Source: a virus. Taken from it: a stretch of 64,000 nt of DNA. Of this stretch, positions 1 to 64,000 are shown piece after piece. The stretch is taken from the IMG/VR virus record IMGVR_UViG_3300040856_003054, positions 64,001 through 128,000 of that record; one strand, 5' to 3'. Within the stretch, counting starts at the first letter, position 1, and every line of letters begins with the position of its first letter. Both the position numbers and the translations under genes were made by a program. The notes beneath the pieces are model-generated. The model saw only the letters and a list, made by a program, of their open reading frames with translations. It made no database searches and was not told the origin of the DNA.

Positions 1-150
1 TAATGACTAATACCCAAAAAGCATTAGAACGAGTTATTATTGAACTTGATAGTTGGTGTGATAATTGGACTCCCACATCTTATAATGACCCTCGCATCAG
101 TTTGAGACAGATTGCTGACCGTGCCCGTAATGTTTTAGAACAGGAGAAAA

Positions 151-597
151 ATGACTGACTTTCAACCAAAACCACAACATCCCGAAGAAGTTGCCGATGG
201 ACTTCGTAATGCTTTTAGACAAGCAAAGAAAGATGGTGTGATGGATGCTACTCCTTATATTAAACAAATGACTTATAAAACTGATATTGAAAAAACTGAA
301 AAAGAAATTGTTGTCTTACAAAAGAAACTTGACCTCCTCAAAGAGATTGAGACACATAAATCTCAACCAAGAATGTATTTTGAACTTGGTGGTAAATTTG
401 AGATTGTCTCTTATAATGGTGAGAATTATTATCGTCTGGAATATCCAACTGTTGTTATTTGGTATAAGAAAAAGAAACCTGATGCATACCGTTTGATTGC
501 TGATGGTATGATGCTGGTTCGTATTACTGATGGTGAAACTCATCGTCTTCTTGAAGGACTTTGGTTTAATGAGGTGCGAAAGGGAAATTATGTCTGA
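151..597 (+). CDS. hypothetical phage protein (shares a domain with 1580..2206)
   Basis: ORF with AGGAG RBS; YNG..Y.R..Y and TD.ET...LEGLWFN.V.KG motifs shared with the downstream paralog. Confidence 0.8.
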   Translation: MTDFQPKPQHPEEVADGLRNAFRQAKKDGVMDATPYIKQMTYKTDIEKTEKEIVVLQKKLDLLKEIETHKSQPRMYFELGGKFEIVSYNGENYYRLEYPTVVIWYKKKKPDAYRLIADGMMLVRITDGETHRLLEGLWFNEVRKGNYV

Positions 598-1156
598 ACC
601 ATTAAATCATAAATTGGATGTAAGTAAAATCAAAACACTCACAGATGTAAAGAATGTCTTTGAGTGTATGAATTTGTACTCTTATGCTGATGAAGACCAC
701 GAAAAGTATGAACTTCTCAAAGAATACTTCACACTTCCAAATGAACCACAAGAACTCAAACTTGAACTACCACGCAAATCTTTGGAAGAAATCTCACAAG
801 AATTTAATGAGAAGATTGATAAACAGATTGAGGATGTAGAATATAAGTTTGAACAACTGAAATATCGTCAAGAGTATCAGTTTAGTAAAAAGATTACCAG
901 GATTATTGAGGATATTGAGTATGCTCGTGAGAATGGGAGACCCAGAGAAAAATCCACATTGGTTATGAACCATGATTCTCTTTCTGCGAATAGTTATGTT
1001 TCATCTAATTTTGTAATCAAATCAGGTGGTGAAGAAGTTGGATATTATACATTCGGTTCGGGATATTTTAGATATTATAAAAGAGATAAACCGAATTTTA
1101 TAGTGCGTTTTTGTATGAATAAACTTTTAGATTTTAGGTGGGTGGATGAGAAATGA
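590..1156 (+). CDS. hypothetical phage protein
   Basis: ORF 530..1156; probable ATG at 590 overlapping the previous gene. Confidence 0.75.
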   Translation: MSEPLNHKLDVSKIKTLTDVKNVFECMNLYSYADEDHEKYELLKEYFTLPNEPQELKLELPRKSLEEISQEFNEKIDKQIEDVEYKFEQLKYRQEYQFSKKITRIIEDIEYARENGRPREKSTLVMNHDSLSANSYVSSNFVIKSGGEEVGYYTFGSGYFRYYKRDKPNFIVRFCMNKLLDFRWVDEK

Positions 1157-1440
1157 CTTATCCATCTTATTGTTGCCCTAAATGCGGAGAACAGATAGGA
1201 TATATTGGAAGATTTTTTCAGTTTATTCGTATTCCATTACATCGGTGTAAGAAGAAACCTTATAAAGTCAAGGTGGGAAACTTTATTGTAAATGTAAAAT
1301 GACTAAAATCCTACTCAAAATTCTTAAGTTCTTCTTCTCAAATGAACGGGAAGTTTCTCCCGGTGTTTTTTACTTGGGTGGATATCTTTATGAGAACCGA
1401 AATAAACCAACAACACCACCACCACTCAAATTGAAGAAGA

Positions 1441-1498
1441 GAGACACTTGACGAACTGGCACAGGAGCATCCCACAGGTGCTCCTTTTGCCTTATAAT
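1441..1498 (+). promoter_or_regulatory. palindrome-associated early promoter
   Basis: GACA-cttgacgaac-TGGCAC, GGAGCA..TGCTCC hairpin, TATAAT at 1493. Confidence 0.75.
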
Positions 1499-1579
1499 GA
1501 CTTCATACACACAGAAACCTTCCGTATTCCTTTTCCAACTCCTGGAACTAAATGTCCTGAAACTAAACTTGAAATTAAA

Positions 1580-2206
1580 ATGACTGACAAAATCACACTT
1601 GAACTGACAATTGAAGAACTCAAACTGCTTGATAAGTATGTTGAGTATGGTGAGGAAACAAAAGAGCTGTTTGATAAAGTCAAGCAAGCATATCCTCAAC
1701 CAAAAATGGAATATCAACAATCTGGAACTGTTGATAAGGTAGAGTATAATGGTCATACCTATCTTCGTATTGATTATGATAATGATAGTTGGTTTGGTGG
1801 TGTTTGGTGGAAACAAACTATTGAACGACACAAATGTCCTATGAATATCGTTACCGATGATGAAACCAGAAACATCTTGGAAGGTCTGTGGTTCAATCAG
1901 GTAAAGAAAGGTGTGATTGATGAACCAGAGCATTATGATGAAGTAGAGTGGGACGAGAAAGATAATCCAAAACCTATGGATGATGTGGTGAATAGGTTAA
2001 TTGAGAAACATAAATCTCAAAAACTCTGGAATATTTTGTCAAACAAATATGATTATATTTCAGCAACTTGTGATGATATTGTATCCGCAGTAGAAGAATG
2101 GTTGCCTGAACCACAATCTGCCGAAGGATCACAAAATGTAGATACTGAACTACTTGTTGATGGTTTCAACGATTGTGTGCGGAAAATGAAGGAGATGTTG
2201 AGATGA
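1580..2206 (+). CDS. hypothetical phage protein (paralogous domain with 151..597)
   Basis: ATG at 1580 downstream of the promoter; LEGLWFNQVKKG motif. Confidence 0.8.
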   Translation: MTDKITLELTIEELKLLDKYVEYGEETKELFDKVKQAYPQPKMEYQQSGTVDKVEYNGHTYLRIDYDNDSWFGGVWWKQTIERHKCPMNIVTDDETRNILEGLWFNQVKKGVIDEPEHYDEVEWDEKDNPKPMDDVVNRLIEKHKSQKLWNILSNKYDYISATCDDIVSAVEEWLPEPQSAEGSQNVDTELLVDGFNDCVRKMKEMLR

Positions 2207-3066
2207 GATACAATCCAGCAGATTGGGACACCTATTCTTCAAAGCAAAGAAAAGAATGGTATTATAAACCATATGAAGAACAACGAGAGATTATAAACAA
2301 ATCATATCTCTCACTGATTACTGACGAAACTGGTAATCTTGATACTATAAAAATCCTTGAACTCATTATGGATTTACAAGACCGAGTAGAAGACCTTGAA
2401 ATAGAATGTGTGAGGAAGGATTATTATTGATGACTAAACGCAACTTTACGCAAGAACTCTATTATTCCTATTATGAGGATATGGAGGATGGTAGAACAAC
2501 TGAAACGATTGATTATGCTGCTTTGATTGGTATTATCGCAGAGTTGTGTGATAGAATAGAGCAACTTGAAAAAGACAACAACCTCTTAAAATCCTACGCA
2601 TGGGAACAATGACGAAACTATCACTCAAATGGAAACAAATCTTTGATGAAATCTCAACAGCAGATGAACATGTTGTTGGAAAAATCAATTACTATAACCT
2701 TGCTAGTATCTTGGAAGATTTGTATGTAGAAAATGCTGAACTCAAAGAACGAGTAGAAGCACTTGAAAAAGATAAGAACCAATGGTATCATCCAGAGAGT
2801 AGTGTAGCAATAAACAAAACTTACACTGATGGTTTGCTATGACTGAAGAAGACAAGTATGCTCTCAAAGAGTTTCTGCGTGGTGCTGGTGCATTTCTTCT
2901 TGCCTCTGCTGTCTTTCTTGCTTACTTTGCATCTGGTGATAAACCAATCAATGAAGCATCATTTGAAGTGGTTGATAAGTATGATAATCGTTGTAATGTA
3001 ATACGATATACTCCTAATAATTCTGCACGATATGTTTATTTCTTGGATTGTTCATCTAAATACTAA
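2203..3066 (+). CDS. run of four small overlapping hypothetical genes; the last (2839..3066) has an N-terminal TM helix
   Basis: Abutting or ATGA-overlapping ORFs ending at 2430, 2612, 2842 and 3066. Confidence 0.7.
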
Positions 3067-3158
3067 TGCCTTAACTGACCGCAATCTGTAAGGTGGGAGG
3101 AGAGAAATCTCCTCCTTTGTAATATAAATACTAATGCGGTTAGTTTAAGAGTAGAACT
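3057..3158 (+). ncRNA. endonuclease-leader cassette 1: late promoter, putative antisense sRNA, terminator, late promoter
   Basis: TAAATA 3057; cttaactgaccgca 3070-3083 complementary to tgcggttagtttaag 3135-3149; terminator ggaggaga-gaaa-tctcctcc-ttt; TATAAATA 3123. Confidence 0.6.
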
Positions 3159-3854
3159 ATGGTAAATCCATATAGATTTTATACCTATGCTTATTTGCGT
3201 GAGGATGGAACTCCCTATTACATAGGCAAAGGTAAAGAAAATAGAGCATATAAGAAAGTTAAGGGTGAAGTTGGAAAACCAACTGACAAATCAAGAATAA
3301 TTTTTCTCAAACAAAATCTAACTGAAGAAGAAGCATTTAGACATGAAATCTACATGATTGCTGTGTTTGGGAGAATTGATTTGGGAACTGGCATTCTTCG
3401 CAATAAAACTGATGGTGGTGAAGGTTCTACTGGATTAAAAATGTCCGATGAAAGTAAACAAAAGATAAGTAAAATTCATAAAGGTAAAACTCTTTCTGAA
3501 AAACATAAACAAATACTTGAAAAACATAGAGTTAAAAAACATTCCAAACAAACTATAGAAAAACTAAAAAAATCAAAAATAGGAAATAAATGGAATGTTG
3601 GAAGAAAACTTTCAGAAGAACATAAAGAAAAAATAAGAAAATGGAACTTGAATAAAATTGTTAGTGAAGAAACTAAAATAAAAATAAGTCAGTCAAAAAA
3701 AGGAAAACCTCAAAGTGAAAATCAAAAAGAAGCAATTAAAATGTTATGTCAAAAAGTAAGAGGAACAAAATGGTGGAATGATGGGCAAATCAACAAAAGA
3801 AGTGTAGAATGTCCTGGTGATGGTTGGAATTTGGGTAGAGTTAGGTTGTCATAA
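3159..3854 (+). CDS. GIY-YIG-family free-standing homing endonuclease with NUMOD3-like repeats
   Basis: YTYAYLREDGTPYYIGKG..R, E..I...GR, N.TDGGEG; basic SEE.K.KIS repeats. Confidence 0.85.
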   Translation: MVNPYRFYTYAYLREDGTPYYIGKGKENRAYKKVKGEVGKPTDKSRIIFLKQNLTEEEAFRHEIYMIAVFGRIDLGTGILRNKTDGGEGSTGLKMSDESKQKISKIHKGKTLSEKHKQILEKHRVKKHSKQTIEKLKKSKIGNKWNVGRKLSEEHKEKIRKWNLNKIVSEETKIKISQSKKGKPQSENQKEAIKMLCQKVRGTKWWNDGQINKRSVECPGDGWNLGRVRLS

Positions 3855-3912
3855 GGACACTTTACAAACTGGCACGGGGGCACTTGAAAACAGGTGCCTT
3901 TTGTTGTATAAT
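3854..3912 (+). promoter_or_regulatory. palindrome-associated early promoter
   Basis: GACA-N10-TGGCAC, TTGAAA, TATAAT 3907; near-identical to 5744..5802. Confidence 0.8.
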
Positions 3913-3934
3913 GACTTTATGAAACAAAAATCTT

Positions 3935-4528
3935 ATGACTGATAATCTCCCAGTTCCTGATGATTTGCCTTATTTAAATCTATCTCAAAGTGAATTGGAT
4001 GAATTGAGAAAATCAAAGAAAGAATTAACGGAATATGGTAAACAGAAGTTGAGAGAACTTATCTACAAAGAGGATATGCGAAAAATGGAAGATGCCGCAA
4101 AAGACCTTGTTCATAAAAATCTTACACACGAAGAGATGACCACAGGAGAACTTATGGACACTGAAAAGTTCCAAGAAGAACTTTCTGAACAGAAAGTATT
4201 TGATGCCGATAAGTTTGCGGAGGAAAATAGTATGGTAAGAAATCATCGTATCCTTGACCGATATAACATGTTCTACAATACTGAATGTTCTGGTCTCACT
4301 TGGGGTACACATATCACACCAGAGTTTCAACAGGCAATGGCATTAGAGTGTATGCTTGATGCGTTGAGGTATGAGAACTTTAACCATGAGTTTGATGTTG
4401 TTTCTACTGCTGACATCAATGCACTGATTGATGGATTGTATCAACAAGGTAAAGATTATCTGGAACGAGTGAAGACACTTCAACAACCGTCACAAGAGAG
4501 CACCAAAACTGATTTGGATGCTCTATAA
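3935..4528 (+). CDS. hypothetical phage protein
   Basis: 197-aa ORF after promoter; its C-terminus is encoded by the next promoter element. Confidence 0.75.
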   Translation: MTDNLPVPDDLPYLNLSQSELDELRKSKKELTEYGKQKLRELIYKEDMRKMEDAAKDLVHKNLTHEEMTTGELMDTEKFQEELSEQKVFDADKFAEENSMVRNHRILDRYNMFYNTECSGLTWGTHITPEFQQAMALECMLDALRYENFNHEFDVVSTADINALIDGLYQQGKDYLERVKTLQQPSQESTKTDLDAL

Positions 4529-4552
4529 TAGTATTATACACAATCAACCACA

Positions 4553-4810
4553 ATGATTTCTCCTTACAATGTAGTTCCTGGAACTGATATTGTTCATAGC
4601 ATCACTGATTGTTATGAACTCTGTGATGAAGCAGAAGGATGCACTCACACTGTAAAACTTAATGCGGATAATGGTGGTGTTTACTTGGAATCAATAGGAA
4701 AGCAACACGATAGTGAGCACAGAGGTATCACTGAATATATGACTATCTCAAACAAAGAACTTGCTATAGTAGTCGCAAAAAGGATTTTGGAATTGTACAA
4801 CGCAGTATAA
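4553..4810 (+). CDS. hypothetical phage protein
   Basis: 85-aa ORF after promoter element 4472..4529. Confidence 0.7.
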   Translation: MISPYNVVPGTDIVHSITDCYELCDEAEGCTHTVKLNADNGGVYLESIGKQHDSEHRGITEYMTISNKELAIVVAKRILELYNAV

Positions 4811-4922
4811 ATAAAAATGTCTGTTTGGACTGCAATCTCTACGGACAAGATTAGGTGCTCTTTGGGGCACCTTTTCTATTATAAAGTTTTATAAATAATA
4901 ATGCAGTCCAAATAGAATAGAA
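4806..4922 (+). ncRNA. endonuclease-leader cassette 2
   Basis: TATAAATA 4806; stem tgtctgt/acggaca; tctgtttggactgca 4820-4834 complementary to tgcagtccaaataga 4902-4916; terminator aggtgctc-tttg-gggcacct-ttt; TATAAATA 4890. Confidence 0.65.
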
Positions 4923-5744
4923 ATGACTAATCATAGTCCTAGAATTTATGTGTATAAAATCACATTTGAAGAAGTTCCTTATTATTACTATGGAGTCCAT
5001 AAGGAAAATAAGTTTGATGAATACTATATGGGTTCTCCTTATACTCATAAATGGGTTTGGGATTTTTATACACCTAAAAAACAAATACTTCAACTTTTTG
5101 AGTTTAGTGATGAAGGTTGGTCAGAAGCAAACGAAATAGAACAAAGATTGATTAGACCTGTATTCAATACAGATAAATGGTGTCTCAACGAAAATTGTGG
5201 TAGAGTAGTTTCTCTTAATATCTTAAGGGAAAATGGTAAAAAAGTTAGTGAAAAATATTCAAGTATAAATGGTAAAAAGAATGGAAAAAAATCTTATGAA
5301 CTTGGATTAGGAATTCACGGAAGAACCAAGGAGCAAAGAACTGAAGATTGTGGTAAAGGTGGGAAAATAATGGGAGAAAAACATAAAAAAGATGGAACTG
5401 GAATTTTTGCAATTACTTCAGAAGAAAGAACTGAAATCGGTAAAAGAATGGGAAAAATAAATTATGAACTTGGTATTGGTGTTCACGGAAGAACCAAAGA
5501 AAAAATGACCGAAGATGGGAAAAAGGGAGGTAAAATCACAGCAGAAAATCATAAAAGAAATAAAACAGGAATTTTTGGAATAGATGACGAACAAAAAAGA
5601 AAAAATAGTATAAAAGGTGGTAGAAGGACATCCTCTCAAAAATGGATGTGCCTTGAAACTGGTTATGTTAGTAATGCTGGTGGACTTTCTCATTATCAAA
5701 AGAAAAGAAATATAGACACATCTAAAAGAGTTAGAATATCATAA
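4923..5744 (+). CDS. Seg-like GIY-YIG homing endonuclease with internal GIHG/GIFG..GKKGG repeats
   Basis: IYVYKIT..YYYYG.H...Y.GS, E..LI, LNEN; tandem basic repeats in the C-terminal half. Confidence 0.8.
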   Translation: MTNHSPRIYVYKITFEEVPYYYYGVHKENKFDEYYMGSPYTHKWVWDFYTPKKQILQLFEFSDEGWSEANEIEQRLIRPVFNTDKWCLNENCGRVVSLNILRENGKKVSEKYSSINGKKNGKKSYELGLGIHGRTKEQRTEDCGKGGKIMGEKHKKDGTGIFAITSEERTEIGKRMGKINYELGIGVHGRTKEKMTEDGKKGGKITAENHKRNKTGIFGIDDEQKRKNSIKGGRRTSSQKWMCLETGYVSNAGGLSHYQKKRNIDTSKRVRIS

Positions 5745-5802
5745 GGACACTTCTCAAACTGGAACAAGGGCACTTGAACTCAGGTGCCTTTTCTTGTATA
5801 AT
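5744..5802 (+). promoter_or_regulatory. palindrome-associated early promoter
   Basis: GACA-N10-TGGAAC, TTGAAC, TATAAT 5797. Confidence 0.8.
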
Positions 5803-5823
5803 GACTTCATACGCAACAAACTG

Positions 5824-6644
5824 ATGAAGTGTAAAACTTGTAAACACTGGAATGGAAACTCACTAGGTATTGGAACTTGTAGTGGTCTTATTCCACAATT
5901 CAAGATTATTCCACTACCCCCTGTGATTGATAAGAAAGGAAACCCACAGAAGAAGAGCAAATTACTTCAAGTGCGTTCTGGAGTCAGTGGTGTGAATAAT
6001 CCTATGACTCCTGCTGATTTTTATTGTAAAAACTGGAGCAACAAATGAAAATCGAATTCAAAGGACACTCACAAACTGACCGAGAAGTAGAACTCTCTCA
6101 ACAAGAATTACATACTCTTTTTGAGATTATGAGAGAAGAGTTCAAAGAACACATCACCTATGCTAGGTTCCGTAATTGTTATTCTCCAACTGCAACTGAA
6201 AAGTCTATCATAGATTTTTGCAATTCTCATAATGTTGACTGTGAATATGATCGTGATAGGGTAGCATTCTTTACTGCCATCCTCAATAACCTCAAGAATC
6301 CTTATCAATGAACATTACATTTAAGCAGCATATTCTCTTGTTATCAGGGCTTACAGTGTTATATGATAGTGCTGAAAAAGTTGGTAACTCTGAAATGCAA
6401 CACGAAATTCTAGAACTTTCTGAGATTATTCAAGAGTATGCTGAAAGGAGACAAAGAGCAGATGAACGAAGAAAAGAATCCTGATGAGATTGTCGTCAAG
6501 GACATTGATATGATTCACTTTGAGATGATGGATGATGGATTTCTCTGGTGCGGAATTTATCATAAGAATGGTCAAGTTGACCACTTTAATATCACATCAA
6601 AGAAGAATAAACTCTCTACTTTATGGATGCCTGATTGTGGGTAA
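5824..6644 (+). CDS. small hypothetical genes (first has a CxxC..C..C putative Zn motif)
   Basis: ORFs ending at 6048, 6311 and 6644; CKTCKHW...C...FYC. Confidence 0.65.
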
Positions 6645-6704
6645 TAAATACTCTTACGATTAAGAAAAGATATAATGTCTCTTGCTCACATCCCTTGGGT
6701 AGTT

Positions 6705-6718
6705 TATAAATATAAATA
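6705..6718 (+). promoter_or_regulatory. overlapping T4-type late promoters
   Basis: TATAAATA at 6705 and 6711, upstream of the ATG at 6736. Confidence 0.75.
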
Positions 6719-6735
6719 TAAAAAAATATGATCGT

Positions 6736-8517
6736 ATGGGATTAAACATAGGAATTACCAATGATTACTTATTGAATACCCCTAATGTTGCATCGGCAGT
6801 AGAAAAGTATGTTTTATGGGCAAAAGCAAGGCAGGGAGGTTCTCCTGGTCTTAAACCATCATTAGATTTAGACTTTGCAAGAAATAAGAGTCTTATCGAT
6901 AATGTTACTGGGCAGCAGTTGGTGGATTTCACCCGCGCTAGTAGTGGCACGTATGTCGGCAGCGATGGGCTGATTAAGACGGCGGTGACGAATTTGTTGG
7001 TGCGGAGTGAGGAGTTTGACAGTAATTGGGCAATTTTTGGCCTGAGTGTTACGGCAAATCAAGAGACAGCCCCAAGTGGGCTGCTAGCTGCTGATCTTAT
7101 TTCTATTGCTGGTTCCGGCCAAGGAATTTGGCAATTTATCACATGCACCCCTGGATTACAGTACACAGCGTCTGTTTATGTAAAACTCGGTACGCTTTCG
7201 GCTGCAGACTATAAAATCGCCGTGCGTGACGATACTGCCGGAGTGTTTATAGCAGCAGACATAACACCCACTCAAACACCGTCATCGACCGGCTGGACGC
7301 GAATTTCTTATACAGTGACAGCCCCTGCTGGGTGTACGACGCTTCGCTTTTACCCTTTCCGAAATACGACCAATGTTACGGGAACAATCTACCTCTGGGG
7401 CGCCCAACTAGAGCAGTCGTCTACTGTGGGTGAATACGTCCCCACCACCAGCACGATTAACAGTGCTCCACGGTTTGATCACGATCCCACCACGGGCGAG
7501 AGCTTGGGGCTGTTGGTGGAGGAAAGTAGGACGAATTTGTTGCTGCGGAGTGAGGAGTTTGATGATGCTTACTGGACAAAAACTCTTGTCACAATTGCCG
7601 CAAACGATGACACCGCTCCAAACGGGCAGATTTCCGCAGAAAAGATTACGCCGACCGTAGACAATGGTGGACACTTAGTACGCAGAGATGTTTCTGGCTT
7701 AACAGCAAATGCGGTTTACACGCTGTCTTTCTACGCAAAATCAGCGGGCTACTCAAGAGCCGGGCTGATTATAGGCACGACGGATCTTTCAACTCGGGCC
7801 ACGGCTGAGTTCAATCTTAATGCCGCGTCAGTAACTGCTCAATCAGGCCAATTAGCGACTTCGGTGGAAAGCGTTGGAGGCGGTTGGGTAAAGATTTCGC
7901 TGTCTGCTCAGAACATAAATACTACTACCTACAGATGCGAAATTAGGGTTTTGGGCTTAGGTGGCGTGACTGACTCTTATACCGGAGACGGCACATCTGG
8001 CATCTACCTCTGGGGCGCCCAACTAGAAGCCGGCGCCTTCCCCACCAGCTACATCCCCACCGAAGATGCCACGGTGACCCGCAGTGCTGACGTGGCCAGC
8101 GACACCACCAGAGGCGGCAACATCCGCAGCCTGTTCACGCAGTTCCGCAGCCCTGCATCAGGCACCAGGCCGGTGGTTTCGTTGGACGACAACACCGCCA
8201 ACGAGCGCATCGAGATCCTGACCAGCGGCACTGATCCGAAGCTGCTGGTAACGGCCGGCGGCAGCGCTGTGGCTGATCTGGATGCAGGCACCGTTGTGGC
8301 CAATGTGGCTGCCCGTGCTGCGGCTCGCTTCAACACCGACAACTACGCCATCAGTATCAACGGCGGCACGTCGCAGCTCGATACCTCCGGCACGCTGCCC
8401 ACCGTGAACCGCATCAGGATCGGCAGCAATCAAGCTGACAACTACCTGAACGGCACCATCGCACGGATCACCGGCTGGGACGTGGTGCTGCCCAACCTGC
8501 CACCGATTACCCAGTAG
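6736..8517 (+). CDS. virion fibre/decoration-like protein with duplicated carbohydrate-binding (CBM/lectin-like) domains
   Basis: LDLDF..FTRASSGTY..DG, PRFDHDP..G..GLLVEESRTNLL, two WGAQLE..Y.PT repeats, C-terminal LamG-like region; late promoter; high GC. Confidence 0.7.
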   Translation: MGLNIGITNDYLLNTPNVASAVEKYVLWAKARQGGSPGLKPSLDLDFARNKSLIDNVTGQQLVDFTRASSGTYVGSDGLIKTAVTNLLVRSEEFDSNWAIFGLSVTANQETAPSGLLAADLISIAGSGQGIWQFITCTPGLQYTASVYVKLGTLSAADYKIAVRDDTAGVFIAADITPTQTPSSTGWTRISYTVTAPAGCTTLRFYPFRNTTNVTGTIYLWGAQLEQSSTVGEYVPTTSTINSAPRFDHDPTTGESLGLLVEESRTNLLLRSEEFDDAYWTKTLVTIAANDDTAPNGQISAEKITPTVDNGGHLVRRDVSGLTANAVYTLSFYAKSAGYSRAGLIIGTTDLSTRATAEFNLNAASVTAQSGQLATSVESVGGGWVKISLSAQNINTTTYRCEIRVLGLGGVTDSYTGDGTSGIYLWGAQLEAGAFPTSYIPTEDATVTRSADVASDTTRGGNIRSLFTQFRSPASGTRPVVSLDDNTANERIEILTSGTDPKLLVTAGGSAVADLDAGTVVANVAARAAARFNTDNYAISINGGTSQLDTSGTLPTVNRIRIGSNQADNYLNGTIARITGWDVVLPNLPPITQ

Positions 8518-8532
8518 TCGGCAACACTAATC

Positions 8533-8682
8533 ATGACTGAAGAACTCCTACCCATCGTTGCTGCAGAAATCGGGAATGGCATTGCTTGTGACCGACCAGA
8601 CAAAGAAACTGCCAGACGAGTTTTAGCCCATGTAGAAACGTGGCTGGCTGCTCAAACCACTACCCCTACCTCTCATGACTGA
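8533..8682 (+). CDS. 49-aa hypothetical protein (not in ORF track)
   Basis: MTEELLPIVAAEIGNG...; same 5' end (catgactgaagaact) as the gene at 8675. Confidence 0.45.
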   Translation: MTEELLPIVAAEIGNGIACDRPDKETARRVLAHVETWLAAQTTTPTSHD

Positions 8683-8983
8683 AGAACTGCTCACACCCCC
8701 CACCCCCACGATGTTCCGCTTCCCAAATGCTGCTGTTGGCATGGCTGCGCTTGATGATGCTGGGCTACTTGATGACGACTTGAATCCCATCACCGCTAGT
8801 CATAACCACGCCCTAGATGTAATCGGCACCATCTCCCGTGGTGGTGAATGGGACGATGAAGGTAATGTCATCACTTCGCCTGAGGTGCTGGAGGGCTTTC
8901 ATTTGAACTACCAAGGACCGCTGCCGGATGGGTGGGACGCTTATGCGGTGTGGCCGGAGCAGCCGGTGAGGGCGTGGGCGTGA
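8675..8983 (+). CDS. small companion protein of the fibre-like gene
   Basis: ALDVIGTI...GEWD..G...P..L.GFH.N...P..P.R.W; GC-rich like the upstream gene. Confidence 0.7.
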   Translation: MTEELLTPPTPTMFRFPNAAVGMAALDDAGLLDDDLNPITASHNHALDVIGTISRGGEWDDEGNVITSPEVLEGFHLNYQGPLPDGWDAYAVWPEQPVRAWA

Positions 8984-9035
8984 AACTGTCACACACAATA
9001 CACCATAAACCACAAAGACCTGCTATAATATCATT

Positions 9036-9493
9036 ATGAAATACCTGAACTCTAAATGGGAAATGATTGTGTGGGGATTTGAACTATTCCAGAATGCAAT
9101 CTATTTTCGGTTGACATTAGAGGATAACATTGATAGATTATCCTTCTTTGAAGAACTCTCTGCTGGGTATATTGAAATGACTGATGAGTATCTAATGTCT
9201 CAACCCGACTTTGACCCATATAATCTATCGGGTAGAGATTCTTATTATTCTTATGTGATGAGTCAAAAGTGATGGACTTTCCAGTGTTCTTAAATAAATG
9301 GATAATCTCCAATAAGTTTCTTAAGTATACTCCATTCTGGTGGTGGTACAGGTTAATATCTCATCAAGGTTTTCGCTTTGATGATTATTATGTGTGGAAG
9401 GAGTTTTGGATGTCCTTAAATCAAGGATATATGGATATGAACTATAAATGGGAGTTTGAACAATATTGGAGTGTAAAACCTAAACATAAATAA
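9036..9493 (+). CDS. two small aromatic-rich hypothetical genes (9036..9272, 9269..9493)
   Basis: Overlapping ORFs after promoter with TATAAT at 9024. Confidence 0.65.
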
Positions 9494-9590
9494 TGATGTC
9501 TGTTTGGACGGCAATCTCTACAGACAAAGATTAGGTGCTTTCGGGCACCTTTTCTATTATAAATAATAATGCCGTCCAAATAGAATAAAG
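9486..9590 (+). ncRNA. endonuclease-leader cassette 3
   Basis: ATAAATA 9486; stem tgtctgt/acagaca; tctgtttggacggca 9499-9513 complementary to tgccgtccaaataga 9570-9584; terminator aggtgct-ttcg-ggcacct-ttt; TATAAATA 9558. Confidence 0.65.
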
Positions 9591-10226
9591 ATGAACTATC
9601 TAAAGATTTATTGTAATCTTATCAGGAAAGCAGAGAATAGAACTCCACCTGAAGGTTATACGGAAAAACACCACATATTTCCTAAAAGTATTTTTGGAGA
9701 TAATGATAGAGTTGTAATATTAAGTGGAAGAGAGCATTATATTGCTCACGCATTATTAGAAAAAGCATTTATAAAAAGGTATGGTGGAAATCACAAAAAA
9801 ACTAAAAAGATGTCTTTTGCTTTTTGGTGTATGAATAACCAAAAATCAAAAAATACTTATTTAAATTCTTATTTTTATGAAAGTTCCCGAATGAGAGTTA
9901 GTGGGGAAAATAATATAGCAAAAGACCCAATTATTCGTAAAAAAATAAGTGAGAAAAAACGAGGAAAAAATCATCATCAATATGGAAAACCACATTCCCA
10001 GGAAACTAAAAATAAGATAAGTAAAAAGAGGAGTGGAAAAAATAATCATATGTCTAAACATTGGAAAATTACATTTTCCAATGGAAATGAAATTGTATTG
10101 TGTGGATTATATAAATGGTCCAGGGAAAATGGATATTGTGCTACTCATATTATTGGAGTTTGTCGTGGAAAAAGAAACTATCATAAAGATATTGTGTCAG
10201 TTGAAGAACTGGCACAAATTTCTTGA
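9591..10226 (+). CDS. HNH (MobE-like) homing endonuclease with NUMOD3 and C-terminal HTH-like domain
   Basis: MNY.K.Y..LI..A, EKHHIFPKS..G, L..REHYIAH.LL; YGKPHSQETK.KIS. Confidence 0.85.
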   Translation: MNYLKIYCNLIRKAENRTPPEGYTEKHHIFPKSIFGDNDRVVILSGREHYIAHALLEKAFIKRYGGNHKKTKKMSFAFWCMNNQKSKNTYLNSYFYESSRMRVSGENNIAKDPIIRKKISEKKRGKNHHQYGKPHSQETKNKISKKRSGKNNHMSKHWKITFSNGNEIVLCGLYKWSRENGYCATHIIGVCRGKRNYHKDIVSVEELAQIS

Positions 10227-10275
10227 ATAAAACACTTAAAATATGTTATTATGAAGAACACTAAAAAAGAAAAAA

Positions 10276-13200
10276 ATGAAAAATTTTCTGCTCACATTAT
10301 GGTATTTTCCATCACATTTATGGTATAATTATAAATCTTGGAGATATGAGCAAAAATGTATAAAATACTTTGGAGCGAAACCTGAAAAGATTCTTCTACC
10401 AAAAGAACAATTCGATGCTCTTGTAGAACGATTAAATCAACCATCAGACCCTAAAGTAGTTGAAAGATTAAAAGAGATTATGTCTAAAAAGGCTCCGTGG
10501 GAATAATGAAAGAATACTTTGAAAAACTAAAAAAGAGAGCAGGAGTTATTATTCTGTTCGGCCAAATGTGTATTATCATCTATCAACTTGGCACATTAGA
10601 ATCAAAGAAGGTTACTATCTGTCAACCTGATACTTACCAGCAACGGATTATTTGTGTAGAGCAGTGAACGATAAATCTAAAATCTTCTACAATGTCTGGT
10701 GCAATGCGTACCAAAGACGAACCATATATAAAGGAACCGACAGAGAACACAGAGAGCACGAAACTGTGCGAATGTGTCTTGATATGAAAGATGTAAAGTT
10801 CTACCAATTTGATAGTGAGAGACCCAGATATGTTTAGTAAGCCTCTTCTTGGAACCAATACAAAGAAAACTAAACTTTCTTGGATTGAGTATATCTGGAA
10901 CTCGTGTATTATTCAGGGGTGGTATAATTGCTGGTATTCCTTTAAGAACTGGGCCGATTTGATGGGCGATAATTACCAAGAATACGCTTTATTAGTATCT
11001 GATGACCCATTGGAGCAATGTATCTTATATTTCTGGGATAGTTTGGAAGATGAGATTTATCCAAAACACTTTTTGGATAGTTTACTTCAAATGGTAGACG
11101 ATATTGAAACTGGCAAAGAAAAAGTATATCCACTTGATGAAGATTTCTTTGATAGAATGAAAGAACTTACTGATGGTATTGCTGTAAACCTTAACGAAAA
11201 GTTGGAGGAAGAGTGAAGTGGGACTTTATGATGAGATTCGTTCTTCTTATGATTTGGGAGAACAATTCACAAATGTAGAAATGCAAACCAAAGGTCTTGC
11301 GTGTGCAATGACTCGTTATTGGATTTCTCCTGATGGTTATTTGTATGAATTGACTTATAGAGAAACTCACGACTTTGCAGAAATTGGTGAAGATGATGAA
11401 AGGTACGATCCTAAAAAGTTATTTTTGAATTTTGAGTGGATTCCAACAGGAAAGAATGGTAAAGTTGAACCGTGTTATGTGACTGATTATGTTGAGGTTT
11501 ATCCTGCAACTTGGAATCAATCTTGGGAATCTTGGCCCCGACTAAAATTACACTTCAAACTGGGAAAACTACAAGATTATGAAAACATCACAGGACAACG
11601 TTGAACTATTCCCTTATGAGTCGTTCGGTGTAAGATTAGAACACATAAACGAAAAAAGAATCTGTTGGTTCAAGGACGATTATGAGTTGCAAAAATACCT
11701 AGAAAGGTATAAACTGGATAAGAGAACTATTAAACTTGATTATCGTGATGGAGAACCCACTAAACCCAGTCAAAAACGTAAGAGAAGTGTGGAGCAAAAA
11801 CCTGAACCAAAGAGTAAAGGAAGTTCAGGTACAAGTAAAGGACGAACCACCCGCATGGATCCCACTCGCAACACTACTGGCACTACAAAACGCAAGAAAA
11901 AATGACGGAGCAAACTAAACTCATTCTTGCTCTAATGCAGATTGATAATCTTACAAATCTTTTGGAAGGTAATCAATATCAAAAATTTTTATACAGCAAA
12001 TTAATTTCTACGCGAATTGAACTACAGAGGCAATTGAGTCATTATGGAAAGACAGTGGTATGATGATAAAGCATTTTATGTGGAGGGAAAGAAGTATGGA
12101 TTATGGGATTCATATGATAAAGATGGCAAATGTATTATTACCTCACTAACCGAAGAAGAGTGTGTTAAAGCTACGCGATTTATGTTGAAACTCAAACAAG
12201 AGAATAAACTAAATGAAGTAGGGAACACCTATTCTGGCACCGTAGATGGAAAACTTTAGAGCAGGAAACAATGTAAAATTCATTGGTTGTTCAAAGGAAC
12301 AGATTGCTTGGGGTAATAATGATGACCCCACAGGTATTTTGATTGTGGGTGACAAGTATTATGTGGAAAAGGTAGAAGTTCACTCACAACACACAAAGTT
12401 GACATTGCGAGGAATATGCGGTAGATTCAATAGTGTATGTTTTGAAAAAGTATGACAGTAAGAACTTTCGTTGATAAGAATGGAAATGAGTGGAGTTGGG
12501 AAGAAACTCCAGAAGTCCTTGAAGCACTGAAGAATCTCCATGAAATTAAGAATGACACAAAAACAACAGATGTGGGCTAATATCTTCCAGTGTGCTATTC
12601 AAAGGTCTGATATTTACTTCAAAGAAAAAGATCTAGATCGACACGCAAGAGAACACACAACAGTCACATTAGCACTTCAAAAAGGTGAACAATTTTGGAA
12701 AGAACTACTGTAGAATATCCATACCACGTTCTTGATGAAACAACTCCTTGGAATTCGTGGTTGGAATATTCTGAAATATGTCATCAACTTAATGTTCCTG
12801 GACAACCATCTCTGGGACGTTTTATGTCATTTAGACGTTATTTGAAATCTGCTGGACTATTATAATGATTAAAAGATTTGTCAAATGGTTTATCACACCA
12901 TCAAAAAAACCTATCGTTGAAGATATTGATTTGTATGCTAAAATTGTAGAACTGGAGAATCGTATTGCTAATCTAGAAGAAGAAAACATTGAGACAAATA
13001 ATGTGCTCTATGAACTTGGAAACTCTATTGATGCTGTTGATGTCCGTATAGATATTCTATCACTTGAGACATTTACTAAAAATGTATGAAAATCTATCAC
13101 AGTATGAACGAGCACTCGCAAGGTTTGGTGATAAAGTGGGCCTCATTGCAGGACTTGAAATCGCGGATAAGATCTCACCAGAAGATGCTTATCAACAAAT

Positions 13201-13406
13201 CAAGGAACTTTACAAAGAACTTAAGAAACTCCGTAAGAAAGAAAGAAGAATCTGGGGAAATACTGGAATCGGGACTACGAAAGTGCGCTAACTGTGGAGA
13301 GGTAAAACCACTTGACATCGAGCACTTTCAGGTGGTAAAATATTTTCATCAGGGATTTTCATTCTACTGCAACGAGTGTAACAAACCCAAACCAAGAGAT
13401 GATTGA
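10276..13406 (+). CDS. cluster of small hypothetical cyanophage genes (incl. 10830..11216, 11218..11604, 11579..11905, 12044..12259, 12246..12455, 12865..13089, 13082..13291)
   Basis: Contiguous overlapping + strand ORFs with phage-like composition; no function recognisable. Confidence 0.65.
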
Positions 13407-13408
13407 TT

Positions 13409-14071
13409 ATGACAGACTTTGACTACAAAAAGTATTCACTTGAGAATCTTGAGAAGTGGATGAGTGATGCTTTGATTTCGGCAGAAGCAACACCAAAAGA
13501 AATCTATGATATTATTCACAAAGTCGTAGAAGAAGAGTATTATTATTTCAAACATCAAACTGGTCGTTGTTATGAACTTCTAGCACTTCTGAAAGGTAAT
13601 GGTAAAGAACATCTAACTTGTGATAAAGATGATAAGTCTCCCGAGTGTCAAAATGCCTGGAACGATTTCTGGGAAGAGTATTATTATCCTGAAGAGCATC
13701 AGAAACACACTGAAGAAGTAAAAGATAACGGTATGCGTCCTTGGGGGCATAGTGATTTGGAATACATGATTGCCAATCCAACTTTGACCGAAGATCGTGT
13801 TAGTAACTTTCCTGGAGAGCAATACACTGAAGAAGAACTGAATGCGATGTGTGATTCTGCTAAAAAGGAAGATAAAGTAGTAAAGTGGCAACTACCTGTT
13901 CAAGTTGATGGATTGAGTGGTGAGTGTTTTGTGGAGTTCCCTGATGATTTGTTAGAAGCAGCAAATCTTAAAGAAAACGACCTTGTGAGCTGGATTGACC
14001 GTGGCGACGGTAGTTTTGAATTAAGAAAAGTAACTAAACCTATTGGAATGGAGGAAAGTAAATGTCACTAA
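13409..14071 (+). CDS. protein with C-terminal AbrB/MazE/SpoVT-like swapped-hairpin domain
   Basis: C-terminal G.CFVEFPDDLLEAANLKEND.V.W...GDGSF.L.K pattern. Confidence 0.6.
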   Translation: MTDFDYKKYSLENLEKWMSDALISAEATPKEIYDIIHKVVEEEYYYFKHQTGRCYELLALLKGNGKEHLTCDKDDKSPECQNAWNDFWEEYYYPEEHQKHTEEVKDNGMRPWGHSDLEYMIANPTLTEDRVSNFPGEQYTEEELNAMCDSAKKEDKVVKWQLPVQVDGLSGECFVEFPDDLLEAANLKENDLVSWIDRGDGSFELRKVTKPIGMEESKCH

Positions 14072-14286
14072 GTAAACAAACACTAGATCATTTATTAGAA
14101 GCAGAGAGTCATCTTCGTGCTGCTATTAAATCCGCTGCTACAAATGAAAAACCTTTAGTAGTTAAACAACTATCACAACTTCTTCTTGATATCGAACAGT
14201 GTAAAAAGTTTGAAGATTTGATGGATATTCTTGAGAATCGTAAACCTGGAAGTAGTGGTTCTTTTGGTTCATTCTTTAATGATTAA
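14062..14286 (+). CDS. hypothetical cyanophage protein
   Basis: MSLS.QT..HL.EAE..LR.A...AA..EKP helical protein; GGAGG RBS. Confidence 0.7.
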   Translation: MSLSKQTLDHLLEAESHLRAAIKSAATNEKPLVVKQLSQLLLDIEQCKKFEDLMDILENRKPGSSGSFGSFFND

Positions 14287-14546
14287 AAAGTATTATCACA
14301 CTCTTAAGAGAATATTAAGAAACATCACATCTTGCTTAAATAGTGTTAGGATTTGCTGATAAACGCGGGAGCAAAGGTATGACTCTTCCATCAAAGGGAC
14401 AAAGGAATCTTACTGACGATGAGTGGCAAGAAATGGATGCTCTTAGAAAAGTCATCAGTCAAAGACCACAAGCACTTGTGCCAGAGAAGATGGAAAAGTT
14501 TTCTGAATATATGGTGCGAAGTTTAAGGGAGATGGGAAATTGATAG

Positions 14547-14575
14547 AGAGGGTCAGCAATGACCCTCTTTTTTTC
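14547..14575 (+). terminator. rho-independent terminator
   Basis: agagggtca-gcaa-tgaccctct followed by a T run; CTAAATA late promoter follows. Confidence 0.8.
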
Positions 14576-14599
14576 TAAATACTTGAAAAGGATAATAAA

Positions 14600-16309
14600 A
14601 TGGTAAAGGGAAACGTTGGCAATACTAAAGAATATGTCCAATGTTTAGCATTTGCTTACTTTGCAAATCACAAATATCCAAACAAAAAAGAAGATCAAGA
14701 AGAACATAAATTATCTTTTTACAATCTTTTTGTCACCTCTTCAGATAGAAAGGAATTTAATATCGAAAAATTAAATCTCCGAGAATATAAAAGTCATTTG
14801 GGTAATAGATTTCCTTATATAAGAACTACAAGAGATTTTAAAACAAAAGTTAATCAAAAAGGAAAGATTACTGCAGATACTACAGTACAAAAAGTATATG
14901 ATGTTGCACTGGAACTTTATAAATCTAAAGTTATTGGTCAAAATTGGGAAAATTATGAATTTTTAGATCAAACTGATATTTTTACACAAACTGTAAAAGA
15001 TGCTGCATTGAATAAAATTAAGGAGGTTTTGGGAATAACCTTTAAACTTGATATGCTTGCAAGTTTTGATATGTTTGTTGTTCATAAGAAAAAAAAGCAA
15101 ACTATATTAAATGAAATAAACACTTATATATTAAATGCAAGTGATTCGACAATATTAAAAAATTATAGTTTAAATCAGCATACTTATAGAACCATATTAA
15201 ATCGTCATTTCAAATCAACGACAAATACAAGGTCTTTAGTGGCAATTTCTCTTAAATTGCCAGGAACTGTTGAACAAAAAAAATATATAAACATAATTGG
15301 AACTGAAAATGTAAAAAAAGAATTATCTGACTACATTGATCCGTATACGAAGTTTTTAACTTTAGCAATATCTTCTAAACCAAATGAATTAAAATCCTTA
15401 ATTGAAAATTTGATAAAAATAGAATATGGTCAATTTAGAACTGGATCAAATGTGTTGACTTGGGAATTGCCAGTAACTTTTAGGTATAAAGTAGCCGCAC
15501 AAAAAGTATTTGGTAGGGATATAGAACCTTTGAGTGACATGGACTATAAGATAGTGTTTCTTGCCCAAGGATATGGTGCTGGATGGAATGGATTTGTTAA
15601 AGTTGGAAAGCAGGGACCACCTTGGACAGGTGGTGGGGCAGCATCAACATTCGAATTTTTTTATGAACAATATCCAGAATACTCTCTTGTTATTCAAAAG
15701 TTGGTGCAGTTAAGAGCAAAAGCTTTCAATTATGTTTTAACTGGTAAAGAAAATGGAAGAATAGATGATTCTACGTTTTCAACTAAATTAAAAACATCTT
15801 ATCGAGCAGCACTAAGAGAAATAACAACTAGAAAAATATTAGTTAATAGTCGTACTGCCAAATATGACAAAATTGAAGAATTTTTTAATCTTTATGATAA
15901 AGAAACTGGTAATAAAGATAGTATAACAATGTACTATGTTGCTGTTATTAATTTGGTTAGAGGAAAAGTTAAATCTTCAATTAAAATAACAGATAATTAT
16001 GCAAGTTTTAGTATGTTCGTTGGACAAAAAAAAGAAAGAAAAGCAACAACGTCTGAAACTCAGGAAAGAATAAAAGCACATTATGCACATGCGCAACTTG
16101 CATGGTTTACTTTCATTGGAGGGAAAAGCTATCAAGCATATCTTAAACAAAGAATGTTTTTGACAATATATGGAGTCATTAGTAAAAAGGGATATAAAAT
16201 TTTCGATTACAACAAAAATATCAGTACTGTTAAAAGTGCAATTACTGCATCAATTAAAAAAATGCCCAAAGCAGCATTTGATTCTGCTCCCCACTTGTTA
16301 CTGTCGTAA
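14600..16309 (+). CDS. 569-aa basic late protein, putative PD-(D/E)xK nuclease
   Basis: N-terminal E..QC, SFDMFVV...LVAISLK pattern; Lys-rich, very AT-rich; late promoter upstream. Confidence 0.5.
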   Translation: MVKGNVGNTKEYVQCLAFAYFANHKYPNKKEDQEEHKLSFYNLFVTSSDRKEFNIEKLNLREYKSHLGNRFPYIRTTRDFKTKVNQKGKITADTTVQKVYDVALELYKSKVIGQNWENYEFLDQTDIFTQTVKDAALNKIKEVLGITFKLDMLASFDMFVVHKKKKQTILNEINTYILNASDSTILKNYSLNQHTYRTILNRHFKSTTNTRSLVAISLKLPGTVEQKKYINIIGTENVKKELSDYIDPYTKFLTLAISSKPNELKSLIENLIKIEYGQFRTGSNVLTWELPVTFRYKVAAQKVFGRDIEPLSDMDYKIVFLAQGYGAGWNGFVKVGKQGPPWTGGGAASTFEFFYEQYPEYSLVIQKLVQLRAKAFNYVLTGKENGRIDDSTFSTKLKTSYRAALREITTRKILVNSRTAKYDKIEEFFNLYDKETGNKDSITMYYVAVINLVRGKVKSSIKITDNYASFSMFVGQKKERKATTSETQERIKAHYAHAQLAWFTFIGGKSYQAYLKQRMFLTIYGVISKKGYKIFDYNKNISTVKSAITASIKKMPKAAFDSAPHLLLS

Positions 16310-16626
16310 AACTGGCACACCGACGACCCTGTTGGGATTTGGTGTGCTATACTAAGAATGTTCTGAGAATTCCAATGAAATTCCATTTTACCAACAGGGA
16401 AGAAGCAGTTTCGTCGGTGTATGATTCTGTTAGTTTGATTGTTGACTGTTATTCTAAGGATTCTATGTTGGATAATTACCTCGACCAAGAAACGATTGAC
16501 AAATTGAGGTTTATTCTCAACGATATTGGTGAAGGTATCATCAAATAATGTTCACTTAAACAACTGGCACACACTCTTGCCACAGCACCTGATTTCTGAT
16601 ATTATTACTTTATTGATTCTTAATTC

Positions 16627-17853
16627 ATGCTTTCTCTTCGACCTCAACAGCAAGAGTTTATGTTTCTCTCTGGTCAGCACGATAAGATGCTGACCGTTGC
16701 TCCTACCAGTGCTGGTAAGAGTATTATGATGATTGCTGATGCTCAACGTCAACTGCAAAGCAATCCTGATTCTACAATTCTGATCGTTGCACCAAAACTA
16801 CTTTTGTGCAATCAACTCTCTGATGAGTTTGAGAAGTTTATTCCTAACACTCACATTATTCATATGCACAGTGGAGACACTGAGCACACTCGCATCACTA
16901 ACTTCCTAGAACTTGCTTATCATTGGGAAACAACTCCAGGTTCTAAGACAATCTTTACAACTTATCATTCTCTGCATAAAATTGCACAAGCAGAGATTGA
17001 TATTGATGTGACTTATCTTGATGAAGCACACAATGCAACCAATCGTCGTTTCTTTGATTCTGTCAAAAGTATCAGCAAGAGTTCCAAACGATTCTATTCT
17101 CTGACTGCGACTCCTAAGTTCAGTCAGTCAAGTCGTCCTGGCAATAATGATGCTGAGGTTTTTGGTAGCAAGATCTTCAGTGTCAAAGCACCAGATCTGA
17201 TTGAGAATGGTAGCATCCTTGCACCTAAGGTTTCTGTTGTGCAAGTATCTGCTGCACGGGAAAAGGATAGTGCAGCAGAACGAGACTTCTATACTCTCTG
17301 TGATACTATTCTCAATGAGGATGACATGGATAAAGTTCTGGTTGTTGCACCAAATACTAAGGTTTTGAATCAGATGCTATCAACCACTGCTCTCATTCCT
17401 GAGATGCGGAACAATGGTTATGATGTGCTTTGGATTACTTCAAAGCACGGTGCCTTTGTGAATGGTAAGAAAGTTGCGAGGTCTGAGTTTCTTCATACTC
17501 TTTCCGAATATGGTGCAGATCCTTCTCGCAAATTTGTTGTCTTCCACATTGGTATTCTGACTGAAGGTATTAGTGTGCCTGGTATTCAATCCTGCATCTT
17601 TATGCGAAATCAGAACTTTGTGTCTACTGTGCAGAGTATTGGTCGTTGCATCCGTGTACATCAAAAAGACACTGAACGTATGAAGAATGGGAACTTGATT
17701 CCTGGTGATTTTGATAACTATGTCAAACCTTTTGGTAAAGTTGTGATTCCAGTGTATAATAATCGTGTTGGTATTGCTACTGCACGTCGAGTTGAGAGTG
17801 TTGTGCAGGAAGTATTTGTCAACGGTAATTTTGTTGCTGATTATGTAAAATGA
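16627..17853 (+). CDS. SF2 DEAH-box helicase (type III restriction Res-like)
   Basis: LRPQQ, APTSAGKS Walker A, TTYHSL, LDEAH, TATP, ILTEGISVP, QSIGRCIR. Confidence 0.9.
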   Translation: MLSLRPQQQEFMFLSGQHDKMLTVAPTSAGKSIMMIADAQRQLQSNPDSTILIVAPKLLLCNQLSDEFEKFIPNTHIIHMHSGDTEHTRITNFLELAYHWETTPGSKTIFTTYHSLHKIAQAEIDIDVTYLDEAHNATNRRFFDSVKSISKSSKRFYSLTATPKFSQSSRPGNNDAEVFGSKIFSVKAPDLIENGSILAPKVSVVQVSAAREKDSAAERDFYTLCDTILNEDDMDKVLVVAPNTKVLNQMLSTTALIPEMRNNGYDVLWITSKHGAFVNGKKVARSEFLHTLSEYGADPSRKFVVFHIGILTEGISVPGIQSCIFMRNQNFVSTVQSIGRCIRVHQKDTERMKNGNLIPGDFDNYVKPFGKVVIPVYNNRVGIATARRVESVVQEVFVNGNFVADYVK

Positions 17854-18026
17854 GTTCTAAATCTGGATTTATAACATCTGATAACTATGCTGCAGTACCT
17901 TGGGGAAAGAGGTATGTTATCCTTTACAATGGACAGCAGTTGACTGATGTAAAAACTGTCCTTCAAGCACAAAAGTTTATCAAGCAGCACCGTACCACTC
18001 CTCAAAGTGGCACAGTGTTTGTTTGA
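17850..18026 (+). CDS. 58-aa hypothetical protein (not in ORF track)
   Basis: ATGA overlap with the helicase stop; MSSKSGFITSDNYAAVPWGKRYVILYNGQQL... Confidence 0.6.
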   Translation: MSSKSGFITSDNYAAVPWGKRYVILYNGQQLTDVKTVLQAQKFIKQHRTTPQSGTVFV

Positions 18027-18072
18027 TATCCCTTCTTTTACTCTATAATTACTTTGTCCTCCACCAAAAACA

Positions 18073-20358
18073 ATGCAAAGAAAAAATCTTTGGGACCAAA
18101 TCATTTCCCAAGCAATTCCTTCAGATAAAAACGGTGTTCTTTTTCTAAATCAAGAAATCAAAGATCTTGCAGACAAATATCCTTGCGGATTTTATGGTTT
18201 TACTAAACTCAGTGCATTTCTCAACAATGAATATAAGTGTGGTCAAACTGAAAAGTTTGCTGCTGAGAGGGTTCATGATCAACGTACAGCATCTGAACGC
18301 GAAGAGTATGTAATTGTTAGTTGGATTCCATCTCCTCTTGCAAAGATTAGTTCTCAGGATCAGCGTATTCTTCTTGAACTGCACAATCTCAAGCGTTGTA
18401 CCTTGAGTAATGTTCTGGACTCTAATCGAACTTCAAAAGAGTGGGCAGTATTTCCTGATGATAATCCAGAGGAGATCTGGAGGAAGTATCTTGGTAGTAA
18501 TGCAACCAAATTTGATCTTGGACTGACCATTTGGCAACTTGAAGCGATGGATCAGATCTTTACCTTTCTTGGTGAAGGTAAGAAAAAGATCATGGCAGAA
18601 CTTGCTGCGCGATTTGGTAAGACTCTGGAATATCTTTCCTTGTTTGTTGCCAGCAAGTACAAAGTTATGGTTGTCGGAACCTATTACTTGACTGCACTCT
18701 CTTCCTTTGAGAAAGAGGTTTGTCGATATAAAGAGTTTTCTGATTTTGTTGTCCTTGAATTAGGATCGGAAACTTTTGAAGAAGATTTTGAGTATAATCT
18801 CAATCAGAATAAAAAGATTGTTGTTCTTGTCTCTCTTTGTGGTGATAAAGAAGTTGACCATAGTGTGCGCAACCAAAACGCATATATCATTGAACAATTC
18901 TCCAACAAAATCACCATCATTGATGAAGCAGACTATGGAGCACATACCGAGAGTTGTGTTCCCTTTGTAAATCGCATTGGTCACGGCGCACCTGTAATTC
19001 TCACTACAGGAACCAATAGCGAACGTGCAAGGGGTTTCCATACTGATGTTGATGCTTTCTTCAGGGTTACTTACCTTGATATGCTCATGAAAGCAGGTAC
19101 AAAACTGAGGATTAAAAATGCGATTGTCAATCAATTTAAGCGAGCAGATAAATTTGAAAGGAATCTTGCAAAGGTTCAATTCTATCGTTATGATTGGAGT
19201 CGCTTTTTGTCTTATATTGATGGTCATGAAGTAGAACTCAATCCTTCATTTGCAAAGTGTTCCACAGATGTTTGTAAAAATTCTGGATTCTGGATTGGTC
19301 TATATCAATCCTTCATGGGCGTAAGTCCAATTATGGATGTAAATGATTATAGTCTCTTTAATTGTCTTGAGAACGACACTGCAAAATCAGTTATCCAATT
19401 TACAAGTATGGATAATAAACAGTTGGATGCTCTTGAATCTATTGCAAAACCAATTCTAGATTCTCGCTATGATGTTTATGCTATTCATGGGGAAAAAATC
19501 AAAGGGAAAGACGCAGAACAATTTGTGAAGGATAAGATTCGAATTGCAGAATCTAAGGGCAAACATGTTTGGATTATTGCATGTAATATGTGCCAACGTT
19601 CCTTTAGTATTCCTGAGATCAATGTTGTCATTCTAACCTATGATAATGGTGACACTGGCGCCACTGTGCAAAAAATGAGTCGTGCTTTGACTGCTGGTGA
19701 CAGTAGAAAAATTGGTCACATTGTCTCTATTTCGATTGATGGAAGTAGAGATGATAAAGTTACCACAATGATTATTGATACGGCAAAAGAAGTTGCTGAT
19801 CATGAGGGAATTGATGTTGTTACTGCACTTCGTAAAGTCATGAAGTCTCTTCCAATTTTCCAAATGGGAGAGGATGGTTATAATATTCGACTTGAACCTG
19901 ATGAGTATTCTAAGGAAATTTTCTCATCCTCTAATTCTCATCAACTTATTACCAATAATGCAAATTTTTTCCTGGATGATAATGGATATGAAGTTCTGTT
20001 AAAGTGTTCCAATGTCATCAAAAAACTTGATAAAAACAAAGTAGATGCTGCATTTGAACCTGGGAAAACTTATTTAACAAAAAGGGAGAATAGTCCTTCC
20101 CAAAGGACTAAAGATGAGATTGCAGAACTTCGTAAAACTCTCAGGAACATTGTAGATCGCATTGATTATTGTGTTCGACAGATTTCTAAAGTTGAACGTA
20201 AGATTGATTATGCAAAGTTTGTTTCTATTCTAGAGCAGAAGAAGTATGTGAGTGAAATCATTGGCATTGATTCTTCTGAACTACAAATTCTTGTGAATGA
20301 CAATTACATTTGTAAAGATCTCTTTTCAATCTATCTTGAATGTGTGGTGAGCAAATGA
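18073..20358 (+). CDS. SF2 helicase with N-terminal GIY-YIG/T5orf172-like domain (restriction-enzyme-like)
   Basis: YKCGQT....ERV N-terminus; WQLEA, AARFGKT, IIDEADYGAH, TTGT, RSFSIP, QKMSRALT. Confidence 0.75.
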   Translation: MQRKNLWDQIISQAIPSDKNGVLFLNQEIKDLADKYPCGFYGFTKLSAFLNNEYKCGQTEKFAAERVHDQRTASEREEYVIVSWIPSPLAKISSQDQRILLELHNLKRCTLSNVLDSNRTSKEWAVFPDDNPEEIWRKYLGSNATKFDLGLTIWQLEAMDQIFTFLGEGKKKIMAELAARFGKTLEYLSLFVASKYKVMVVGTYYLTALSSFEKEVCRYKEFSDFVVLELGSETFEEDFEYNLNQNKKIVVLVSLCGDKEVDHSVRNQNAYIIEQFSNKITIIDEADYGAHTESCVPFVNRIGHGAPVILTTGTNSERARGFHTDVDAFFRVTYLDMLMKAGTKLRIKNAIVNQFKRADKFERNLAKVQFYRYDWSRFLSYIDGHEVELNPSFAKCSTDVCKNSGFWIGLYQSFMGVSPIMDVNDYSLFNCLENDTAKSVIQFTSMDNKQLDALESIAKPILDSRYDVYAIHGEKIKGKDAEQFVKDKIRIAESKGKHVWIIACNMCQRSFSIPEINVVILTYDNGDTGATVQKMSRALTAGDSRKIGHIVSISIDGSRDDKVTTMIIDTAKEVADHEGIDVVTALRKVMKSLPIFQMGEDGYNIRLEPDEYSKEIFSSSNSHQLITNNANFFLDDNGYEVLLKCSNVIKKLDKNKVDAAFEPGKTYLTKRENSPSQRTKDEIAELRKTLRNIVDRIDYCVRQISKVERKIDYAKFVSILEQKKYVSEIIGIDSSELQILVNDNYICKDLFSIYLECVVSK

Positions 20359-21200
20359 CTTTTCTTACTATTGAACAATACCAAAAGTATTTCTCCTGTG
20401 ATGAGAATACTTTGATTCTTGGTTCTCCTCAAATTGCACTAATTGCCGATCTTCTTGGTGAAAAGTTTGTCTATGCTTCTACCATTGATGATGTGAATAA
20501 GAAGTATGATCGGGTTTTGATTGATGTTGAGGAGGGGAAACAATATCGTAACATCAAACAAAAAACTGAGAAAACATGGTACAATGATGCTGTAAAGTGT
20601 CTGAGTAAGACTGGTGTATTGATTGGAGCATTTCCAAGGAAAGTTTGCTCTTCATTTTCCTCTTCCACTCAAGCACATCGAAGAGGTGTTATCAAACAAT
20701 CTGGTTATGATATTACCATGATTGAAAACGATAGAATGATTGTGAAAAATAATTCACAGTCTCTCTCTACCATTCAATATGGGAACAAGACAATTACTTT
20801 GGACACTAAAAAAGTACCAATCCTTCACACATACAACGAAAAGCATTATAATTACTTAATGCAAACTGATCTCTCAAAATCTATTGAGAAATACTCTCTT
20901 CCAGGTAAAAAAATTCGCAACATTGAAGGAGACAAAAAGGAAATAAATGAGATGGGTAAAGAAGGTCTATTGATCTTCACAAATTGTCGCTCTCTTAAAG
21001 TTATTAAACTTGAAGATGTTGATAAATTGAGTTCCGCTGCAGATTGTCATTTGTTCCCATCTGTAAAGGAAAGAGATCTCTACTATAATGCTCTTTTGTC
21101 TCTAAAGGTTCAAGAATTTGCAATGAATCTTTCTCATTATCAACCAATCAATGTTAAAATGAGATCATACCTGTTCAATCCAAATATTTTTTCGCTGTAG
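20355..21200 (+). CDS. hypothetical protein, possibly a degenerate N6-methyltransferase fold
   Basis: ATGA-coupled to the helicase; KYDRVLID...WY..AVKCLSKTGVLIGAFP resembles the motif IV-VI region but has no NPPY. Confidence 0.5.
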   Translation: MTFLTIEQYQKYFSCDENTLILGSPQIALIADLLGEKFVYASTIDDVNKKYDRVLIDVEEGKQYRNIKQKTEKTWYNDAVKCLSKTGVLIGAFPRKVCSSFSSSTQAHRRGVIKQSGYDITMIENDRMIVKNNSQSLSTIQYGNKTITLDTKKVPILHTYNEKHYNYLMQTDLSKSIEKYSLPGKKIRNIEGDKKEINEMGKEGLLIFTNCRSLKVIKLEDVDKLSSAADCHLFPSVKERDLYYNALLSLKVQEFAMNLSHYQPINVKMRSYLFNPNIFSL

Positions 21201-21204
21201 TTTT

Positions 21205-22041
21205 ATGAAATATACATCCACAAGTTTATATCGCTATGCTGGTGGTAAAAACAAAATGAAAGATGAGATCATTAAGATCATTGATGAGGTTCATCCAAAT
21301 CTAGAAAGAATGATGTCACCTTTCATGGGTGGTGGATGTATCGAACTCTCACTTGCAGCAAGAGGTGTAAAGGTTCAAGCATATGACTTGTTCCGACCTC
21401 TTGCTGATTTTTGGGAGATTCTTACAACTGAAGGTGGAAAAAGAATTGCAGAAGAAGCAGCAAAGCACTATCCAGTGAGAGATAGAGAACACTACAAATC
21501 ATTTCTACCACTGCTTGAGAGTGACGATAAGTTCACTCGGGCGTGGTCTTTTTATATTTCTATCAAATGTGCATTTAGCGGAGATCTTGGTCACACATCA
21601 GAATCATCAAGAAAGAATCTCTGTGCTGCGAGTTTGATTAAACTTGCAGGATTCCATAATCCAAACTTCTCATTCTCTTTTGGAGATTGCTTTGAGACAA
21701 TACCAAAGCATCAGAATGACTTTTTATACTTGGATCCACCATACTATAAGACAACTTCATACTATTATGGTATTGATGGAAGCACACATGAAGGATTCAA
21801 TCACGATAAACTTGCAGAGATCTTGAAAGAACATGAAGGTGGATTTGTGATGTCTTATGACAACACAGATTATCTCAAAGAACTCTACAAGGATTGGACA
21901 GAGTTTCGCTATCTTGAATTTGATTATCAGATGGCGGGTGATGTAAGTCGTAGGGGTAAAAAGACCGAACTTATTCTCATTAAAGAACCCAAAATCAAAC
22001 CAGAATCTAATGTAAATGTCTTGGAGAGTTTATTGTATTGA
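21205..22041 (+). CDS. dam: Dam-family (D12 class) DNA adenine methyltransferase
   Basis: RYAGGK, PFMGGG, YLDPPY, F.H..LA..L, SY, TELI motifs. Confidence 0.9.
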   Translation: MKYTSTSLYRYAGGKNKMKDEIIKIIDEVHPNLERMMSPFMGGGCIELSLAARGVKVQAYDLFRPLADFWEILTTEGGKRIAEEAAKHYPVRDREHYKSFLPLLESDDKFTRAWSFYISIKCAFSGDLGHTSESSRKNLCAASLIKLAGFHNPNFSFSFGDCFETIPKHQNDFLYLDPPYYKTTSYYYGIDGSTHEGFNHDKLAEILKEHEGGFVMSYDNTDYLKELYKDWTEFRYLEFDYQMAGDVSRRGKKTELILIKEPKIKPESNVNVLESLLY

Positions 22042-22098
22042 GGACACTTGGAGAAGTGTCCTACAGGTGCTTGAGGGGGTCGCAGGAGACCCTATAAT
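22041..22098 (+). promoter_or_regulatory. palindrome-associated early promoter
   Basis: Perfect inverted repeat ggacactt-ggag-aagtgtcc; TTGAGG; TATAAT 22093. Confidence 0.8.
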
Positions 22099-22124
22099 AC
22101 AAAGGTAATCGACAGGACACTTCA

Positions 22125-22538
22125 ATGGCGACCAGAGGAAGAATCGGCATCGAACTCAAAAATGGTTCGGTGCTTTCTGTTTATCACCATTGGGACTCAT
22201 ATGAATCTTGGTTGGGTCGTATTCTGAACACTCACTACAACACCCGTCAGAAAGTTGCTGAACTAATTGATGGGGGTGATATGAGTTCCTGCTGGTCTGA
22301 TGATCGTTGGGATGATAGTGCTGATGGTTCTTATGGTCCTCAATACTACTCCCAAAGGGGCGAAGATCGCCCACCACGACTTGATGCTAACCTTGCAGAG
22401 TATTTGCTCCCTGATGGTGCAGAAGAGTTCCACTACATTTTTCGTAACGGTGAATGGGTGTGCTATAATATGAATCAGTTTGATGATTCCAAACTACCTG
22501 AAATCGTCGAAATTCCTTCTGCTGCTCTTTACGTTTGA
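22125..22538 (+). CDS. conserved phage hypothetical protein
   Basis: MATRGRIG.......SVYHHWD.Y...LG..L..HY, G.EEF.Y....GEW pattern. Confidence 0.8.
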   Translation: MATRGRIGIELKNGSVLSVYHHWDSYESWLGRILNTHYNTRQKVAELIDGGDMSSCWSDDRWDDSADGSYGPQYYSQRGEDRPPRLDANLAEYLLPDGAEEFHYIFRNGEWVCYNMNQFDDSKLPEIVEIPSAALYV

Positions 22539-22546
22539 ACATTATC

Positions 22547-24367
22547 ATGGAAACTATGGAATTGAACGAAACCAACTATTGCGATCAGCAACCTGTCACA
22601 GTGGAGTTTACTTTTGAAGAACATGATCTTCTCAATGACATTCTGTGTCATGCTTCTGATGGAATGTATGTAGCATGTCCAAATTATCATGAACTTCCAG
22701 AAGATTCTGAATTTGTGCAACGATTCAAGATGCTTGAACAACTCAGGCATAAATCTAATCAACTTTGGGCACAACGATTTGGTAACTGATTCATGAAAAC
22801 TTCTACTGCTCTTGGTGTTGCTTTTGGTGTACTTGTTCTTGCTGTTGCAGGACTATTTTTCCAAGCATGGATACTTGGAATTATTCTTTCTTGGTTTAGT
22901 GTCTCGTTGACATTCTGGCAAAACTTTCTTATTATTCTTCTTGCCAATATGATTACTTACAACTCTGGAGGTTCTTCTAAGTGAATCGTAAATATGTCGC
23001 ATCATTTGTATTAGGTTTTCTTGCTATTATTGGATGGAATGTGTTTCTAATCCAACGCGATGAGCGACTTTATGATTCATACTATCGCGCAAAAGCGATA
23101 GAGAATCTTCAGAAACCTCCATCTGCAGAGATTCGGTGATTTACTTTCTTCTCATCTCTGCAGCATTTGGATGGTGCTTTACTGTCCTATTCTCAAAACA
23201 CTTCAACTATCTGGACGAGAACAATGATTCCCAAAAGCATCCGTGACCTTATCAAAAAAGCAGAAATGGACAAAGTAGCAGAAGAGTTTTGGAAAGAGAT
23301 TGAGGCAGAAGCAGCGGCAAGAGAAGTAACCGTAGAATACTATTTGGCCGAGTTCTATTAACTTGACAAGCAACACTTTTAATTCTAAACTTGAGAGGTA
23401 ATTTACACAAACAAATGGCACAAAAGTTCTTGTATATCGTCGATCACTTTTGCAACTTTCCCCGTTCAGAATATGGTGGAATTTGGAATGTTATTGCAGA
23501 AGATGACGATGAATGTTTCGATTTGATTAAAGATTATGATGATGGTTTCAACGAAGAATATTATGTAAATCTTCGTGAAAAAGTAGTCAATGCAAGAACT
23601 TATGCTCTTGCTGAAGATGTAGAATCCACTATTGTTGAAAGTTTCACCACCTGATTATGACACAAAATGTTGCCCACTCGAACAAAATGTTGGTTGATTT
23701 GAAAGAACAATACCAAGCACAAATCAGTCGCCTTCAGAATAAAATCAGTGAGCAAGAGCAGGAAATCTTGAAACTTAAAACACTGATTTCTCTTCTATCT
23801 GTTGAAAGAGAATATGACGTGTGAAGTTCCTCCTCTACCCTATTCCCCCCCAGAGGGGTATTTTTATGAAGCAGAAGAGTTCAAGAGGAATGTTGTTAGT
23901 ATCTGGTTATGTAATACTCACAAGTTTGTCTATAATGGTGGTGTTCAAACCAGAACTATTCACTCTTTTTACAACACCAAAACCAGAGAATACTTTGCCC
24001 CAATCAATAGTAAGACCATTGGTGCTTGTGTAAATATCAAGGAAACGCGGAATTACTCTGCGATGCCGATTAAATATATCGGATTGGAGCAGTTCTTTGT
24101 ATGACAGAATACATTCCAAAAATCAATGATTATGTTGTATGGACAAAAGGTGTTGAAGGTTGGATTTATTTTGTGGATGAAGAATACATCACCATTGAGT
24201 ATATTGTTCGCCCAAAAAATAAAGTAAACTATCGCGCTTGTCCTATTCATGCAAATGAAAGATTGCTTGTGGTTTGTTATAAGGAACAATGGAACGAATT
24301 AGAATACATCAAGTCCCGTCAATCAATCTATGAAGAAGAGGAAAACTGCTTGGCGATTGTAAGTTAG
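22547..24367 (+). CDS. cluster of small hypothetical genes (incl. TM protein 22793..22984, 23415..23654, 23814..24104, 24101..24367)
   Basis: Contiguous + strand ORFs. Confidence 0.65.
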
Positions 24368-24371
24368 TATT

Positions 24372-24450
24372 GTGGGCAGCAACATTGCGGGGGCGTAAGG
24401 TTGTGTAAGTCCCACTTTTATGGTATAAATAATAATACCCCCGCAAAAGA
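24372..24450 (+). ncRNA. endonuclease-leader cassette 4 (variant architecture)
   Basis: gtggg/cccac-tttt stem enclosing ttgcggggg 24385-24393, complementary to cccccgcaa 24438-24446; TATAAATA 24424. Confidence 0.5.
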
Positions 24451-25227
24451 ATGATGAACTATCTAAAAGTTTATTGTAACCTCATCAGGAAAGCAGAGAA
24501 TAGAACTCCACCTGAAGGTTATACGGAAAAACATCATATATTTCCAAAGAGCATTTATGGAAATAACAATAGAGTTGTAATTTTCACTGCAAGAGAGCAC
24601 TATATTGCTCACGCATTATTGGAAAAAGTTTGTATCCAAAGGTATGGATTGAAAGATAAAAGAACTATAAAAATGATTTATGCCCATAGTGGAATGAAAG
24701 GTAATAATGGTTATATCAATTCCACTTTATATGAAGGTGCAAGAAAAAGAAGAAGTGATAATATGAAAGGAAAACCTTTGTATATTCCAACTGAAAAGCA
24801 TAAAGAAGAAATCAGACAAAGAAGATTGGGAACCAAAGCATCCGAAGAAACAAAAAGAAAAATGAGCGAATCGCATAGAGGTAAAAAATGTCCTCCAAGA
24901 AGTGAAGAATGGAAAAAAAGGGTGGGTGAGAGAATGAAAAAATATGTTGGAGAAAAAAATCCTTTTTATGGAAAAAAACATACAGAAGAAACTAAAAGAA
25001 AGATAAGTGATTCGAAAAAAGGTAAAAAGTATGATAAGAAAATAATAAAAAAATCAAAATACTTATGCAAAGTTAAAAATTCCAAAGGAGAAGTATTTTC
25101 TACCACAAATTTAAAAAATTTTTGTAGAGAAAATAATCTAAACCCCAGTTGCATGTATAGAATAATATCTGGCAAACAAATTCAACATAAAGGATGGGAA
25201 ATTGTTGAAAGAATTAAAATAGAATGA
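24451..25227 (+). CDS. HNH (MobE-like) homing endonuclease with NUMOD3 repeats
   Basis: N-terminus nearly identical to 9591..10226; SEETKRKMSE, NPFYGKKHTEETKRKIS; C-terminal HTH-like. Confidence 0.85.
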   Translation: MMNYLKVYCNLIRKAENRTPPEGYTEKHHIFPKSIYGNNNRVVIFTAREHYIAHALLEKVCIQRYGLKDKRTIKMIYAHSGMKGNNGYINSTLYEGARKRRSDNMKGKPLYIPTEKHKEEIRQRRLGTKASEETKRKMSESHRGKKCPPRSEEWKKRVGERMKKYVGEKNPFYGKKHTEETKRKISDSKKGKKYDKKIIKKSKYLCKVKNSKGEVFSTTNLKNFCRENNLNPSCMYRIISGKQIQHKGWEIVERIKIE

Positions 25228-25493
25228 AAAAGAAAAAAGGATTTCTTTATTATGTTTACTGTGCTTTGGGTGAAAAATCTCATCCACATTGCAACAAAAC
25301 AGCAGATAGAGTTGCTCTTATTCGTTTATTGATTACTCTACAAATTTTAATCACTAATGGTTTTATTGTTGCTAATGCCATCCGACATTGGAATGATAAA
25401 ACAACCATCCAAGTTGTGATTGATTCTTCAACTCTTCCAGAATATCAAACACCAGAAGCAATAAAAACTAATAAATCCTTTGAGTTCGAATAA
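25224..25493 (+). CDS. small membrane protein
   Basis: ALGEK....AD.VA.IR plus hydrophobic helix, ITN.FIVA..IRHW. Confidence 0.7.
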   Translation: MKKKKGFLYYVYCALGEKSHPHCNKTADRVALIRLLITLQILITNGFIVANAIRHWNDKTTIQVVIDSSTLPEYQTPEAIKTNKSFEFE

Positions 25494-25512
25494 ATAATCA
25501 AAAACAAGAAAG

Positions 25513-25929
25513 ATGCTGACATTTAGAGAGTTCTACGAAATCTGTGAAGGTAAGAAACCTGATACTCCTCCACACGCAGTTCCTGGGACTGTGAATAGAG
25601 ATTCTAGTGGCACTCTAACATATACTCTTCAGCGTTATGATGGACCAAAGGTTAAACCATCAAAGAAAGAAATTGAGAACCAAGTATTAGACCAGAGTGG
25701 TAGAAACAAAGTAGAAAAACATGCCAAGAGAGTGGCAAAGTCAATTAAAAAAATTGAAGAAGATATTGAAACAAGACGTAGAGAGTTGAGACAGAGACAA
25801 AAAGATCAAATGTCAGCACAAAGAGAACGTGTTGCAGGTTATCATGCAGCACAACAAGAGAAAAAAGAAAAGGAATCAGAAAGAGAAGAACTTAAAAAAG
25901 AAATCAAGAGAGAACTCAAGGACAGTTGA
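25513..25929 (+). CDS. late, highly charged protein with TFREF..ICE N-terminus (possible internal head protein)
   Basis: AATAAATA at 25489; coiled-coil C-terminus. Confidence 0.6.
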   Translation: MLTFREFYEICEGKKPDTPPHAVPGTVNRDSSGTLTYTLQRYDGPKVKPSKKEIENQVLDQSGRNKVEKHAKRVAKSIKKIEEDIETRRRELRQRQKDQMSAQRERVAGYHAAQQEKKEKESEREELKKEIKRELKDS

Positions 25930-26136
25930 GGAACCGTCCACCATTCTCACACAAGCACCTTAATCTCCTGTATATTACATTTGTTCAGTTGAGGAACACC
26001 AAATGAATCACTTTGATGATATTCAGGTTGAAGAACTTGAAAACTTTGACTTTTGTTTTGATGGTCTCTTCGATGAAGAAGAGAAAGATGCACAATCTTT
26101 CAACTCTTACCTGAACTCTAACATTGATTATTGATT

Positions 26137-26343
26137 ATGACTGACACTGTTAATGTTCTTCCTCACATCCGAGAACTGAAAGATACTTGGCGTCGTCAAG
26201 ATTTCAGTTTCACTAAATCGCAGAAAGAAGAATACGATCTCTTGATTGCTGCTCGTCGTGAAAGGGTAAAACAACATTATAAAGAAGGAAAAGTTTGCAC
26301 AATCAGCAAATCTGCAATGGACAAACTTAAAGAAGATAACTAA
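26137..26343 (+). CDS. hypothetical cyanophage protein
   Basis: ORF after promoter element 25919..25976 and an acidic small ORF. Confidence 0.65.
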   Translation: MTDTVNVLPHIRELKDTWRRQDFSFTKSQKEEYDLLIAARRERVKQHYKEGKVCTISKSAMDKLKEDN

Positions 26344-26447
26344 ATAATGATGCCTGAAGTTGACTGACATCTCTACAGGCAGAGGAGGAGCAGAAATGCT
26401 CCTTTTCTTGTATAAATACTTAAGTCAGTCAACTTAAGAGCAGAACT
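26341..26447 (+). ncRNA. endonuclease-leader cassette 5
   Basis: TAAATA 26341; stem tgcctg/caggca; aagttgactgac 26357-26368 perfectly complementary to gtcagtcaactt 26424-26435; terminator aggagca-gaaa-tgctcct-ttt; TATAAATA 26411. Confidence 0.65.
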
Positions 26448-27140
26448 ATGGTCAAAAATCCATATAGATTTTATACCTATGCCTATTTGCGTGAGGATAG
26501 AACTCCTTATTACATAGGTAAGGGTAGTGGAAGAAGAATATATGATAAAAATGGAAGACCTTGTGGTAAACCGAAAGATAAATCCAGAATTATTTTCTTA
26601 AAGCAAAATCTAACCGAAGAAGAAGCATTCAAACACGAAATCTATATGATTTCTGTGTTTGGTAGAAAAGATTTGGGGACAGGTATTCTTCATAATAAAA
26701 CCGATGGAGGTGATGGAGTTTCTGGGGTAATAGTTAGTGAAGAAACAAGAGAAAAATTAAGAAAATCATCTACAAAATATAATAATGAAGGTCAAAGAAA
26801 ATTGGCAAACAAAAAAACTCATAAAAATTATTATCTAAAGAATAAAGAAAAAATATCACGATACTATAAAGAAAAATATAAGAAAATGAGTTCTGATTTG
26901 GAATGGATGGAGAATCAAAGATTAAAACAAAGAATACCTAAAGAAAATCAAAAAACAAATAGATTGTGGAAAACTTGGAAAATAACTTTCAGTGATGGTA
27001 GAATATTGGAAATGACTGGATTATATAATTGGTGTAAAAATAATGGATATAGTGATGGGTTAGTTTATCAGGTAGCAAAAGGCACCAGAAATAAACATAA
27101 AGATATTGTGTCAGTAGAACAACTGACCACTTACTCTTGA
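26448..27140 (+). CDS. GIY-YIG-family homing endonuclease
   Basis: N-terminus near-identical to 3159..3854; C-terminal domain like that of 9591..10226. Confidence 0.85.
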   Translation: MVKNPYRFYTYAYLREDRTPYYIGKGSGRRIYDKNGRPCGKPKDKSRIIFLKQNLTEEEAFKHEIYMISVFGRKDLGTGILHNKTDGGDGVSGVIVSEETREKLRKSSTKYNNEGQRKLANKKTHKNYYLKNKEKISRYYKEKYKKMSSDLEWMENQRLKQRIPKENQKTNRLWKTWKITFSDGRILEMTGLYNWCKNNGYSDGLVYQVAKGTRNKHKDIVSVEQLTTYS

Positions 27141-27186
27141 TTTTATTCCCAATACCCGATATACTGAAAATGTCAGATACATAAAA

Positions 27187-28086
27187 ATGACTAAAAATCT
27201 TCACCTTGAACATCCTTGTGATAGCATCCTGACAGGAGATTTAAGTGTCTTGGATTGGTTTCATGAACCCAACTCCACTATCAGCACTAAGATGGATGGA
27301 AGTCCAGCATTAGTTTATGGAACTAATCCTGCAAATGGAAAGTGGTTCTGTGGAACAAAAAGTGTATTCAACAAAATAAAGATTAAAATAGCACACTCTC
27401 ATGAAGAAATTGATCAGTTTTACACTGGGAAGGTAGCAGAAATCCTACATCTTTGTTTTGACTATCTTCCTCGTACAAAATCAATTATTCAATGTGACTG
27501 GATCGGTGTAGGAGGTTCTCAAGAATACAAACCAAATACTATTACTTATCGTTTTCCGCAGGTAGTTAAAGAGAAAATCATTGTCGCACCTCACACAACT
27601 TATGGTGGCGGTGATGATCTCCGTGATGTATTTGCTGCTCCTCTGTGCAGCAAACTAATCAGCACAAAACACTGCAAATTCGTGCAACCTCAAGTGGAAC
27701 TGAATCCTTATCGTGAAGATTTGGAGGATGTGTGTAAGTTTGCCAAGCAAATGAGCACTCTATGTGAGTTTGTGACTGCTCGCAAAGCATTAGAAATCAA
27801 AAAGGAAATAAACAACTGCATTAGGGAGCAACGGGTCGTCAATGAAGATGAAATTGCAGAAAAATGTGATTGTGATAGAAATTTGATTAGGTTGTGGAAG
27901 TTAGTGTATTCAATCAAGACAGACATGTTCATGTTCATTCACGAAATGGATCAGATTGAATGTTCTATCAACGGTGAAGATAGTTTCCATGAGGGTTATT
28001 GTATCTCAAACAAATACGGTATGTATAAAGTCGTAGATAGAGAAGTTTTCTCATACAATAATTTCGTGACACCTAAAACTTGGTAG
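27187..28086 (+). CDS. conserved cyanophage protein with ligase-like KxDG motif (DUF6267-like)
   Basis: KN.HLEH..D, TKMDGSPA, GTKSVFNK, HEGY, KVVDR..FS. Confidence 0.65.
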   Translation: MTKNLHLEHPCDSILTGDLSVLDWFHEPNSTISTKMDGSPALVYGTNPANGKWFCGTKSVFNKIKIKIAHSHEEIDQFYTGKVAEILHLCFDYLPRTKSIIQCDWIGVGGSQEYKPNTITYRFPQVVKEKIIVAPHTTYGGGDDLRDVFAAPLCSKLISTKHCKFVQPQVELNPYREDLEDVCKFAKQMSTLCEFVTARKALEIKKEINNCIREQRVVNEDEIAEKCDCDRNLIRLWKLVYSIKTDMFMFIHEMDQIECSINGEDSFHEGYCISNKYGMYKVVDREVFSYNNFVTPKTW

Positions 28087-28094
28087 GTGTCTTT

Positions 28095-28128
28095 AGACCA
28101 CCTTCGGGTGGTCTTTTTTTTATAAATA
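28095..28128 (+). terminator. rho-independent terminator followed by a late promoter
   Basis: agaccacc-ttcg-ggtggtct plus T run, then TATAAATA. Confidence 0.85.
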
Positions 28129-28149
28129 TCTAAAAAAGTATTGGGTAAA

Positions 28150-28953
28150 ATGGCATCAAATAAGACATTTGCGGAGTTCATGGAGATTTGTGAGAAGTTT
28201 TCGATGGCAGCAGACACATCGAAACCACAATCAGCAAAACCAACTAAACTTCCAAAAAGTCGTGAAAGAAATGTAGGAACGCACGATGATTGGAAAGATA
28301 AAGTACCAACTGAATGGAATGATACGACAACTGAACAAAAAAAGAAAAATAAATTAAGATCAAGAGCAAGTGCAGTTGTTGGTACACAGCAAAGACAAGA
28401 TGTTGAAACTGGTGTAAGAAAAGAGGAAGCACAGTTAGATGAACTTCGTATCACAAGAATGTCGCCAGAGAAGCAAGAAGTAAAGAGACGTGCTAAAAAC
28501 ATCAAAGACATTAGAACAAAGAGAGAAACACTTGCTGCATTGATGAGACATGCAGAACTTCAAAAGAAAGGATTGGCAGATGAAGTTGAGTATGATGGTG
28601 AGAATGTTGATGAAGTATTGATGGTAACTCCTGCAAGAAAGAAACCAACCAAGAAAGTTGTAAAGAGTGTTGTCAAGATAGAAAAACCAGATCCAAGTGA
28701 TCCTGATTATGTAAGAAAGCAGAGAGCATATGTCAAATCAAAGCAGCAAGAGGAAATGGTTGACTATGAAAGATTAAGAAGTGGTGCAGAAGCAGCAACT
28801 GATAGAGCAGCAGCAGTAAAGAAAGCAAAACAACAAAGACAACAAAGTGATGCAGAAGCAGCAAGAAGTGCATTTAGAACAAAAGGTGTTCCATTTAGTG
28901 ATGCAAAAGGTTCTGGTCACATTGTAAATGGTAAGAAAGTATATGCCAGTTGA
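28150..28953 (+). CDS. late, highly charged protein with KTFAEF..ICE N-terminus (possible internal head protein)
   Basis: Late promoter; K/E/R/A-rich. Confidence 0.65.
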   Translation: MASNKTFAEFMEICEKFSMAADTSKPQSAKPTKLPKSRERNVGTHDDWKDKVPTEWNDTTTEQKKKNKLRSRASAVVGTQQRQDVETGVRKEEAQLDELRITRMSPEKQEVKRRAKNIKDIRTKRETLAALMRHAELQKKGLADEVEYDGENVDEVLMVTPARKKPTKKVVKSVVKIEKPDPSDPDYVRKQRAYVKSKQQEEMVDYERLRSGAEAATDRAAAVKKAKQQRQQSDAEAARSAFRTKGVPFSDAKGSGHIVNGKKVYAS

Positions 28954-29021
28954 GATTCTGTCACATCATCTTGTTTTTTGAGTCAAAATCTGTTATTCTA
29001 ATCAAGTAGCAAAACTTTTTC

Positions 29022-32000
29022 ATGAATCCTTCCGAAATCCGTAAAGTAGCACGACTTCTTGAATATGAAGATGATTGTCGTGCAGCACGTCAGGAGTTTA
29101 TGGAACATGGTGTAAGATTTTATGATAAATTTGGAACTGGTCACATTGTTGATGGTGTGAAGAAATATACTGAGAAGTATTGAGTGTGACAATCCGAAAG
29201 GTGTCACCCAAAATGAGCACAGCATCCTAAATCGTGTATTGTATCTGTATTGAAGCAAATCACTCCCATGCCTTCCTTCATTCAACACACAACCAATCCA
29301 ACCTTTGTTGAAGTTGGTGTAGAGTTCTTTCTTCCCACTGATTCTACTTCCTGGATTCCGAATGGTTTTGACATGGTAGAGTTTTGTGTGGATGCAGATG
29401 AACTCGAAGATGATCGTTATGCTACACTTGAAGAGGTTGCAGAACAATTCTGCAAGAAAATCGGTGTAGTGTTTTCTCAAGTAATCGAATCGGATTTGTG
29501 GTGATTATGGCAACTTGTGGAATCTTAGTGCTCCTTGCATACTCTCTGGGTGCATTGCAAATTATAGTTTTGCATCGACTGCTCAGGGACAATCCCTGAA
29601 GTGTCCACCAGACGCACCAGAATCGTCTCTAGTGCGTCTATAATGACTTTGTTGAATCAAACCACGCAACTCATGGTTTTCCACTATACGACCAACTGGA
29701 AAGAGAATAAGGTGTGCCAGATGTTCATTCAGGAGGTTACACCAGAGTTTCAAGAAGGTGACAACAAATACGTTGCTATTGCTCTCAATCCCGAAACAAA
29801 CAAGAGCATGGTGATGTCGAAACCCCGCAGTCATTATGATACACTGCAATGGGTTCGTAAGTGGTGTGGTTCCTTTTGTATTCTTCCTGCCTGATTCTTT
29901 TCACTCAACTCACCATCATTTACTTATGACTACCAAAACTTGGGTTGTTAAACTTGAGATTGCGATTGATGAGAATAGTCATCCTCGCAAGTTTATCCCT
30001 GATGCTATTGCTGAATGTCTGAATCTTGAAGAAGGTGAAGACATTATTGATTACAACTTTGTGTGTCTTGATTGATGAAAAACTATCGAGTTCGTGTTGA
30101 AACTAACGATGGATGTGTCACTATCTGGCATGAGAAATCGAAAGCAAAAAGCGCAGACAAATTGATTCTCAATCGTGTCTACAATCAACTCTGTGGACTA
30201 AACATTAAAGAAATCTCTGTTAATCCTTCTGTTTGAATCATGGCAACTTGGAGAGCAAAGTGTTGGTTAGGTTCTTCTTCTGGTTATCAAGAACTGGAAG
30301 TGCAATCTAACACAACCTACGGAGCAAAAGAGCAGTTTAAGAGAATCTATGGTGCAGAGCAAATCATCAACCTTCGGGAAGTTCGTGGAGAATCTACATC
30401 AGGTTCTGGAATTGGTGATGTTGGAGGAACTGTGGGTTTGATTGGTTTGGTTGCACTTTGTTGGGCATTTGTATCATTTACACCGTGGATTCTCATGGGT
30501 TTGGGTGGTGCTTTTGGAACTTGGGTTGGTGAACAAGTAACAGGACAAAGCATCGAAGAGTATAATGAACGTGATGATGGTTTGGGTAACAAACGAGCAT
30601 CAGTTGTTGTTGCGCTTGCTCTCATTCTAGGTGGAATTGGTTTTGTGAAAGGTGATGAAATCAAAAAAGGTTTTGATGCTGATAGTGTTCCTGCTGAGGT
30701 GAAGAAAACTAAATGATTATCACACCAGATAAACTAAAACTAATCAATGCACTTTCTGCAGAGTATGAGTATCTGTGCCATGATGACTTTGACCCAGATG
30801 TTGATACAACACCTGAAGAATACAATAAGATGCTGAGAAAAATGTCCTATGAAGAATTGATCGAAGAGGCAAGTATTGGTGAAGAATATACCCTTGAAGA
30901 TTACCTAGGAACTTGGTTATGAACTACACTGACATCACAACACTTGAGAATTGCCCCGAGTGTGGTGCTAACTGGGTTGATAAACGCATCCCTGAAGAAC
31001 TCTGGGATCGCTATTCTCCTCCCTATTTCTATAGTCGTGTGATAGGAGTTGAGTTGCTCCATGAAGATCGAATCAATCATTGGTTGTGCCCTGATTGTAA
31101 CCACAAGTTTCCCCGATGATTTACTCTAACCTCTCAAAGATTCGTCCTAAACTAAGGACAACTGGACGTGTTTCAGGCAATTTCGGAAAATTGAAAGTTG
31201 TCGCTGGTTCATCACTCAATGAGATCGGTGGTGATGGTAACATAGGTGCCACACAAGATGAGTACCTGAATCGTCTTTATTATGCTTTTGATAACACCAC
31301 AGACACTAAACTTCAGCAGTTTCTCTATCAAGAAATCAAAAAGATTCACGTTCAAAGAGGAACCTGGTGACAGTTGTAGAAGTGTCACAATAAATGAGCA
31401 CAGAGACCAAAATCATGTATTATTAAAGAGTCAAAGCAATTCAAGCACATGACTACTGCTTTCGCTGACTTCGTTGCACAGCAAGATGCAAAGAACACAA
31501 TCCAACTTAACATTGTTAAGTATTGTCTGATGCTGTGTGATGCTCTTGGACATGATGCTCCTGATGGGTATCACTACTCTCTAGATTCTTCTGGTCGCAA
31601 GTATCACAAAGTATTCATGCACATTGGTGATCGTAGGGATTCTATTCATGCTTTTATTGATAAGCAAACTGGTTCTGTGTATAAACCAGCAAGTGTAAAA
31701 GCGCCTGCAAAAGGTCAGCGTTACAATGTGCTGAGTATTGAATCTCGTGAGCAAATGTTTGAGCGTTGCGATTGGTCAGGATCTTATCTTTACGCACGTT
31801 GATACAAACTAAAGGGTGTGACAATCAAATCTCTGGCACACTCGATGGTTTTCCTCCCCAAAATCCTGTATATTAAAAGAGTCAAAAACAACAACGACAT
31901 GACCACTGCAACCGCTTCCCGCACTTTTGTTCATCAGTCTGTGAATAGCAGCGCAATCTCTCAACTCTCTGTGATCTCTGGTGAGATTGAAGGAACCTAT

Positions 32001-35000
32001 GATCTGCTGGTGATTTTTAACAGCAACCCCGACAAAGTGTATCATTATGCTTTTGAGGATGATGGTGCTGCTGCTCGCTGGATTGATCTTCTGAGTGATG
32101 AAGAATCCCGCAATGCAACATCTTGGGGTCGTGAATTGCATCGTGCATTGAAGCACGGTGACCTCGAAACTGTCGAGGTGTGACAATCTGAAAACCCGCA
32201 CAAGGGGGATTGCAAAGTCCCCCATTACCTGCAATACTTAAAGAGTCAAAGGAATCGCAACCAAATGACTGAGTTTCCAACACTCCAATCCAAAGATGGG
32301 ACGATGATTGTATCATTCTATCCCATCAAAGTTCCATTTGGTAACATCAGCGAAACCTGGACACTTAAGGTTCTTGAGTGGGAGGGTATTGAGACAATCT
32401 CCAAGAAATGTATCAACAAAGCAGATCGAATCCGTGAGATTGCTGATCGTCTTGCCCATGATTATGTTGTTGTCAAAGATAACACGAATCTCCCCCAACT
32501 TGCCAACCCTATGATGGGTGCTTGCTGATTATGAAGTTCATTGGTAACTGCATTAACTCTTTTGATGAGAATGGTGATTGTATCATCCCTTCACTTCCAT
32601 TCGCAAATGTTACTGAATTTGCTCAACTTGTGGAAGAAAGTGATAATGTAGAGATTGGTGATTTTATCATTCAATACGACGAAGAAACCGACGTTCATTC
32701 GTTCTACTTTAACTGATTATGCAATTCCAAGTTACTGAAATTGAGTTCGATTTCACTGATGATCTTGATGATGAAGCACTTGATGTTGAAACCCAAGATG
32801 AAATCTACGATGAAGTGATTGGTAGTTTCTGGGAAGCAGATGATGAAGATGACCTCATCGAAGAACTAACATCTGCCTTTGGTTGGTGCATCAAATCCAT
32901 TGATTATCGTCACATTCTAAAATGAGAATCGCACTGTGGAAAGTGTAAAGAATGTGTGCCAGTCAAATCACTGGCACACAAAATGAGCACAGCACCCCAG
33001 ATGGTGTATTCTTAAGAAGTCGAGAGGAACACACCCGATGGCAGTCACCAAAACCGCAAGCAGCAATCGAGTCCACGATAACATCGACGAGAACGATGTT
33101 TGTATCATCAACCTGGGACGCAAGCACAACTTTAACATTCTCCCAGTTGTGATGCGTCAGGAGACCGAAAAAGCAATCCAGTTTGGTTCGATTCTCACGC
33201 CACGTCACTCTATCTGGTTTCCGAAGAAAGCACTGCGTGAGTGTAAAGAAGTGCCTGGAACTTTCACGATTGCGCCTTGGTTTTCTTTCGATTCTTGGGG
33301 TTGCTTGTTTCTGAGCAGCAACATGCGTCGTTCGATGTCTACTCTGGAGTTCTGAATCATGACTGCATTTGTAACACCAAAGAGCAAGAAAGCACGCAAC
33401 CGATTCTGTAACTTAATGGGACAAGAATCGGAGTGTGTGATTGAACAAAACAAAGGTGATCGTGTGTTTCTGCGATCACTGAATGGTAAAAACTTCTTCT
33501 GGGTTAATCTTCTCAACGATTCTGATTGGAGCATTGAACTATGACTTTTGTTGATGCACTTTTTGCTTCTGGTTATGATTATGACAAATACGTTGGTGCA
33601 TTTATGAAAGAAGAATCCAATGGTGATTTGCATACTTATCTTAATGTAGAAGATGATGAATGGATCTATGAAAAGTGTGATGCTGATGATAATGTTCTGT
33701 CTACCGTTCCTTTCACTCTGAACTGATCATGAATCTCTACATTCTCAATGAAGTGCTGTATGATTACACTGATGGAATGTGTGTGATTGCAGCAGAATCT
33801 ATGGGTCGATGTGAACAACTTTTTATGAAAGAGTTTAGTGGTGATTATAATAAAGAAGAGCGACAAAAAGAGTTCAGTGCTGCACCAATTAAAGTGATTG
33901 AAGGTATCAATCATCCTGAAGGAATTGTAAGTTATGTGTATGGAGGTGGTTGAGATGAATCAAGCACAACTCATCAATTCGATTGAACAACAACTTGAAA
34001 ATCTGATGCACTTTGATGGTGATCTTGCCGATGATTTTGAGTTAATGTTGTATGATGATCAAGAGCAACCAATTATCAAGAACTTCACACCACAAGTGTT
34101 AGAACAACTCACTCAAATTGTCTATGAACTTGATAACAACTGATTTTTCTGTGATTTCCTTGTAGCGCATGACCCAACCTACCATGCCACTGAAATTGCA
34201 GAAAAATCACGTTTCTGCTTAAGTGGTGGACTGCGATCTCAGCGAGTCGCATGGTGAGATCTGACAGGATACCAGCAGCAAGCATCAAATCTCACCAGTG
34301 TGCCAATTCAATCTCCGCACACTATTGCTTGATTTCTCATCCGATTCATGGGATTCTATAGAAGTCGAAAGGAACACAACCACATGACCAACGAAATTCT
34401 TCAATCTCTCCCACAGTTTATTCTTGAGATGGATGCTGATTGGGAGATGGTTTGTGACTTTGTTTTGTCACAAGATTCGTCCATGAGATTTGTTAGTGCT
34501 GAAAGTGATTCTCTATGGTTAGCAGTTGAGAAACTTTTCCTGGAGGAGATTGATGCCTGAAATGTTTGCTGTTCAACCTAAGTCATTTGGTGAGTTTGAT
34601 GATTATTCTGCAGAGTATTGTTCAAGTTATGATGATGCTCAAGATGTTGCATTTGATTGGTCTATCAGTGAAGGTGGAGCACCAATGATCATCTGGAGAA
34701 TTACATCGAACAATCCTATTCGCTGGTCTGAGGTGATTGCCTGATGTTCACTATTAAGTATCAAACTCCTTACAATCAATGTGAGTGGAGAACACAAAGT
34801 TTCTCTACACTTGAAGAAGCAAAGAGAATGGTAGAGTTCTATCGTTCTTGTGGATCACCTGCCCAACTTGTTTGAATTATGACAACTGCAATCTTTGATT
34901 CTGCTTTCTTCGGTTATTCTAATCTGCCTGATTTGATTGAGGTTAATGATCAAAAACTGATTCCAATTAAAACTCTAAAGGTATTTCAAAAAGGAACACA

Positions 35001-35630
35001 TTTTGTTCAGTATGCTTGCAAAGTTCTAAAGATTCAGATTCATCGACCAGTCAAAGGTTTGTTGTGTGTAGAAGATCAGTATGCTCAAGTTCTTGAGTAT
35101 TTGTATCTGAATTATAGCAATCCTTCTGGACGTAATGATGCACAAGCAATTCTAAATGTGTTTTCTATTCAATGATCAAATCTCTTCTGAATCTGATACC
35201 AGTCAAACACGGATCTTATACTCAAGAAGGTAATCAGATTCGTCGAACATTCTCATTTGGTTATAGTTACATTATCACCACATGTAAGACATCAAAAGAA
35301 GCACAACGTATCGTAAATCAATTCAATTTGTTATGACTAAAACAAGTTTCTATCAAGGTCAATCGTATTCTAAGTTTGATGCCTATTATGAAGAGGAAGA
35401 TTGTGAGCACGATGATTATATGAGTGCAGAAGATTACGAACGTCGTGAATACTATCGGACTCATGATTGAAACTGATTTCTTTATTCTGAATGGTGAACA
35501 GTATCAAGAGTATTATACTGAAGCAACAAAGGTAGGTGTTACTCTTGATTACTATTTGATGGAGTTTACGGATACTGAAGGACCAGATGTTGTATATGAT
35601 GGAGAGAATTGGGTTGAGATTAGTGAATAA
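29022..35630 (+). CDS. dense array of very small early hypothetical genes in promoter-delimited units
   Basis: Many 45-160 aa + strand ORFs, mostly acidic, separated by palindrome-promoter elements. Confidence 0.65.
30240..30716 (+). CDS. membrane protein
   Basis: Hydrophobic Gly-rich TM segments after a small soluble domain. Confidence 0.7.
   Translation: MATWRAKCWLGSSSGYQELEVQSNTTYGAKEQFKRIYGAEQIINLREVRGESTSGSGIGDVGGTVGLIGLVALCWAFVSFTPWILMGLGGAFGTWVGEQVTGQSIEEYNERDDGLGNKRASVVVALALILGGIGFVKGDEIKKGFDADSVPAEVKKTK
31367..31435 (+). promoter_or_regulatory. palindrome promoter, AAATGAGCACAG subtype
   Basis: GTGACA-N10-TGTCAC, AAATGAGCACAG, TG-TATTAT, AAAGAGTCAAA. Confidence 0.75.
31449..31802 (+). 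CDS. conserved phage hypothetical protein
   Basis: G.KY.K........S.HAF.DK.TG.VYKPAS.KAPAKG.RYN...W.G.YLY pattern. Confidence 0.8.
   Translation: MTTAFADFVAQQDAKNTIQLNIVKYCLMLCDALGHDAPDGYHYSLDSSGRKYHKVFMHIGDRRDSIHAFIDKQTGSVYKPASVKAPAKGQRYNVLSIESREQMFERCDWSGSYLYAR
34141..34297. ncRNA. candidate structured non-coding RNA (three consecutive hairpins)
   Basis: 18-bp stem 34141-34158/34192-34209 with two G-U pairs; tgcga/tcgca hairpin; stem 34252-34264/34285-34297; no ORF. Confidence 0.45.
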
Positions 35631-35725
35631 ATAGTGATGCTTAAATGAGTCGCATCTTTAAGTAGAGAGGGGGCAGAAATGCTCCTTTTCTTGTATAAAT
35701 AATACTGCGACTCTTTAAGACAAGA
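35627..35725 (+). ncRNA. endonuclease-leader cassette 6
   Basis: ATAAATA 35627; stem tgcttaaa/tttaagta; cttaaatgagtcgca 35640-35654 complementary to tgcgactctttaag 35706-35719; terminator ggggca-gaaa-tgctcc-tttt; TATAAATA 35694. Confidence 0.6.
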
Positions 35726-36490
35726 ATGAATAACAAGTATTACACTTACGCCTATTTGCGTGAAGATGGAACTCCCTATTATATTGGAAAAGGAGAAGGG
35801 AATCGTGCATATAAAAAGCAACATAATTGCCCTGTTCCAAAAGATAGAAATCGCATCATCTTTCTTAAACAAAATCTTTGTGAAGAAGAAGCACTTAGAC
35901 ACGAAACTTATCTAATAGCAGTTCTTGGTAGGAAAGATTTAGGAACTGGAATCTTACGCAATTTGACTGATGGTGGAGAAGGTGTGAGTGGAGTTGTTTG
36001 GACTGAAGAAAGGAGAAAAAGTTTTAGTGAATATAAAAAGAAAAATCCATCTATTATGTCTGATGAATATATTGAAAGATTGAGAAGAAGGATGAAAAAC
36101 TTCAGTCACACTGATGAAGCAAAGGATAAAATAAGCAGAGCAAATAGTGGTAGAAAATGGGATGAAGATAGTAGGAAAAGAGGAAGTATTGCACAAAAAG
36201 AAAGATATAAAAAAGGCAACAATTCTCTTGCTAATCTCACTCCAGAAAAGAGAAAGGAAATTGTGCAAAAGTCAAATGAAACTAATAAGAAAAATGGAAC
36301 AGGCGCCTGGGGTTTAAGTGAAGAAGAAAGAAGAGAAAGAGCAAAGAAAAACTATCACAAAACTCTTGGAGTTGTTAATTCTACAATGTGGAAATGTTTA
36401 GTAACTGGAAAGATTACAAATGCAGGAGCATTGACAGGTTATCAGAAAGCAAGAGGAATTGATATTTCATTAAGAGAGAAAATTGTATAA
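35726..36490 (+). CDS. GIY-YIG-family homing endonuclease
   Basis: YYTYAYLREDGTPYYIGKG.G.RAY, N.TDGGEG; C-terminal WKCL.TG...NAG.L..YQK.R.ID domain shared with 4923..5744. Confidence 0.85.
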   Translation: MNNKYYTYAYLREDGTPYYIGKGEGNRAYKKQHNCPVPKDRNRIIFLKQNLCEEEALRHETYLIAVLGRKDLGTGILRNLTDGGEGVSGVVWTEERRKSFSEYKKKNPSIMSDEYIERLRRRMKNFSHTDEAKDKISRANSGRKWDEDSRKRGSIAQKERYKKGNNSLANLTPEKRKEIVQKSNETNKKNGTGAWGLSEEERRERAKKNYHKTLGVVNSTMWKCLVTGKITNAGALTGYQKARGIDISLREKIV

Positions 36491-36957
36491 AATCTTTGTT
36501 TTTATGGTCAAATAGTGCTAAAAAGTAATAAAAACGTTAATAAATGTATTTTTAAATGTATATGAATGTTTTTAATCGCTGATAATTATTCTTATTAAAT
36601 GGTGATAATAATACTGATTCGTATCAGATAGTAGGTGTTTATTGTCTTATAAATGTCTCTCTGAGTCCTTATTTGACCTTTTAAATGTGCTCAGGTCTTG
36701 TGATTATGCCCTTATAAAGTATCAATTAAACTCCTTAAATGTCTTATAAATGTGTCGAGGTCTTGTGATCTTAGGCCCCACTGTAACACGAACGACCCCA
36801 AAATGTCAAGCACCCCGAAATAAAACTCCACAACCCCGTCATAAAACCCACACAGACCCCGCAAAAACATCACCAGACCCCCATAAATACGCTCAACCCC
36901 CTTGACATAAAACCCACAGCATCTTAGAGTATTTCTATACACATCAGGAGCACACTT
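36491..36957. other. long non-coding region with TAAATGT repeats, C-run array and divergent sigma70-like promoters
   Basis: See findings; TTGACA-17-TAGAGT on + (36902) and TTGACA-18-TACAGT on - (36809). Confidence 0.5.
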
Positions 36958-37131
36958 ATGTCAGTTGCGTATTCTCAAGCACAGAAGCAGCGTTATAGGG
37001 TCACTCTAGATCTATCAGTGTTCGGTGACTTCGACCCACATCAGATTGACTGGGAGAAGTTATTTAAGTTAGAACCTGCAGAGAAGTGTGATGCTTATGT
37101 TGAGGACCTAAGTGTACCTGATAAGTGGTAA
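36958..37131 (+). CDS. 57-aa hypothetical protein (not in ORF track)
   Basis: AGGAG RBS; MSVAYSQAQKQRYRVTLDLSVFGDFDPHQIDWEKLF... Confidence 0.7.
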   Translation: MSVAYSQAQKQRYRVTLDLSVFGDFDPHQIDWEKLFKLEPAEKCDAYVEDLSVPDKW

Positions 37132-37237
37132 GTTGCTCTGATTGTTGATACCATGTGCCAAAAGTACTAGTGTCACAATAAATGAGCACAGCACCCAAAA
37201 TCATGTATTCTATAAGGGTCGAGATCACCACACAGCA

Positions 37238-37552
37238 ATGCGCAAGATCGAAACCCTGATGAATGAAGCAGTGACTGAAGCACTGAACTGGAAAAGTGGC
37301 AACACTGAGGTGAAAACAGATCTTTCAAATAACTCCCGTGTGTTTCTTCACGGCAACCATATTGCAACCATTGGTGAGGGTTTCATTCAGTTATTTGATG
37401 GAGGTTGGCGTACAGCAACGACTAAATCACGCCTCAATTCTTTACTCTTTGCTCACGGTGCTGATGATAAAGTATTCCAGAAGAAAGGAGAGTGGTTTGT
37501 GTCAACTAACAGCGGCACAGTTAAGTTCACCACTGGTATGATTCTCTGGTGA
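37238..37552 (+). CDS. conserved phage hypothetical protein
   Basis: MRKIE..M..A, NT.V, V.LHGN.IA, DGGW.T.TTKSRLN, QK...WF. Confidence 0.8.
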   Translation: MRKIETLMNEAVTEALNWKSGNTEVKTDLSNNSRVFLHGNHIATIGEGFIQLFDGGWRTATTKSRLNSLLFAHGADDKVFQKKGEWFVSTNSGTVKFTTGMILW

Positions 37553-37647
37553 TTGTTTATACCTTGTGCCAGTCAGATCTCTGGCACAAGACCCCTTGAG
37601 ATCTCCACCGATCTCTGCAATACTTAAAGAGTCAAAGAACGACACCG

Positions 37648-37956
37648 ATGCAACTCCAAGACCTCTACAAAAACATCACCCTCACTGAGGAACTTGCACT
37701 GGAAAACTATCAGCAACGCAATGGGGTTGTTGATTATAAACTGCCTGGGGAGTGTAATCATTACTTCGCAAAGTATGATTTGAATGGCACTCGCATCGGT
37801 GAGATCTGCCTGACCTGTAAAGTTGCCAAGAGTGTAAAAGGTCAGTTGCGTTATACTTTCCAGATCGACGGTAAGAGAGTTTCAAAGGCGCAGATTGATC
37901 ACTCTATGATCTATCGGGGCGCGATTGAAGGTTATGCTCCTGGCACCTACTTCTGA
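37648..37956 (+). CDS. hypothetical protein
   Basis: ORF between two promoter elements. Confidence 0.7.
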   Translation: MQLQDLYKNITLTEELALENYQQRNGVVDYKLPGECNHYFAKYDLNGTRIGEICLTCKVAKSVKGQLRYTFQIDGKRVSKAQIDHSMIYRGAIEGYAPGTYF

Positions 37957-38063
37957 GGTGTGACAATCGGGGAACTGGTCAGAACCCCTTGACCTGATCC
38001 CCCAGATACCATAAGATAGGTTCATCGGGGGGAGGAAACGAACCCCACACAATCTTCACTCTC

Positions 38064-38315
38064 ATGAGCACCACTTTCCAGACCAACATCACCGACACCA
38101 ACTATAACGGTTGGACCAATTATGAAACCTGGAATGTATCTCTGTGGATTCAGAATGATCCTGGTTTGTATTATTTCGCCAAGGATTGTGAGTCCTACGA
38201 TGATCTGATCTCTGGTCTTTATGATTGTGGTTCTACTGAAACCCCTGACGGTGTGAAGTGGAATGATTCTAAGATCAACCACATTGAGATCAACGAAATG
38301 CTGGAAGATCTCTGA
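38064..38315 (+). CDS. conserved phage hypothetical protein
   Basis: YNGWTNYETWNV.LW..ND, TPDGV.W. Confidence 0.8.
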   Translation: MSTTFQTNITDTNYNGWTNYETWNVSLWIQNDPGLYYFAKDCESYDDLISGLYDCGSTETPDGVKWNDSKINHIEINEMLEDL

Positions 38316-38351
38316 TCTCCAGTCACACCAACCCCACCACACTTTCCTCTC

Positions 38352-38754
38352 ATGACTGTTACCCAGTTCGCAACACTGTCTAACATCGACCTTGCAATTG
38401 CTGAGGTTCAAGGTAAAGTTAAGGTGACACGGTTAGCAACAGTGAAACCCCGTAAGTCTGACCTGATAATGACACAAACTAAGGGGAATCGTTGTAGAAC
38501 TAACCGTAGCAGTGGCACTAACTTTGTGACACAAGTTCGCTGAGTTAGTGACACAAACAGTCCTGAGTATGACTCTAAACTACTCACACACAGTTCTCTA
38601 CTCTTTCTTCTACATTATGACCCGCTCGATTGCACTTTCTCTTCTGAATCAAGCATCTAACGGCACTGAACTTCTGTCCATTCTGGATGTTATCATGAGT
38701 GATGAATCTGCGGTAAGTAACAACGAACCCACTGCAGATAGCATCGAGTTCTGA
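38352..38754 (+). CDS. two small hypothetical genes (38352..38543, 38617..38754)
   Basis: ORFs at the end of the early region, followed by a hairpin at 38758-38803. Confidence 0.6.
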
Positions 38755-39220
38755 TCGTTAACTGGGTGGGGATTTAGGTATTCTTTCTCCCCGCCCTCAG
38801 TTATATCATGAATTAGATGTTTGAGTGATTATAATTAAACAGTGGTGATTGATTGTTTATTCGTGCAATCGCAGTTTATTCGTATTCTTATTCGCAGTTA
38901 ATTTATATCGTTGTTTATTGTTTATATCGGGCGATGCGGTTATAAAAATCGATAACTACCCTAACCTACACTGTATGTCTTTTTCGACCTCTAAATATCA
39001 ATCTCATAAAAATTTTCCGAAGGTATGACAGCACTCAAAAACCGCCACCATAGAAATCCTTATTGGAATTTTTGGAGAGTGATACTCGCAGGTTGGATAA
39101 TCAGATATCCAAAGACAATGAGTAGAGTGATACTAGTTCCTCTTGGGTTTTTGATAGTACTGATATATAATGCGATAGTAAATTAAGATTTGCGCAAAAA
39201 ATTCCGGAGATATTTTTCAT

Positions 39221-39412
39221 ATGGAAAAGGTCTATCACATCTATGCAAAAGATAGATGTTTATTTCATTCAGTAAAAGAAGATGAATTCATAACAACTTG
39301 GAATACCCTCAATAATATGGTTGGTTTAATGAAAACCGACTATAGTGTTGAGGATTTATCGTATGAAGAATTGACTGTAAATAAAGACACAATATTGAAT
39401 TCATCGCATTGA
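39221..39412 (+). CDS. hypothetical cyanophage protein
   Basis: ORF track; YHIYAK..C, L.YEEL. Confidence 0.7.
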   Translation: MEKVYHIYAKDRCLFHSVKEDEFITTWNTLNNMVGLMKTDYSVEDLSYEELTVNKDTILNSSH

Positions 39413-39462
39413 CAAAGACATATATACACTGTTAAAATTGACATTGAAGGTTTATTTCTCTT

Positions 39463-40233
39463 ATGGCAAAAGGATTTACTGTTAAAGCTGCTGCTCCCAC
39501 AAAAAAGACAGAAGCAGAGTGGGATTATGGTGCAATTAAAGAACGAATGAAAGGTAAGACAATTGTATTTTGTCTTCCTGGTCGTGGATGTTCTTTTATC
39601 TTTCTGAAGAACTTTGTGCAACTGTGCTTTGATATGGTACAGAATGGAATGAGTATTCAGATTTCTCAAGATTATTCTTCGATGGTTAACTTTGCACGCT
39701 GTAAAGTATTAGGTGCAAATGTTCTCCGTGGTCCGAAGCAAATTCCTTGGGACGGTAAACTACAATATGATTATCAACTTTGGATTGATAGTGACATTGT
39801 ATTCACCACAGAAAAGTTCTGGCAATTGTGTGACGTTGCATTTCCTGCAGAAGGTGAGGATCGTCCTATCAGTGCTGGATGGTATGCAACAGAAGATGGT
39901 CACACAACCTCAGTAGCACACTGGTTGGAAGAAGATGATTTCCGCAAGAATGGTGGAGTCATGAACCACGAAACTGTGGAATCGATCAGCAAGCGTAAGA
40001 AGCCATTCACTGTGGACTACACAGGTTTTGGATGGGTGCTCATTAAGAAGGGTGTCTTTGAGAACCTTGAGTATCCTTGGTTTGCTCCGAAGATGCAAGT
40101 CTTTGAGTCCGGAGCTGTTCAGGATATGTGTGGAGAGGATGTATCATTCTGTCTTGATGCAATTGAAAAGGGTTATGAGATCTGGTGCGATCCTCGTATC
40201 AGAGTGGGACATGAAAAAACTCGTATTATCTGA
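39463..40233 (+). CDS. GT-A fold glycosyltransferase-like conserved cyanophage protein
   Basis: YDYQLWIDSDIVF (DxD), GFGWVLIK.GVFE, GEDVSFC, GHEK; TTGACA..TAAAAT promoter at 39409-39438. Confidence 0.8.
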   Translation: MAKGFTVKAAAPTKKTEAEWDYGAIKERMKGKTIVFCLPGRGCSFIFLKNFVQLCFDMVQNGMSIQISQDYSSMVNFARCKVLGANVLRGPKQIPWDGKLQYDYQLWIDSDIVFTTEKFWQLCDVAFPAEGEDRPISAGWYATEDGHTTSVAHWLEEDDFRKNGGVMNHETVESISKRKKPFTVDYTGFGWVLIKKGVFENLEYPWFAPKMQVFESGAVQDMCGEDVSFCLDAIEKGYEIWCDPRIRVGHEKTRII

Positions 40234-40381
40234 TGAAACAATACAACGTACTTTACAAAGGACGTAAAATTTATACAAACCTCAGTGCAGAAGAGTGTAC
40301 TGAGGTTCTTCAAGAACTTTCTGAGCGTTTTTACTCGGAAGAGGATTTTGATCTAAATTTAATTGAAATGGAGGAAGTTTA

Positions 40382-40516
40382 ATGGCACTCAAAGGTAATC
40401 TGTTCCAATCTGGAGCACCTAAGAAAACACGTCAAGGTTGTTCTTCTCGTACACTACTCAGTGCGACCTCTCGTAATGGTCGTAAAAAGAAGTATCGTGG
40501 ACAAGGTAAAGGTTAA
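40382..40516 (+). CDS. 44-aa very basic protein (not in ORF track)
   Basis: GGAGG RBS; PKKTRQG...SATSRN...KKYRGQG. Confidence 0.65.
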   Translation: MALKGNLFQSGAPKKTRQGCSSRTLLSATSRNGRKKKYRGQGKG

Positions 40517-40542
40517 ATATTAATAGATCTGTAAGTTGATAC

Positions 40543-41160
40543 ATGTACCATCTCGATTCCAATGATGAATGGAAATCGATTCATGTAGAAGATTTGTGGG
40601 TATATAACAAACTGATCTTAAATACTCATCTAAGACATCTCTGTGGACCTACAGGGGTGTCTGTTCCATATTCAGGATATTATATCGTCCGACCAAGTAT
40701 TAATTTACTTGGGATGGGAAGATTTTCTCGTATAGAGTGGATTGATAAAGAAACAGAACACTTTCATCCAGCAGAGTTTTGGTGTGAAATTTTTAAAGGT
40801 GAACACATGAGTGTTGATTTTCACTATAAAAAGTCATCATTAGTTGTAATTGGAGAAAGAGAATTGGAAGATCCATTCTATAAGTGGAAAAAATGGCATA
40901 AGATAGATAGAGAAGTAGAGTTTCCTGGAATATTAAATGATTTAAAGGGAGATTATGAGTGGATAAACTGCGAATTCATTGATAATAATCTCATAGAAGT
41001 GCATTTTAGAAGAAATCCTGACTTTAGATACGGAAATTCCGTTGCCATTCCTGTTTGGATTGGAGAAAAAGTAGAAGAAAAAGAAAATTTAACATTTGTA
41101 GAAGAGAAAGATTACTTAAGAGAAGGTTTTTATATCAATAACGGGATAGTAACCCCGTAA
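40543..41160 (+). CDS. hypothetical protein, ATP-grasp-like
   Basis: YIVRP..N..GMG, WCE.F.G.H.SVD, INCEFI...LIEVH.R. Confidence 0.55.
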   Translation: MYHLDSNDEWKSIHVEDLWVYNKLILNTHLRHLCGPTGVSVPYSGYYIVRPSINLLGMGRFSRIEWIDKETEHFHPAEFWCEIFKGEHMSVDFHYKKSSLVVIGERELEDPFYKWKKWHKIDREVEFPGILNDLKGDYEWINCEFIDNNLIEVHFRRNPDFRYGNSVAIPVWIGEKVEEKENLTFVEEKDYLREGFYINNGIVTP

Positions 41161-41193
41161 AAAGTTCTGATCTAACAAATCAGGAGCAAAGAG

Positions 41194-41448
41194 ATGACCA
41201 AAAAAGTCGATAAAGACCAAAATTTCATGAAAAATGAGTGGGGAACTGAATTTTTATCATCAGAATATGGTTGGGAGGAGAAAATCCAGAAGCAAAAGAT
41301 GCTTCGAGAGATTGCAAATGATGATGCAACACCAAAAAAACACGATTTTATGGTTCAAAATGAGTTACATGCAAAAATTCGTAACGATGAGGACTATGAT
41401 GATTGGGAATATGGAACAGAACCTCTTTATGAATCAAAAAATCTCTAA
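41194..41448 (+). CDS. acidic hypothetical protein upstream of gp25
   Basis: AGGAG RBS; LREI.ND..TPKK..F. Confidence 0.7.
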   Translation: MTKKVDKDQNFMKNEWGTEFLSSEYGWEEKIQKQKMLREIANDDATPKKHDFMVQNELHAKIRNDEDYDDWEYGTEPLYESKNL

Positions 41449-41474
41449 TAAATAAGATAGATTTATAATTTTCC

Positions 41475-41876
41475 ATGCCTGTAGAACGGGTAAGTAAAGG
41501 TTTCAAAGACATTAGCGCATCATTTCAGGTCAATCCGTTGACCTATGATTTGATTGCGATTAAAAACGAAACTGCAATTGCCCGTTCAGTTCGTAATCTT
41601 GTCTTGACTGCACAAGGAGAAAGATTTTTTAATCCTATTCTTGGATCAAAGGTAAGTAGATTATTATTTGAAAGTGTTGATGAGATAACAGCATCTGCAA
41701 TTCAAGAAGAAATCACAACAACGATCAATAATTTTGAACCAAGAGTTAATTTACTATCAGTAGATGTCTCTCCAGATTATGATAATGGAGAATTTAATGT
41801 AACCGTCAGATATGAAATTGTTGGAATTGATGTATTACCTCAACAATTATCATTTGCATTACAACCAACACGCTAA
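41475..41876 (+). CDS. gp25: baseplate wedge subunit gp25
   Basis: FKDIS..F..NP...DL..IKNE.AI.RSVRNLV.T..GERFF.P.LGS, I.NFEPRV; late promoter at 41447. Confidence 0.93.
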   Translation: MPVERVSKGFKDISASFQVNPLTYDLIAIKNETAIARSVRNLVLTAQGERFFNPILGSKVSRLLFESVDEITASAIQEEITTTINNFEPRVNLLSVDVSPDYDNGEFNVTVRYEIVGIDVLPQQLSFALQPTR

Positions 41877-43777
41877 TGACATTAGTAAATTTCGCTAATT
41901 TAGATTTCGATCAAATCAAAACTTCGATTAAGGACTACCTTAGATCGAATTCAAATTTTACTGATTATGATTTTGAAGGGTCAAATCTATCAGTAATTAT
42001 TGATGCGCTTGCATACAATACTTACATTACCTCATATAACGCAAATATGGTTGCGAATGAGGTATTCATTGATAGTGCAACTTTAAGAGAGAATGTAGTA
42101 TCTCTTGCGAGAAATATTGGATATGTTCCAAGATCAAAAAGATCTGCAAGAGCAAAGATATCCTTCTTTGTTGATACAAGCAACTTTACTAATGTCCCTA
42201 CTCAATTGACACTTAAGGGTGGTCTAGTATGTACGACACGCTCTTTTGGAGATGAAAGTTACTCTTTTATTATACCATCAGATATAACAGTTCCAGTTAC
42301 AGATAATATTGCAGAGTTCAATGATATTGAAGTATATGAAGGAACAAGAATTACAGAGAATTTTACGATAAATTCCTTTGATTTAAATCAAAGGTATATT
42401 CTAAGCAATGCTGGTATTGATACTAGAACATTATCAGTTAGCGTTAGACCGAGTGAACTATCCACCGTTTCTAGAAAATATAATCTTGCAGATAGCTTAT
42501 TTGATGTAACTCCACAATCGGCAGTATTTTTCATTCAAGAAGTAGAAGATGAAAGATATGAATTAATTTTTGGTGATGGTGTATTTGGCGTTCGACTTGA
42601 AGAGCCAAATTATATCACCGTTAGTTATACTGTATCAAATGGAGATAATGCAAATAATCTTTCATCTTTTGTTTTTAGCGGTACAATCGTAGATCAGAGT
42701 GAAAGAGTAATCACCTCTGGAATCTCTCTTATAACCACCGTAGAAGCGTCTACATTGGGTTCTGAGATAGAAACGGTAGAATCTATCAAAAAGTATGCAA
42801 CTAGAATATATGCTTCTAGAAACAGAGCAGTAACAGCAGCAGATTATGAAGCATTGATTCCAACGATTTATCCCGAAACTGAATCAGTGTCGGTTTATGG
42901 TGGAGAAGAACTAACTCCTCCTCAATTTGGAAAAGTTTTTATTAGTATCAAACCATATAATGATAGATATCTTTCCAATTTAATCAAGGATAATATAAAA
43001 AGAGAACTTAGACAATATGCAGTTGCCGGTATTATTCCAGAGATTATAGATCTTAAGTACCTTTATGTTGAAGCAACAGCAAATGTTTATTACAATACCA
43101 ATCTTGCACCATCTGCAAACTTTGTAAAGAGTATCATATCATCAAATGTCAATACATATGCAGATTCTACCGAACTTAATAAGTTTGGTGCTAGATTTAA
43201 GTATAGTAAGTTTCTGAATATTATTGATGGAAGTCACGAATCAGTTACTTCAAATATCACAAACATAATTATCCGCAGGGATCTAAGAGCAGTTTTAAAT
43301 ACCTTTGCAGAGTATGAAATTTGCTTTGGTAACAGATTTCATATTAAAAACGTGAATGGATATAATATAAAATCATCTGGATTTAGAATCAGTGGAATAT
43401 CTGATACTGTTTATATGTCAGATGTACCAAACTCAAATATGCGAACGGGTTCGATTAATATTTTCAAGTTAAATTCTCCTACAGAACCACAAATTGTAAA
43501 ACGAAATGTGGGAGTTATTGACTATATTAAAGGTGAGATAAAACTTTATCCGATTAATATTATATCCACTGAAATAAACAGAGGAACACCAATTATTGAA
43601 ATATCAACATCACCGTATTCAAATGATGTTATTGGATTGCAGGATCTTTATTTGCAACTAGATATTAATAACACTTTGATTAATATGGTTTCAGATAGCA
43701 TAGAATCTGGAGCTGATGTTTCAGGAACAAATTATAATGTTTCATCAAGTTACTCAAACGGAATTTACATAAGATAA
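41876..43777 (+). CDS. gp6: baseplate wedge subunit gp6
   Basis: LDFDQIK..I..YL...S.FTDYDFEGS.LS..ID.LAYNTY, FGDGVFG, RAVT..DY. Confidence 0.95.
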   Translation: MTLVNFANLDFDQIKTSIKDYLRSNSNFTDYDFEGSNLSVIIDALAYNTYITSYNANMVANEVFIDSATLRENVVSLARNIGYVPRSKRSARAKISFFVDTSNFTNVPTQLTLKGGLVCTTRSFGDESYSFIIPSDITVPVTDNIAEFNDIEVYEGTRITENFTINSFDLNQRYILSNAGIDTRTLSVSVRPSELSTVSRKYNLADSLFDVTPQSAVFFIQEVEDERYELIFGDGVFGVRLEEPNYITVSYTVSNGDNANNLSSFVFSGTIVDQSERVITSGISLITTVEASTLGSEIETVESIKKYATRIYASRNRAVTAADYEALIPTIYPETESVSVYGGEELTPPQFGKVFISIKPYNDRYLSNLIKDNIKRELRQYAVAGIIPEIIDLKYLYVEATANVYYNTNLAPSANFVKSIISSNVNTYADSTELNKFGARFKYSKFLNIIDGSHESVTSNITNIIIRRDLRAVLNTFAEYEICFGNRFHIKNVNGYNIKSSGFRISGISDTVYMSDVPNSNMRTGSINIFKLNSPTEPQIVKRNVGVIDYIKGEIKLYPINIISTEINRGTPIIEISTSPYSNDVIGLQDLYLQLDINNTLINMVSDSIESGADVSGTNYNVSSSYSNGIYIR

Positions 43778-43783
43778 GAGAAT

Positions 43784-46700
43784 ATGTCAGAAACAAGAGT
43801 AAAAATTCAATCCATTATTGAGAATCAAATTCCGGATTTTATTGCCGAAGAATCTCCTCTTTTAATTGAGTTTTTAAAGCAATATTATATTTCTCAGGAA
43901 TATCCTGGAGGTTCTTCTGATTTAATACAAAATATTGATAAGTATACTAAACTTAACGAAATTTCAAAATCTGAAGAATCAACCATTTTACTTTCGGATA
44001 TATCTTTTTCTGATACTACTATTACAGTAAGAGATCCTATTTTTACAAAAGGATTTCCTGATAGATACGGTATTATTCAAGTTGATAATGAAATTATCAC
44101 TTATACTAGTAAAACTCTTACAACTTTTGAGGGTTGTATTCGTGGATTTAGTGGAGTAACTTCATATACAAAACCAAACAGACCAGAAGAACTTGTATTT
44201 ACTTCCTCTGTAGCAGAAGACCACTTAGCAGGCGCAATTGTTTATAATTTAAGTTCTCTATTCTTGCAGCAGTTTTTGCGAAAAATAAAATATCAGTTTA
44301 TTCCTGGGTTTTCCGATAGATCTTTTGATTCAAATTTGAATGAAAATTTATTCATCAAACAATCTAAAGATTTTTATGATTCGAAAGGAACAGATAAATC
44401 TTTTAAAATTTTATTTGCTGCATTGTATGGAGAAAATGTAGAGGTAATTAAACCAAGAGATTACTTGTTTAAACCTTCGGATGCAGGGTATCGAAGAACA
44501 AAAGATCTTGTAGTCGAGTCATTGTTAGGAAATCCATTAGATCTTTTGAATAAAACTCTTTATCAGGATGAATATTCTGATTATGGAATTGAAGAATCTT
44601 ACGCATCTATTACAGATGTAGAGAAAATTTTCTTAGGTGGAAAAGAGTACTTTAAATTAAGTTTTGACTCGGATTTTGATAAAGATATTATTCTTGATGG
44701 TTCACTTTATGGTAATTTTTCGCTTCATCCAAAAACAATTAATATTTCTTCGGTATCTGCAGGATCAACTATATTAGATGTTGATTCCACCATTGGGTTT
44801 CCCACATCAGGAACAATTATAACAAAATATTCCAATGGTTCTGAGGCATCTTTAACTTATAATGGCAAATCAGTAACTCAATTTTATAATGTAATCAACA
44901 TAAGTTCGGAAATTTCTTCTGGAGAAGAAATTAGATTAGATGTGTATGCATATGGTTATTCTGGTATAACAACTGAAAATAAAATAACAGTAAGGGTGGG
45001 ATCAGTTTTAGAAGAAGTTGAAATATTAGAAAATACTTATCTATTTGAAAAAAATGATACTGCTAGAATTAAAACTTTAGGAATTTCTTTGGATAATGCA
45101 AAAACATCCAATTGGATTGAAAATATTGCAAATAATTACAAAGTAGCATCATTTTTATTGCAAGATATATCTAATTATACTTACGATTTAACTCTTTATG
45201 ACAATCACAATTTTAGAATTGGTGATAAATTAAATATTATTAGTAGTAACTCCGAATCTAATGATAGTATTGTAATAGATGTTCTTGATGAGAAAAGAAT
45301 TTCTATTAGAGGTCAAGGTCAATTAAATTCCAATTTATCTTATATTGTTAGTAGATATATTTTAAAACCAAATTCTTCATTATATTCATATTTAGATAAT
45401 GGCACTGCAAATATACAAAACGTATACACAAATTATTTTGATGAAGTTTTAGTCGCTTCTTCTTCTATACCTTTTTATTATGATCAACTTTTAAATCCTT
45501 TTGATAAGAAAGTTACATTTTCTGGAAATTTCAGTGGTATTGTATTACAAATAACATCCAGCGGAAGAGATCATGGTTTTTATACAGGAGATAAAGTTTA
45601 TTATTCTCCTGGAAAAATTGTTACTAGTACAACAGGTGTTGATGGAGAAATCGTCAATGTAACTACAGAAAGTAAATTTCCAGAACTTGTTGAGGGATTA
45701 TATTACGTTAAGAGAGTTAACTCTACTAGCATTAGTTTATCAAAAAGTCCATCAAGTTTAGCAAATAATGAATTTATTTCTGTCTCTGGTACAGTTACTT
45801 CTAATACAATATCGTATTATGATTTTGCAAATAAGAGTTTACAACCTCAGAACATTCTGAGAGAAGTAACTAATCCAGTAAATAAGAGTGGTAATTATGA
45901 AACAAATCCCGGAAAAATTGGTATTCTTGTTAATGGAGTAGAAATCCTAAATTACAAATCTGCAGAAACCATTTTCTATGGTCAGATTGATAATTTAGAG
46001 GTATCTTCAAGGGGAAGTGGATATGATGTGTTAAATCCTCCTAGTTTGGACATATCGGATCCTCAAGGTATTGGAGCAACAGGTATTTGTGCAGTAAATG
46101 GATCTCTGCAAAGAATTGAAATAATTGATCCTGGTTTTGACTATGTGAATAAACCATTTGTCACGATTACTGGAGGAAATGGTAAAAATGCTTTAGCAGA
46201 AATTAATATGGTTTCTGTTGAACATAATTCATTCTTTAATGCAGAATCATCTTCAGCTAATGTAAATCTATTTACTGATACGATTGGATTTGCTACTTAT
46301 CATAAGTTTAGAGATTATGAAAGAGTCATCTACCTGCCAGATGGTCAAAAAGGTATTGCAGGTCTAACTACTGAAGCATCTTACTACGTTTCAGTAATCG
46401 ATGGATTCAATGTAAAACTTCATGAAAAAGAAAGTGAAGCAATATCTGGAATCAACACAGTCAATCTCAATGATTATGGAACAGGTATCCATAGATTTAA
46501 AGCAGCAGTTAGAAAAGAGGTCATTTCTGACATCATTGTAACTAATTCTGGTGAAGGATATCAAAATAAAGAAAGAAGTATATCAGTTTCAGGAATTAGT
46601 ACTGCATTAAGCACAATTAATATTGAATCTCATGGTTATTTGACAGGTGAGGAAATAGTATACTCAACTAATGGTGCTGTAATTAGTGGACTAAACACTG

Positions 46701-49700
46701 CTTCTCAGTATATTGTCAAAAAAATTGATGAAAATTCCTTTAAATTAGCATCTGTTGGATTGGGAACAACATCAAAAACATATTATCTTGAGACAGAACA
46801 GTTTATAAAATTTGGTTCAACTGGTTCTGGTACGCATACATTCAACTATACACCTATAGATGTAAACATAACTGGAAATATTGGCGTATCTACTCTTTTC
46901 GGTCAAGATTTTTCCGCAAAAATTCAACCAATCTTTAGAGGAAGCATTGATTCTGTTTATTTGACTACAAAAGGATCAAATTATGGTTCTGAAGAGGTTA
47001 TTAACTACAATAGACAACCTATTTTTGACCTAATAAGTGGAACTGGTGCAGAATTAATCACTATAGTTAATAATCAAGGAAAAATTGCCGAAGTTTTGGT
47101 ATCAAGACCTGGTTCTGGTTATAACAGTCCTCCAAATTTATTAATCAATGGAAAAGGTAATTATGCAAAACTAACACCTATTATTGAAAATGGACAATTA
47201 GTTGAAGTTAAAGTAATAAACGGTGGAATTGGGTATGATGGCGGAACTACTATAGATGCTATTCCTGCTGGACAAAATTGTAGATTATTTGCAAATATTC
47301 AAAAGTGGACTGTCAATTTATTCCAAAAATATTTTAATATACTTGGAGATGATGATGGAGTTGTTACATTATCTGATAGAGATTCTTACGGTTTACAATA
47401 TTGCCATTTATATTCTCCGAGAAAGTTGAGACAGTCATTATATGCAAAATCTCAAGATGGTAGTAATGTTAGTAATGTAATTGATGATTTAACTTTATAT
47501 GGTATAACAGACCTGCGAGAAGTAAATAATGAAGAAATATCCTCTACATATCATTCTCCAATAATTGGTTGGTCATATGATGGCAATCCAATTTATGGCC
47601 CTTATGGATATTCAACTCCAACGGGTGGAACTGCAAAGTCAATGGTTTCTGGTTATGAATTAGTTTCAAAACCGAATAGACCTTCTCTAACTTATTTTGC
47701 ACAAGGTTTCTTCAATGAAGATTATGAATTCAAAGGAAATGGTGATTTGGATGAGCATAATGGTAGATTTTGCATAACTCCAGATTTTCCAAATGGAGTT
47801 TATGCATATTTTTCAACTATCAGTTCTGGTTCTGTAGACACAGATGGTCCTTTTAGAGGATATAAAAGACCAACTTATCCATATTTAATTGGAACAAGTT
47901 TCTATTCACAACCAAATAGTTTTAACTTCAGTAAAGAATCCAATCAAGATGAATATAAGTTTGATAGTTTTAAGTGGTTCAGAAGTACTCTCAACTATGC
48001 TCTGAAGAGTTCAAATAGTTCTTACAACTATATCTTCAATCCAGATAAAGTTAAAAATCAAACAGTAAATGTAAATTATGCATCAAGAGGAAAAGTAGAA
48101 ACTATCGGAATTTTAACTGGTGGCACAAACTACAATGTTGGTGATAGATTAATATTTGATAATTCAGGAACTGGTGGATTAAATGCTGCAGCGAAGGTAG
48201 AAAAAGTTTTTAGTAAAGATGTAACCAATGTAAGTGCATCAACAACTTCTTTCTCCTCAGTAGAATTTTCTACTTTAGATGGTTCTGGTCAAATTATAGG
48301 ATTTACCACTGCTCCACATGGACTCAAGAATCTTGAGTTAGTCAATGTATCTGGATTAAACACCTACTTCTCAAAAATAGAAGGGACTTATAATATTGGA
48401 GTTCGGACAGATAACTTCATCACTACTCTAGGCATATCAACAATTGGTGTAACTGGACTTACTACCTACTTCTATTTGTCAGGAATTCTAGATTTTCCTT
48501 ATATTAGAGAAAATGACATTCTTGGAATTGGAACTCAAGAAAAAGTAAAAGTTCTTAACGTAGATTCTACTTCTGGAAGAATTAGAGTACTAAGAGGGTA
48601 TGATTCAACAGTAAGTTCTGCATACACGGCAACCACACCACTTTATGAAGATCCTAGAAAGTTCAGAATTAATACTGGATTCAAAACGGATTATGCATAT
48701 TCAGTAAATAGAGAAATTTATTTTAATCCTCAAGAATCTGTAGGTATCGGAACTAGTGCATCTGTAGGCGTTGGAACTATTGTTGTATTTTCACTTCCAG
48801 GTGTTGGTGTTACTCAGGTATTTGTTCCTTATCAATCAATTTATCTACCAAATCATCAGTTAAGAACTGGTGAAAAGGTAAATTACTCAACAAATGGAGG
48901 ATCTGAAATTCTTGTATTTGATGGCATTTCTTCTTTCTCTTTGCCACAGACACAAGATCTTTATGTTGCAAATATTTCAAATAATTTCATAGGTGTTTCG
49001 ACCGTTAAGATTGGTCTTGGAAGCACAGGTTTCGTCGGAGTTGGAACAACAAACTCGGTTGGACTTCTATTCTTTGATAATTTTGGTACTGGAGATTATC
49101 ATAGTTTCACTACAAGAAGAGAATCCATTATCGGTGAAATATCTAAAAATATTGTTACAGTTGCAACAGCATCAACACATGGTCTCTCAGTTGGAGATAC
49201 TGTTGATATGGTTTCTGTACCAAAAGATACCGAAACTATTGTAGTGAAGTATAATGATAATAGTAGAAGAGTAGTATTTAAACCCCAATCATTCTTAGCA
49301 ATTAATGTTGATACAAGCGAAGATACAATTTACATAGAAAATCACGGTTTCAAAAATGGTGATAAAGTTGTTTATACTTCAGCATCTCCTTCAGGTGGAT
49401 TATCCAACGAAGGAATATACTACATTCTATACTATACAAAAGATAAGGTACGCCTATGTTCTACGAAATATGATCTAAACTTGAATGTTCCAAATTATGT
49501 GAACATAACCAGTGCTTCGGATGGTACTTTATCTCTAATTAATCCTCAACTCAACATATACAGAAATAAGGTAGTTGTATTTGATCTTTCTGATTCTTCT
49601 CTCTCTTATTTGAGTGGGCCCACTTTATACTCTGCTTTTGATCTCAATTTCTACAAAGATGCTGATTATAAGTATGAATTTGAAGGGACTGGAATATCTA

Positions 49701-52700
49701 GAAATTTTGAAGTAATTAGAAGTGGTAGAGTTGGTATTGATACAACTGCTAGAGTTTCAATATTACTGAATGATAGTGTTCCTGATAATTTCTTTTATAG
49801 TTTAGAAAATATAAATGAAGATTTTATCGGAGACATTAAGAAAGAGATAATTGTAGATACTGAAGTTTATAATCATAATCAAATTAATATAATATCCAGC
49901 AAATATACTGGATCTCATAGAATTACTGGTATTGGAACAACAAATGCATTTACCTTTGACTTGACCGATTATCCAGAAACAGATTCATATGATCAGATAA
50001 CATCAAATCTTTATTATGAAACAAACTCTTCTACTGCTTATGGTGCAATATCTAGAGTTAATATTATTAATGGTGGTTACAATTATCAATTTACTCCAGG
50101 AATCAGTACAGTAATTAGCAATCATGGATCGGGTGCTATTTTTGAAGTGCAAAGTAACTCAATAGGAAGTATCATTAAGGATGAAATAGAAGATATTGGA
50201 TTTGATTATCCAACTGACTTAACATTAAGTCCTTCCTTAAACCTCCCCGAAATACTTCAGATTGAACCACTGGCATCTTTTGTTGATATTACCATTCTCT
50301 CTGCAGGTAAAAACTACTTAACTCCACCTGGACTTGTTGTAATTGATGGTTTCACTAAAAAAGTTGTTTCTGATGTCGATTTAAGATATGAAATTGGCGC
50401 AACTAAAGTTATAATTGTTAAGAATACTTATGGAATGTATAATACAACTCCTACAATTATTCCTATCAATAATTCTAATGGTGTTGGTATTAATACAATA
50501 TCATATAACTCAACTACCAAAGACGTAACTGTTGGATTTAATACTGGATTCAGTGATGTATTTCCATTCTCAGTTGGTGATGAAGTATTAATTGAAAATA
50601 CAAGTGTTGGCGTTGGTTCTACAGCAAAAGGATATAATTCATCTGCTTATGATTACAAATTATTCACTGTTACTTCGGTAAATTCTGCTCTTGGGGGAAA
50701 TACTGGATCTATAACTTATAACTTATCAGATTATCTATTTGCAGGTGAATTTCCCGGTATTCCTGATTTGAGTGTTTCTACTGGTAGAGTAGTTAATAGT
50801 AATGATTTTCCAATTTTTGACATAAAACTCAAGAAAAATGATTTCTTTGTTGGAGAATCTGCCATTTCTCAATCAGGAATTGGTATCGTAGAGAGTTGGA
50901 ACAACAAAATTGAGTATCTTAAAGTTTCAACTGATAGTGATTTGTTAGTTGGAGAAACTTTGACTGGTCAATCATCAAACACTAGAGGTGTTATAAAGAA
51001 AAAAATTGACTTTAACTCATTTATTAAACTATCAGCAATTTCAAAAGTTAATAAGGGATGGATTTATGATACTGGATTCCTCAACAATAATGTACAGAGA
51101 ATAGCGGATAATAACTACTACCAATACTTCTCATATTCTCTCAAATCAAGAGTTCCTCTTGAAACTTGGAACGATTCTGTTCAATCGTTGAATCATACAT
51201 CAGGATTCTTGAAATTCTCTGACTTAATGATTGAAAACCAAGATGTGGATATAACATCCGCTAAGGTATTTACAGAAGATAGTATTGCTGATTTAACTGT
51301 AGATATTGTCGGAAAGGGAAATCTAAATTGCGTTTACACTTTTGATCTTGCAACTGAAAAAACAACAAGAATCGGAAATGGATTGGTTTCTAATGAAATT
51401 ATCTTACAAAATAGAGTTTTAACCGATTATTTTGAGTCAATAGGTAACCGAGTTCTAATTATTGATGATATTAGTGATCAGTTTAATAGTAATCCAAGAT
51501 CAACTAGATTCAGTACAGTCGATGAATTTGAATTGGCATCCGCAAGAACTAAAAAATACTTTACTTATGTAAGAGATAAGAGATTTACTGCAGAAAGACA
51601 AATCCTAATTGTTTCTCTTCTACATGATGGTACTTATGGTTATTTAAATCAGTATGGAAGAGTCGAAACTTATATAGATTTGGGATCTTTTGACTTTAAT
51701 ATAAGTGGAACACTCGGCCAACTTAATTTCTATCCAATTAAATATTCAGTTAATGATTATGATATTTCTTTAGTTTCTCATGATCTTAAAAGTAATATTT
51801 CTGGTATAGGTCAAAGTTCTCTTGGCAATATTGTTGATTTAAAATCAAGTCAATCTACTATTCCATCCGGATCTTCTTCTGCAACCAATATTGTTTCAAT
51901 AGCAAATACATATAGATCTGCAAAAGTTTTGGTTGAAATTGGATTTGTTGATGGTTCTTATTATGAATTTGATGAAATAAATTTACTTCAAGATGGAACT
52001 AATGTTGATATTGTTGATTATGGGCAGATAACAGATAATACTATCACAAATCCATATGGTATTCCAGGTCTAGGAACTTATATTCCGTATATTGACGGAT
52101 CTAATATAAAAATTGACTTTAAACCAAATTCAGTTCTTGGAGTTGGTGTAACAATTAATACATTAACTATTTCGATTGCAAGTTCTATTTCTTCACCAAT
52201 AGGCATAGGGACAGAAGAACTTATTACTGGATATATTAGTTCAGGAATTTCTTCTATTACTGCTTCAGTATCTCCTGTTGAAAATATAATTACAGAGTAT
52301 CCAAATAACCATGCGTGTGCTTATTACATAGTAAGTGTTGAAGATACTACAAACCAAAAATATCAAATGTCAGAGGTTATTGTAATTGATGATGGTAATG
52401 ACACATCAATTACGGAGTATGGAATAATACAAACGCATTCATCACTTGGAGCAGTTGGTGCAGCTGTTAGTACAAATGGAACACAATTGACATTCACACC
52501 AGAACCAAATATTGATGTTCAAGTGAGGGTTTTTCAAAATGCACTAAGTTTAGAAAAGATTAATGTTGATCAGAATTCTATAGATTTTACTAATGCAGAA
52601 ATTACTAGTAATTTTGGAATTTATGAAGGAACTGATAGATCTGTGAAGAGAAGTTTTGATCTTACTCACAATCAAAGTCCAATTTTCTTAAGATATTTTG

Positions 52701-55700
52701 ATGGCAATGATTCCTCCATAGTAAGCGTTGGATCTGGCACAATTACAATACCAGATCACTTCTTTGTAACTGGTGAAGAAGTTAAATATATCTATGCAGG
52801 TGCTGGCACAACACAGGCAATTGGTATTGCACAAACGTCTGTTGTTGGTATAGGGACAACCGACAAATTACCACAAACAGTTTATGTTGTAAAAGTAAAT
52901 GAAAGCACTATTAAATTATCAGGAAGTGCGGAGGATGCTTTAAAAGGAAATCCAAATACATTTGACATTACTTCTGTTGGCATTGACACTTCACATTCTT
53001 TTGTAGCAGTCAATCAAAATACTAAAAACATTATTGCAATTGATAATTATATACAATCTCCGATTGTTTCTACTGCGATAACTACAACATTGTCAAAAGA
53101 CGCTTCTACTGCGGATAATCGTCTTACTTTCTCTGGAATAACTTCTTTCTTTGGTGGCAATTTAATTCAGATTAATGATGAAATTATGAAGATTAACACT
53201 GTTGGTCTTGGAAGCACCAATGTTATTTTGGTTGATCGACCTTGGATGGGAACTGGATTATCAACACACTCTACAGGAGATTTGGTTCGTGTTATTGAAG
53301 GTAATTATAATATTGTTGAGAATACAATACACTTTGCAGAAGCACCTTATGGTCCAACTCCAATAGGTTCTATAACAAATCCACCAAATGATAGAGATTG
53401 GACGGGAATAACAACTCATTCTACTTTCCAAGGTAGAACCTTCCTGAGAAGGGGTACACCTAATACCACACAAGAAACCTACGAATCAAATTATATCTTT
53501 GATGGAATTTCAAACCAGTTCACTGGAATTGGTAAGACATTCACTCTCACTACCAACAATCAAAATATAACAGGTTTCTCCACAAATAATGCAGTCGTAC
53601 TTATTAATGGCGTATTTCAAGGACCTCAAGGAGCGCAAGCAGAACTTGAAGATTATACTTTAGTAGAAAGTGTAGGCATTTCTAGCATTAGATTCACTGG
53701 AACTGCATCATCTGTTGGTTATGATATCAATAGCGGAAATATTCCTGTTGGTGGAGTAATAGTTTCAGTTGGTTCAACATCAGGATTTGGTTTACAACCA
53801 CTAGTCGCTGCTGGAGGTACTGCAACTGTTTCTGTAGGAGGAACAATTTCATCTATTAGTATTGGTAATAGTGGTTCTGGTTATAGAATTGGTATTCAGA
53901 CAGTGGTTAATGTTGGAGTTCAAACCTCAAGTACAGGAACTCCAAATATTGAGTTTATTGGAACTGCATCTGTCAGTAATGGACACGTAATTGGAGTGAC
54001 CATAACAAATCCAGGATTCGGTTATACTTCATCAAATCCACCATTAGTTATTTTTGATTATCCACTCTCATATACCAATATTCCGCTCATTTACAGCTCT
54101 TCCTCATCCCAAGGAATAGGAACAGAAGCAAAAGTAGATATTGTTGTTGGTCAAGGATCTAGTGTAATAGATTTTACAATCAAGAATACTGGATATGGAT
54201 ATGGCCAAAATGAAATTTTAACCATGGAAATTGGAGGTAATATTGGAATTCCCACTGATACATCAAAACCATATTCAGAGTTCCAAATTGTAATTAATAA
54301 AACTTACAATGACTTTTTCTCTGGATGGACTCTTGGCCAACTTGAGGTCCTTGATAGTTTTGAAGATTTATTCAATGGAGTGACAAAGAAGTTTCCACTC
54401 AAACTTAATGATAGTTTGGTCACTATTCGCTCCGCAAAGGGTTCAAATATTGATGTTAAATCAACATTATTAATATTCCTTAACGATATTCTTCAGAAAC
54501 CCGGTGAAGCATATTTCTTTGAAGGTGGAAGTGTAGTTGAATTTAGTGAAGCACCTAAGGAAGGTGATACAGTGAAGGTTATATTCTACAAAGGTAGTGG
54601 AGACATTGATGTTATTTTCAGAGATATTCTTGAAACAATCAAAGTTGGTGATGAAGTTACATTAAATTATGAACCGGGATTTGATCAAGGATTTGGACTT
54701 CAACAAGAAGAAAGAGTTATTACTGGCATTAATACAACTGATTCACTAGAAACTAATCCATATTCAGGTCCAGGTATCACAACAGACGATACTCTAATAA
54801 GACCAATCAAGTGGTGCAAACAAACCTTTGATAAGATTATTAATGGAAGAATTGTTGGAAAAGATAGAATTCAGTACGAACCACTTATCAATCCATCTTC
54901 TTACTTGATTAGTGCTGTTGGATTTGGTTCGACAACAATTTATGTTGATAATATCAAACCATTCTTTGATGCACAAAATGAAAGTCCATTACTTAGTTTC
55001 CAAAATCAAGTTACCTTTGTTTCTCAGAATTCTTTAGTTGCATCTTCTGCAACATCAGTTGTTTCTATTTCAGGTACAATAACTTCAATTGATATCGTTG
55101 AAGGTGGTTATGGATATTCATCCGCACCGATAGTGACAATTGAAAATCCAGTAGGACTTGCAGTTTCGTATAGAGCAACAGCAACTTCTACGATTTCCTC
55201 TGGAGTTGTTGATTCCATACAGATTGTAAATCCTGGTATTGGTTATACAATTACAAACCCACCTTCTGTTCTTATTGAACCGCCAACATTATCTAAGGAA
55301 ACTATTGATGTTAATGTTTATTCTGGAGACTCTGGAATTCTTGTTGGAGTTGGAACAACAACTTTAACTACAATATTTGATTTGTATATTCCAACAGATT
55401 CCTTCTTAAGAGATAATACTCTAGTTGGTTCCGCAATTACAGTAAGTGGAATATCTACGGGAGATTTCTTCATAGTTTATAATTCAAATATTGGAAGTAT
55501 ATCAACATCTATTAACTCATATGACTCTTCTGATAATATAATTGGTGTCGGCACACAGTATATCGATAACGTATATCAGGTTTCTAATGTAGAAACTATC
55601 CAATCTAATGTTATTGGAGTGGGAACTACAGCGATTAGAAGAGTTTACATTAAATCTGGAATTACTACAACATTTGACTCCATATATTCTGGATTTTCTA

Positions 55701-55864
55701 CTTCAAATTATCATGGAAATTATAGTTGGGGCAAAATTGAATTGTCTAATCCAATTCAAACTCTTAATTTTGAATCATATACCTTAAATGGTATTGGTGG
55801 AATATCTACATCAACTTTAGTGAATAGAAGTTCACCTCTTAAATATTTGAATTATACATCATAG
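43784..55864 (+). CDS. gp7: giant baseplate wedge initiator gp7-like protein (4026 aa) with YHYH-like domain
   Basis: N-terminal Q.P.FI.EE.PL..EFL.QYY, SKGT..SFKILF..LYG; HSPIIGW.YDG.PIYGPYG..DLDE.NGR; GSGY..PP repeats; lies between gp6 and gp8. Confidence 0.85.
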   Translation: MSETRVKIQSIIENQIPDFIAEESPLLIEFLKQYYISQEYPGGSSDLIQNIDKYTKLNEISKSEESTILLSDISFSDTTITVRDPIFTKGFPDRYGIIQVDNEIITYTSKTLTTFEGCIRGFSGVTSYTKPNRPEELVFTSSVAEDHLAGAIVYNLSSLFLQQFLRKIKYQFIPGFSDRSFDSNLNENLFIKQSKDFYDSKGTDKSFKILFAALYGENVEVIKPRDYLFKPSDAGYRRTKDLVVESLLGNPLDLLNKTLYQDEYSDYGIEESYASITDVEKIFLGGKEYFKLSFDSDFDKDIILDGSLYGNFSLHPKTINISSVSAGSTILDVDSTIGFPTSGTIITKYSNGSEASLTYNGKSVTQFYNVINISSEISSGEEIRLDVYAYGYSGITTENKITVRVGSVLEEVEILENTYLFEKNDTARIKTLGISLDNAKTSNWIENIANNYKVASFLLQDISNYTYDLTLYDNHNFRIGDKLNIISSNSESNDSIVIDVLDEKRISIRGQGQLNSNLSYIVSRYILKPNSSLYSYLDNGTANIQNVYTNYFDEVLVASSSIPFYYDQLLNPFDKKVTFSGNFSGIVLQITSSGRDHGFYTGDKVYYSPGKIVTSTTGVDGEIVNVTTESKFPELVEGLYYVKRVNSTSISLSKSPSSLANNEFISVSGTVTSNTISYYDFANKSLQPQNILREVTNPVNKSGNYETNPGKIGILVNGVEILNYKSAETIFYGQIDNLEVSSRGSGYDVLNPPSLDISDPQGIGATGICAVNGSLQRIEIIDPGFDYVNKPFVTITGGNGKNALAEINMVSVEHNSFFNAESSSANVNLFTDTIGFATYHKFRDYERVIYLPDGQKGIAGLTTEASYYVSVIDGFNVKLHEKESEAISGINTVNLNDYGTGIHRFKAAVRKEVISDIIVTNSGEGYQNKERSISVSGISTALSTINIESHGYLTGEEIVYSTNGAVISGLNTASQYIVKKIDENSFKLASVGLGTTSKTYYLETEQFIKFGSTGSGTHTFNYTPIDVNITGNIGVSTLFGQDFSAKIQPIFRGSIDSVYLTTKGSNYGSEEVINYNRQPIFDLISGTGAELITIVNNQGKIAEVLVSRPGSGYNSPPNLLINGKGNYAKLTPIIENGQLVEVKVINGGIGYDGGTTIDAIPAGQNCRLFANIQKWTVNLFQKYFNILGDDDGVVTLSDRDSYGLQYCHLYSPRKLRQSLYAKSQDGSNVSNVIDDLTLYGITDLREVNNEEISSTYHSPIIGWSYDGNPIYGPYGYSTPTGGTAKSMVSGYELVSKPNRPSLTYFAQGFFNEDYEFKGNGDLDEHNGRFCITPDFPNGVYAYFSTISSGSVDTDGPFRGYKRPTYPYLIGTSFYSQPNSFNFSKESNQDEYKFDSFKWFRSTLNYALKSSNSSYNYIFNPDKVKNQTVNVNYASRGKVETIGILTGGTNYNVGDRLIFDNSGTGGLNAAAKVEKVFSKDVTNVSASTTSFSSVEFSTLDGSGQIIGFTTAPHGLKNLELVNVSGLNTYFSKIEGTYNIGVRTDNFITTLGISTIGVTGLTTYFYLSGILDFPYIRENDILGIGTQEKVKVLNVDSTSGRIRVLRGYDSTVSSAYTATTPLYEDPRKFRINTGFKTDYAYSVNREIYFNPQESVGIGTSASVGVGTIVVFSLPGVGVTQVFVPYQSIYLPNHQLRTGEKVNYSTNGGSEILVFDGISSFSLPQTQDLYVANISNNFIGVSTVKIGLGSTGFVGVGTTNSVGLLFFDNFGTGDYHSFTTRRESIIGEISKNIVTVATASTHGLSVGDTVDMVSVPKDTETIVVKYNDNSRRVVFKPQSFLAINVDTSEDTIYIENHGFKNGDKVVYTSASPSGGLSNEGIYYILYYTKDKVRLCSTKYDLNLNVPNYVNITSASDGTLSLINPQLNIYRNKVVVFDLSDSSLSYLSGPTLYSAFDLNFYKDADYKYEFEGTGISRNFEVIRSGRVGIDTTARVSILLNDSVPDNFFYSLENINEDFIGDIKKEIIVDTEVYNHNQINIISSKYTGSHRITGIGTTNAFTFDLTDYPETDSYDQITSNLYYETNSSTAYGAISRVNIINGGYNYQFTPGISTVISNHGSGAIFEVQSNSIGSIIKDEIEDIGFDYPTDLTLSPSLNLPEILQIEPLASFVDITILSAGKNYLTPPGLVVIDGFTKKVVSDVDLRYEIGATKVIIVKNTYGMYNTTPTIIPINNSNGVGINTISYNSTTKDVTVGFNTGFSDVFPFSVGDEVLIENTSVGVGSTAKGYNSSAYDYKLFTVTSVNSALGGNTGSITYNLSDYLFAGEFPGIPDLSVSTGRVVNSNDFPIFDIKLKKNDFFVGESAISQSGIGIVESWNNKIEYLKVSTDSDLLVGETLTGQSSNTRGVIKKKIDFNSFIKLSAISKVNKGWIYDTGFLNNNVQRIADNNYYQYFSYSLKSRVPLETWNDSVQSLNHTSGFLKFSDLMIENQDVDITSAKVFTEDSIADLTVDIVGKGNLNCVYTFDLATEKTTRIGNGLVSNEIILQNRVLTDYFESIGNRVLIIDDISDQFNSNPRSTRFSTVDEFELASARTKKYFTYVRDKRFTAERQILIVSLLHDGTYGYLNQYGRVETYIDLGSFDFNISGTLGQLNFYPIKYSVNDYDISLVSHDLKSNISGIGQSSLGNIVDLKSSQSTIPSGSSSATNIVSIANTYRSAKVLVEIGFVDGSYYEFDEINLLQDGTNVDIVDYGQITDNTITNPYGIPGLGTYIPYIDGSNIKIDFKPNSVLGVGVTINTLTISIASSISSPIGIGTEELITGYISSGISSITASVSPVENIITEYPNNHACAYYIVSVEDTTNQKYQMSEVIVIDDGNDTSITEYGIIQTHSSLGAVGAAVSTNGTQLTFTPEPNIDVQVRVFQNALSLEKINVDQNSIDFTNAEITSNFGIYEGTDRSVKRSFDLTHNQSPIFLRYFDGNDSSIVSVGSGTITIPDHFFVTGEEVKYIYAGAGTTQAIGIAQTSVVGIGTTDKLPQTVYVVKVNESTIKLSGSAEDALKGNPNTFDITSVGIDTSHSFVAVNQNTKNIIAIDNYIQSPIVSTAITTTLSKDASTADNRLTFSGITSFFGGNLIQINDEIMKINTVGLGSTNVILVDRPWMGTGLSTHSTGDLVRVIEGNYNIVENTIHFAEAPYGPTPIGSITNPPNDRDWTGITTHSTFQGRTFLRRGTPNTTQETYESNYIFDGISNQFTGIGKTFTLTTNNQNITGFSTNNAVVLINGVFQGPQGAQAELEDYTLVESVGISSIRFTGTASSVGYDINSGNIPVGGVIVSVGSTSGFGLQPLVAAGGTATVSVGGTISSISIGNSGSGYRIGIQTVVNVGVQTSSTGTPNIEFIGTASVSNGHVIGVTITNPGFGYTSSNPPLVIFDYPLSYTNIPLIYSSSSSQGIGTEAKVDIVVGQGSSVIDFTIKNTGYGYGQNEILTMEIGGNIGIPTDTSKPYSEFQIVINKTYNDFFSGWTLGQLEVLDSFEDLFNGVTKKFPLKLNDSLVTIRSAKGSNIDVKSTLLIFLNDILQKPGEAYFFEGGSVVEFSEAPKEGDTVKVIFYKGSGDIDVIFRDILETIKVGDEVTLNYEPGFDQGFGLQQEERVITGINTTDSLETNPYSGPGITTDDTLIRPIKWCKQTFDKIINGRIVGKDRIQYEPLINPSSYLISAVGFGSTTIYVDNIKPFFDAQNESPLLSFQNQVTFVSQNSLVASSATSVVSISGTITSIDIVEGGYGYSSAPIVTIENPVGLAVSYRATATSTISSGVVDSIQIVNPGIGYTITNPPSVLIEPPTLSKETIDVNVYSGDSGILVGVGTTTLTTIFDLYIPTDSFLRDNTLVGSAITVSGISTGDFFIVYNSNIGSISTSINSYDSSDNIIGVGTQYIDNVYQVSNVETIQSNVIGVGTTAIRRVYIKSGITTTFDSIYSGFSTSNYHGNYSWGKIELSNPIQTLNFESYTLNGIGGISTSTLVNRSSPLKYLNYTS

Positions 55865-55897
55865 AAATAACTAATAAATAAATAAAAACTCTGCAAA

Positions 55898-57466
55898 ATG
55901 TCTGCAATAATTACTGATCAACTTCGTATATTAAATGCAAAGAATTTTATAGCAGGAGTTGCTTCCACTAGTAACTCCTATTATTCTTTTGTTGGATTAC
56001 CAAATCCTACTGATTATAATGTTGATTGGAATACCAGTCCACCATCACCAGTGGATAATTTTAATCAAGAGAACAATCATTGGGATACAATGATTGCGAT
56101 GAAAAAGATATCTAAGACAGATGTAAGACAAGTAATTAGAAAAATTACTTGGACATCTGGCGTTACTTATGATATGTATCGTCATGATATCAGTGCAACA
56201 AATCCTTCACAACCATCGAATGCTGTAGATTTATATTCTGCAAACTACTATGTTCTGAACAGCGACTATAGAGTTTATATTTGTCTACAGAATGGATCTT
56301 CTCCAGAAAATCCATCAGGAAGACCTTCGCTTGATGAACCAACATTCACCGACTTAGAACCAAGAGAAGCAGGCACTAGTGGTGATGGTTATGTTTGGAA
56401 GTATCTTTATACAATTAGTCCAAGTGACATTGTAAAGTTTGATTCAACAAACTATATGCCAGTTCCTCCCGACTGGGAAACCAGTTCTAGAGAGGCGGCA
56501 GTTAGAAATAATGCATCAACAAGTGGTCAATTAAAAATTGTTACGATCACAAATAGAGGTGTTGGATTAGGAACTGCAAATAGAACTTATACAAGAGTAC
56601 CAATTCGTGGTGATGGTTCTGGCGCAGAAGCAACGGTCGTAATTAATAATGATTCAAAAGTTGAAAGTGTAACAGTTTCTAATGGTGGTTCTGGATATAC
56701 TTTTGGAACTCTGGATTTAGTTGGCGGTAACGTTCCAACTGGCACAACATCTCCGGTCTTTAATGTTATTATTCCACCTCAAGGAGGACACGGAGCAGAC
56801 GTTTATAAAGAGTTGGGTGCCTACAACGTTCTTCTATATTCAAGAATTGAAAATGATACAGAAAATCCAGATTTCATTACCGGAAATCAAATTGCAAGAG
56901 TTGGTATTGTTGAAAGTCCATTAAGTTATGATTCTGATAGCATTTTAACCTTAGATAAAGCAAGCGCAGTTTATGCACTCAAACTTTCCGGAATTGGATA
57001 TAGTTCTGTTGTTTTTAACGCAGACACTCAAATTACGCAAACAATTGGTGTTGGATCAACTGCTTTTGGAAGAGTAATTTCATATGATCAAAGCACAGGT
57101 GTACTGAAGTATTGGCAAGATAGATTCCATTGTGGTTTTAATACCAATGGAACTCAAAATGCAGCACCAACATATGGATTTACGATGCATAGATTTACCG
57201 CCGACATTGGAAGCGGTGGTTCTTTCAACATTCTGGGTGGAAGTGCAACACTTGCTATCCAAACTACATTTGGAAGTGAAAGTAATCCTGGTATTAGTAC
57301 CATAATAAATAGTAGGACATACTACTTGGGTCAACAATTTATTAAAGGTGTGTCTCAACCAGAAGTTCAAAAGTACTCTGGAAATATTATTTACGTTGAC
57401 AATAGACCATCAATTACTCGGTCAACAAACCAAAAAGAAGATATCAAAGTTATTTTGCAATTCTAA
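55898..57466 (+). CDS. gp8: baseplate wedge subunit gp8
   Basis: MSAIITDQ.RI.NA.NF, VY.CL.N, DGY.WKYLY.I, GHG.D...ELG, SG.IIY.DNR..I.R...Q.EDIK..LQF; late promoter at 55873. Confidence 0.93.
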   Translation: MSAIITDQLRILNAKNFIAGVASTSNSYYSFVGLPNPTDYNVDWNTSPPSPVDNFNQENNHWDTMIAMKKISKTDVRQVIRKITWTSGVTYDMYRHDISATNPSQPSNAVDLYSANYYVLNSDYRVYICLQNGSSPENPSGRPSLDEPTFTDLEPREAGTSGDGYVWKYLYTISPSDIVKFDSTNYMPVPPDWETSSREAAVRNNASTSGQLKIVTITNRGVGLGTANRTYTRVPIRGDGSGAEATVVINNDSKVESVTVSNGGSGYTFGTLDLVGGNVPTGTTSPVFNVIIPPQGGHGADVYKELGAYNVLLYSRIENDTENPDFITGNQIARVGIVESPLSYDSDSILTLDKASAVYALKLSGIGYSSVVFNADTQITQTIGVGSTAFGRVISYDQSTGVLKYWQDRFHCGFNTNGTQNAAPTYGFTMHRFTADIGSGGSFNILGGSATLAIQTTFGSESNPGISTIINSRTYYLGQQFIKGVSQPEVQKYSGNIIYVDNRPSITRSTNQKEDIKVILQF

Positions 57467-57472
57467 GGAATT

Positions 57473-60400
57473 ATGTCTCAAGAAACCAACCTCAACGTAG
57501 CTCCATACTTTGACGATTACAATGAACCAGTAATTGGCGGTAAAGATAACAATTATTACAAAGTTCTATTTAAACCCGGATATCCAGTTCAAGCAAGAGA
57601 ATTAACAACATTACAATCTATTCTACAAAATCAAGTAGAACAGTTTGGTAATCACTTCTTCAAAGAAGGTGCAAAGGTAATTCCAGGTAACTTAACTTAT
57701 ATTCAAAATTATTATGCAGTACAAGTTGAAAGTAATTTCTTAGGTATTCCCGTATCATTATATCTTGATAACTTAGTAGGAACTCAAATCCGAGGTGAAA
57801 ATTCTGGTGTTGTTGCAATTATCAGAAAAGTAATTACGTCAGAGGAGTCGGAAAGAGGAAATATTACACTTTATGTTGACTATTATCAGTCAAATCAAAA
57901 TAACCTTTCCACAAGAGATTTTGAAGATGGCGAAAATTTAATTACTGACTCAAATATTGCTTTTGGTAATACTTTTATTTCTGCTGGAGAGGGATTTGCA
58001 AGAACAATCGCTACTAATTCTACTGCGATTGGTTCTGCATTTGCATTAGGCGCAGGAGTTTACTTTATCAGAGGTTATTTGGTTGATGTTGCTGATGAAA
58101 CTCTAATCCTGGACCAATATACCAATACTCCAAGTTATAGAGTAGGTTTTGATGTTATTGAGGAAATTATATCCGCAGATGTTGATCCTAATCTAAATGA
58201 TAATGCAAATGGTTTTAATAACTTTGCAGCACCAGGTGCTGATAGATTAAAAATAACAGCACAACTATCAAAAAAACCAATAGATTCGTTTGATTATCCA
58301 AACTTTATTGAACTTGCAAATGTAAAAGATGGTGTCCTCAGAAAAATAAACAAAAATACTGAGTACAATCTTTTAGCAGATGAGTTTGCAAGAAGGACCT
58401 TTGATGAATCTGGCCATTACTATATTAAAGCATTTAATACTTATTGTAGAGAAAGTTTAAATGATGGAAAGGGAAATAATGGAATTTATTTGGAGAATCA
58501 ATTAACTTCTTCTGGAACTTTACCCTCCGAAGATTCTTTAGTTTATAAAATCAGTCCAGGAAAAGCGTATGTAAGAGGATATGAAGTAGAAACGATTGCT
58601 CCAATTTTCTTAGATGCACCAAAAACAAGAACAACTAAGTTATTGGAAAATCAATCCGTTAACTTTAGTTTTGGATTTTCTTTAAATCTGAACAGAGTTT
58701 CTGGATCTCCTTCTATTGGAATTAATACTTCTTCAACTATTAGTTTAAGAAATGAAAGAGTTGGTTTAAGTTCATATACTCCTGCAGGAAAAGAGATAGG
58801 AATTGCAAGAGTTTATGATTTTGCTCTAGAATCTGGTGGATATGAGTTAGAAAATCAAAATATCAATAGATGGGATATTTCTTTATTTGATGTTCAAACA
58901 TATGGTGACTTAACACTTAACCAACCAATTACACTGAATACTCCAACTTACATTAGAGGTGATTCTAGTGGTGCTACTGCATTCCTAAAGAATAATGTAT
59001 CTGTTGGAACTGCGCTCACAGTTTATCAAATTTCAGGAAACTTTATTAATGGTGAGAAACTAGTATTTGATAGTACTAATGATACTAGAGTAAGTATTGG
59101 TTTTACGAACTATGGCATTTCTGAAGTAAAATCTTTATATGCAAATGTAGGTGCATCAAAAACTTTCTCTGCAGATACTTTACAATCAGTTTCTGCATTA
59201 GTTGGTAATGGCAATGCTACTATTACAGGTTTTTCTGCAGGTGTAGCAACAGTAACGAGTCCAACAGTTGCTTTTCCTGGAATTGTAACTACCGGTAATT
59301 TGATTCAGTACACAAGACCTGGGTTTACTGTAAAATCATTTGCAAAAGTTGATGAAGTTTTAACAAATTCTATTATCGTCAGTGGTATTACTACAGTAAC
59401 TGGAGTTTGTGATGGTGGATTACCTGCATCATCAACTACCGTGAATGATCTTTCTGTTCTTTATACAAGACTTCCAGGAACACAAAACGACGAAAAATTA
59501 TTCTCAACTCTTCCTAAGTCAAATGTCAATTCTGTAGATTTGACCGGTTCAACAATAATAATAAGAAAAGAGTTCAGCACTTCTATCGTAGATAACTCTA
59601 CATCACCAATAACTGCAGATTCTAATGAGGTATTTTTACCTTTTGATGAAGAGAGATATGTTTTAACTAGATCTGACGGAACTATTGAAGTACTGACAGA
59701 AGATAGATTTCAATATTTCAATGGTTCTAATGAAATTGTAATCAATGGTTTAGGTAGTAACGATGCGAATTGTAAACTTATTGCGACTCTTAGAAAAAGT
59801 TCAATAACTTCTAAAGTTAAGAGAAAGGCACGTATAGAATCTTTAGTTGTAAATAAATCTAAGTATGATTATTCGGGAACTGGTTCAACATCAAAAAATG
59901 ATGGTTTAGTTTTCGGAGATTATCCATTTGGAACAAGAGTTCAGGATGAAAAAATTTGTTTAAATGTTCCTGACGTTATTAAGATACATGCGATTTATGA
60001 ATCAACTAATACATCAGATCCAGTATTACCCAGTATAACTGTTGGTTCTTTAGATGGACCTAGTTCCACGACTAGTGATTTAATTATTGGAGAAGAATTT
60101 GTTGGAACAATTAGTGGTGCAAGAGCACTTCTTGCCGAAAGATTAGATAGTTCTAAAGTATCATTTGTATATTTAAACGAAAGCGTCTTTAGTGATGGAG
60201 AAGTTGTCGAATTTTTAGAATCTAGTGTTAATGGAATTTCTTTTGCATTAAACCAAGGAAGTAAAAATATAACAAGTAACTATAATTTTAATAATGGACA
60301 GAAATTAACTCATTATGATTATAGTTATATTTTAAGAAAACAAAATGTAAAAGAACCTTTGAGAAAATTAAGAATTATATATTCTCAAGCTTTCTACGAT

Positions 60401-63400
60401 TCATCAGATAGTGGCGATATAACTACAGCAAGTTCATATGATAGTTTTGATTATGGAAAAGAAGTGCAGTTGGTGGATATATTCAGAAACACTGATATGT
60501 TGGACGCCAGGCCAAGGGTCAGCAACTATGCAGTTGCTGAAGGAATAAGATCTCCATTTGAATTTGAAGGAAGATCATTTACAGGTGGAAACCATAGTTC
60601 AGATCATGTGTTAGCATCTGATGAGTCTGAAACAATAGCATTTACGTATTATTTGCCAAGAATTGACAGAATTTATCTTACTAGAGATGGTAGTTTTCAG
60701 TTAAAATTAGGCGAGCCCTCTGATAATCCAAAGCTTCCAGAAGAAGTATCTAATGGATTAAATATTGCAAATATTGCTTTACCACCATATCTTTATAATG
60801 TAAGAGATGTAGAAATAACTTTTGTTGACCATAAGAGATATCAAATGAGTGATATCTTTAGATTGGAAAACAGAATCAAGAATCTTGAGTATTATACTAG
60901 TTTGTCTCTTCTTGAGAACAATACGGCAAATCTATTCATTTCAGATTCTGTTGGTTTCAATAGATTTAAGTCAGGATTCTTAATTGATAATTTTTCTTCT
61001 GTCGGCGTACAAGATAATAGTATAGGTGTAAAAAATAGCGTAGACCTAGAGAATGGTCAATTGAGACCATCTCATTATACAACTTCATTGAATTTGGAGA
61101 TTGGTTCTGATGCCATAACAGGAATTGGAACAACGACAAATGCAAATCAAGATAGAAAATATTTAAACAATATCCTGGGGACAAATATTAAGAGAACGGG
61201 CGATGTTATTAGTTTAGATTATGACGATACTGTTTGGTTAGAACAACCATTTGCTACAAGAGTTGAAAACGTAACTCCATACCTAGTAAAAACTTGGGAA
61301 GGAACAATTCAACTAGAACCCACTGTCGATGTTTGGATTGATGTTAATCTTTTAGAAATTAGGGATGTTAGAGTTGAAGGTTCGTTCCAAGGTGTAGCGG
61401 AAGCCCTAAGAGCAGAGATCCAAGACACTGCTGATGGTTCAAGATTGGGAGTTAGCCCAATAATTTGGAACTCTTGGGAAACAAATAACATAAGACAAAA
61501 TCTTGGAATGACTTTGACAGCGAGTATGGACACTACTCAAAACAGTTTCCAAACTGGCGCAAGAACTAAAGAAGGAACACCTATAGTTCAAACAGACACA
61601 ACATCAACTCTCAATATTGGTGGAAGTGTAAGTCTCACAACCAATTTAGATCAAAGAAGAACAGGTGTTCAGCATACGGTTAGAGAACAAATTAATACAG
61701 AATCTCTTGGTGATAGAGTTATTAGTAGAAATATTATTCAATTCATGCGTTCAAGAAACATTGAATTTACTGCAAGACGCATGAAACCAAATACTCAATT
61801 ATATACATTCTTTGATGGTGTAGATGTATCCAGCTTCTGTACGCCAAAATTACTTGAAATTGAAATGACATCAGGAACATTCTTGATTGGTGAAGGTGTT
61901 TTTGCAGAATCTGGCGTTTTCCAAACAGTTGAGGGTGTTGATCCCAATTCTCTACCATATATTGAGTTTAGACTTGCTACACCAAATCATAAATATGGAC
62001 CATATAACAACCCAACTGATTTTTATGATGAAAATCCATATGACAGGGGAAATACACTCCCAGCAACGTATTCATCAACTACTACTGTTTTAAATATTGA
62101 TACCTTCAGTCTTGCAAACGAAAGACAACCATTGTTCTGGGGAAATGCAAGACCTGGAATGATTTTAAGAGGAATCACTAGTAGAGCAACTGCAGTAGTT
62201 AAGAGTGTCAGACTTGTAACTGATAGATTGGGAACACTTCAGGGCAGTTTCTTTATTCCTGATGGAAATGTTTCAAATAATCCAATTTTTGAAACTGGTA
62301 GATCCGTCTTCAGATTAACAAACAGTTCTACTAATTCTAGAATTGAAGGCATATCTACAACATCTGCTGAGGAGATATTCTACTCGCAAGGTGATATTGA
62401 TAATACTCAGCAAGTTACTCTTTCTTTAAGAAATGCAAGAGTTGAGCATGAGGATTTTGAAGAAACTAGAACTCTTAGTGTGTCCACTACGGCAACCGCA
62501 AATGCAACTGCTCAGACCACAGAATCTCGCCAACAAAGACACCTTGACCCTCTCGCACAATCATTCTATGTAGATGATGAAACTGGTATTTTTGTAACTA
62601 AACTTGACGTTTTCTTTAGGACAAAAGATTCTACTCTTCCAGTTTACTGTCAACTTAGAGAAGTTGAAATCGGCATACCTACTAAAAAAATTATTCCATT
62701 CTCCGAAATTGAACTTGCGCCAGATAAAGTTAATATATCAAATGATGCTAGCGTACCAACATCATTTGAATTTGAATCACCAATTTATCTAAATGGACAA
62801 ACTGAATACGCATTTGTTCTTCTATCAGATTCTACAGAATATACTGCCTGGATTTCTAGATTGGGAGAAGCGGATGTAACTTCTGCAGCAAATGAATCGG
62901 GTCAAGTTCTTGTATCTGCACAACCATTATTAGGTTCTCTATTTAAATCACAGAATGCTTCCACCTGGGATGCAAGTCAATATGAAGACCTGAAGTTTAT
63001 TTTACATAGAGCAAGTTTTATTTCTAATGGTTCGGTTCAGTTCTTTAATCCAACATTACCAACAAATGGAGTTGACGTTTTAAGAAATAATCCATTTGAT
63101 ATTGATTCAAAAACTATTAGAATAGGAATTGGAACAACAGTCAATGATTCTGACTTATCTAATGGAAACACTATTATCCAATTGCAATCAAATGCAACAG
63201 GAACTCTTATTGGCCTTGCTGGAACAATATCATCTTTAAATATAACAAATTCTGGTATTGGTTATACGCCTAGTGCAGGTCAAACTACATTTAATAATTT
63301 AACACTATCTAATATTTCCGGAACAGGAAAGAATGGAACTGCAGATGTTACTATTTCCAATGGAATAGCAATTGCCGCAACAGTTTCTGATGGTGGTTAT

Positions 63401-64000
63401 GGATACTCAGTTGGAGATTTACTTACAATTTCCACGATAGGAATATCATCTGTTGGTAAAAACCTAAGATTGAGTGTTTCTGAAATAAGTGGAATAAATG
63501 AACTAATAGTTGATGATGTTCAAGGTGAATTTATTGTTGGTGCGGGGTATTCACTAACTTATATCAACAATTCTGGTGTAACTACAGAAATGAATGGTTC
63601 TTATGGTGGTAACGTTATAATAACACAACCAGTCGAAGAAATTTTTGATGGACTTCACTTTAAAGTCAATCAAAGAAACCATGGTATGCACTCTGATGTT
63701 AATAAAGTAACTATTCTTAGAGCAAAATCTGATATTTCTCCAACCACACTTTCTGTAAATTATTCTGCTTCTTCAACATCTGAGATTTCTGTTGCTAGCA
63801 CAGCAAACTTCGCAACATTTGAGAAAGTTAGTGTTGCATCTACAAATCCAGGATATTTGTTGATCGGAGATGAAATTATAAGTTACACAGGAGTTTCTAA
63901 TACAAATACTCTAACGGGTATTACCAGAGGAATTAATGGAACAAATACATATCCATATTCAAGTGGTTCTTTAGTTTACAAATATGAACTCAATGACGTT
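57473..64000 (+). CDS. large virion structural protein, VrlC/DUF4815-like (3'-truncated by the window, >2170 aa)
   Basis: Open at the window end so missing from the ORF track; NLNV.PYFDD, YKVLFKPG.PVQARELT.LQSILQNQ, APGADRLK, RI.NLEYYTSL, DPLAQSF, GSLFKSQN..TW. Confidence 0.9.
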   Translation, partial: MSQETNLNVAPYFDDYNEPVIGGKDNNYYKVLFKPGYPVQARELTTLQSILQNQVEQFGNHFFKEGAKVIPGNLTYIQNYYAVQVESNFLGIPVSLYLDNLVGTQIRGENSGVVAIIRKVITSEESERGNITLYVDYYQSNQNNLSTRDFEDGENLITDSNIAFGNTFISAGEGFARTIATNSTAIGSAFALGAGVYFIRGYLVDVADETLILDQYTNTPSYRVGFDVIEEIISADVDPNLNDNANGFNNFAAPGADRLKITAQLSKKPIDSFDYPNFIELANVKDGVLRKINKNTEYNLLADEFARRTFDESGHYYIKAFNTYCRESLNDGKGNNGIYLENQLTSSGTLPSEDSLVYKISPGKAYVRGYEVETIAPIFLDAPKTRTTKLLENQSVNFSFGFSLNLNRVSGSPSIGINTSSTISLRNERVGLSSYTPAGKEIGIARVYDFALESGGYELENQNINRWDISLFDVQTYGDLTLNQPITLNTPTYIRGDSSGATAFLKNNVSVGTALTVYQISGNFINGEKLVFDSTNDTRVSIGFTNYGISEVKSLYANVGASKTFSADTLQSVSALVGNGNATITGFSAGVATVTSPTVAFPGIVTTGNLIQYTRPGFTVKSFAKVDEVLTNSIIVSGITTVTGVCDGGLPASSTTVNDLSVLYTRLPGTQNDEKLFSTLPKSNVNSVDLTGSTIIIRKEFSTSIVDNSTSPITADSNEVFLPFDEERYVLTRSDGTIEVLTEDRFQYFNGSNEIVINGLGSNDANCKLIATLRKSSITSKVKRKARIESLVVNKSKYDYSGTGSTSKNDGLVFGDYPFGTRVQDEKICLNVPDVIKIHAIYESTNTSDPVLPSITVGSLDGPSSTTSDLIIGEEFVGTISGARALLAERLDSSKVSFVYLNESVFSDGEVVEFLESSVNGISFALNQGSKNITSNYNFNNGQKLTHYDYSYILRKQNVKEPLRKLRIIYSQAFYDSSDSGDITTASSYDSFDYGKEVQLVDIFRNTDMLDARPRVSNYAVAEGIRSPFEFEGRSFTGGNHSSDHVLASDESETIAFTYYLPRIDRIYLTRDGSFQLKLGEPSDNPKLPEEVSNGLNIANIALPPYLYNVRDVEITFVDHKRYQMSDIFRLENRIKNLEYYTSLSLLENNTANLFISDSVGFNRFKSGFLIDNFSSVGVQDNSIGVKNSVDLENGQLRPSHYTTSLNLEIGSDAITGIGTTTNANQDRKYLNNILGTNIKRTGDVISLDYDDTVWLEQPFATRVENVTPYLVKTWEGTIQLEPTVDVWIDVNLLEIRDVRVEGSFQGVAEALRAEIQDTADGSRLGVSPIIWNSWETNNIRQNLGMTLTASMDTTQNSFQTGARTKEGTPIVQTDTTSTLNIGGSVSLTTNLDQRRTGVQHTVREQINTESLGDRVISRNIIQFMRSRNIEFTARRMKPNTQLYTFFDGVDVSSFCTPKLLEIEMTSGTFLIGEGVFAESGVFQTVEGVDPNSLPYIEFRLATPNHKYGPYNNPTDFYDENPYDRGNTLPATYSSTTTVLNIDTFSLANERQPLFWGNARPGMILRGITSRATAVVKSVRLVTDRLGTLQGSFFIPDGNVSNNPIFETGRSVFRLTNSSTNSRIEGISTTSAEEIFYSQGDIDNTQQVTLSLRNARVEHEDFEETRTLSVSTTATANATAQTTESRQQRHLDPLAQSFYVDDETGIFVTKLDVFFRTKDSTLPVYCQLREVEIGIPTKKIIPFSEIELAPDKVNISNDASVPTSFEFESPIYLNGQTEYAFVLLSDSTEYTAWISRLGEADVTSAANESGQVLVSAQPLLGSLFKSQNASTWDASQYEDLKFILHRASFISNGSVQFFNPTLPTNGVDVLRNNPFDIDSKTIRIGIGTTVNDSDLSNGNTIIQLQSNATGTLIGLAGTISSLNITNSGIGYTPSAGQTTFNNLTLSNISGTGKNGTADVTISNGIAIAATVSDGGYGYSVGDLLTISTIGISSVGKNLRLSVSEISGINELIVDDVQGEFIVGAGYSLTYINNSGVTTEMNGSYGGNVIITQPVEEIFDGLHFKVNQRNHGMHSDVNKVTILRAKSDISPTTLSVNYSASSTSEISVASTANFATFEKVSVASTNPGYLLIGDEIISYTGVSNTNTLTGITRGINGTNTYPYSSGSLVYKYELNDV

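What the first reader, a model, noticed from the sequence alone, without database searches (positions are those of the whole stretch)
3057..35725. Each of six homing endonucleases has its own upstream small-RNA-like cassette complementary to its mRNA 5' end
Seen: five endonuclease genes (3159, 4923, 9591, 26448, 35726) share one layout, and 24451 has a variant. The layout is late promoter (TAAATA); ATG(C/T)-initiated stem; variable 12-15 nt segment; conserved CA(A)TCT; closing stem; intrinsic terminator; second TATAAATA; reverse complement of the variable segment; ATG. Pairs: 3070-83/3135-49, 4820-34/4902-16, 9499-513/9570-84, 24385-93/24438-46, 26357-68/26424-35, 35640-54/35706-19. The variable segment differs between genes but always matches its own leader, with mismatches mostly G-U. 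Known: T4-like phages silence endonuclease translation with hairpins in long early transcripts, which late transcripts escape. Inference: here the 5' arm has its own promoter and terminator, and its target starts at about +1 of the late mRNA. It could be a ~55-65 nt trans-acting, gene-specific antisense RNA with a fixed scaffold and programmable loop (an antitoxin-like brake on a toxic nuclease). A role as RNA cofactor of the nuclease is possible but unsupported.
Basis: partly seen in the sequence, partly recalled or inferred. Interest (0 to 1): 0.88.

Follow-up and report, generated by a model that had tools for sequence, protein, structure and literature searches.

The report
Portable RNA brake on cyanophage homing nucleases
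Each selfish DNA-cutting gene in this cyanophage is preceded by the same ~105-base control unit, whose upstream hairpin pairs with the gene's own message leader; this extends a known phage T4 trick and probably also makes a small antisense RNA that nobody has yet detected.

Summary
All six complementary pairs sit at the stated coordinates. The contig holds ten such cassettes, six of them in the window.

Layout (class I):
- (A/C)TAAATA (P1)
- a stem-loop carrying an anti-leader (SL1)
- an intrinsic terminator
- TATAAATA (P2)
- a 17-25 nt leader complementary to the anti-leader
- the ATG of a homing-endonuclease gene

Comparative evidence:
- 114 of 118 unique upstream regions of related endonuclease genes in IMG/VR carry the arms.
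- The arms covary as sense-strand RNA: 71 distinct arm pairs, with 32 G-U against 2 A-C mismatches.
- A DNA-pattern search for the cassette returned only endonuclease genes.

The core is already known. Late-promoter-in-hairpin masking was shown for T4 I-TevI and Aeh1 mobE, and Dassa et al. 2009 described it for marine metagenomic endonucleases.

What appears new is the invariant upstream promoter P1. SL1 begins exactly at P1's predicted start, and a terminator follows. Together they predict a separate RNA of about 56 nt. I found this in no paper.

Its existence and any action in trans remain unshown. The only RNA data available were uninformative contigs.

Earlier follow-ups in this scan reached the same reading on this genome and on others.

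Verdict: new variant of a known kind.

The parts
3056..3158 (+). Cassette 1 (class I). P1 CTAAATA 3056-3062; predicted +1 G3068; SL1 3068-3094 holding anti-leader 3070-3083; terminator hairpin 3095-3113 plus T-tract; P2 TATAAATA 3123-3130; predicted +1 G3136; leader/3' arm 3135-3149.
3159..3854 (+). GIY-YIG-type homing endonuclease gene, 231 aa (NUMOD3, phrog_314, phrog_15526).
4806..4922 (+). Cassette 2 (class I). P1 TATAAATA 4806-4813, overlapping the stop codon of ORF 4553-4810; +1 G4819; SL1 4819-4846 holding anti-leader 4820-4834; terminator 4853-4872; degenerate TATAAAG at about 4881; P2 4890-4897; leader 4903-4922 with 3' arm 4902-4916.
4923..5744 (+). 273-aa cassette-linked gene. The N-terminal domain has no family. 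The C-terminal module is shared with the GIY-YIG group.
9485..9590 (+). Cassette 3 (class I). P1 CATAAATA 9485-9492; +1 G9498; SL1 9498-9525 holding anti-leader 9499-9513; terminator 9533-9550; P2 9558-9565; leader 9571-9590 with 3' arm 9570-9584.
9591..10226 (+). HNH-type homing endonuclease gene, 211 aa (phrog_655, NUMOD3).
24372..24450 (+). Cassette 4 (class II variant). One hairpin, GTGGG 24372-24376 to CCCAC 24411-24415, with anti-leader 24385-24393 in its apical loop; T-tract 24416-24419; P2 TATAAATA 24424-24431; 3' arm 24438-24446. No upstream TAAATA.
24451..25227 (+). HNH-type homing endonuclease gene, 258 aa (phrog_655, NUMOD3). The true start is possibly the second ATG, at 24454.
26340..26447 (+). 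Cassette 5 (class I). P1 CTAAATA 26340-26346; +1 G26352; SL1 26352-26380 holding anti-leader 26357-26368; terminator about 26381-26408; P2 26411-26418; leader 26424-26447.
26448..27140 (+). GIY-YIG-type homing endonuclease paralogue, 230 aa (52% identical to the 3159 product; phrog_15526).
35626..35725 (+). Cassette 6 (class I). P1 AATAAATA 35626-35633; +1 G35639; SL1 35639-35663 holding anti-leader 35640-35654; terminator about 35664-35691; P2 35694-35701; leader 35707-35725.
35726..36490 (+). GIY-YIG-type homing endonuclease gene, 254 aa (phrog_314, phrog_15526).

Best explanation
This is a portable control cassette, about 105 bp long, specific to free-standing homing-endonuclease genes of T4-like cyanophages. 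Its working principle is sense-strand RNA pairing between an upstream anti-leader and the whole 17-25 nt 5' UTR of the endonuclease message.

Shown by sequence, folding and comparison:
1. An intrinsic-terminator-like hairpin stops transcripts arriving from the upstream (early) gene.
2. A consensus late promoter, P2 (TATAAATA), starts the endonuclease mRNA exactly at the first paired base, so late mRNA lacks the anti-leader.
3. Any transcript that carries both arms folds them into a 14-17 bp helix. This helix covers the leader from +1 to a few nt before the AUG.

Inferred:
- The helix blocks ribosome loading, as in T4 I-TevI and Aeh1 mobE. The nuclease is therefore made only from P2 transcripts, late in infection.

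Probable, not shown (about 0.65):
- The invariant upstream (A/C)TAAATA (P1) is a weaker late promoter. It yields a terminated two-hairpin RNA of about 56 nt.

Possible, not shown (about 0.45):
- This RNA, or the 3' ends of upstream mRNAs that stop at the same terminator, also pairs in trans with late mRNA and damps or shortens nuclease synthesis.
For: Ubiquity and specificity:
- 10 of the 19 TATAAATA sites in the contig are cassette P2s in front of endonuclease genes.
- 142 of 160 related endonuclease loci have TATAAATA within 90 nt upstream.
- 114 of 118 unique regions have arms at -15 kcal/mol or better (106 class I, 8 class II).
- A search with cassette DNA alone gave 71 downstream ORFs. 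Of these, 68 match this contig's endonucleases and 3 are 7-aa remnants.

Pairing is selected, and it is RNA of the + strand:
- Cognate duplex median -23.75 kcal/mol against -11.8 for non-cognate pairs.
- On an unfitted MAFFT alignment, 82.1% of cells are paired against 64.6% when shuffled. 24 of 26 pairs have changes on both sides. The covariation score is 0.452 against 0.196 (0 of 500 shuffles reach it), and at most 0.206 when the partner is slid.
- 71 distinct arm pairs give 663 Watson-Crick, 32 G-U, 2 A-C and 13 other pairs.

Cis fold:
- 112 of 112 read-through RNAs adopt the long-range helix, median -14.6 kcal/mol better than the local fold.

Geometry:
- The 3' arm starts at the 6th nt after P2 in 110 of 112 cassettes.
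- The 5' UTR is 17-25 nt, median 20.

P1:
- TAAATA is present in 108 of 108 SL1-type cassettes and 64 of 64 pattern-scan cassettes, with the preceding base A in 43 and C in 21.
- In this genome the same A/C preference marks TAAATA sites 8-45 nt upstream of gene starts (A 26, C 9, T 3, G 0). Elsewhere the counts are A 19, T 19, G 14, C 7.
- There is a purine at the 6th nt after P1 in 105 of 111.
- SL1 starts there in 106 of 112.
- A two-hairpin fold is predicted in 111 of 112.
- P1 is kept directly after a tRNA gene, where no stop codon is needed.
- The duplicate cassettes at contig 51921 and 67123 differ only in the 5-nt spacer between CTAAATA and the transcript.

Trans pairing is feasible: cofold gain of -11.3 to -14.9 kcal/mol.

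Precedent: passages of PMC2988022 and PMC2677866.
Against: - There is no expression evidence of any kind.
- The AUG itself and the last 1-9 nt before it are not paired. No clear Shine-Dalgarno sequence is defined for these leaders, so RBS masking is inferred, not shown.
- If the terminator is efficient, few transcripts would ever carry both arms. The cis mask would then act on a minority of RNAs.
- A cis-only mechanism does not explain why P1 is never lost.
- For the trans part: no orphan P1-SL1-terminator unit exists (0 in the contig; 174 of 176 units in 1.5 Mb of related loci are followed by P2).
- Arms are not orthogonal within the genome. Cassettes 2 and 3 differ by one compensated pair, and two cassettes have identical arms.
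- Class II cassettes work without P1.
Confidence: 0.7

Rival explanations
1. Purely classical cis control. The anti-leader acts only on transcripts that read through the terminator. P1 is either silent or its short product has no function. For example, P1 could merely interfere with P2 by occlusion, or it could be kept as part of the mobile unit's boundary.
For: - The cis fold is strongly favoured (112 of 112).
- The mechanism is published for T4, Aeh1 and marine metagenomic endonucleases.
- Class II cassettes lack P1, and some lack a U-tract.
- No orphan small-RNA units exist.
- There is no sign of selection for orthogonal arms.
- In 61 of 94 cassettes with an upstream ORF, that ORF's stop codon lies inside P1. 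The empty site has stop and next start only a few nt apart. So part of the TAA could be positional.
Against: - (A/C)TAAATA is never lost: 108 of 108 and 64 of 64.
- Its variable positions copy those of gene-proximal late promoters.
- A purine and the foot of SL1 sit exactly at the predicted start.
- It is conserved after tRNA genes and where the stop codon lies up to 28 nt upstream.
- A cis-only mask needs neither a promoter nor a loop-displayed anti-leader.
Confidence: 0.3
2. The main function is a trans-acting, gene-specific antisense small RNA, like a type I antitoxin. P1 and P2 fire together late. The stable two-hairpin RNA accumulates and titrates the nuclease mRNA, giving a threshold or a short pulse. 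Cis masking is secondary.
For: - P1, SL1 and the terminator form a complete transcription unit.
- P1 is systematically weaker than P2. The first T is present in about 27% of P1 sites against 92% of P2 sites. The second-position A is present in 69% against 98%.
- Part of the anti-leader (4-7 nt) is unpaired in the SL1 loop and faces the free 5' end of the mRNA.
- Predicted binding gain is -11 to -15 kcal/mol.
Against: - No RNA has been observed.
- No orphan units exist.
- Arms are identical or nearly identical in several cassettes of one genome.
- Class II cassettes have no promoter.
- Covariation cannot tell cis from trans.
Confidence: 0.4
3. A DNA-level inverted repeat. The two arms would be operator half-sites bound by the cognate endonuclease (autorepression as for I-TevI), or a recombination or cruciform signal.
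For: - I-TevI binds an operator overlapping its late promoter (passage of PMC2988022).
- The arms flank P2.
Against: - Mismatches are 32 G-U against 2 A-C. DNA symmetry predicts equal numbers.
- Near-identical arms precede unrelated nuclease families (4923 against 9591).
- The helix register is tied to the predicted transcript starts.
Confidence: 0.03

Closest known systems
Late-promoter-in-hairpin translational masks of T-even homing endonuclease genes (T4 I-TevI, I-TevII, I-TevIII, segB; Aeromonas phage Aeh1 mobE). Source: Edgell, Gibb and Belfort 2010, PMC2988022, passages read.
   Same: - A homing-endonuclease gene with TATAAATA immediately upstream.
- An upstream sequence pairs with the translation-initiation region.
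- The late promoter lies inside the hairpin, so late transcripts escape.
- Terminators and several layers of negative control surround the gene.
   Different: - Here the hairpin loop contains a full intrinsic terminator.
- The 5' arm is pre-folded in its own stem-loop.
- That stem-loop is preceded by a second, invariant late-promoter-like element at promoter distance.
- The helix covers the whole short UTR from +1 but not the AUG.
- The unit is one conserved, exchangeable cassette shared by at least four nuclease families.
Hairpins with TATAAATA upstream of free-standing endonucleases in marine-metagenome 'fractured genes'. Source: Dassa et al. 2009, PMC2677866, passages read.
   Same: Probably the same or a sister element. 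[quoted passage not shown] They read these as mobE-like RBS masks.
   Different: The passages I read mention no terminator (the word occurs 0 times in the text), no upstream promoter and no separate RNA. Their supplementary motif figure could not be opened.
Type I toxin-antitoxin pairs in which the antitoxin RNA comes from a separate neighbouring promoter and pairs with the toxin mRNA's 5' UTR (tisB/istR-1, zor/orz, symE/symR). Recalled from general knowledge; no paper was read.
   Same: - A short, terminated, structured RNA complementary to the leader of a potentially harmful gene.
- It is encoded next to that gene.
- It would block ribosome access.
   Different: - Here the RNA would be encoded in tandem on the same strand, so complementarity comes from an inverted repeat.
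- Both promoters are phage late promoters.
- No RNA and no toxicity have been shown.
PeSL promoter(early)-stem-loop cassettes of T4-type phages. Sources: Arbiol et al. 2010, PMC2839356, search listing only; Comeau et al. 2014, PMC4122927, passages read.
   Same: A small, conserved, composite terminator/promoter module that recurs between genes of plastic regions and seems to move or recombine as a unit.
   Different: PeSLs carry early sigma-70-type promoters, are not endonuclease-specific and have no anti-leader pairing. PeSL-like modules do occur here, but on the 3' side of the endonuclease genes (3876-3912, 5766-5802).

Membership tests
T-even-type late-promoter-in-hairpin mask of homing endonuclease genes | A late promoter (TATAAATA) lies immediately upstream of a homing-endonuclease ORF. 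| tested here: met
   All six window genes have it. P2 is TATAAATA in 109 of 121 unique relatives.
T-even-type late-promoter-in-hairpin mask of homing endonuclease genes | An upstream segment pairs with the leader, and the late promoter lies within the hairpin, so late transcripts lack the 5' arm. | tested here: met
   112 of 112 read-through folds adopt this structure. The 3' arm begins at the predicted +1 in 110 of 112. Covariation is shown.
T-even-type late-promoter-in-hairpin mask of homing endonuclease genes | The Shine-Dalgarno sequence and/or start codon is sequestered in the helix. | tested here: inconclusive
   The helix ends 1-6 nt before the AUG by RNAduplex and about 9 nt before it in minimum-energy folds. 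It covers AGAG-like purines. No clear SD is defined, and the AUG is unpaired.
T-even-type late-promoter-in-hairpin mask of homing endonuclease genes | Translation is repressed on early or middle transcripts and relieved on late ones. | not testable with these tools
   This needs infection time courses or reporter fusions.
Trans-acting antisense small RNA (type I antitoxin-like) | The RNA has its own promoter. | tested here: inconclusive
   (A/C)TAAATA is invariant and has the signature of gene-proximal late promoters, a purine at +1 and an AT-rich spacer. Activity is not shown.
Trans-acting antisense small RNA (type I antitoxin-like) | The RNA has its own terminator, giving a discrete short product. 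| tested here: inconclusive
   A terminator-like hairpin plus T-tract is predicted in 111 of 112 and found by the scan tool. No RNA ends could be seen, because the runs are held as contigs only.
Trans-acting antisense small RNA (type I antitoxin-like) | The RNA is complementary to the target's translation-initiation region. | tested here: met
Trans-acting antisense small RNA (type I antitoxin-like) | There is a regulatory effect when the RNA is supplied in trans. | not testable with these tools
PeSL (promoter-early stem-loop) cassettes | A sigma-70-type early promoter is combined with a stem-loop. | tested here: not met
   Both promoter-like elements of the cassette are late-type TAAATA motifs. 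The sigma-70-like sites with hairpins lie after the endonuclease genes.
Any curated RNA family (Rfam 15) | A match at the family's gathering score. | tested here: not met
   There are 0 hits in the window at gathering score. Only sub-threshold chance hits appear at E up to 10 on two cassettes.

The most novel reading that the evidence does not exclude
T4-like cyanophages carry a large family of late-promoter-driven antisense RNAs of about 56 nt. Each has a fixed scaffold (a 5' stem-loop plus a terminator hairpin) and a freely re-programmable 14-17 nt anti-leader, and each is matched to the homing-endonuclease mRNA made 70 bp downstream. P1 and P2 would be switched on by the same late sigma factor, and the RNA would be the more stable product. 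The pair would then act as an incoherent feed-forward loop, restricting a selfish nuclease to a brief, low pulse. That would be a phage-encoded, antitoxin-like RNA brake that travels with the nuclease gene.
Probability: 0.4. Interest if true: 0.75.

Novelty: new variant of a known kind. Interest (0 to 1): 0.55.

Why it matters
Homing endonucleases are selfish genes, and their expression must be kept low for the phage that carries them to stay fit. The T4 answer, an RBS-masking hairpin bypassed by a late promoter, is textbook.

This cassette shows that cyanophages use a standardised, exchangeable version of that answer, found in front of hundreds of endonuclease genes from at least four families. 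The version has two added parts, a promoter and a terminator, that would turn the mask into a separate small RNA.

If that RNA exists, it would be:
- one of the largest families of phage-encoded regulatory RNAs;
- a natural 'programmable' antisense scaffold;
- a testable model of how mobile genes carry their own dosage control.

Cultured phages that carry the cassette (S-SRM01, S-B68, B23) make the test feasible.

If the RNA does not exist, the finding is an elaborate but ordinary member of a known control scheme.

Tried and rejected
RNA evidence. They are held as contigs only. Laid on window 1-20000, they gave low-depth fragments with no information on starts, ends or strand, so nothing can be said about the small RNA. 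Two contigs from two runs end at 4805, one base before P1 of cassette 2. That may mark a population polymorphism or a repeat break. I do not use it as evidence.

RNAalifold on the MAFFT alignment A4 predicted no pairs, because of register shifts between subfamilies. I used per-sequence folding and the count of structure pairs instead. I did not build a covariance model, because MAFFT seeds were not structurally consistent.

My first parse listed 14 of 130 unique regions as lacking arms. Most of these were caused by my script taking an ATG inside the P2 spacer as the start. After correction, 4 of 118 lack arms.

Rows dropped:
- 13 of 160 loci had no [TC]ATAAATA within 90 nt, or lay too near a locus edge.
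- L011, L141 and L157 are class II-like with an incidental TAAATA and were left out of A4.
- 8 of 81 pattern matches lay at locus edges.

Small ORF in the 'ATG-initiated stem': rejected, because the ATG is not conserved.

Opposite-strand RNA or a DNA repeat: rejected on 32 G-U against 2 A-C mismatches.

Nuclease-specific operator: rejected, because near-identical arms precede unrelated nucleases.

Orphan small-RNA units: none found.

Fold of the 4923 protein: the AlphaFold2 model has mean pLDDT 47.2 and is unusable, so no fold search was run. Pfam at E up to 10, PHROGs and PDB sequences gave nothing meaningful.

blastn of cassette 3 against 50,697 GenBank phage records found only S-SRM01, as two records of one phage. 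ACG-2014f and S-N03 endonuclease relatives have no cassette.

Literature. I found no paper describing the upstream promoter, the internal terminator or a small RNA at these genes. Only open-access full text is searched. Doron et al. (Syn9 transcriptome) and Millard et al. 2010 (CfrI) were not available to me. The supplements of Dassa et al. 2009 were closed.


Full report
**Where the window lies.** The window is bases 64001-128000 of a 136,140-base IMG/VR virus record with estimated completeness 64. Its only nucleotide matches in GenBank phages are short stretches (3% of the query or less, 80.7% identity) of Synechococcus phages S-SRM01 and S-WAM1. Gene content and the TATAAATA motifs fit a T4-like cyanomyovirus.

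**The observation.** I read the six sites and checked every coordinate pair.
- All six pairs are complementary as stated, at -16.8 to -24.8 kcal/mol for the stated segments alone.
- With 100 nt upstream against the whole leader, the energies are -19.3 to -26.4, z = -2.8 to -6.4 against 300 shuffled leaders.
- Twenty other late-promoter-like sites of the same contig give only -4.5 to -12.3.
- The terminator scan finds the hairpins at 3095-3113, 4853-4872 and 9533-9550 on its own.
- The contig has 18 + 1 TATAAATA sites. Ten of them are the second promoter (P2) of such a cassette in front of an endonuclease-like ORF: six in the window and four upstream of it. One of the four directly abuts a tRNA-Leu gene.

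**Are the genes endonucleases?** Five of the six window genes get homing-endonuclease or related profile hits.
- NUMOD3: 3159, 9591 and 24451.
- phrog_314 or phrog_655 ('homing endonuclease'): 3159, 9591, 24451 and 35726.
- phrog_15526, shared by 3159, 26448 and 35726.
- The 4923 product has no family in Pfam, PHROGs or PDB sequences, and its predicted structure was too poor to use (pLDDT 47.2). A profile of 13 relatives shares only the C-terminal module of the GIY-YIG group (hhalign 96.5% over 63 columns).

**How general is it?** I fetched 80 IMG/VR loci for relatives of the GIY-YIG group and 80 for the HNH group.
- 142 of the 160 loci have TATAAATA within 90 nt upstream of the gene.
- After dereplication and a corrected start-codon rule, there are 118 unique P2-bearing regions.
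  - 106 have the full layout (class I).
  - 8 have the variant seen at 24451 (class II). Here the anti-leader sits in the apical loop of a conserved large hairpin, with no upstream TAAATA.
  - 4 have no arms.
- The reverse test searched IMG/VR with a 21-letter terminator-P2 pattern and ignored the gene. It gave 81 matches. Of these, 73 were evaluable and 71 had a downstream ORF. 68 of the 71 match this contig's endonucleases, and the other 3 are 7-residue remnants with the GIY-YIG-type start.
- The cassette is therefore specific to endonuclease genes, and it is shared by at least four protein families.
- It also occurs in the cultured phages S-SRM01, S-B68 and B23.

**The pairing is selected, and it is RNA of the sense strand.**
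- Cognate arm duplexes have a median of -23.75 kcal/mol. Non-cognate combinations have -11.8.
- On a MAFFT alignment of 112 class I cassettes that was not fitted to any structure, the long-range helix plus terminator shows 82.1% paired cells against 64.6% in shuffles. 24 of 26 pairs have changes on both sides. The covariation score is 0.452 against 0.196 (0 of 500 shuffles reach it), and at most 0.206 when the partner is slid by 1-3 columns.
- Among 71 distinct arm pairs, the first ten ungapped positions hold 663 Watson-Crick, 32 G-U, 2 A-C and 13 other pairs.
- A DNA-level inverted repeat, or an RNA of the other strand, predicts as many A-C as G-U mismatches. Both are rejected.
- An operator for the cognate nuclease is also unlikely. 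Cassettes 2 and 3 differ by one compensated pair, yet they precede unrelated proteins.

**The classical reading.**
- In all 112 class I cassettes, the minimum-energy fold of an RNA running from the first promoter to the ATG pairs the two arms. The median gain is 14.6 kcal/mol over the local fold.
- The helix starts at the 6th nt after TATAAATA, the predicted +1, in 110 of 112 cassettes.
- It covers nearly the whole 17-25 nt UTR and leaves the AUG and a few bases before it free.
- This is the arrangement established for T4 I-TevI, I-TevII, I-TevIII and segB and for Aeh1 mobE. There, early and middle transcripts are masked and late transcripts escape (passages of PMC2988022).
- Dassa et al. 2009 already reported hairpins in 15 of 16 endonuclease 5' UTRs of marine metagenomic loci. 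Ten of these contained TATAAATA, and two motifs complemented each other on the stem (passages of PMC2677866).
- So the core of the finding is known.

**What goes beyond the classical reading.**
- *Internal terminator.* The loop of the long hairpin contains a full terminator-like hairpin with three nearly invariant T columns.
- *Invariant upstream promoter motif.* TAAATA is present upstream of the 5' arm in 108 of 108 SL1-type cassettes. It is also present in 64 of 64 unique cassettes from the independent pattern scan, always preceded by A (43) or C (21).
- *P1 looks weaker than P2.* P2 is TATAAATA in 109 of 121 regions, with first T 92% and second A 98%. In P1 the first base is unconstrained and the second is A 75, C 29, G 3, T 1.
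- *P1 matches the local late-promoter signature.* In this genome, TAAATA sites 8-45 nt upstream of gene starts show the same preference (A 26, C 9, T 3, G 0). The remaining sites do not (A 19, T 19, G 14, C 7). NATAAATA is the published cyanophage late-promoter motif (passage of PMC2984593), and S-B68 uses CTAAATA as P2.
- *The transcript starts where the structure starts.* The 6th nt after P1 is a purine in 105 of 111 cassettes. A local stem-loop (SL1; median 26 nt, -5.7 kcal/mol) starts there or one base later in 106 of 112.
- *SL1 stems covary modestly.* 3 of 4 pairs have double changes, and 79.5% of cells are paired against 73.7% shuffled. Cognate stems give -6.0 kcal/mol against -2.4 for non-cognate.
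- *Predicted product.* The segment from that start to P2 folds as SL1 plus terminator in 111 of 112 cassettes. The predicted length is 42-64 nt, median 56.
- *P1 is not just a stop codon.* The upstream ORF stops inside the motif in 61 of 94 cases, in two different registers. It stops up to 28 nt upstream in the others. There is no upstream ORF in 18 cases, including positions right after tRNA genes.
- *Recent duplicates keep P1.* Two duplicated cassettes of this contig are identical from the predicted +1 onward and keep CTAAATA, but they differ in the 5-nt spacer between. That is the pattern expected of a promoter.
- *Origin of P1.* The empty site for cassette 2, seen in 12 related contigs, has the stop codon and the next gene's ATG only a few bases apart. 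Most of P1 therefore arrives with the cassette.

**Cis or trans?** Covariation cannot separate them.
- For a separate RNA acting in trans:
  - The transcription unit is complete.
  - 4-7 nt of the anti-leader are displayed unpaired in the SL1 loop, opposite the free 5' end of the mRNA.
  - The predicted binding gain is 11-15 kcal/mol after paying for opening SL1.
  - A cis-only mask needs no promoter.
- Against, or neutral:
  - There are no orphan units. I found 0 in the contig, and 174 of 176 units in 1.5 Mb of related loci are followed by P2.
  - Arms are identical or nearly so in several cassettes of one genome.
  - Class II cassettes have no promoter, and some have no U-tract. They can act only in cis or as 3' ends of upstream mRNAs.
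- Upstream early mRNAs that stop at the cassette terminator also carry the anti-leader at their 3' end. They could pair in trans without P1.
- My odds: P1 active, about 0.65; functional trans pairing, about 0.4-0.45; cis mask operative on read-through RNA, about 0.85.

**Expression data.** They are stored as contigs, and laying them gave no usable information on ends or strand. No Rfam family matches.

**Literature.** My searches found no description of the upstream promoter, the internal terminator or a small RNA at these genes. This covers open-access full text only. The supplements of Dassa et al. were closed.

**Relation to earlier notes of this scan.** Follow-ups on the adjacent window of this genome and on several other genomes reached the same reading. 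I tested the claims independently here. What I add:
- the promoter-signature comparison;
- the purine at +1 and the SL1 register;
- the gene-blind pattern scan;
- the orphan search;
- the G-U against A-C count;
- the empty-site comparison.

**Verdict.** The mechanism is a known kind (a late-promoter-bypassed RNA mask of a homing-endonuclease leader) in a new, standardised variant. Its extra promoter and terminator probably release a small antisense RNA. That RNA and its action in trans remain to be shown.

Noticed in passing
window 3876-3912 and 5766-5802 (also after the endonuclease genes at contig 54014 and 61638): Directly after several endonuclease genes lies a conserved module. It has a GGACACTT..AAACTGGCAC motif, a G+C-rich hairpin with a T-tract, and an overlapping sigma-70-like promoter (TTGAAA-17-TATAAT, 11 of 12 matches). 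It resembles the PeSL early promoter/stem-loop cassettes of T4-type phages and restarts transcription of the next early gene.
   Followed up: partly
contig G000:C1 29299-29397, 51854-51959, 53176-53288 and 60878-60993 (outside the window): There are four more class I cassettes in front of endonuclease genes. The first abuts the 3' end of a tRNA-Leu(taa) gene. The one at 51921 is identical to window cassette 1 from the predicted +1 onward but precedes a longer (298 aa) paralogue.
   Followed up: yes
window 4923-5744: The 273-aa cassette-linked protein has a conserved N-terminal domain (MT.QSPRIY.YKITFEEVPYYYYG...) with no Pfam, PHROG or PDB match. At least 12 relatives sit behind the same cassette. 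It may be an uncatalogued nuclease domain fused to the common C-terminal DNA-binding module.
   Followed up: partly
window 4805/4806: Contigs of two metatranscriptome runs from different studies both end at 4805, one base before P1 of cassette 2. This may mark a presence/absence polymorphism of the cassette in the population, or a repeat break in assembly.
   Followed up: no
window 4877-4889; also L005, L097, L112, L135: A 10-nt insertion between terminator and P2 carries a degenerate extra TATAAA(G/C) just upstream of the true TATAAATA. It recurs in several related cassettes.
   Followed up: no
all cassettes, the last ~12 nt before the ATG (e.g. window 9579-9590): The sequence TAGA(A/G)TAGAA directly before the ATG is conserved across cassette subfamilies and nuclease families, and it does not covary. 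It could be a weak ribosome-binding context or a crossover point for cassette swapping.
   Followed up: no
L121 (IMG/VR contig): This is a chimeric cassette. Its 5' half belongs to one subfamily and its leader to another, so the arms do not pair (-6.9 kcal/mol). It looks like a recombinant joined at P2. Only 4 of 118 unique regions lack cognate arms.
   Followed up: no
L299 and L300 (Synechococcus phage S-SRM01, NC_070963): Cassette-linked GIY-YIG genes are annotated as 'translation initiation factor 2'. One HNH gene's annotated start lies inside the cassette terminator, 54 nt upstream of the conserved ATG.
   Followed up: partly

Follow-up and report, generated by a model that had tools for sequence, protein, structure and literature searches.

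The free-standing homing-endonuclease genes of a T4-like cyanophage are each preceded by a copy of one movable control module of about 100 bases, an elaborated form of the scheme known from phage T4 that most likely holds back translation of the nuclease until late infection. Its parts follow one another as a late-promoter-like box, a small hairpin holding a variable arm in its loop, an intrinsic terminator, a TATAAATA late promoter, an arm complementary to the first and the ATG of the nuclease gene. Ten such cassettes with the same order of parts, each directly before a homing-endonuclease gene, occur on the 136-kb contig that contains the window (the whole 64,000-nucleotide stretch analysed here), and a covariance-model search of the 136 kb returned only those ten at E below 1e-6. 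The contig also encodes T4-type baseplate and neck proteins. Six cassettes of the same family are present in Synechococcus phage S-SRM01, and 133 were found among the 98 IMG/VR loci searched, gathered by non-coding patterns only. In this collection, 111 of the 133 cassettes precede a gene of one of the contig's four nuclease classes, 12 precede genes classed as 'other', and for the 10 remaining the gene is truncated or its length does not allow a class to be given. Nine of the 12 'other' genes were scanned, with Pfam matches to GIY-YIG in five and HNH in two, a sub-threshold match to PD-(D/E)XK in one and no match in one; the remaining three are close copies or relatives of the scanned nine. 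As a separate observation, metatranscriptome contigs break at the cassette repeat and yielded no transcript ends.

Two cassettes on the plus strand, which carries all features given below, illustrate this anatomy. Cassette 2 (4818-4922) precedes the ORF at 4923-5744, and cassette 3 (9497-9590) precedes the ORF at 9591-10226. The upstream box is TATAAATA in cassette 2 (4806-4813), overlapping the stop codon (4808-4810) of the gene at 4553-4810, and CATAAATA in cassette 3 (9485-9492), where the gene at 9269-9493 ends with its stop codon at 9491-9493. Hairpin 1 follows at 4818-4847 and 9497-9526, its stem pairing TGTCTGT (4818-4824) with ACGGACA (4841-4847) in the former and 9497-9503 with 9520-9526 in the latter. 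The variable 5' arm, a 15-nt TCTGTTTGGACTGCA at 4820-4834 in cassette 2 and TCTGTTTGGACGGCA at 9499-9513 in cassette 3, sits in the loop of this small hairpin in both, so that the term 'loop/leader duplex' of the preliminary description is an accurate one. Next comes a terminator-like hairpin with a T run (4853-4877, hairpin 4853-4872; 9533-9555, hairpin 9533-9550), a feature called in all three cassettes scanned, and then the TATAAATA late promoter (4890-4897; 9558-9565), whose predicted +1 is G4903 by the T4 numbering rule in cassette 2 and G9571 in cassette 3. The leader carries the 3' arm, TGCAGTCCAAATAGA at 4902-4916, which complements 4820-4834 and ends 6 nt before the ATG, and TGCCGTCCAAATAGA at 9570-9584. 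The two cassettes are nearly identical, as originally described and at the positions originally given, with a mean column identity of 87% over a 150-column alignment that includes the flanks; two long motifs shared by them occur exactly twice each in the window, against none expected from 100 shuffles. Three further cassettes of the window lie before GIYa genes: 3058-3161 (gene 3159-3854), of the same family and identical to a copy at contig positions 51856-51959, 26342-26450 (gene 26448-27140) and 35629-35728 (gene 35726-36490). A divergent one at 24362-24456, with arms TTGCGGGGG and CCCCCGCAA, precedes the HNH gene at 24451-25227.

Cassettes 2 and 3 stand before genes of unrelated nucleases, given in the preliminary description as GIY-YIG and HNH. 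The ORF at 9591-10226 (211 aa) is an HNH-type homing-endonuclease gene with NUMOD3 motifs, matching phrog_655 'homing endonuclease' (5e-34), phrog_12434 'HNH endonuclease' (6e-13) and NUMOD3 (6e-12), with no match to Pfam HNH itself. The homing-endonuclease-like gene at 4923-5744 (273 aa, class 'GIYc') is probably a divergent GIY-YIG member, an identification that draws on a modest structural model and weak fold matches; the sequence had no Pfam, PHROG or PDB-sequence match. Among its relatives, two of 20 gave a sub-threshold Pfam GIY-YIG match (best E 0.033), and comparison of its profile with canonical GIY-YIG neighbours gave a probability of 0.1%. The AF2 model (pLDDT 69.4) has the order strand-strand-helix-strand-helix; Foldseek returned nothing for it at E below 0.001, and the VIA-align scores all fall below the tool-advised Z of 8, with the PD-T4-3 nuclease best at Z 5.9, the I-TevI catalytic domain at Z 5.7 (rmsd 3.1, 69 aligned) and HIGLE, Slx1, UvrC and T4 EndoII at Z 3.5-4.0. 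The C-terminus of the protein is common to other HEGs of the contig. The HNH genes at 9591-10226 and 24451-25227, previously called nearly identical, in fact encode proteins with 55% identity over 162 aligned residues, similarity reaching about 85% only in the first 60 residues. Their cassettes do differ in type: that at 24362-24456 scores 48.8 bits against 79-99 for the other nine.

The proposal that the cassette is independent of nuclease family agrees with the wider comparison. The arm TGGACGG precedes four nuclease classes (GIYa 6, HNH 7, GIYb 2, GIYc 2), and similar cassettes often stand before different classes, as in 13 of the 38 cassette pairs at least 95% identical and 44 of the 67 pairs that are 90-95% identical, the latter compared with 72% expected for random pairs. 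Two contig cassettes are 100% identical through the ATG plus 32 nt, after which their coding sequences are about 80% identical by eye. Since the similarity of cassettes hardly depends on nuclease class, cassettes or nuclease domains have been swapped. Being self-contained, the module may be moved by recombination among nuclease families, or nuclease domains may be exchanged behind it.

The cassette-nuclease units behave as free-standing insertions that are polymorphic for presence at a precise site, and are predicted to be mobile by homing. The segment at 4811-6044, which comprises cassette 2, its nuclease gene, a 3' module and a small Cys-rich ORF, corresponds to an empty site in all 12 full-length relatives of the gene at 4553-4810, where the homologue of the gene at 6045-6311 starts a few bases after the stop; no cassette was present in the 13 loci compared at this site. 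Likewise, none of 45 relatives has a cassette directly after the homologue of the gene at 9269-9493, and in most of them the two genes flanking the cassette 3 insertion (9269-9493 and 10276-10506) are one ORF. The 3' module at 5766-5802 and its twin at 3876-3912, each located after a nuclease gene, consist of a terminator-like hairpin overlapped by a TTGAAC-17-TATAAT sigma-70-like promoter, with the -35 element in the hairpin loop and TATAAT following. No sigma-70-like site is listed inside the 5' cassette, which has the late box; such sites lie in the 3' modules, at 3884-3912 and 5774-5802.

In cassettes 2 and 3 the arms form 15 contiguous pairs each, one G-U included, and the arms differ between the two solely at T4831/G9510 and A4905/C9573. 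Because these bases are pairing partners (T4831 with A4905, G9510 with C9573), the change between U-A and G-C is compensatory, so that T against G in the upstream arm goes with A against C in the leader, as first noticed; for this pair of cassettes alone, such compensation would arise by chance in about 1 in 45 cases (an estimate from 1/15 for the position and 1/3 for the base). The long stem is formed in the RNA folds of both (z = -7.1 and -7.5 versus shuffles) and in five of the six window cassettes (z -4.8 to -7.5), while for 24362-24456 it is absent from the minimum-energy fold and present in the centroid only (z -0.13). The ten cassettes of the contig, aligned by MAFFT without fitting to the structure, have 86.2% of cells paired versus 71.8% in shuffles and double changes at 16 of 25 pairs, values reached by none of 500 shuffles. 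In the IMG/VR set (133 cassettes, 119 of them distinct in the covariation alignment, which was fitted to the model), 92.9% of cells are paired against 76.4%, and the inner arm helix shows double changes at all seven of its pairs. Among 21 relatives of the same arm type, 17 have G:C and four have U:A at the variable position; as none is uncompensated, frequent uncompensated mismatches are not what the homologues show. Together, these three comparisons uphold the suggestion in the preliminary description that the pairing is under selection.

The cassette probably functions as a portable RNA lock that acts in cis on the free-standing homing-endonuclease genes of T4-like cyanophages, following the T4/Aeh1 scheme with a nested terminator added. 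Under this proposal, transcripts arriving from upstream genes would meet the intrinsic terminator and mostly stop there, and in those that read through, the upstream and leader arms would pair into a stem of about 15-20 bp. This stem would come within 6-9 nt of the AUG and block the region where ribosomes bind. Its loop contains the gp55-type late promoter TATAAATA, from which late transcription is predicted to begin at the first bases of the 3' arm; late transcripts would therefore lack the 5' arm and be translatable. Termination, masking and the nested late promoter would thus restrict nuclease synthesis to late infection and to the gene's own promoter, and the arms could drift by compensated changes because only their complementarity would matter. 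The main box lies between the arms in all ten contig cassettes and is TATAAATA in 125 of 129 distinct cassettes, one scan having required that motif; the start is predicted as the sixth base after it, following T4 numbering (PMC2988020). In a thermodynamic model, the mean unpaired probability of positions -20 to -1 is 0.16-0.38 in read-through RNA and 0.48-0.97 in late-start RNA, being lower for read-through in ten of ten cassettes. The 3' arm spans about -7 to -21, leaving the start codon and the 6-9 nt in front of it uncovered, and a clear Shine-Dalgarno sequence is missing from cassettes 2 and 3; the masking would therefore consist in occupancy of -7 to -21 and not of a classic ribosome-binding site. 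This limited reach of the 3' arm speaks against the cis-acting lock, and so does the lack of the long stem in the minimum-energy fold of 24362-24456. An efficient nested terminator would also leave hardly any read-through RNA in need of a mask, the proposal assigns no role to the conserved hairpin 1 or to the fixed-spacing upstream NATAAATA box, and no gp55 gene was identified on the contig, which is incomplete.

Other explanations have to be weighed against this one. It is extremely improbable that the compensatory difference between cassettes 2 and 3 is a coincidence, or the hitch-hiking of two linked variants with no selection on pairing. The 21 relatives of this arm type are not independent, and their G:C and U:A forms could be two lineages derived from one double event; nevertheless, complementarity is kept across about 40 different inner-arm sequences, 98.4% of cells are paired in the inner helix of the 133 IMG/VR cassettes as opposed to 39-59% in slid controls for the whole structure, and the pairing result also holds on the unfitted ten-cassette alignment. 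It has also been considered that the cassette is chiefly a DNA-level recombination module resembling the promoter-early stem-loop (PeSL) cassettes of T4-type phages, with its parts providing homology for shuffling and its complementarity incidental or serving a cruciform. PeSLs are described in PMC2839356 and PMC4122927 as mobile promoter/stem-loop cassettes that mediate shuffling, and such a function would suit both the uncoupling of cassette identity from nuclease class and the 100%-identical tract between two loci, which is limited to the cassette and 32 nt of coding sequence. This explanation is improbable, however, as it leaves the complementarity across so many arm sequences unexplained, PeSLs have early sigma-70 promoters rather than a late box, and the cassette stands only before nuclease genes and not before genes of hyperplastic regions generally. 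Furthermore, G-U cells outnumber A-C cells in the outer stem by 118 to 23 on the sense strand, and this 5:1 excess indicates that RNA, not DNA, is the paired molecule.

A further possibility, on balance unlikely although less so than the two preceding ones, is that the upstream box is a second late promoter that, with the terminator, yields an RNA of about 55-60 nt comprising hairpin 1 and the terminator hairpin. Just as tentatively, the loop of hairpin 1 might pair with the late nuclease mRNA at its 5' end, damping the translation or stability of that mRNA in a cassette-specific manner; termination of upstream mRNAs could release the same 3' fragment, and such an action may coexist with the cis-acting lock. 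A terminator-like hairpin is indeed present, and the arrangement of a seed in a loop, a terminator and a U tail resembles known antisense RNAs. The upstream box is NATAAATA, the late motif of cyanomyoviruses (PMC2984593), in 90 of 129 distinct cassettes (TATAAATA 27, AATAAATA 33, GATAAATA 20, CATAAATA 10), and an A at -13 is a natural variant of the T4 late promoter, whose box spans -13 to -6 (PMC2988020). The spacing from this box to the arm is fixed and equals that of the main promoter. Moreover, when the 5' half is folded, a local stem encloses the variable arm in 112 of 114 cases, the stem run of hairpin 1 averages 6.24 versus 5.15 (sd 0.09) with permuted partners, and its bottom pair covaries (G:C 30, A:U 9, G-U 5 and A-C 0 in 44 distinct cassettes). 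Against this, the box is NCTAAATA, which is not the reported late motif, in 36 of the 129; it also overlaps stop codons of upstream genes, and in cassette 2 part of the box comes from resident sequence where the insertion joins it. The 136-kb contig holds no extra arm targets, an arm is shared in one of 52 within-locus pairs versus 5.1% between loci, a difference that is not significant, and a role in co-transcriptional folding or in termination might be enough to explain hairpin 1. Should each cassette nonetheless be a two-gene RNA unit, an idea with a low likelihood, the variable loop of the small RNA would be a private antisense key to the adjacent nuclease mRNA. It would act as a dose-limiting 'leash' on each selfish nuclease, with loop and leader co-evolving as a specificity pair while the cassette spreads. 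T4-like phages would then possess a class of trans-acting regulatory RNAs borne on mobile elements, and with it a new regulatory layer.

Homing endonucleases are selfish and may damage the genome that carries them, and to our knowledge the control that prevents such harm has been worked out for no more than a few genes of T4 and Aeh1. Here, a single homologous movable RNA module would serve many nuclease genes of several catalytic families on at least about 100 environmental phage contigs, and its covariation is clean enough to serve as a natural mutagenesis experiment. The module is absent from Rfam (the whole window gave no matches at the gathering score, and positions 4700-5000 gave none with E up to 1), and the annotation of cyanophage genomes would benefit from a covariance model for it. 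It also marks nuclease insertions, gene splits and exchange points, and its terminator, late promoter and mask may offer phage engineering a compact part for late-only expression.

Loop-presenting antisense RNAs, such as those of plasmid copy control and toxin-antitoxin systems, hold their recognition sequence in a hairpin loop that is followed by a terminator hairpin. The putative small RNA would resemble them in having its specificity set by a short variable sequence, but it would lie on the same strand as its target and in tandem with it, not opposite. The PeSLs of T4-type phages are short conserved promoter and stem-loop modules between genes that mark exchange points, as the cassette does, and the 3' modules at 3876-3912 and 5766-5802 have the appearance of a PeSL. 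The 5' cassette differs from PeSLs in its late box, in its long-range complementary arms and in being tied exclusively to nuclease genes. Neither cyanophages nor late promoters turned up in a term search of PMC4122927.

The closest counterparts are the promoter-in-hairpin controls of I-TevI, I-TevII, I-TevIII, segB and Aeh1 mobE, as outlined in the review PMC2988022. In them too, a late TATAAATA box lies within a stable hairpin whose 3' half is in the endonuclease leader. Their late transcripts are too short for the hairpin to form, as is predicted for the cassette, and expression is confined to late infection in a scheme that covers GIY-YIG and HNH genes alike. Unlike the hairpins in that outline, the cyanophage cassette, which is known here from sequence and modelling, also holds an intrinsic terminator, a second hairpin displaying the arm and an upstream late-promoter-like box; its 3' arm leaves 6-9 nt free in front of the AUG and covers no consensus Shine-Dalgarno sequence; and one homologous mobile cassette serves many genes (ten here) instead of an unrelated hairpin for each gene. 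Hairpins were likewise reported in 15 of 16 endonuclease 5' UTRs at ocean metagenome loci by Dassa et al. 2009 (PMC2677866), ten of them holding TATAAATA, together with two conserved, mutually complementary motifs. The portions of that report on 'fractured genes' considered here mention neither a nested terminator nor a twin box, nor any analysis of covariation, and no inteins are involved at the cassette loci. The two systems share hairpins upstream of free-standing GIY-YIG and other endonucleases, and both include genes split by an endonuclease, represented here by 9269-9493 and 10276-10506.

Cassettes 2 (4818-4922) and 3 (9497-9590) are modules of about 100 nt, each placed directly ahead of a homing-endonuclease gene, and both lie where the preliminary description located them. 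An AT-rich upstream box, TATAAATA at 4806-4813 in cassette 2 and CATAAATA at 9485-9492 in cassette 3, overlaps the stop of the gene upstream. It is followed by hairpin 1, a 7-bp stem that carries a variable sequence (the 5' arm) in its loop (4818-4847; 9497-9526), and by a GC hairpin and T run, called by the terminator scan (4853-4872; 9533-9550). An inner box, TATAAATA (4890-4897; 9558-9565), then precedes the complementary leader arm, or 3' arm (4902-4916; 9570-9584), and the ATG of the nuclease gene (4923; 9591). The 15-nt arms pair contiguously in both cassettes, one G-U included, and the long stem is recovered by RNA folding (z = -7.1 and -7.5). At 4880-4889, cassette 2 has 10 nt more than cassette 3, a partial promoter duplication (ttataaagtt before tataaata); this longer form also occurs in several IMG/VR copies, with model matches of 115-120 nt.

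The difference between the two loops had been described as compensated in the leader, and this is confirmed: T4831 and A4905 in cassette 2, and G9510 and C9573 in cassette 3, are partners and the sole differences between the arms. Relatives of the same arm type were fetched with a pattern that specified only the upstream arm, its variable base being free; all 21 of 21 are matched, with G:C in 17, U:A in 4 and no uncompensated pair. Because these 21 cassettes are related copies, whose split between G:C and U:A may be one event, the weight of the argument rests on the family-wide data.

A scan of the whole 136-kb cyanophage contig identifies ten cassettes with the same layout, all on the plus strand and each with a homing-endonuclease-like gene directly 3' of it. 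Their arm sequences vary in almost all copies while complementarity is kept: in an unfitted MAFFT alignment of the ten, 86.2% of cells are paired versus 71.8% after shuffling, with double changes at 16 of 25 pairs, and none of 500 shuffles reaches the observed values. A covariance model built from these cassettes finds only the ten input copies in the contig at E < 1e-6, six strong copies in the freshwater Synechococcus phage S-SRM01 (Kyanoviridae), and 133 copies (119 distinct) in 98 IMG/VR loci retrieved by two non-coding patterns. When the 133 copies are aligned by fitting to the model, 92.9% of cells in the whole structure are paired, versus 76.4% shuffled and 39-59% slid; the inner arm helix is 98.4% paired, with double changes at 7 of 7 pairs. 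The outer stem contains 118 G-U against 23 A-C cells, G-U being somewhat favoured by the fitting, and this excess places the pairing in sense-strand RNA. The cassette has zero family matches in Rfam, no description of it in freshwater cyanophages was found in the open-access literature, and hairpins and late promoters are not mentioned in the S-SRM01 genome paper, as judged by a term search.

The nuclease genes of the contig, classed by N-terminus (the GIYa signature being PYRFYTYAYL..YYIGKG), comprise five GIYa, two GIYb, one GIYc (ORF 4923-5744) and two HNH genes (9591-10226 and 24451-25227). The HNH genes, previously called nearly identical, share 55% identity over 162 residues and about 85% within the first 60. 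Behind the 133 IMG/VR cassettes, 111 downstream ORFs belong to the same four classes (46 GIYa, 24 HNH, 24 GIYc and 17 GIYb); 12 are classed as other, and the last 10 are truncated or too short for classification. Comparison of nine of the 12 others with Pfam gives five GIY-YIG, two HNH, one sub-threshold PD-(D/E)XK and one without any match, and the remaining three are close copies or relatives of those nine. The sole ORF without a Pfam match among the nine, of 155 aa (MAHKDAETRREYQRRW...), follows a cassette of the type represented by the divergent copy at 24362-24456 in one IMG/VR locus (L026:4836-4929, minus strand).

Arm type TGGACGG is found ahead of all four nuclease classes. Among 101 distinct classed cassettes, pairs at least 95% identical differ in nuclease class in 13 of 38 cases and pairs 90-95% identical in 44 of 67, against a random expectation of 72%. 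This mixing of classes at high cassette identity supports the proposal that the cassette moves independently of nuclease family, an independence that could arise from movement of the cassettes or from swapping of nuclease domains behind them; both fit the data. Cassette 3058-3161 is 100% identical to the one at contig 51856-51959 from TGCC to 32 nt past the ATG; beyond this point the coding sequences of the two loci are ~80% identical (by eye), and the upstream flanks are unrelated. This pattern resembles a conversion tract with the cassette at its centre. By eye, the C-terminus of HNH protein 9591 is common to GIYa proteins, and that of GIYc to GIYb and GIYa proteins, so that C-terminal DNA-binding modules also appear to be shuffled among the contig nucleases. 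At contig ~29300-29400 (L002:9301-9397), a cassette and its GIYb gene directly follow a tRNA-like T-arm/3' end (ggttcgaatcc; by eye), an arrangement that recalls T4 segB within its tRNA cluster.

ORF 9591-10226 matches homing-endonuclease PHROGs, HNH PHROGs and NUMOD3. ORF 4923-5744, which had been designated a GIY-YIG gene, has no sequence-family match. A model of the N-terminal 110 residues of GIYc, built from a 20-sequence alignment, reaches a pLDDT of 69.4 with the order strand-strand-helix-strand-helix; Foldseek returned nothing significant for it, and profile comparison was uninformative. In a fold search independent of Foldseek, a nuclease of phage defence ranks first at Z 5.9, followed by the catalytic domain of I-TevI at Z 5.7, and four further GIY-YIG proteins score Z 3.5-4.0. 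The ORF probably encodes a putative, divergent GIY-YIG protein. With two corrections, the interpretation in the preliminary description is supported.

Comparison with relatives shows that the unit carrying cassette 2, spanning 4811-6044, is an insertion, since all 12 full-length homologues of gene 4553-4810 are followed, a few bases past the stop, by a homologue of gene 6045-6311 and the 13 loci compared are free of the cassette. The unit consists of cassette 2, the nuclease gene, a 3' hairpin overlapped by a sigma-70-like promoter (5766-5802) and a small Cys-rich ORF. This ORF (5824-6048) has a sub-threshold match to Pfam HPIP_like (25.9 bits, cut-off 28.1), and its stop codon and the start codon of gene 6045-6311 overlap as ATGA. 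The conserved 3' modules at 3876-3912 and 5766-5802, each located behind a nuclease gene and resembling PeSL cassettes, feature a terminator-like hairpin with TTGAA(A/C) in its loop, followed by TATAAT, and their sigma-70-like promoters score 11 and 10 of 12 matches, respectively. Related 3' modules lie behind nuclease genes at contig 54014 and 61638.

The unit of cassette 3 and its HNH gene is likewise an insertion. In most of 45 IMG/VR relatives, 9269-9493 and 10276-10506 make up one uninterrupted reading frame of ~113 residues; in the window this frame is interrupted by the unit, and the downstream piece has a novel N-terminus (MKNFLL...) in which the split point is partly duplicated. In three loci (L172, L173 and L205) the gene is split with no nuclease between the halves. 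The two pieces can be described as a 'fractured gene' with no inteins. T4-type baseplate and neck genes are present among the window ORFs according to a PHROG scan, which provided little context for ten other window ORFs. A CBM_4_9 domain is present in the tail-fibre-like ORF at 6736-8517 (on to ~8990); GC content is 0.50-0.64 between 7000 and 9000, versus ~0.35 in flanking DNA, and this rise suggests that the region from 6736 to ~8990 is a recently acquired receptor-binding segment. A 4026-aa ORF is located at 43784-55861 on the plus strand, and a 2508-aa ORF from 57473 extends beyond the window end.

The cassette probably controls its nuclease gene in cis. The stable hairpin in read-through RNA would hide the ribosome site of the nuclease gene, and the late promoter inside the hairpin would yield a shorter transcript with this site open; the nested terminator would be the first barrier, and the 3' terminator/early-promoter module, we infer, would restart transcription for the genes downstream. 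The T4 late box is positioned at -13 to -6 (PMC2988020), which predicts the G opening the 3' arm as +1, and this G is found in nine of the ten contig cassettes. With the predicted start, the modelled unpaired value of positions -20 to -1 is 0.48-0.97 for late RNA versus 0.16-0.38 for read-through RNA, and the latter is lower in 10 of 10 cassettes. The late sigma factor gp55 was not found in 50 kb of S-SRM01 annotation.

Control in cis leaves the upstream box and hairpin 1 without explanation. Together with the terminator, these elements might specify a putative late RNA of ~55-60 nt acting in trans, with a loop matching the nuclease mRNA at its 5' end; we regard this reading, the main rival, as unlikely. 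Of 129 distinct cassettes, 126 have (A/C)TAAATA as the upstream box and 90 have NATAAATA, the cyanomyovirus late motif as reported (PMC2984593), and the spacing of this box to the arm equals that of the main promoter. Hairpin 1 is conserved: when the 5' half is folded, the 5' arm sits within a local stem in 112 of 114 cases, the mean stem run of hairpin 1 is 6.24 versus 5.15 ± 0.09 for permuted partners, and its bottom pair is G:C in 30, A:U in 9, G-U in 5 and A-C in 0 cases. However, arms that differ among the cassettes of one genome (orthogonality) receive no significant support, an arm being shared by 1 of 52 pairs within loci versus 435 of 8594 between loci in a sampling biased by the seed patterns, and the contig offers no arm targets beyond the cognate leaders and a few one-mismatch 11-12-mers resembling chance.

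Metatranscriptome contigs from four runs cover the upstream gene to 4805-4854 and do not cover the nuclease ORF. These contigs end inside the repeated cassette, and their loose ends run into other cassette contexts; the breaks are therefore assembly breaks at a repeat and carry no information on transcription, termination or expression.

The layout underlying the proposed control in cis matches that reported for I-TevI, I-TevII, I-TevIII, segB and Aeh1 mobE, in which early/middle transcripts have their ribosome site buried in a stable hairpin and a late promoter nested in that hairpin produces a shorter RNA with the site open (PMC2988022). Dassa et al. also report similar hairpins, many with TATAAATA and with two conserved, mutually complementary motifs, ahead of endonucleases in metagenome loci from the ocean (PMC2677866). 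The cassette is an elaborated, strikingly modular and new variant of this known nuclease-control scheme.
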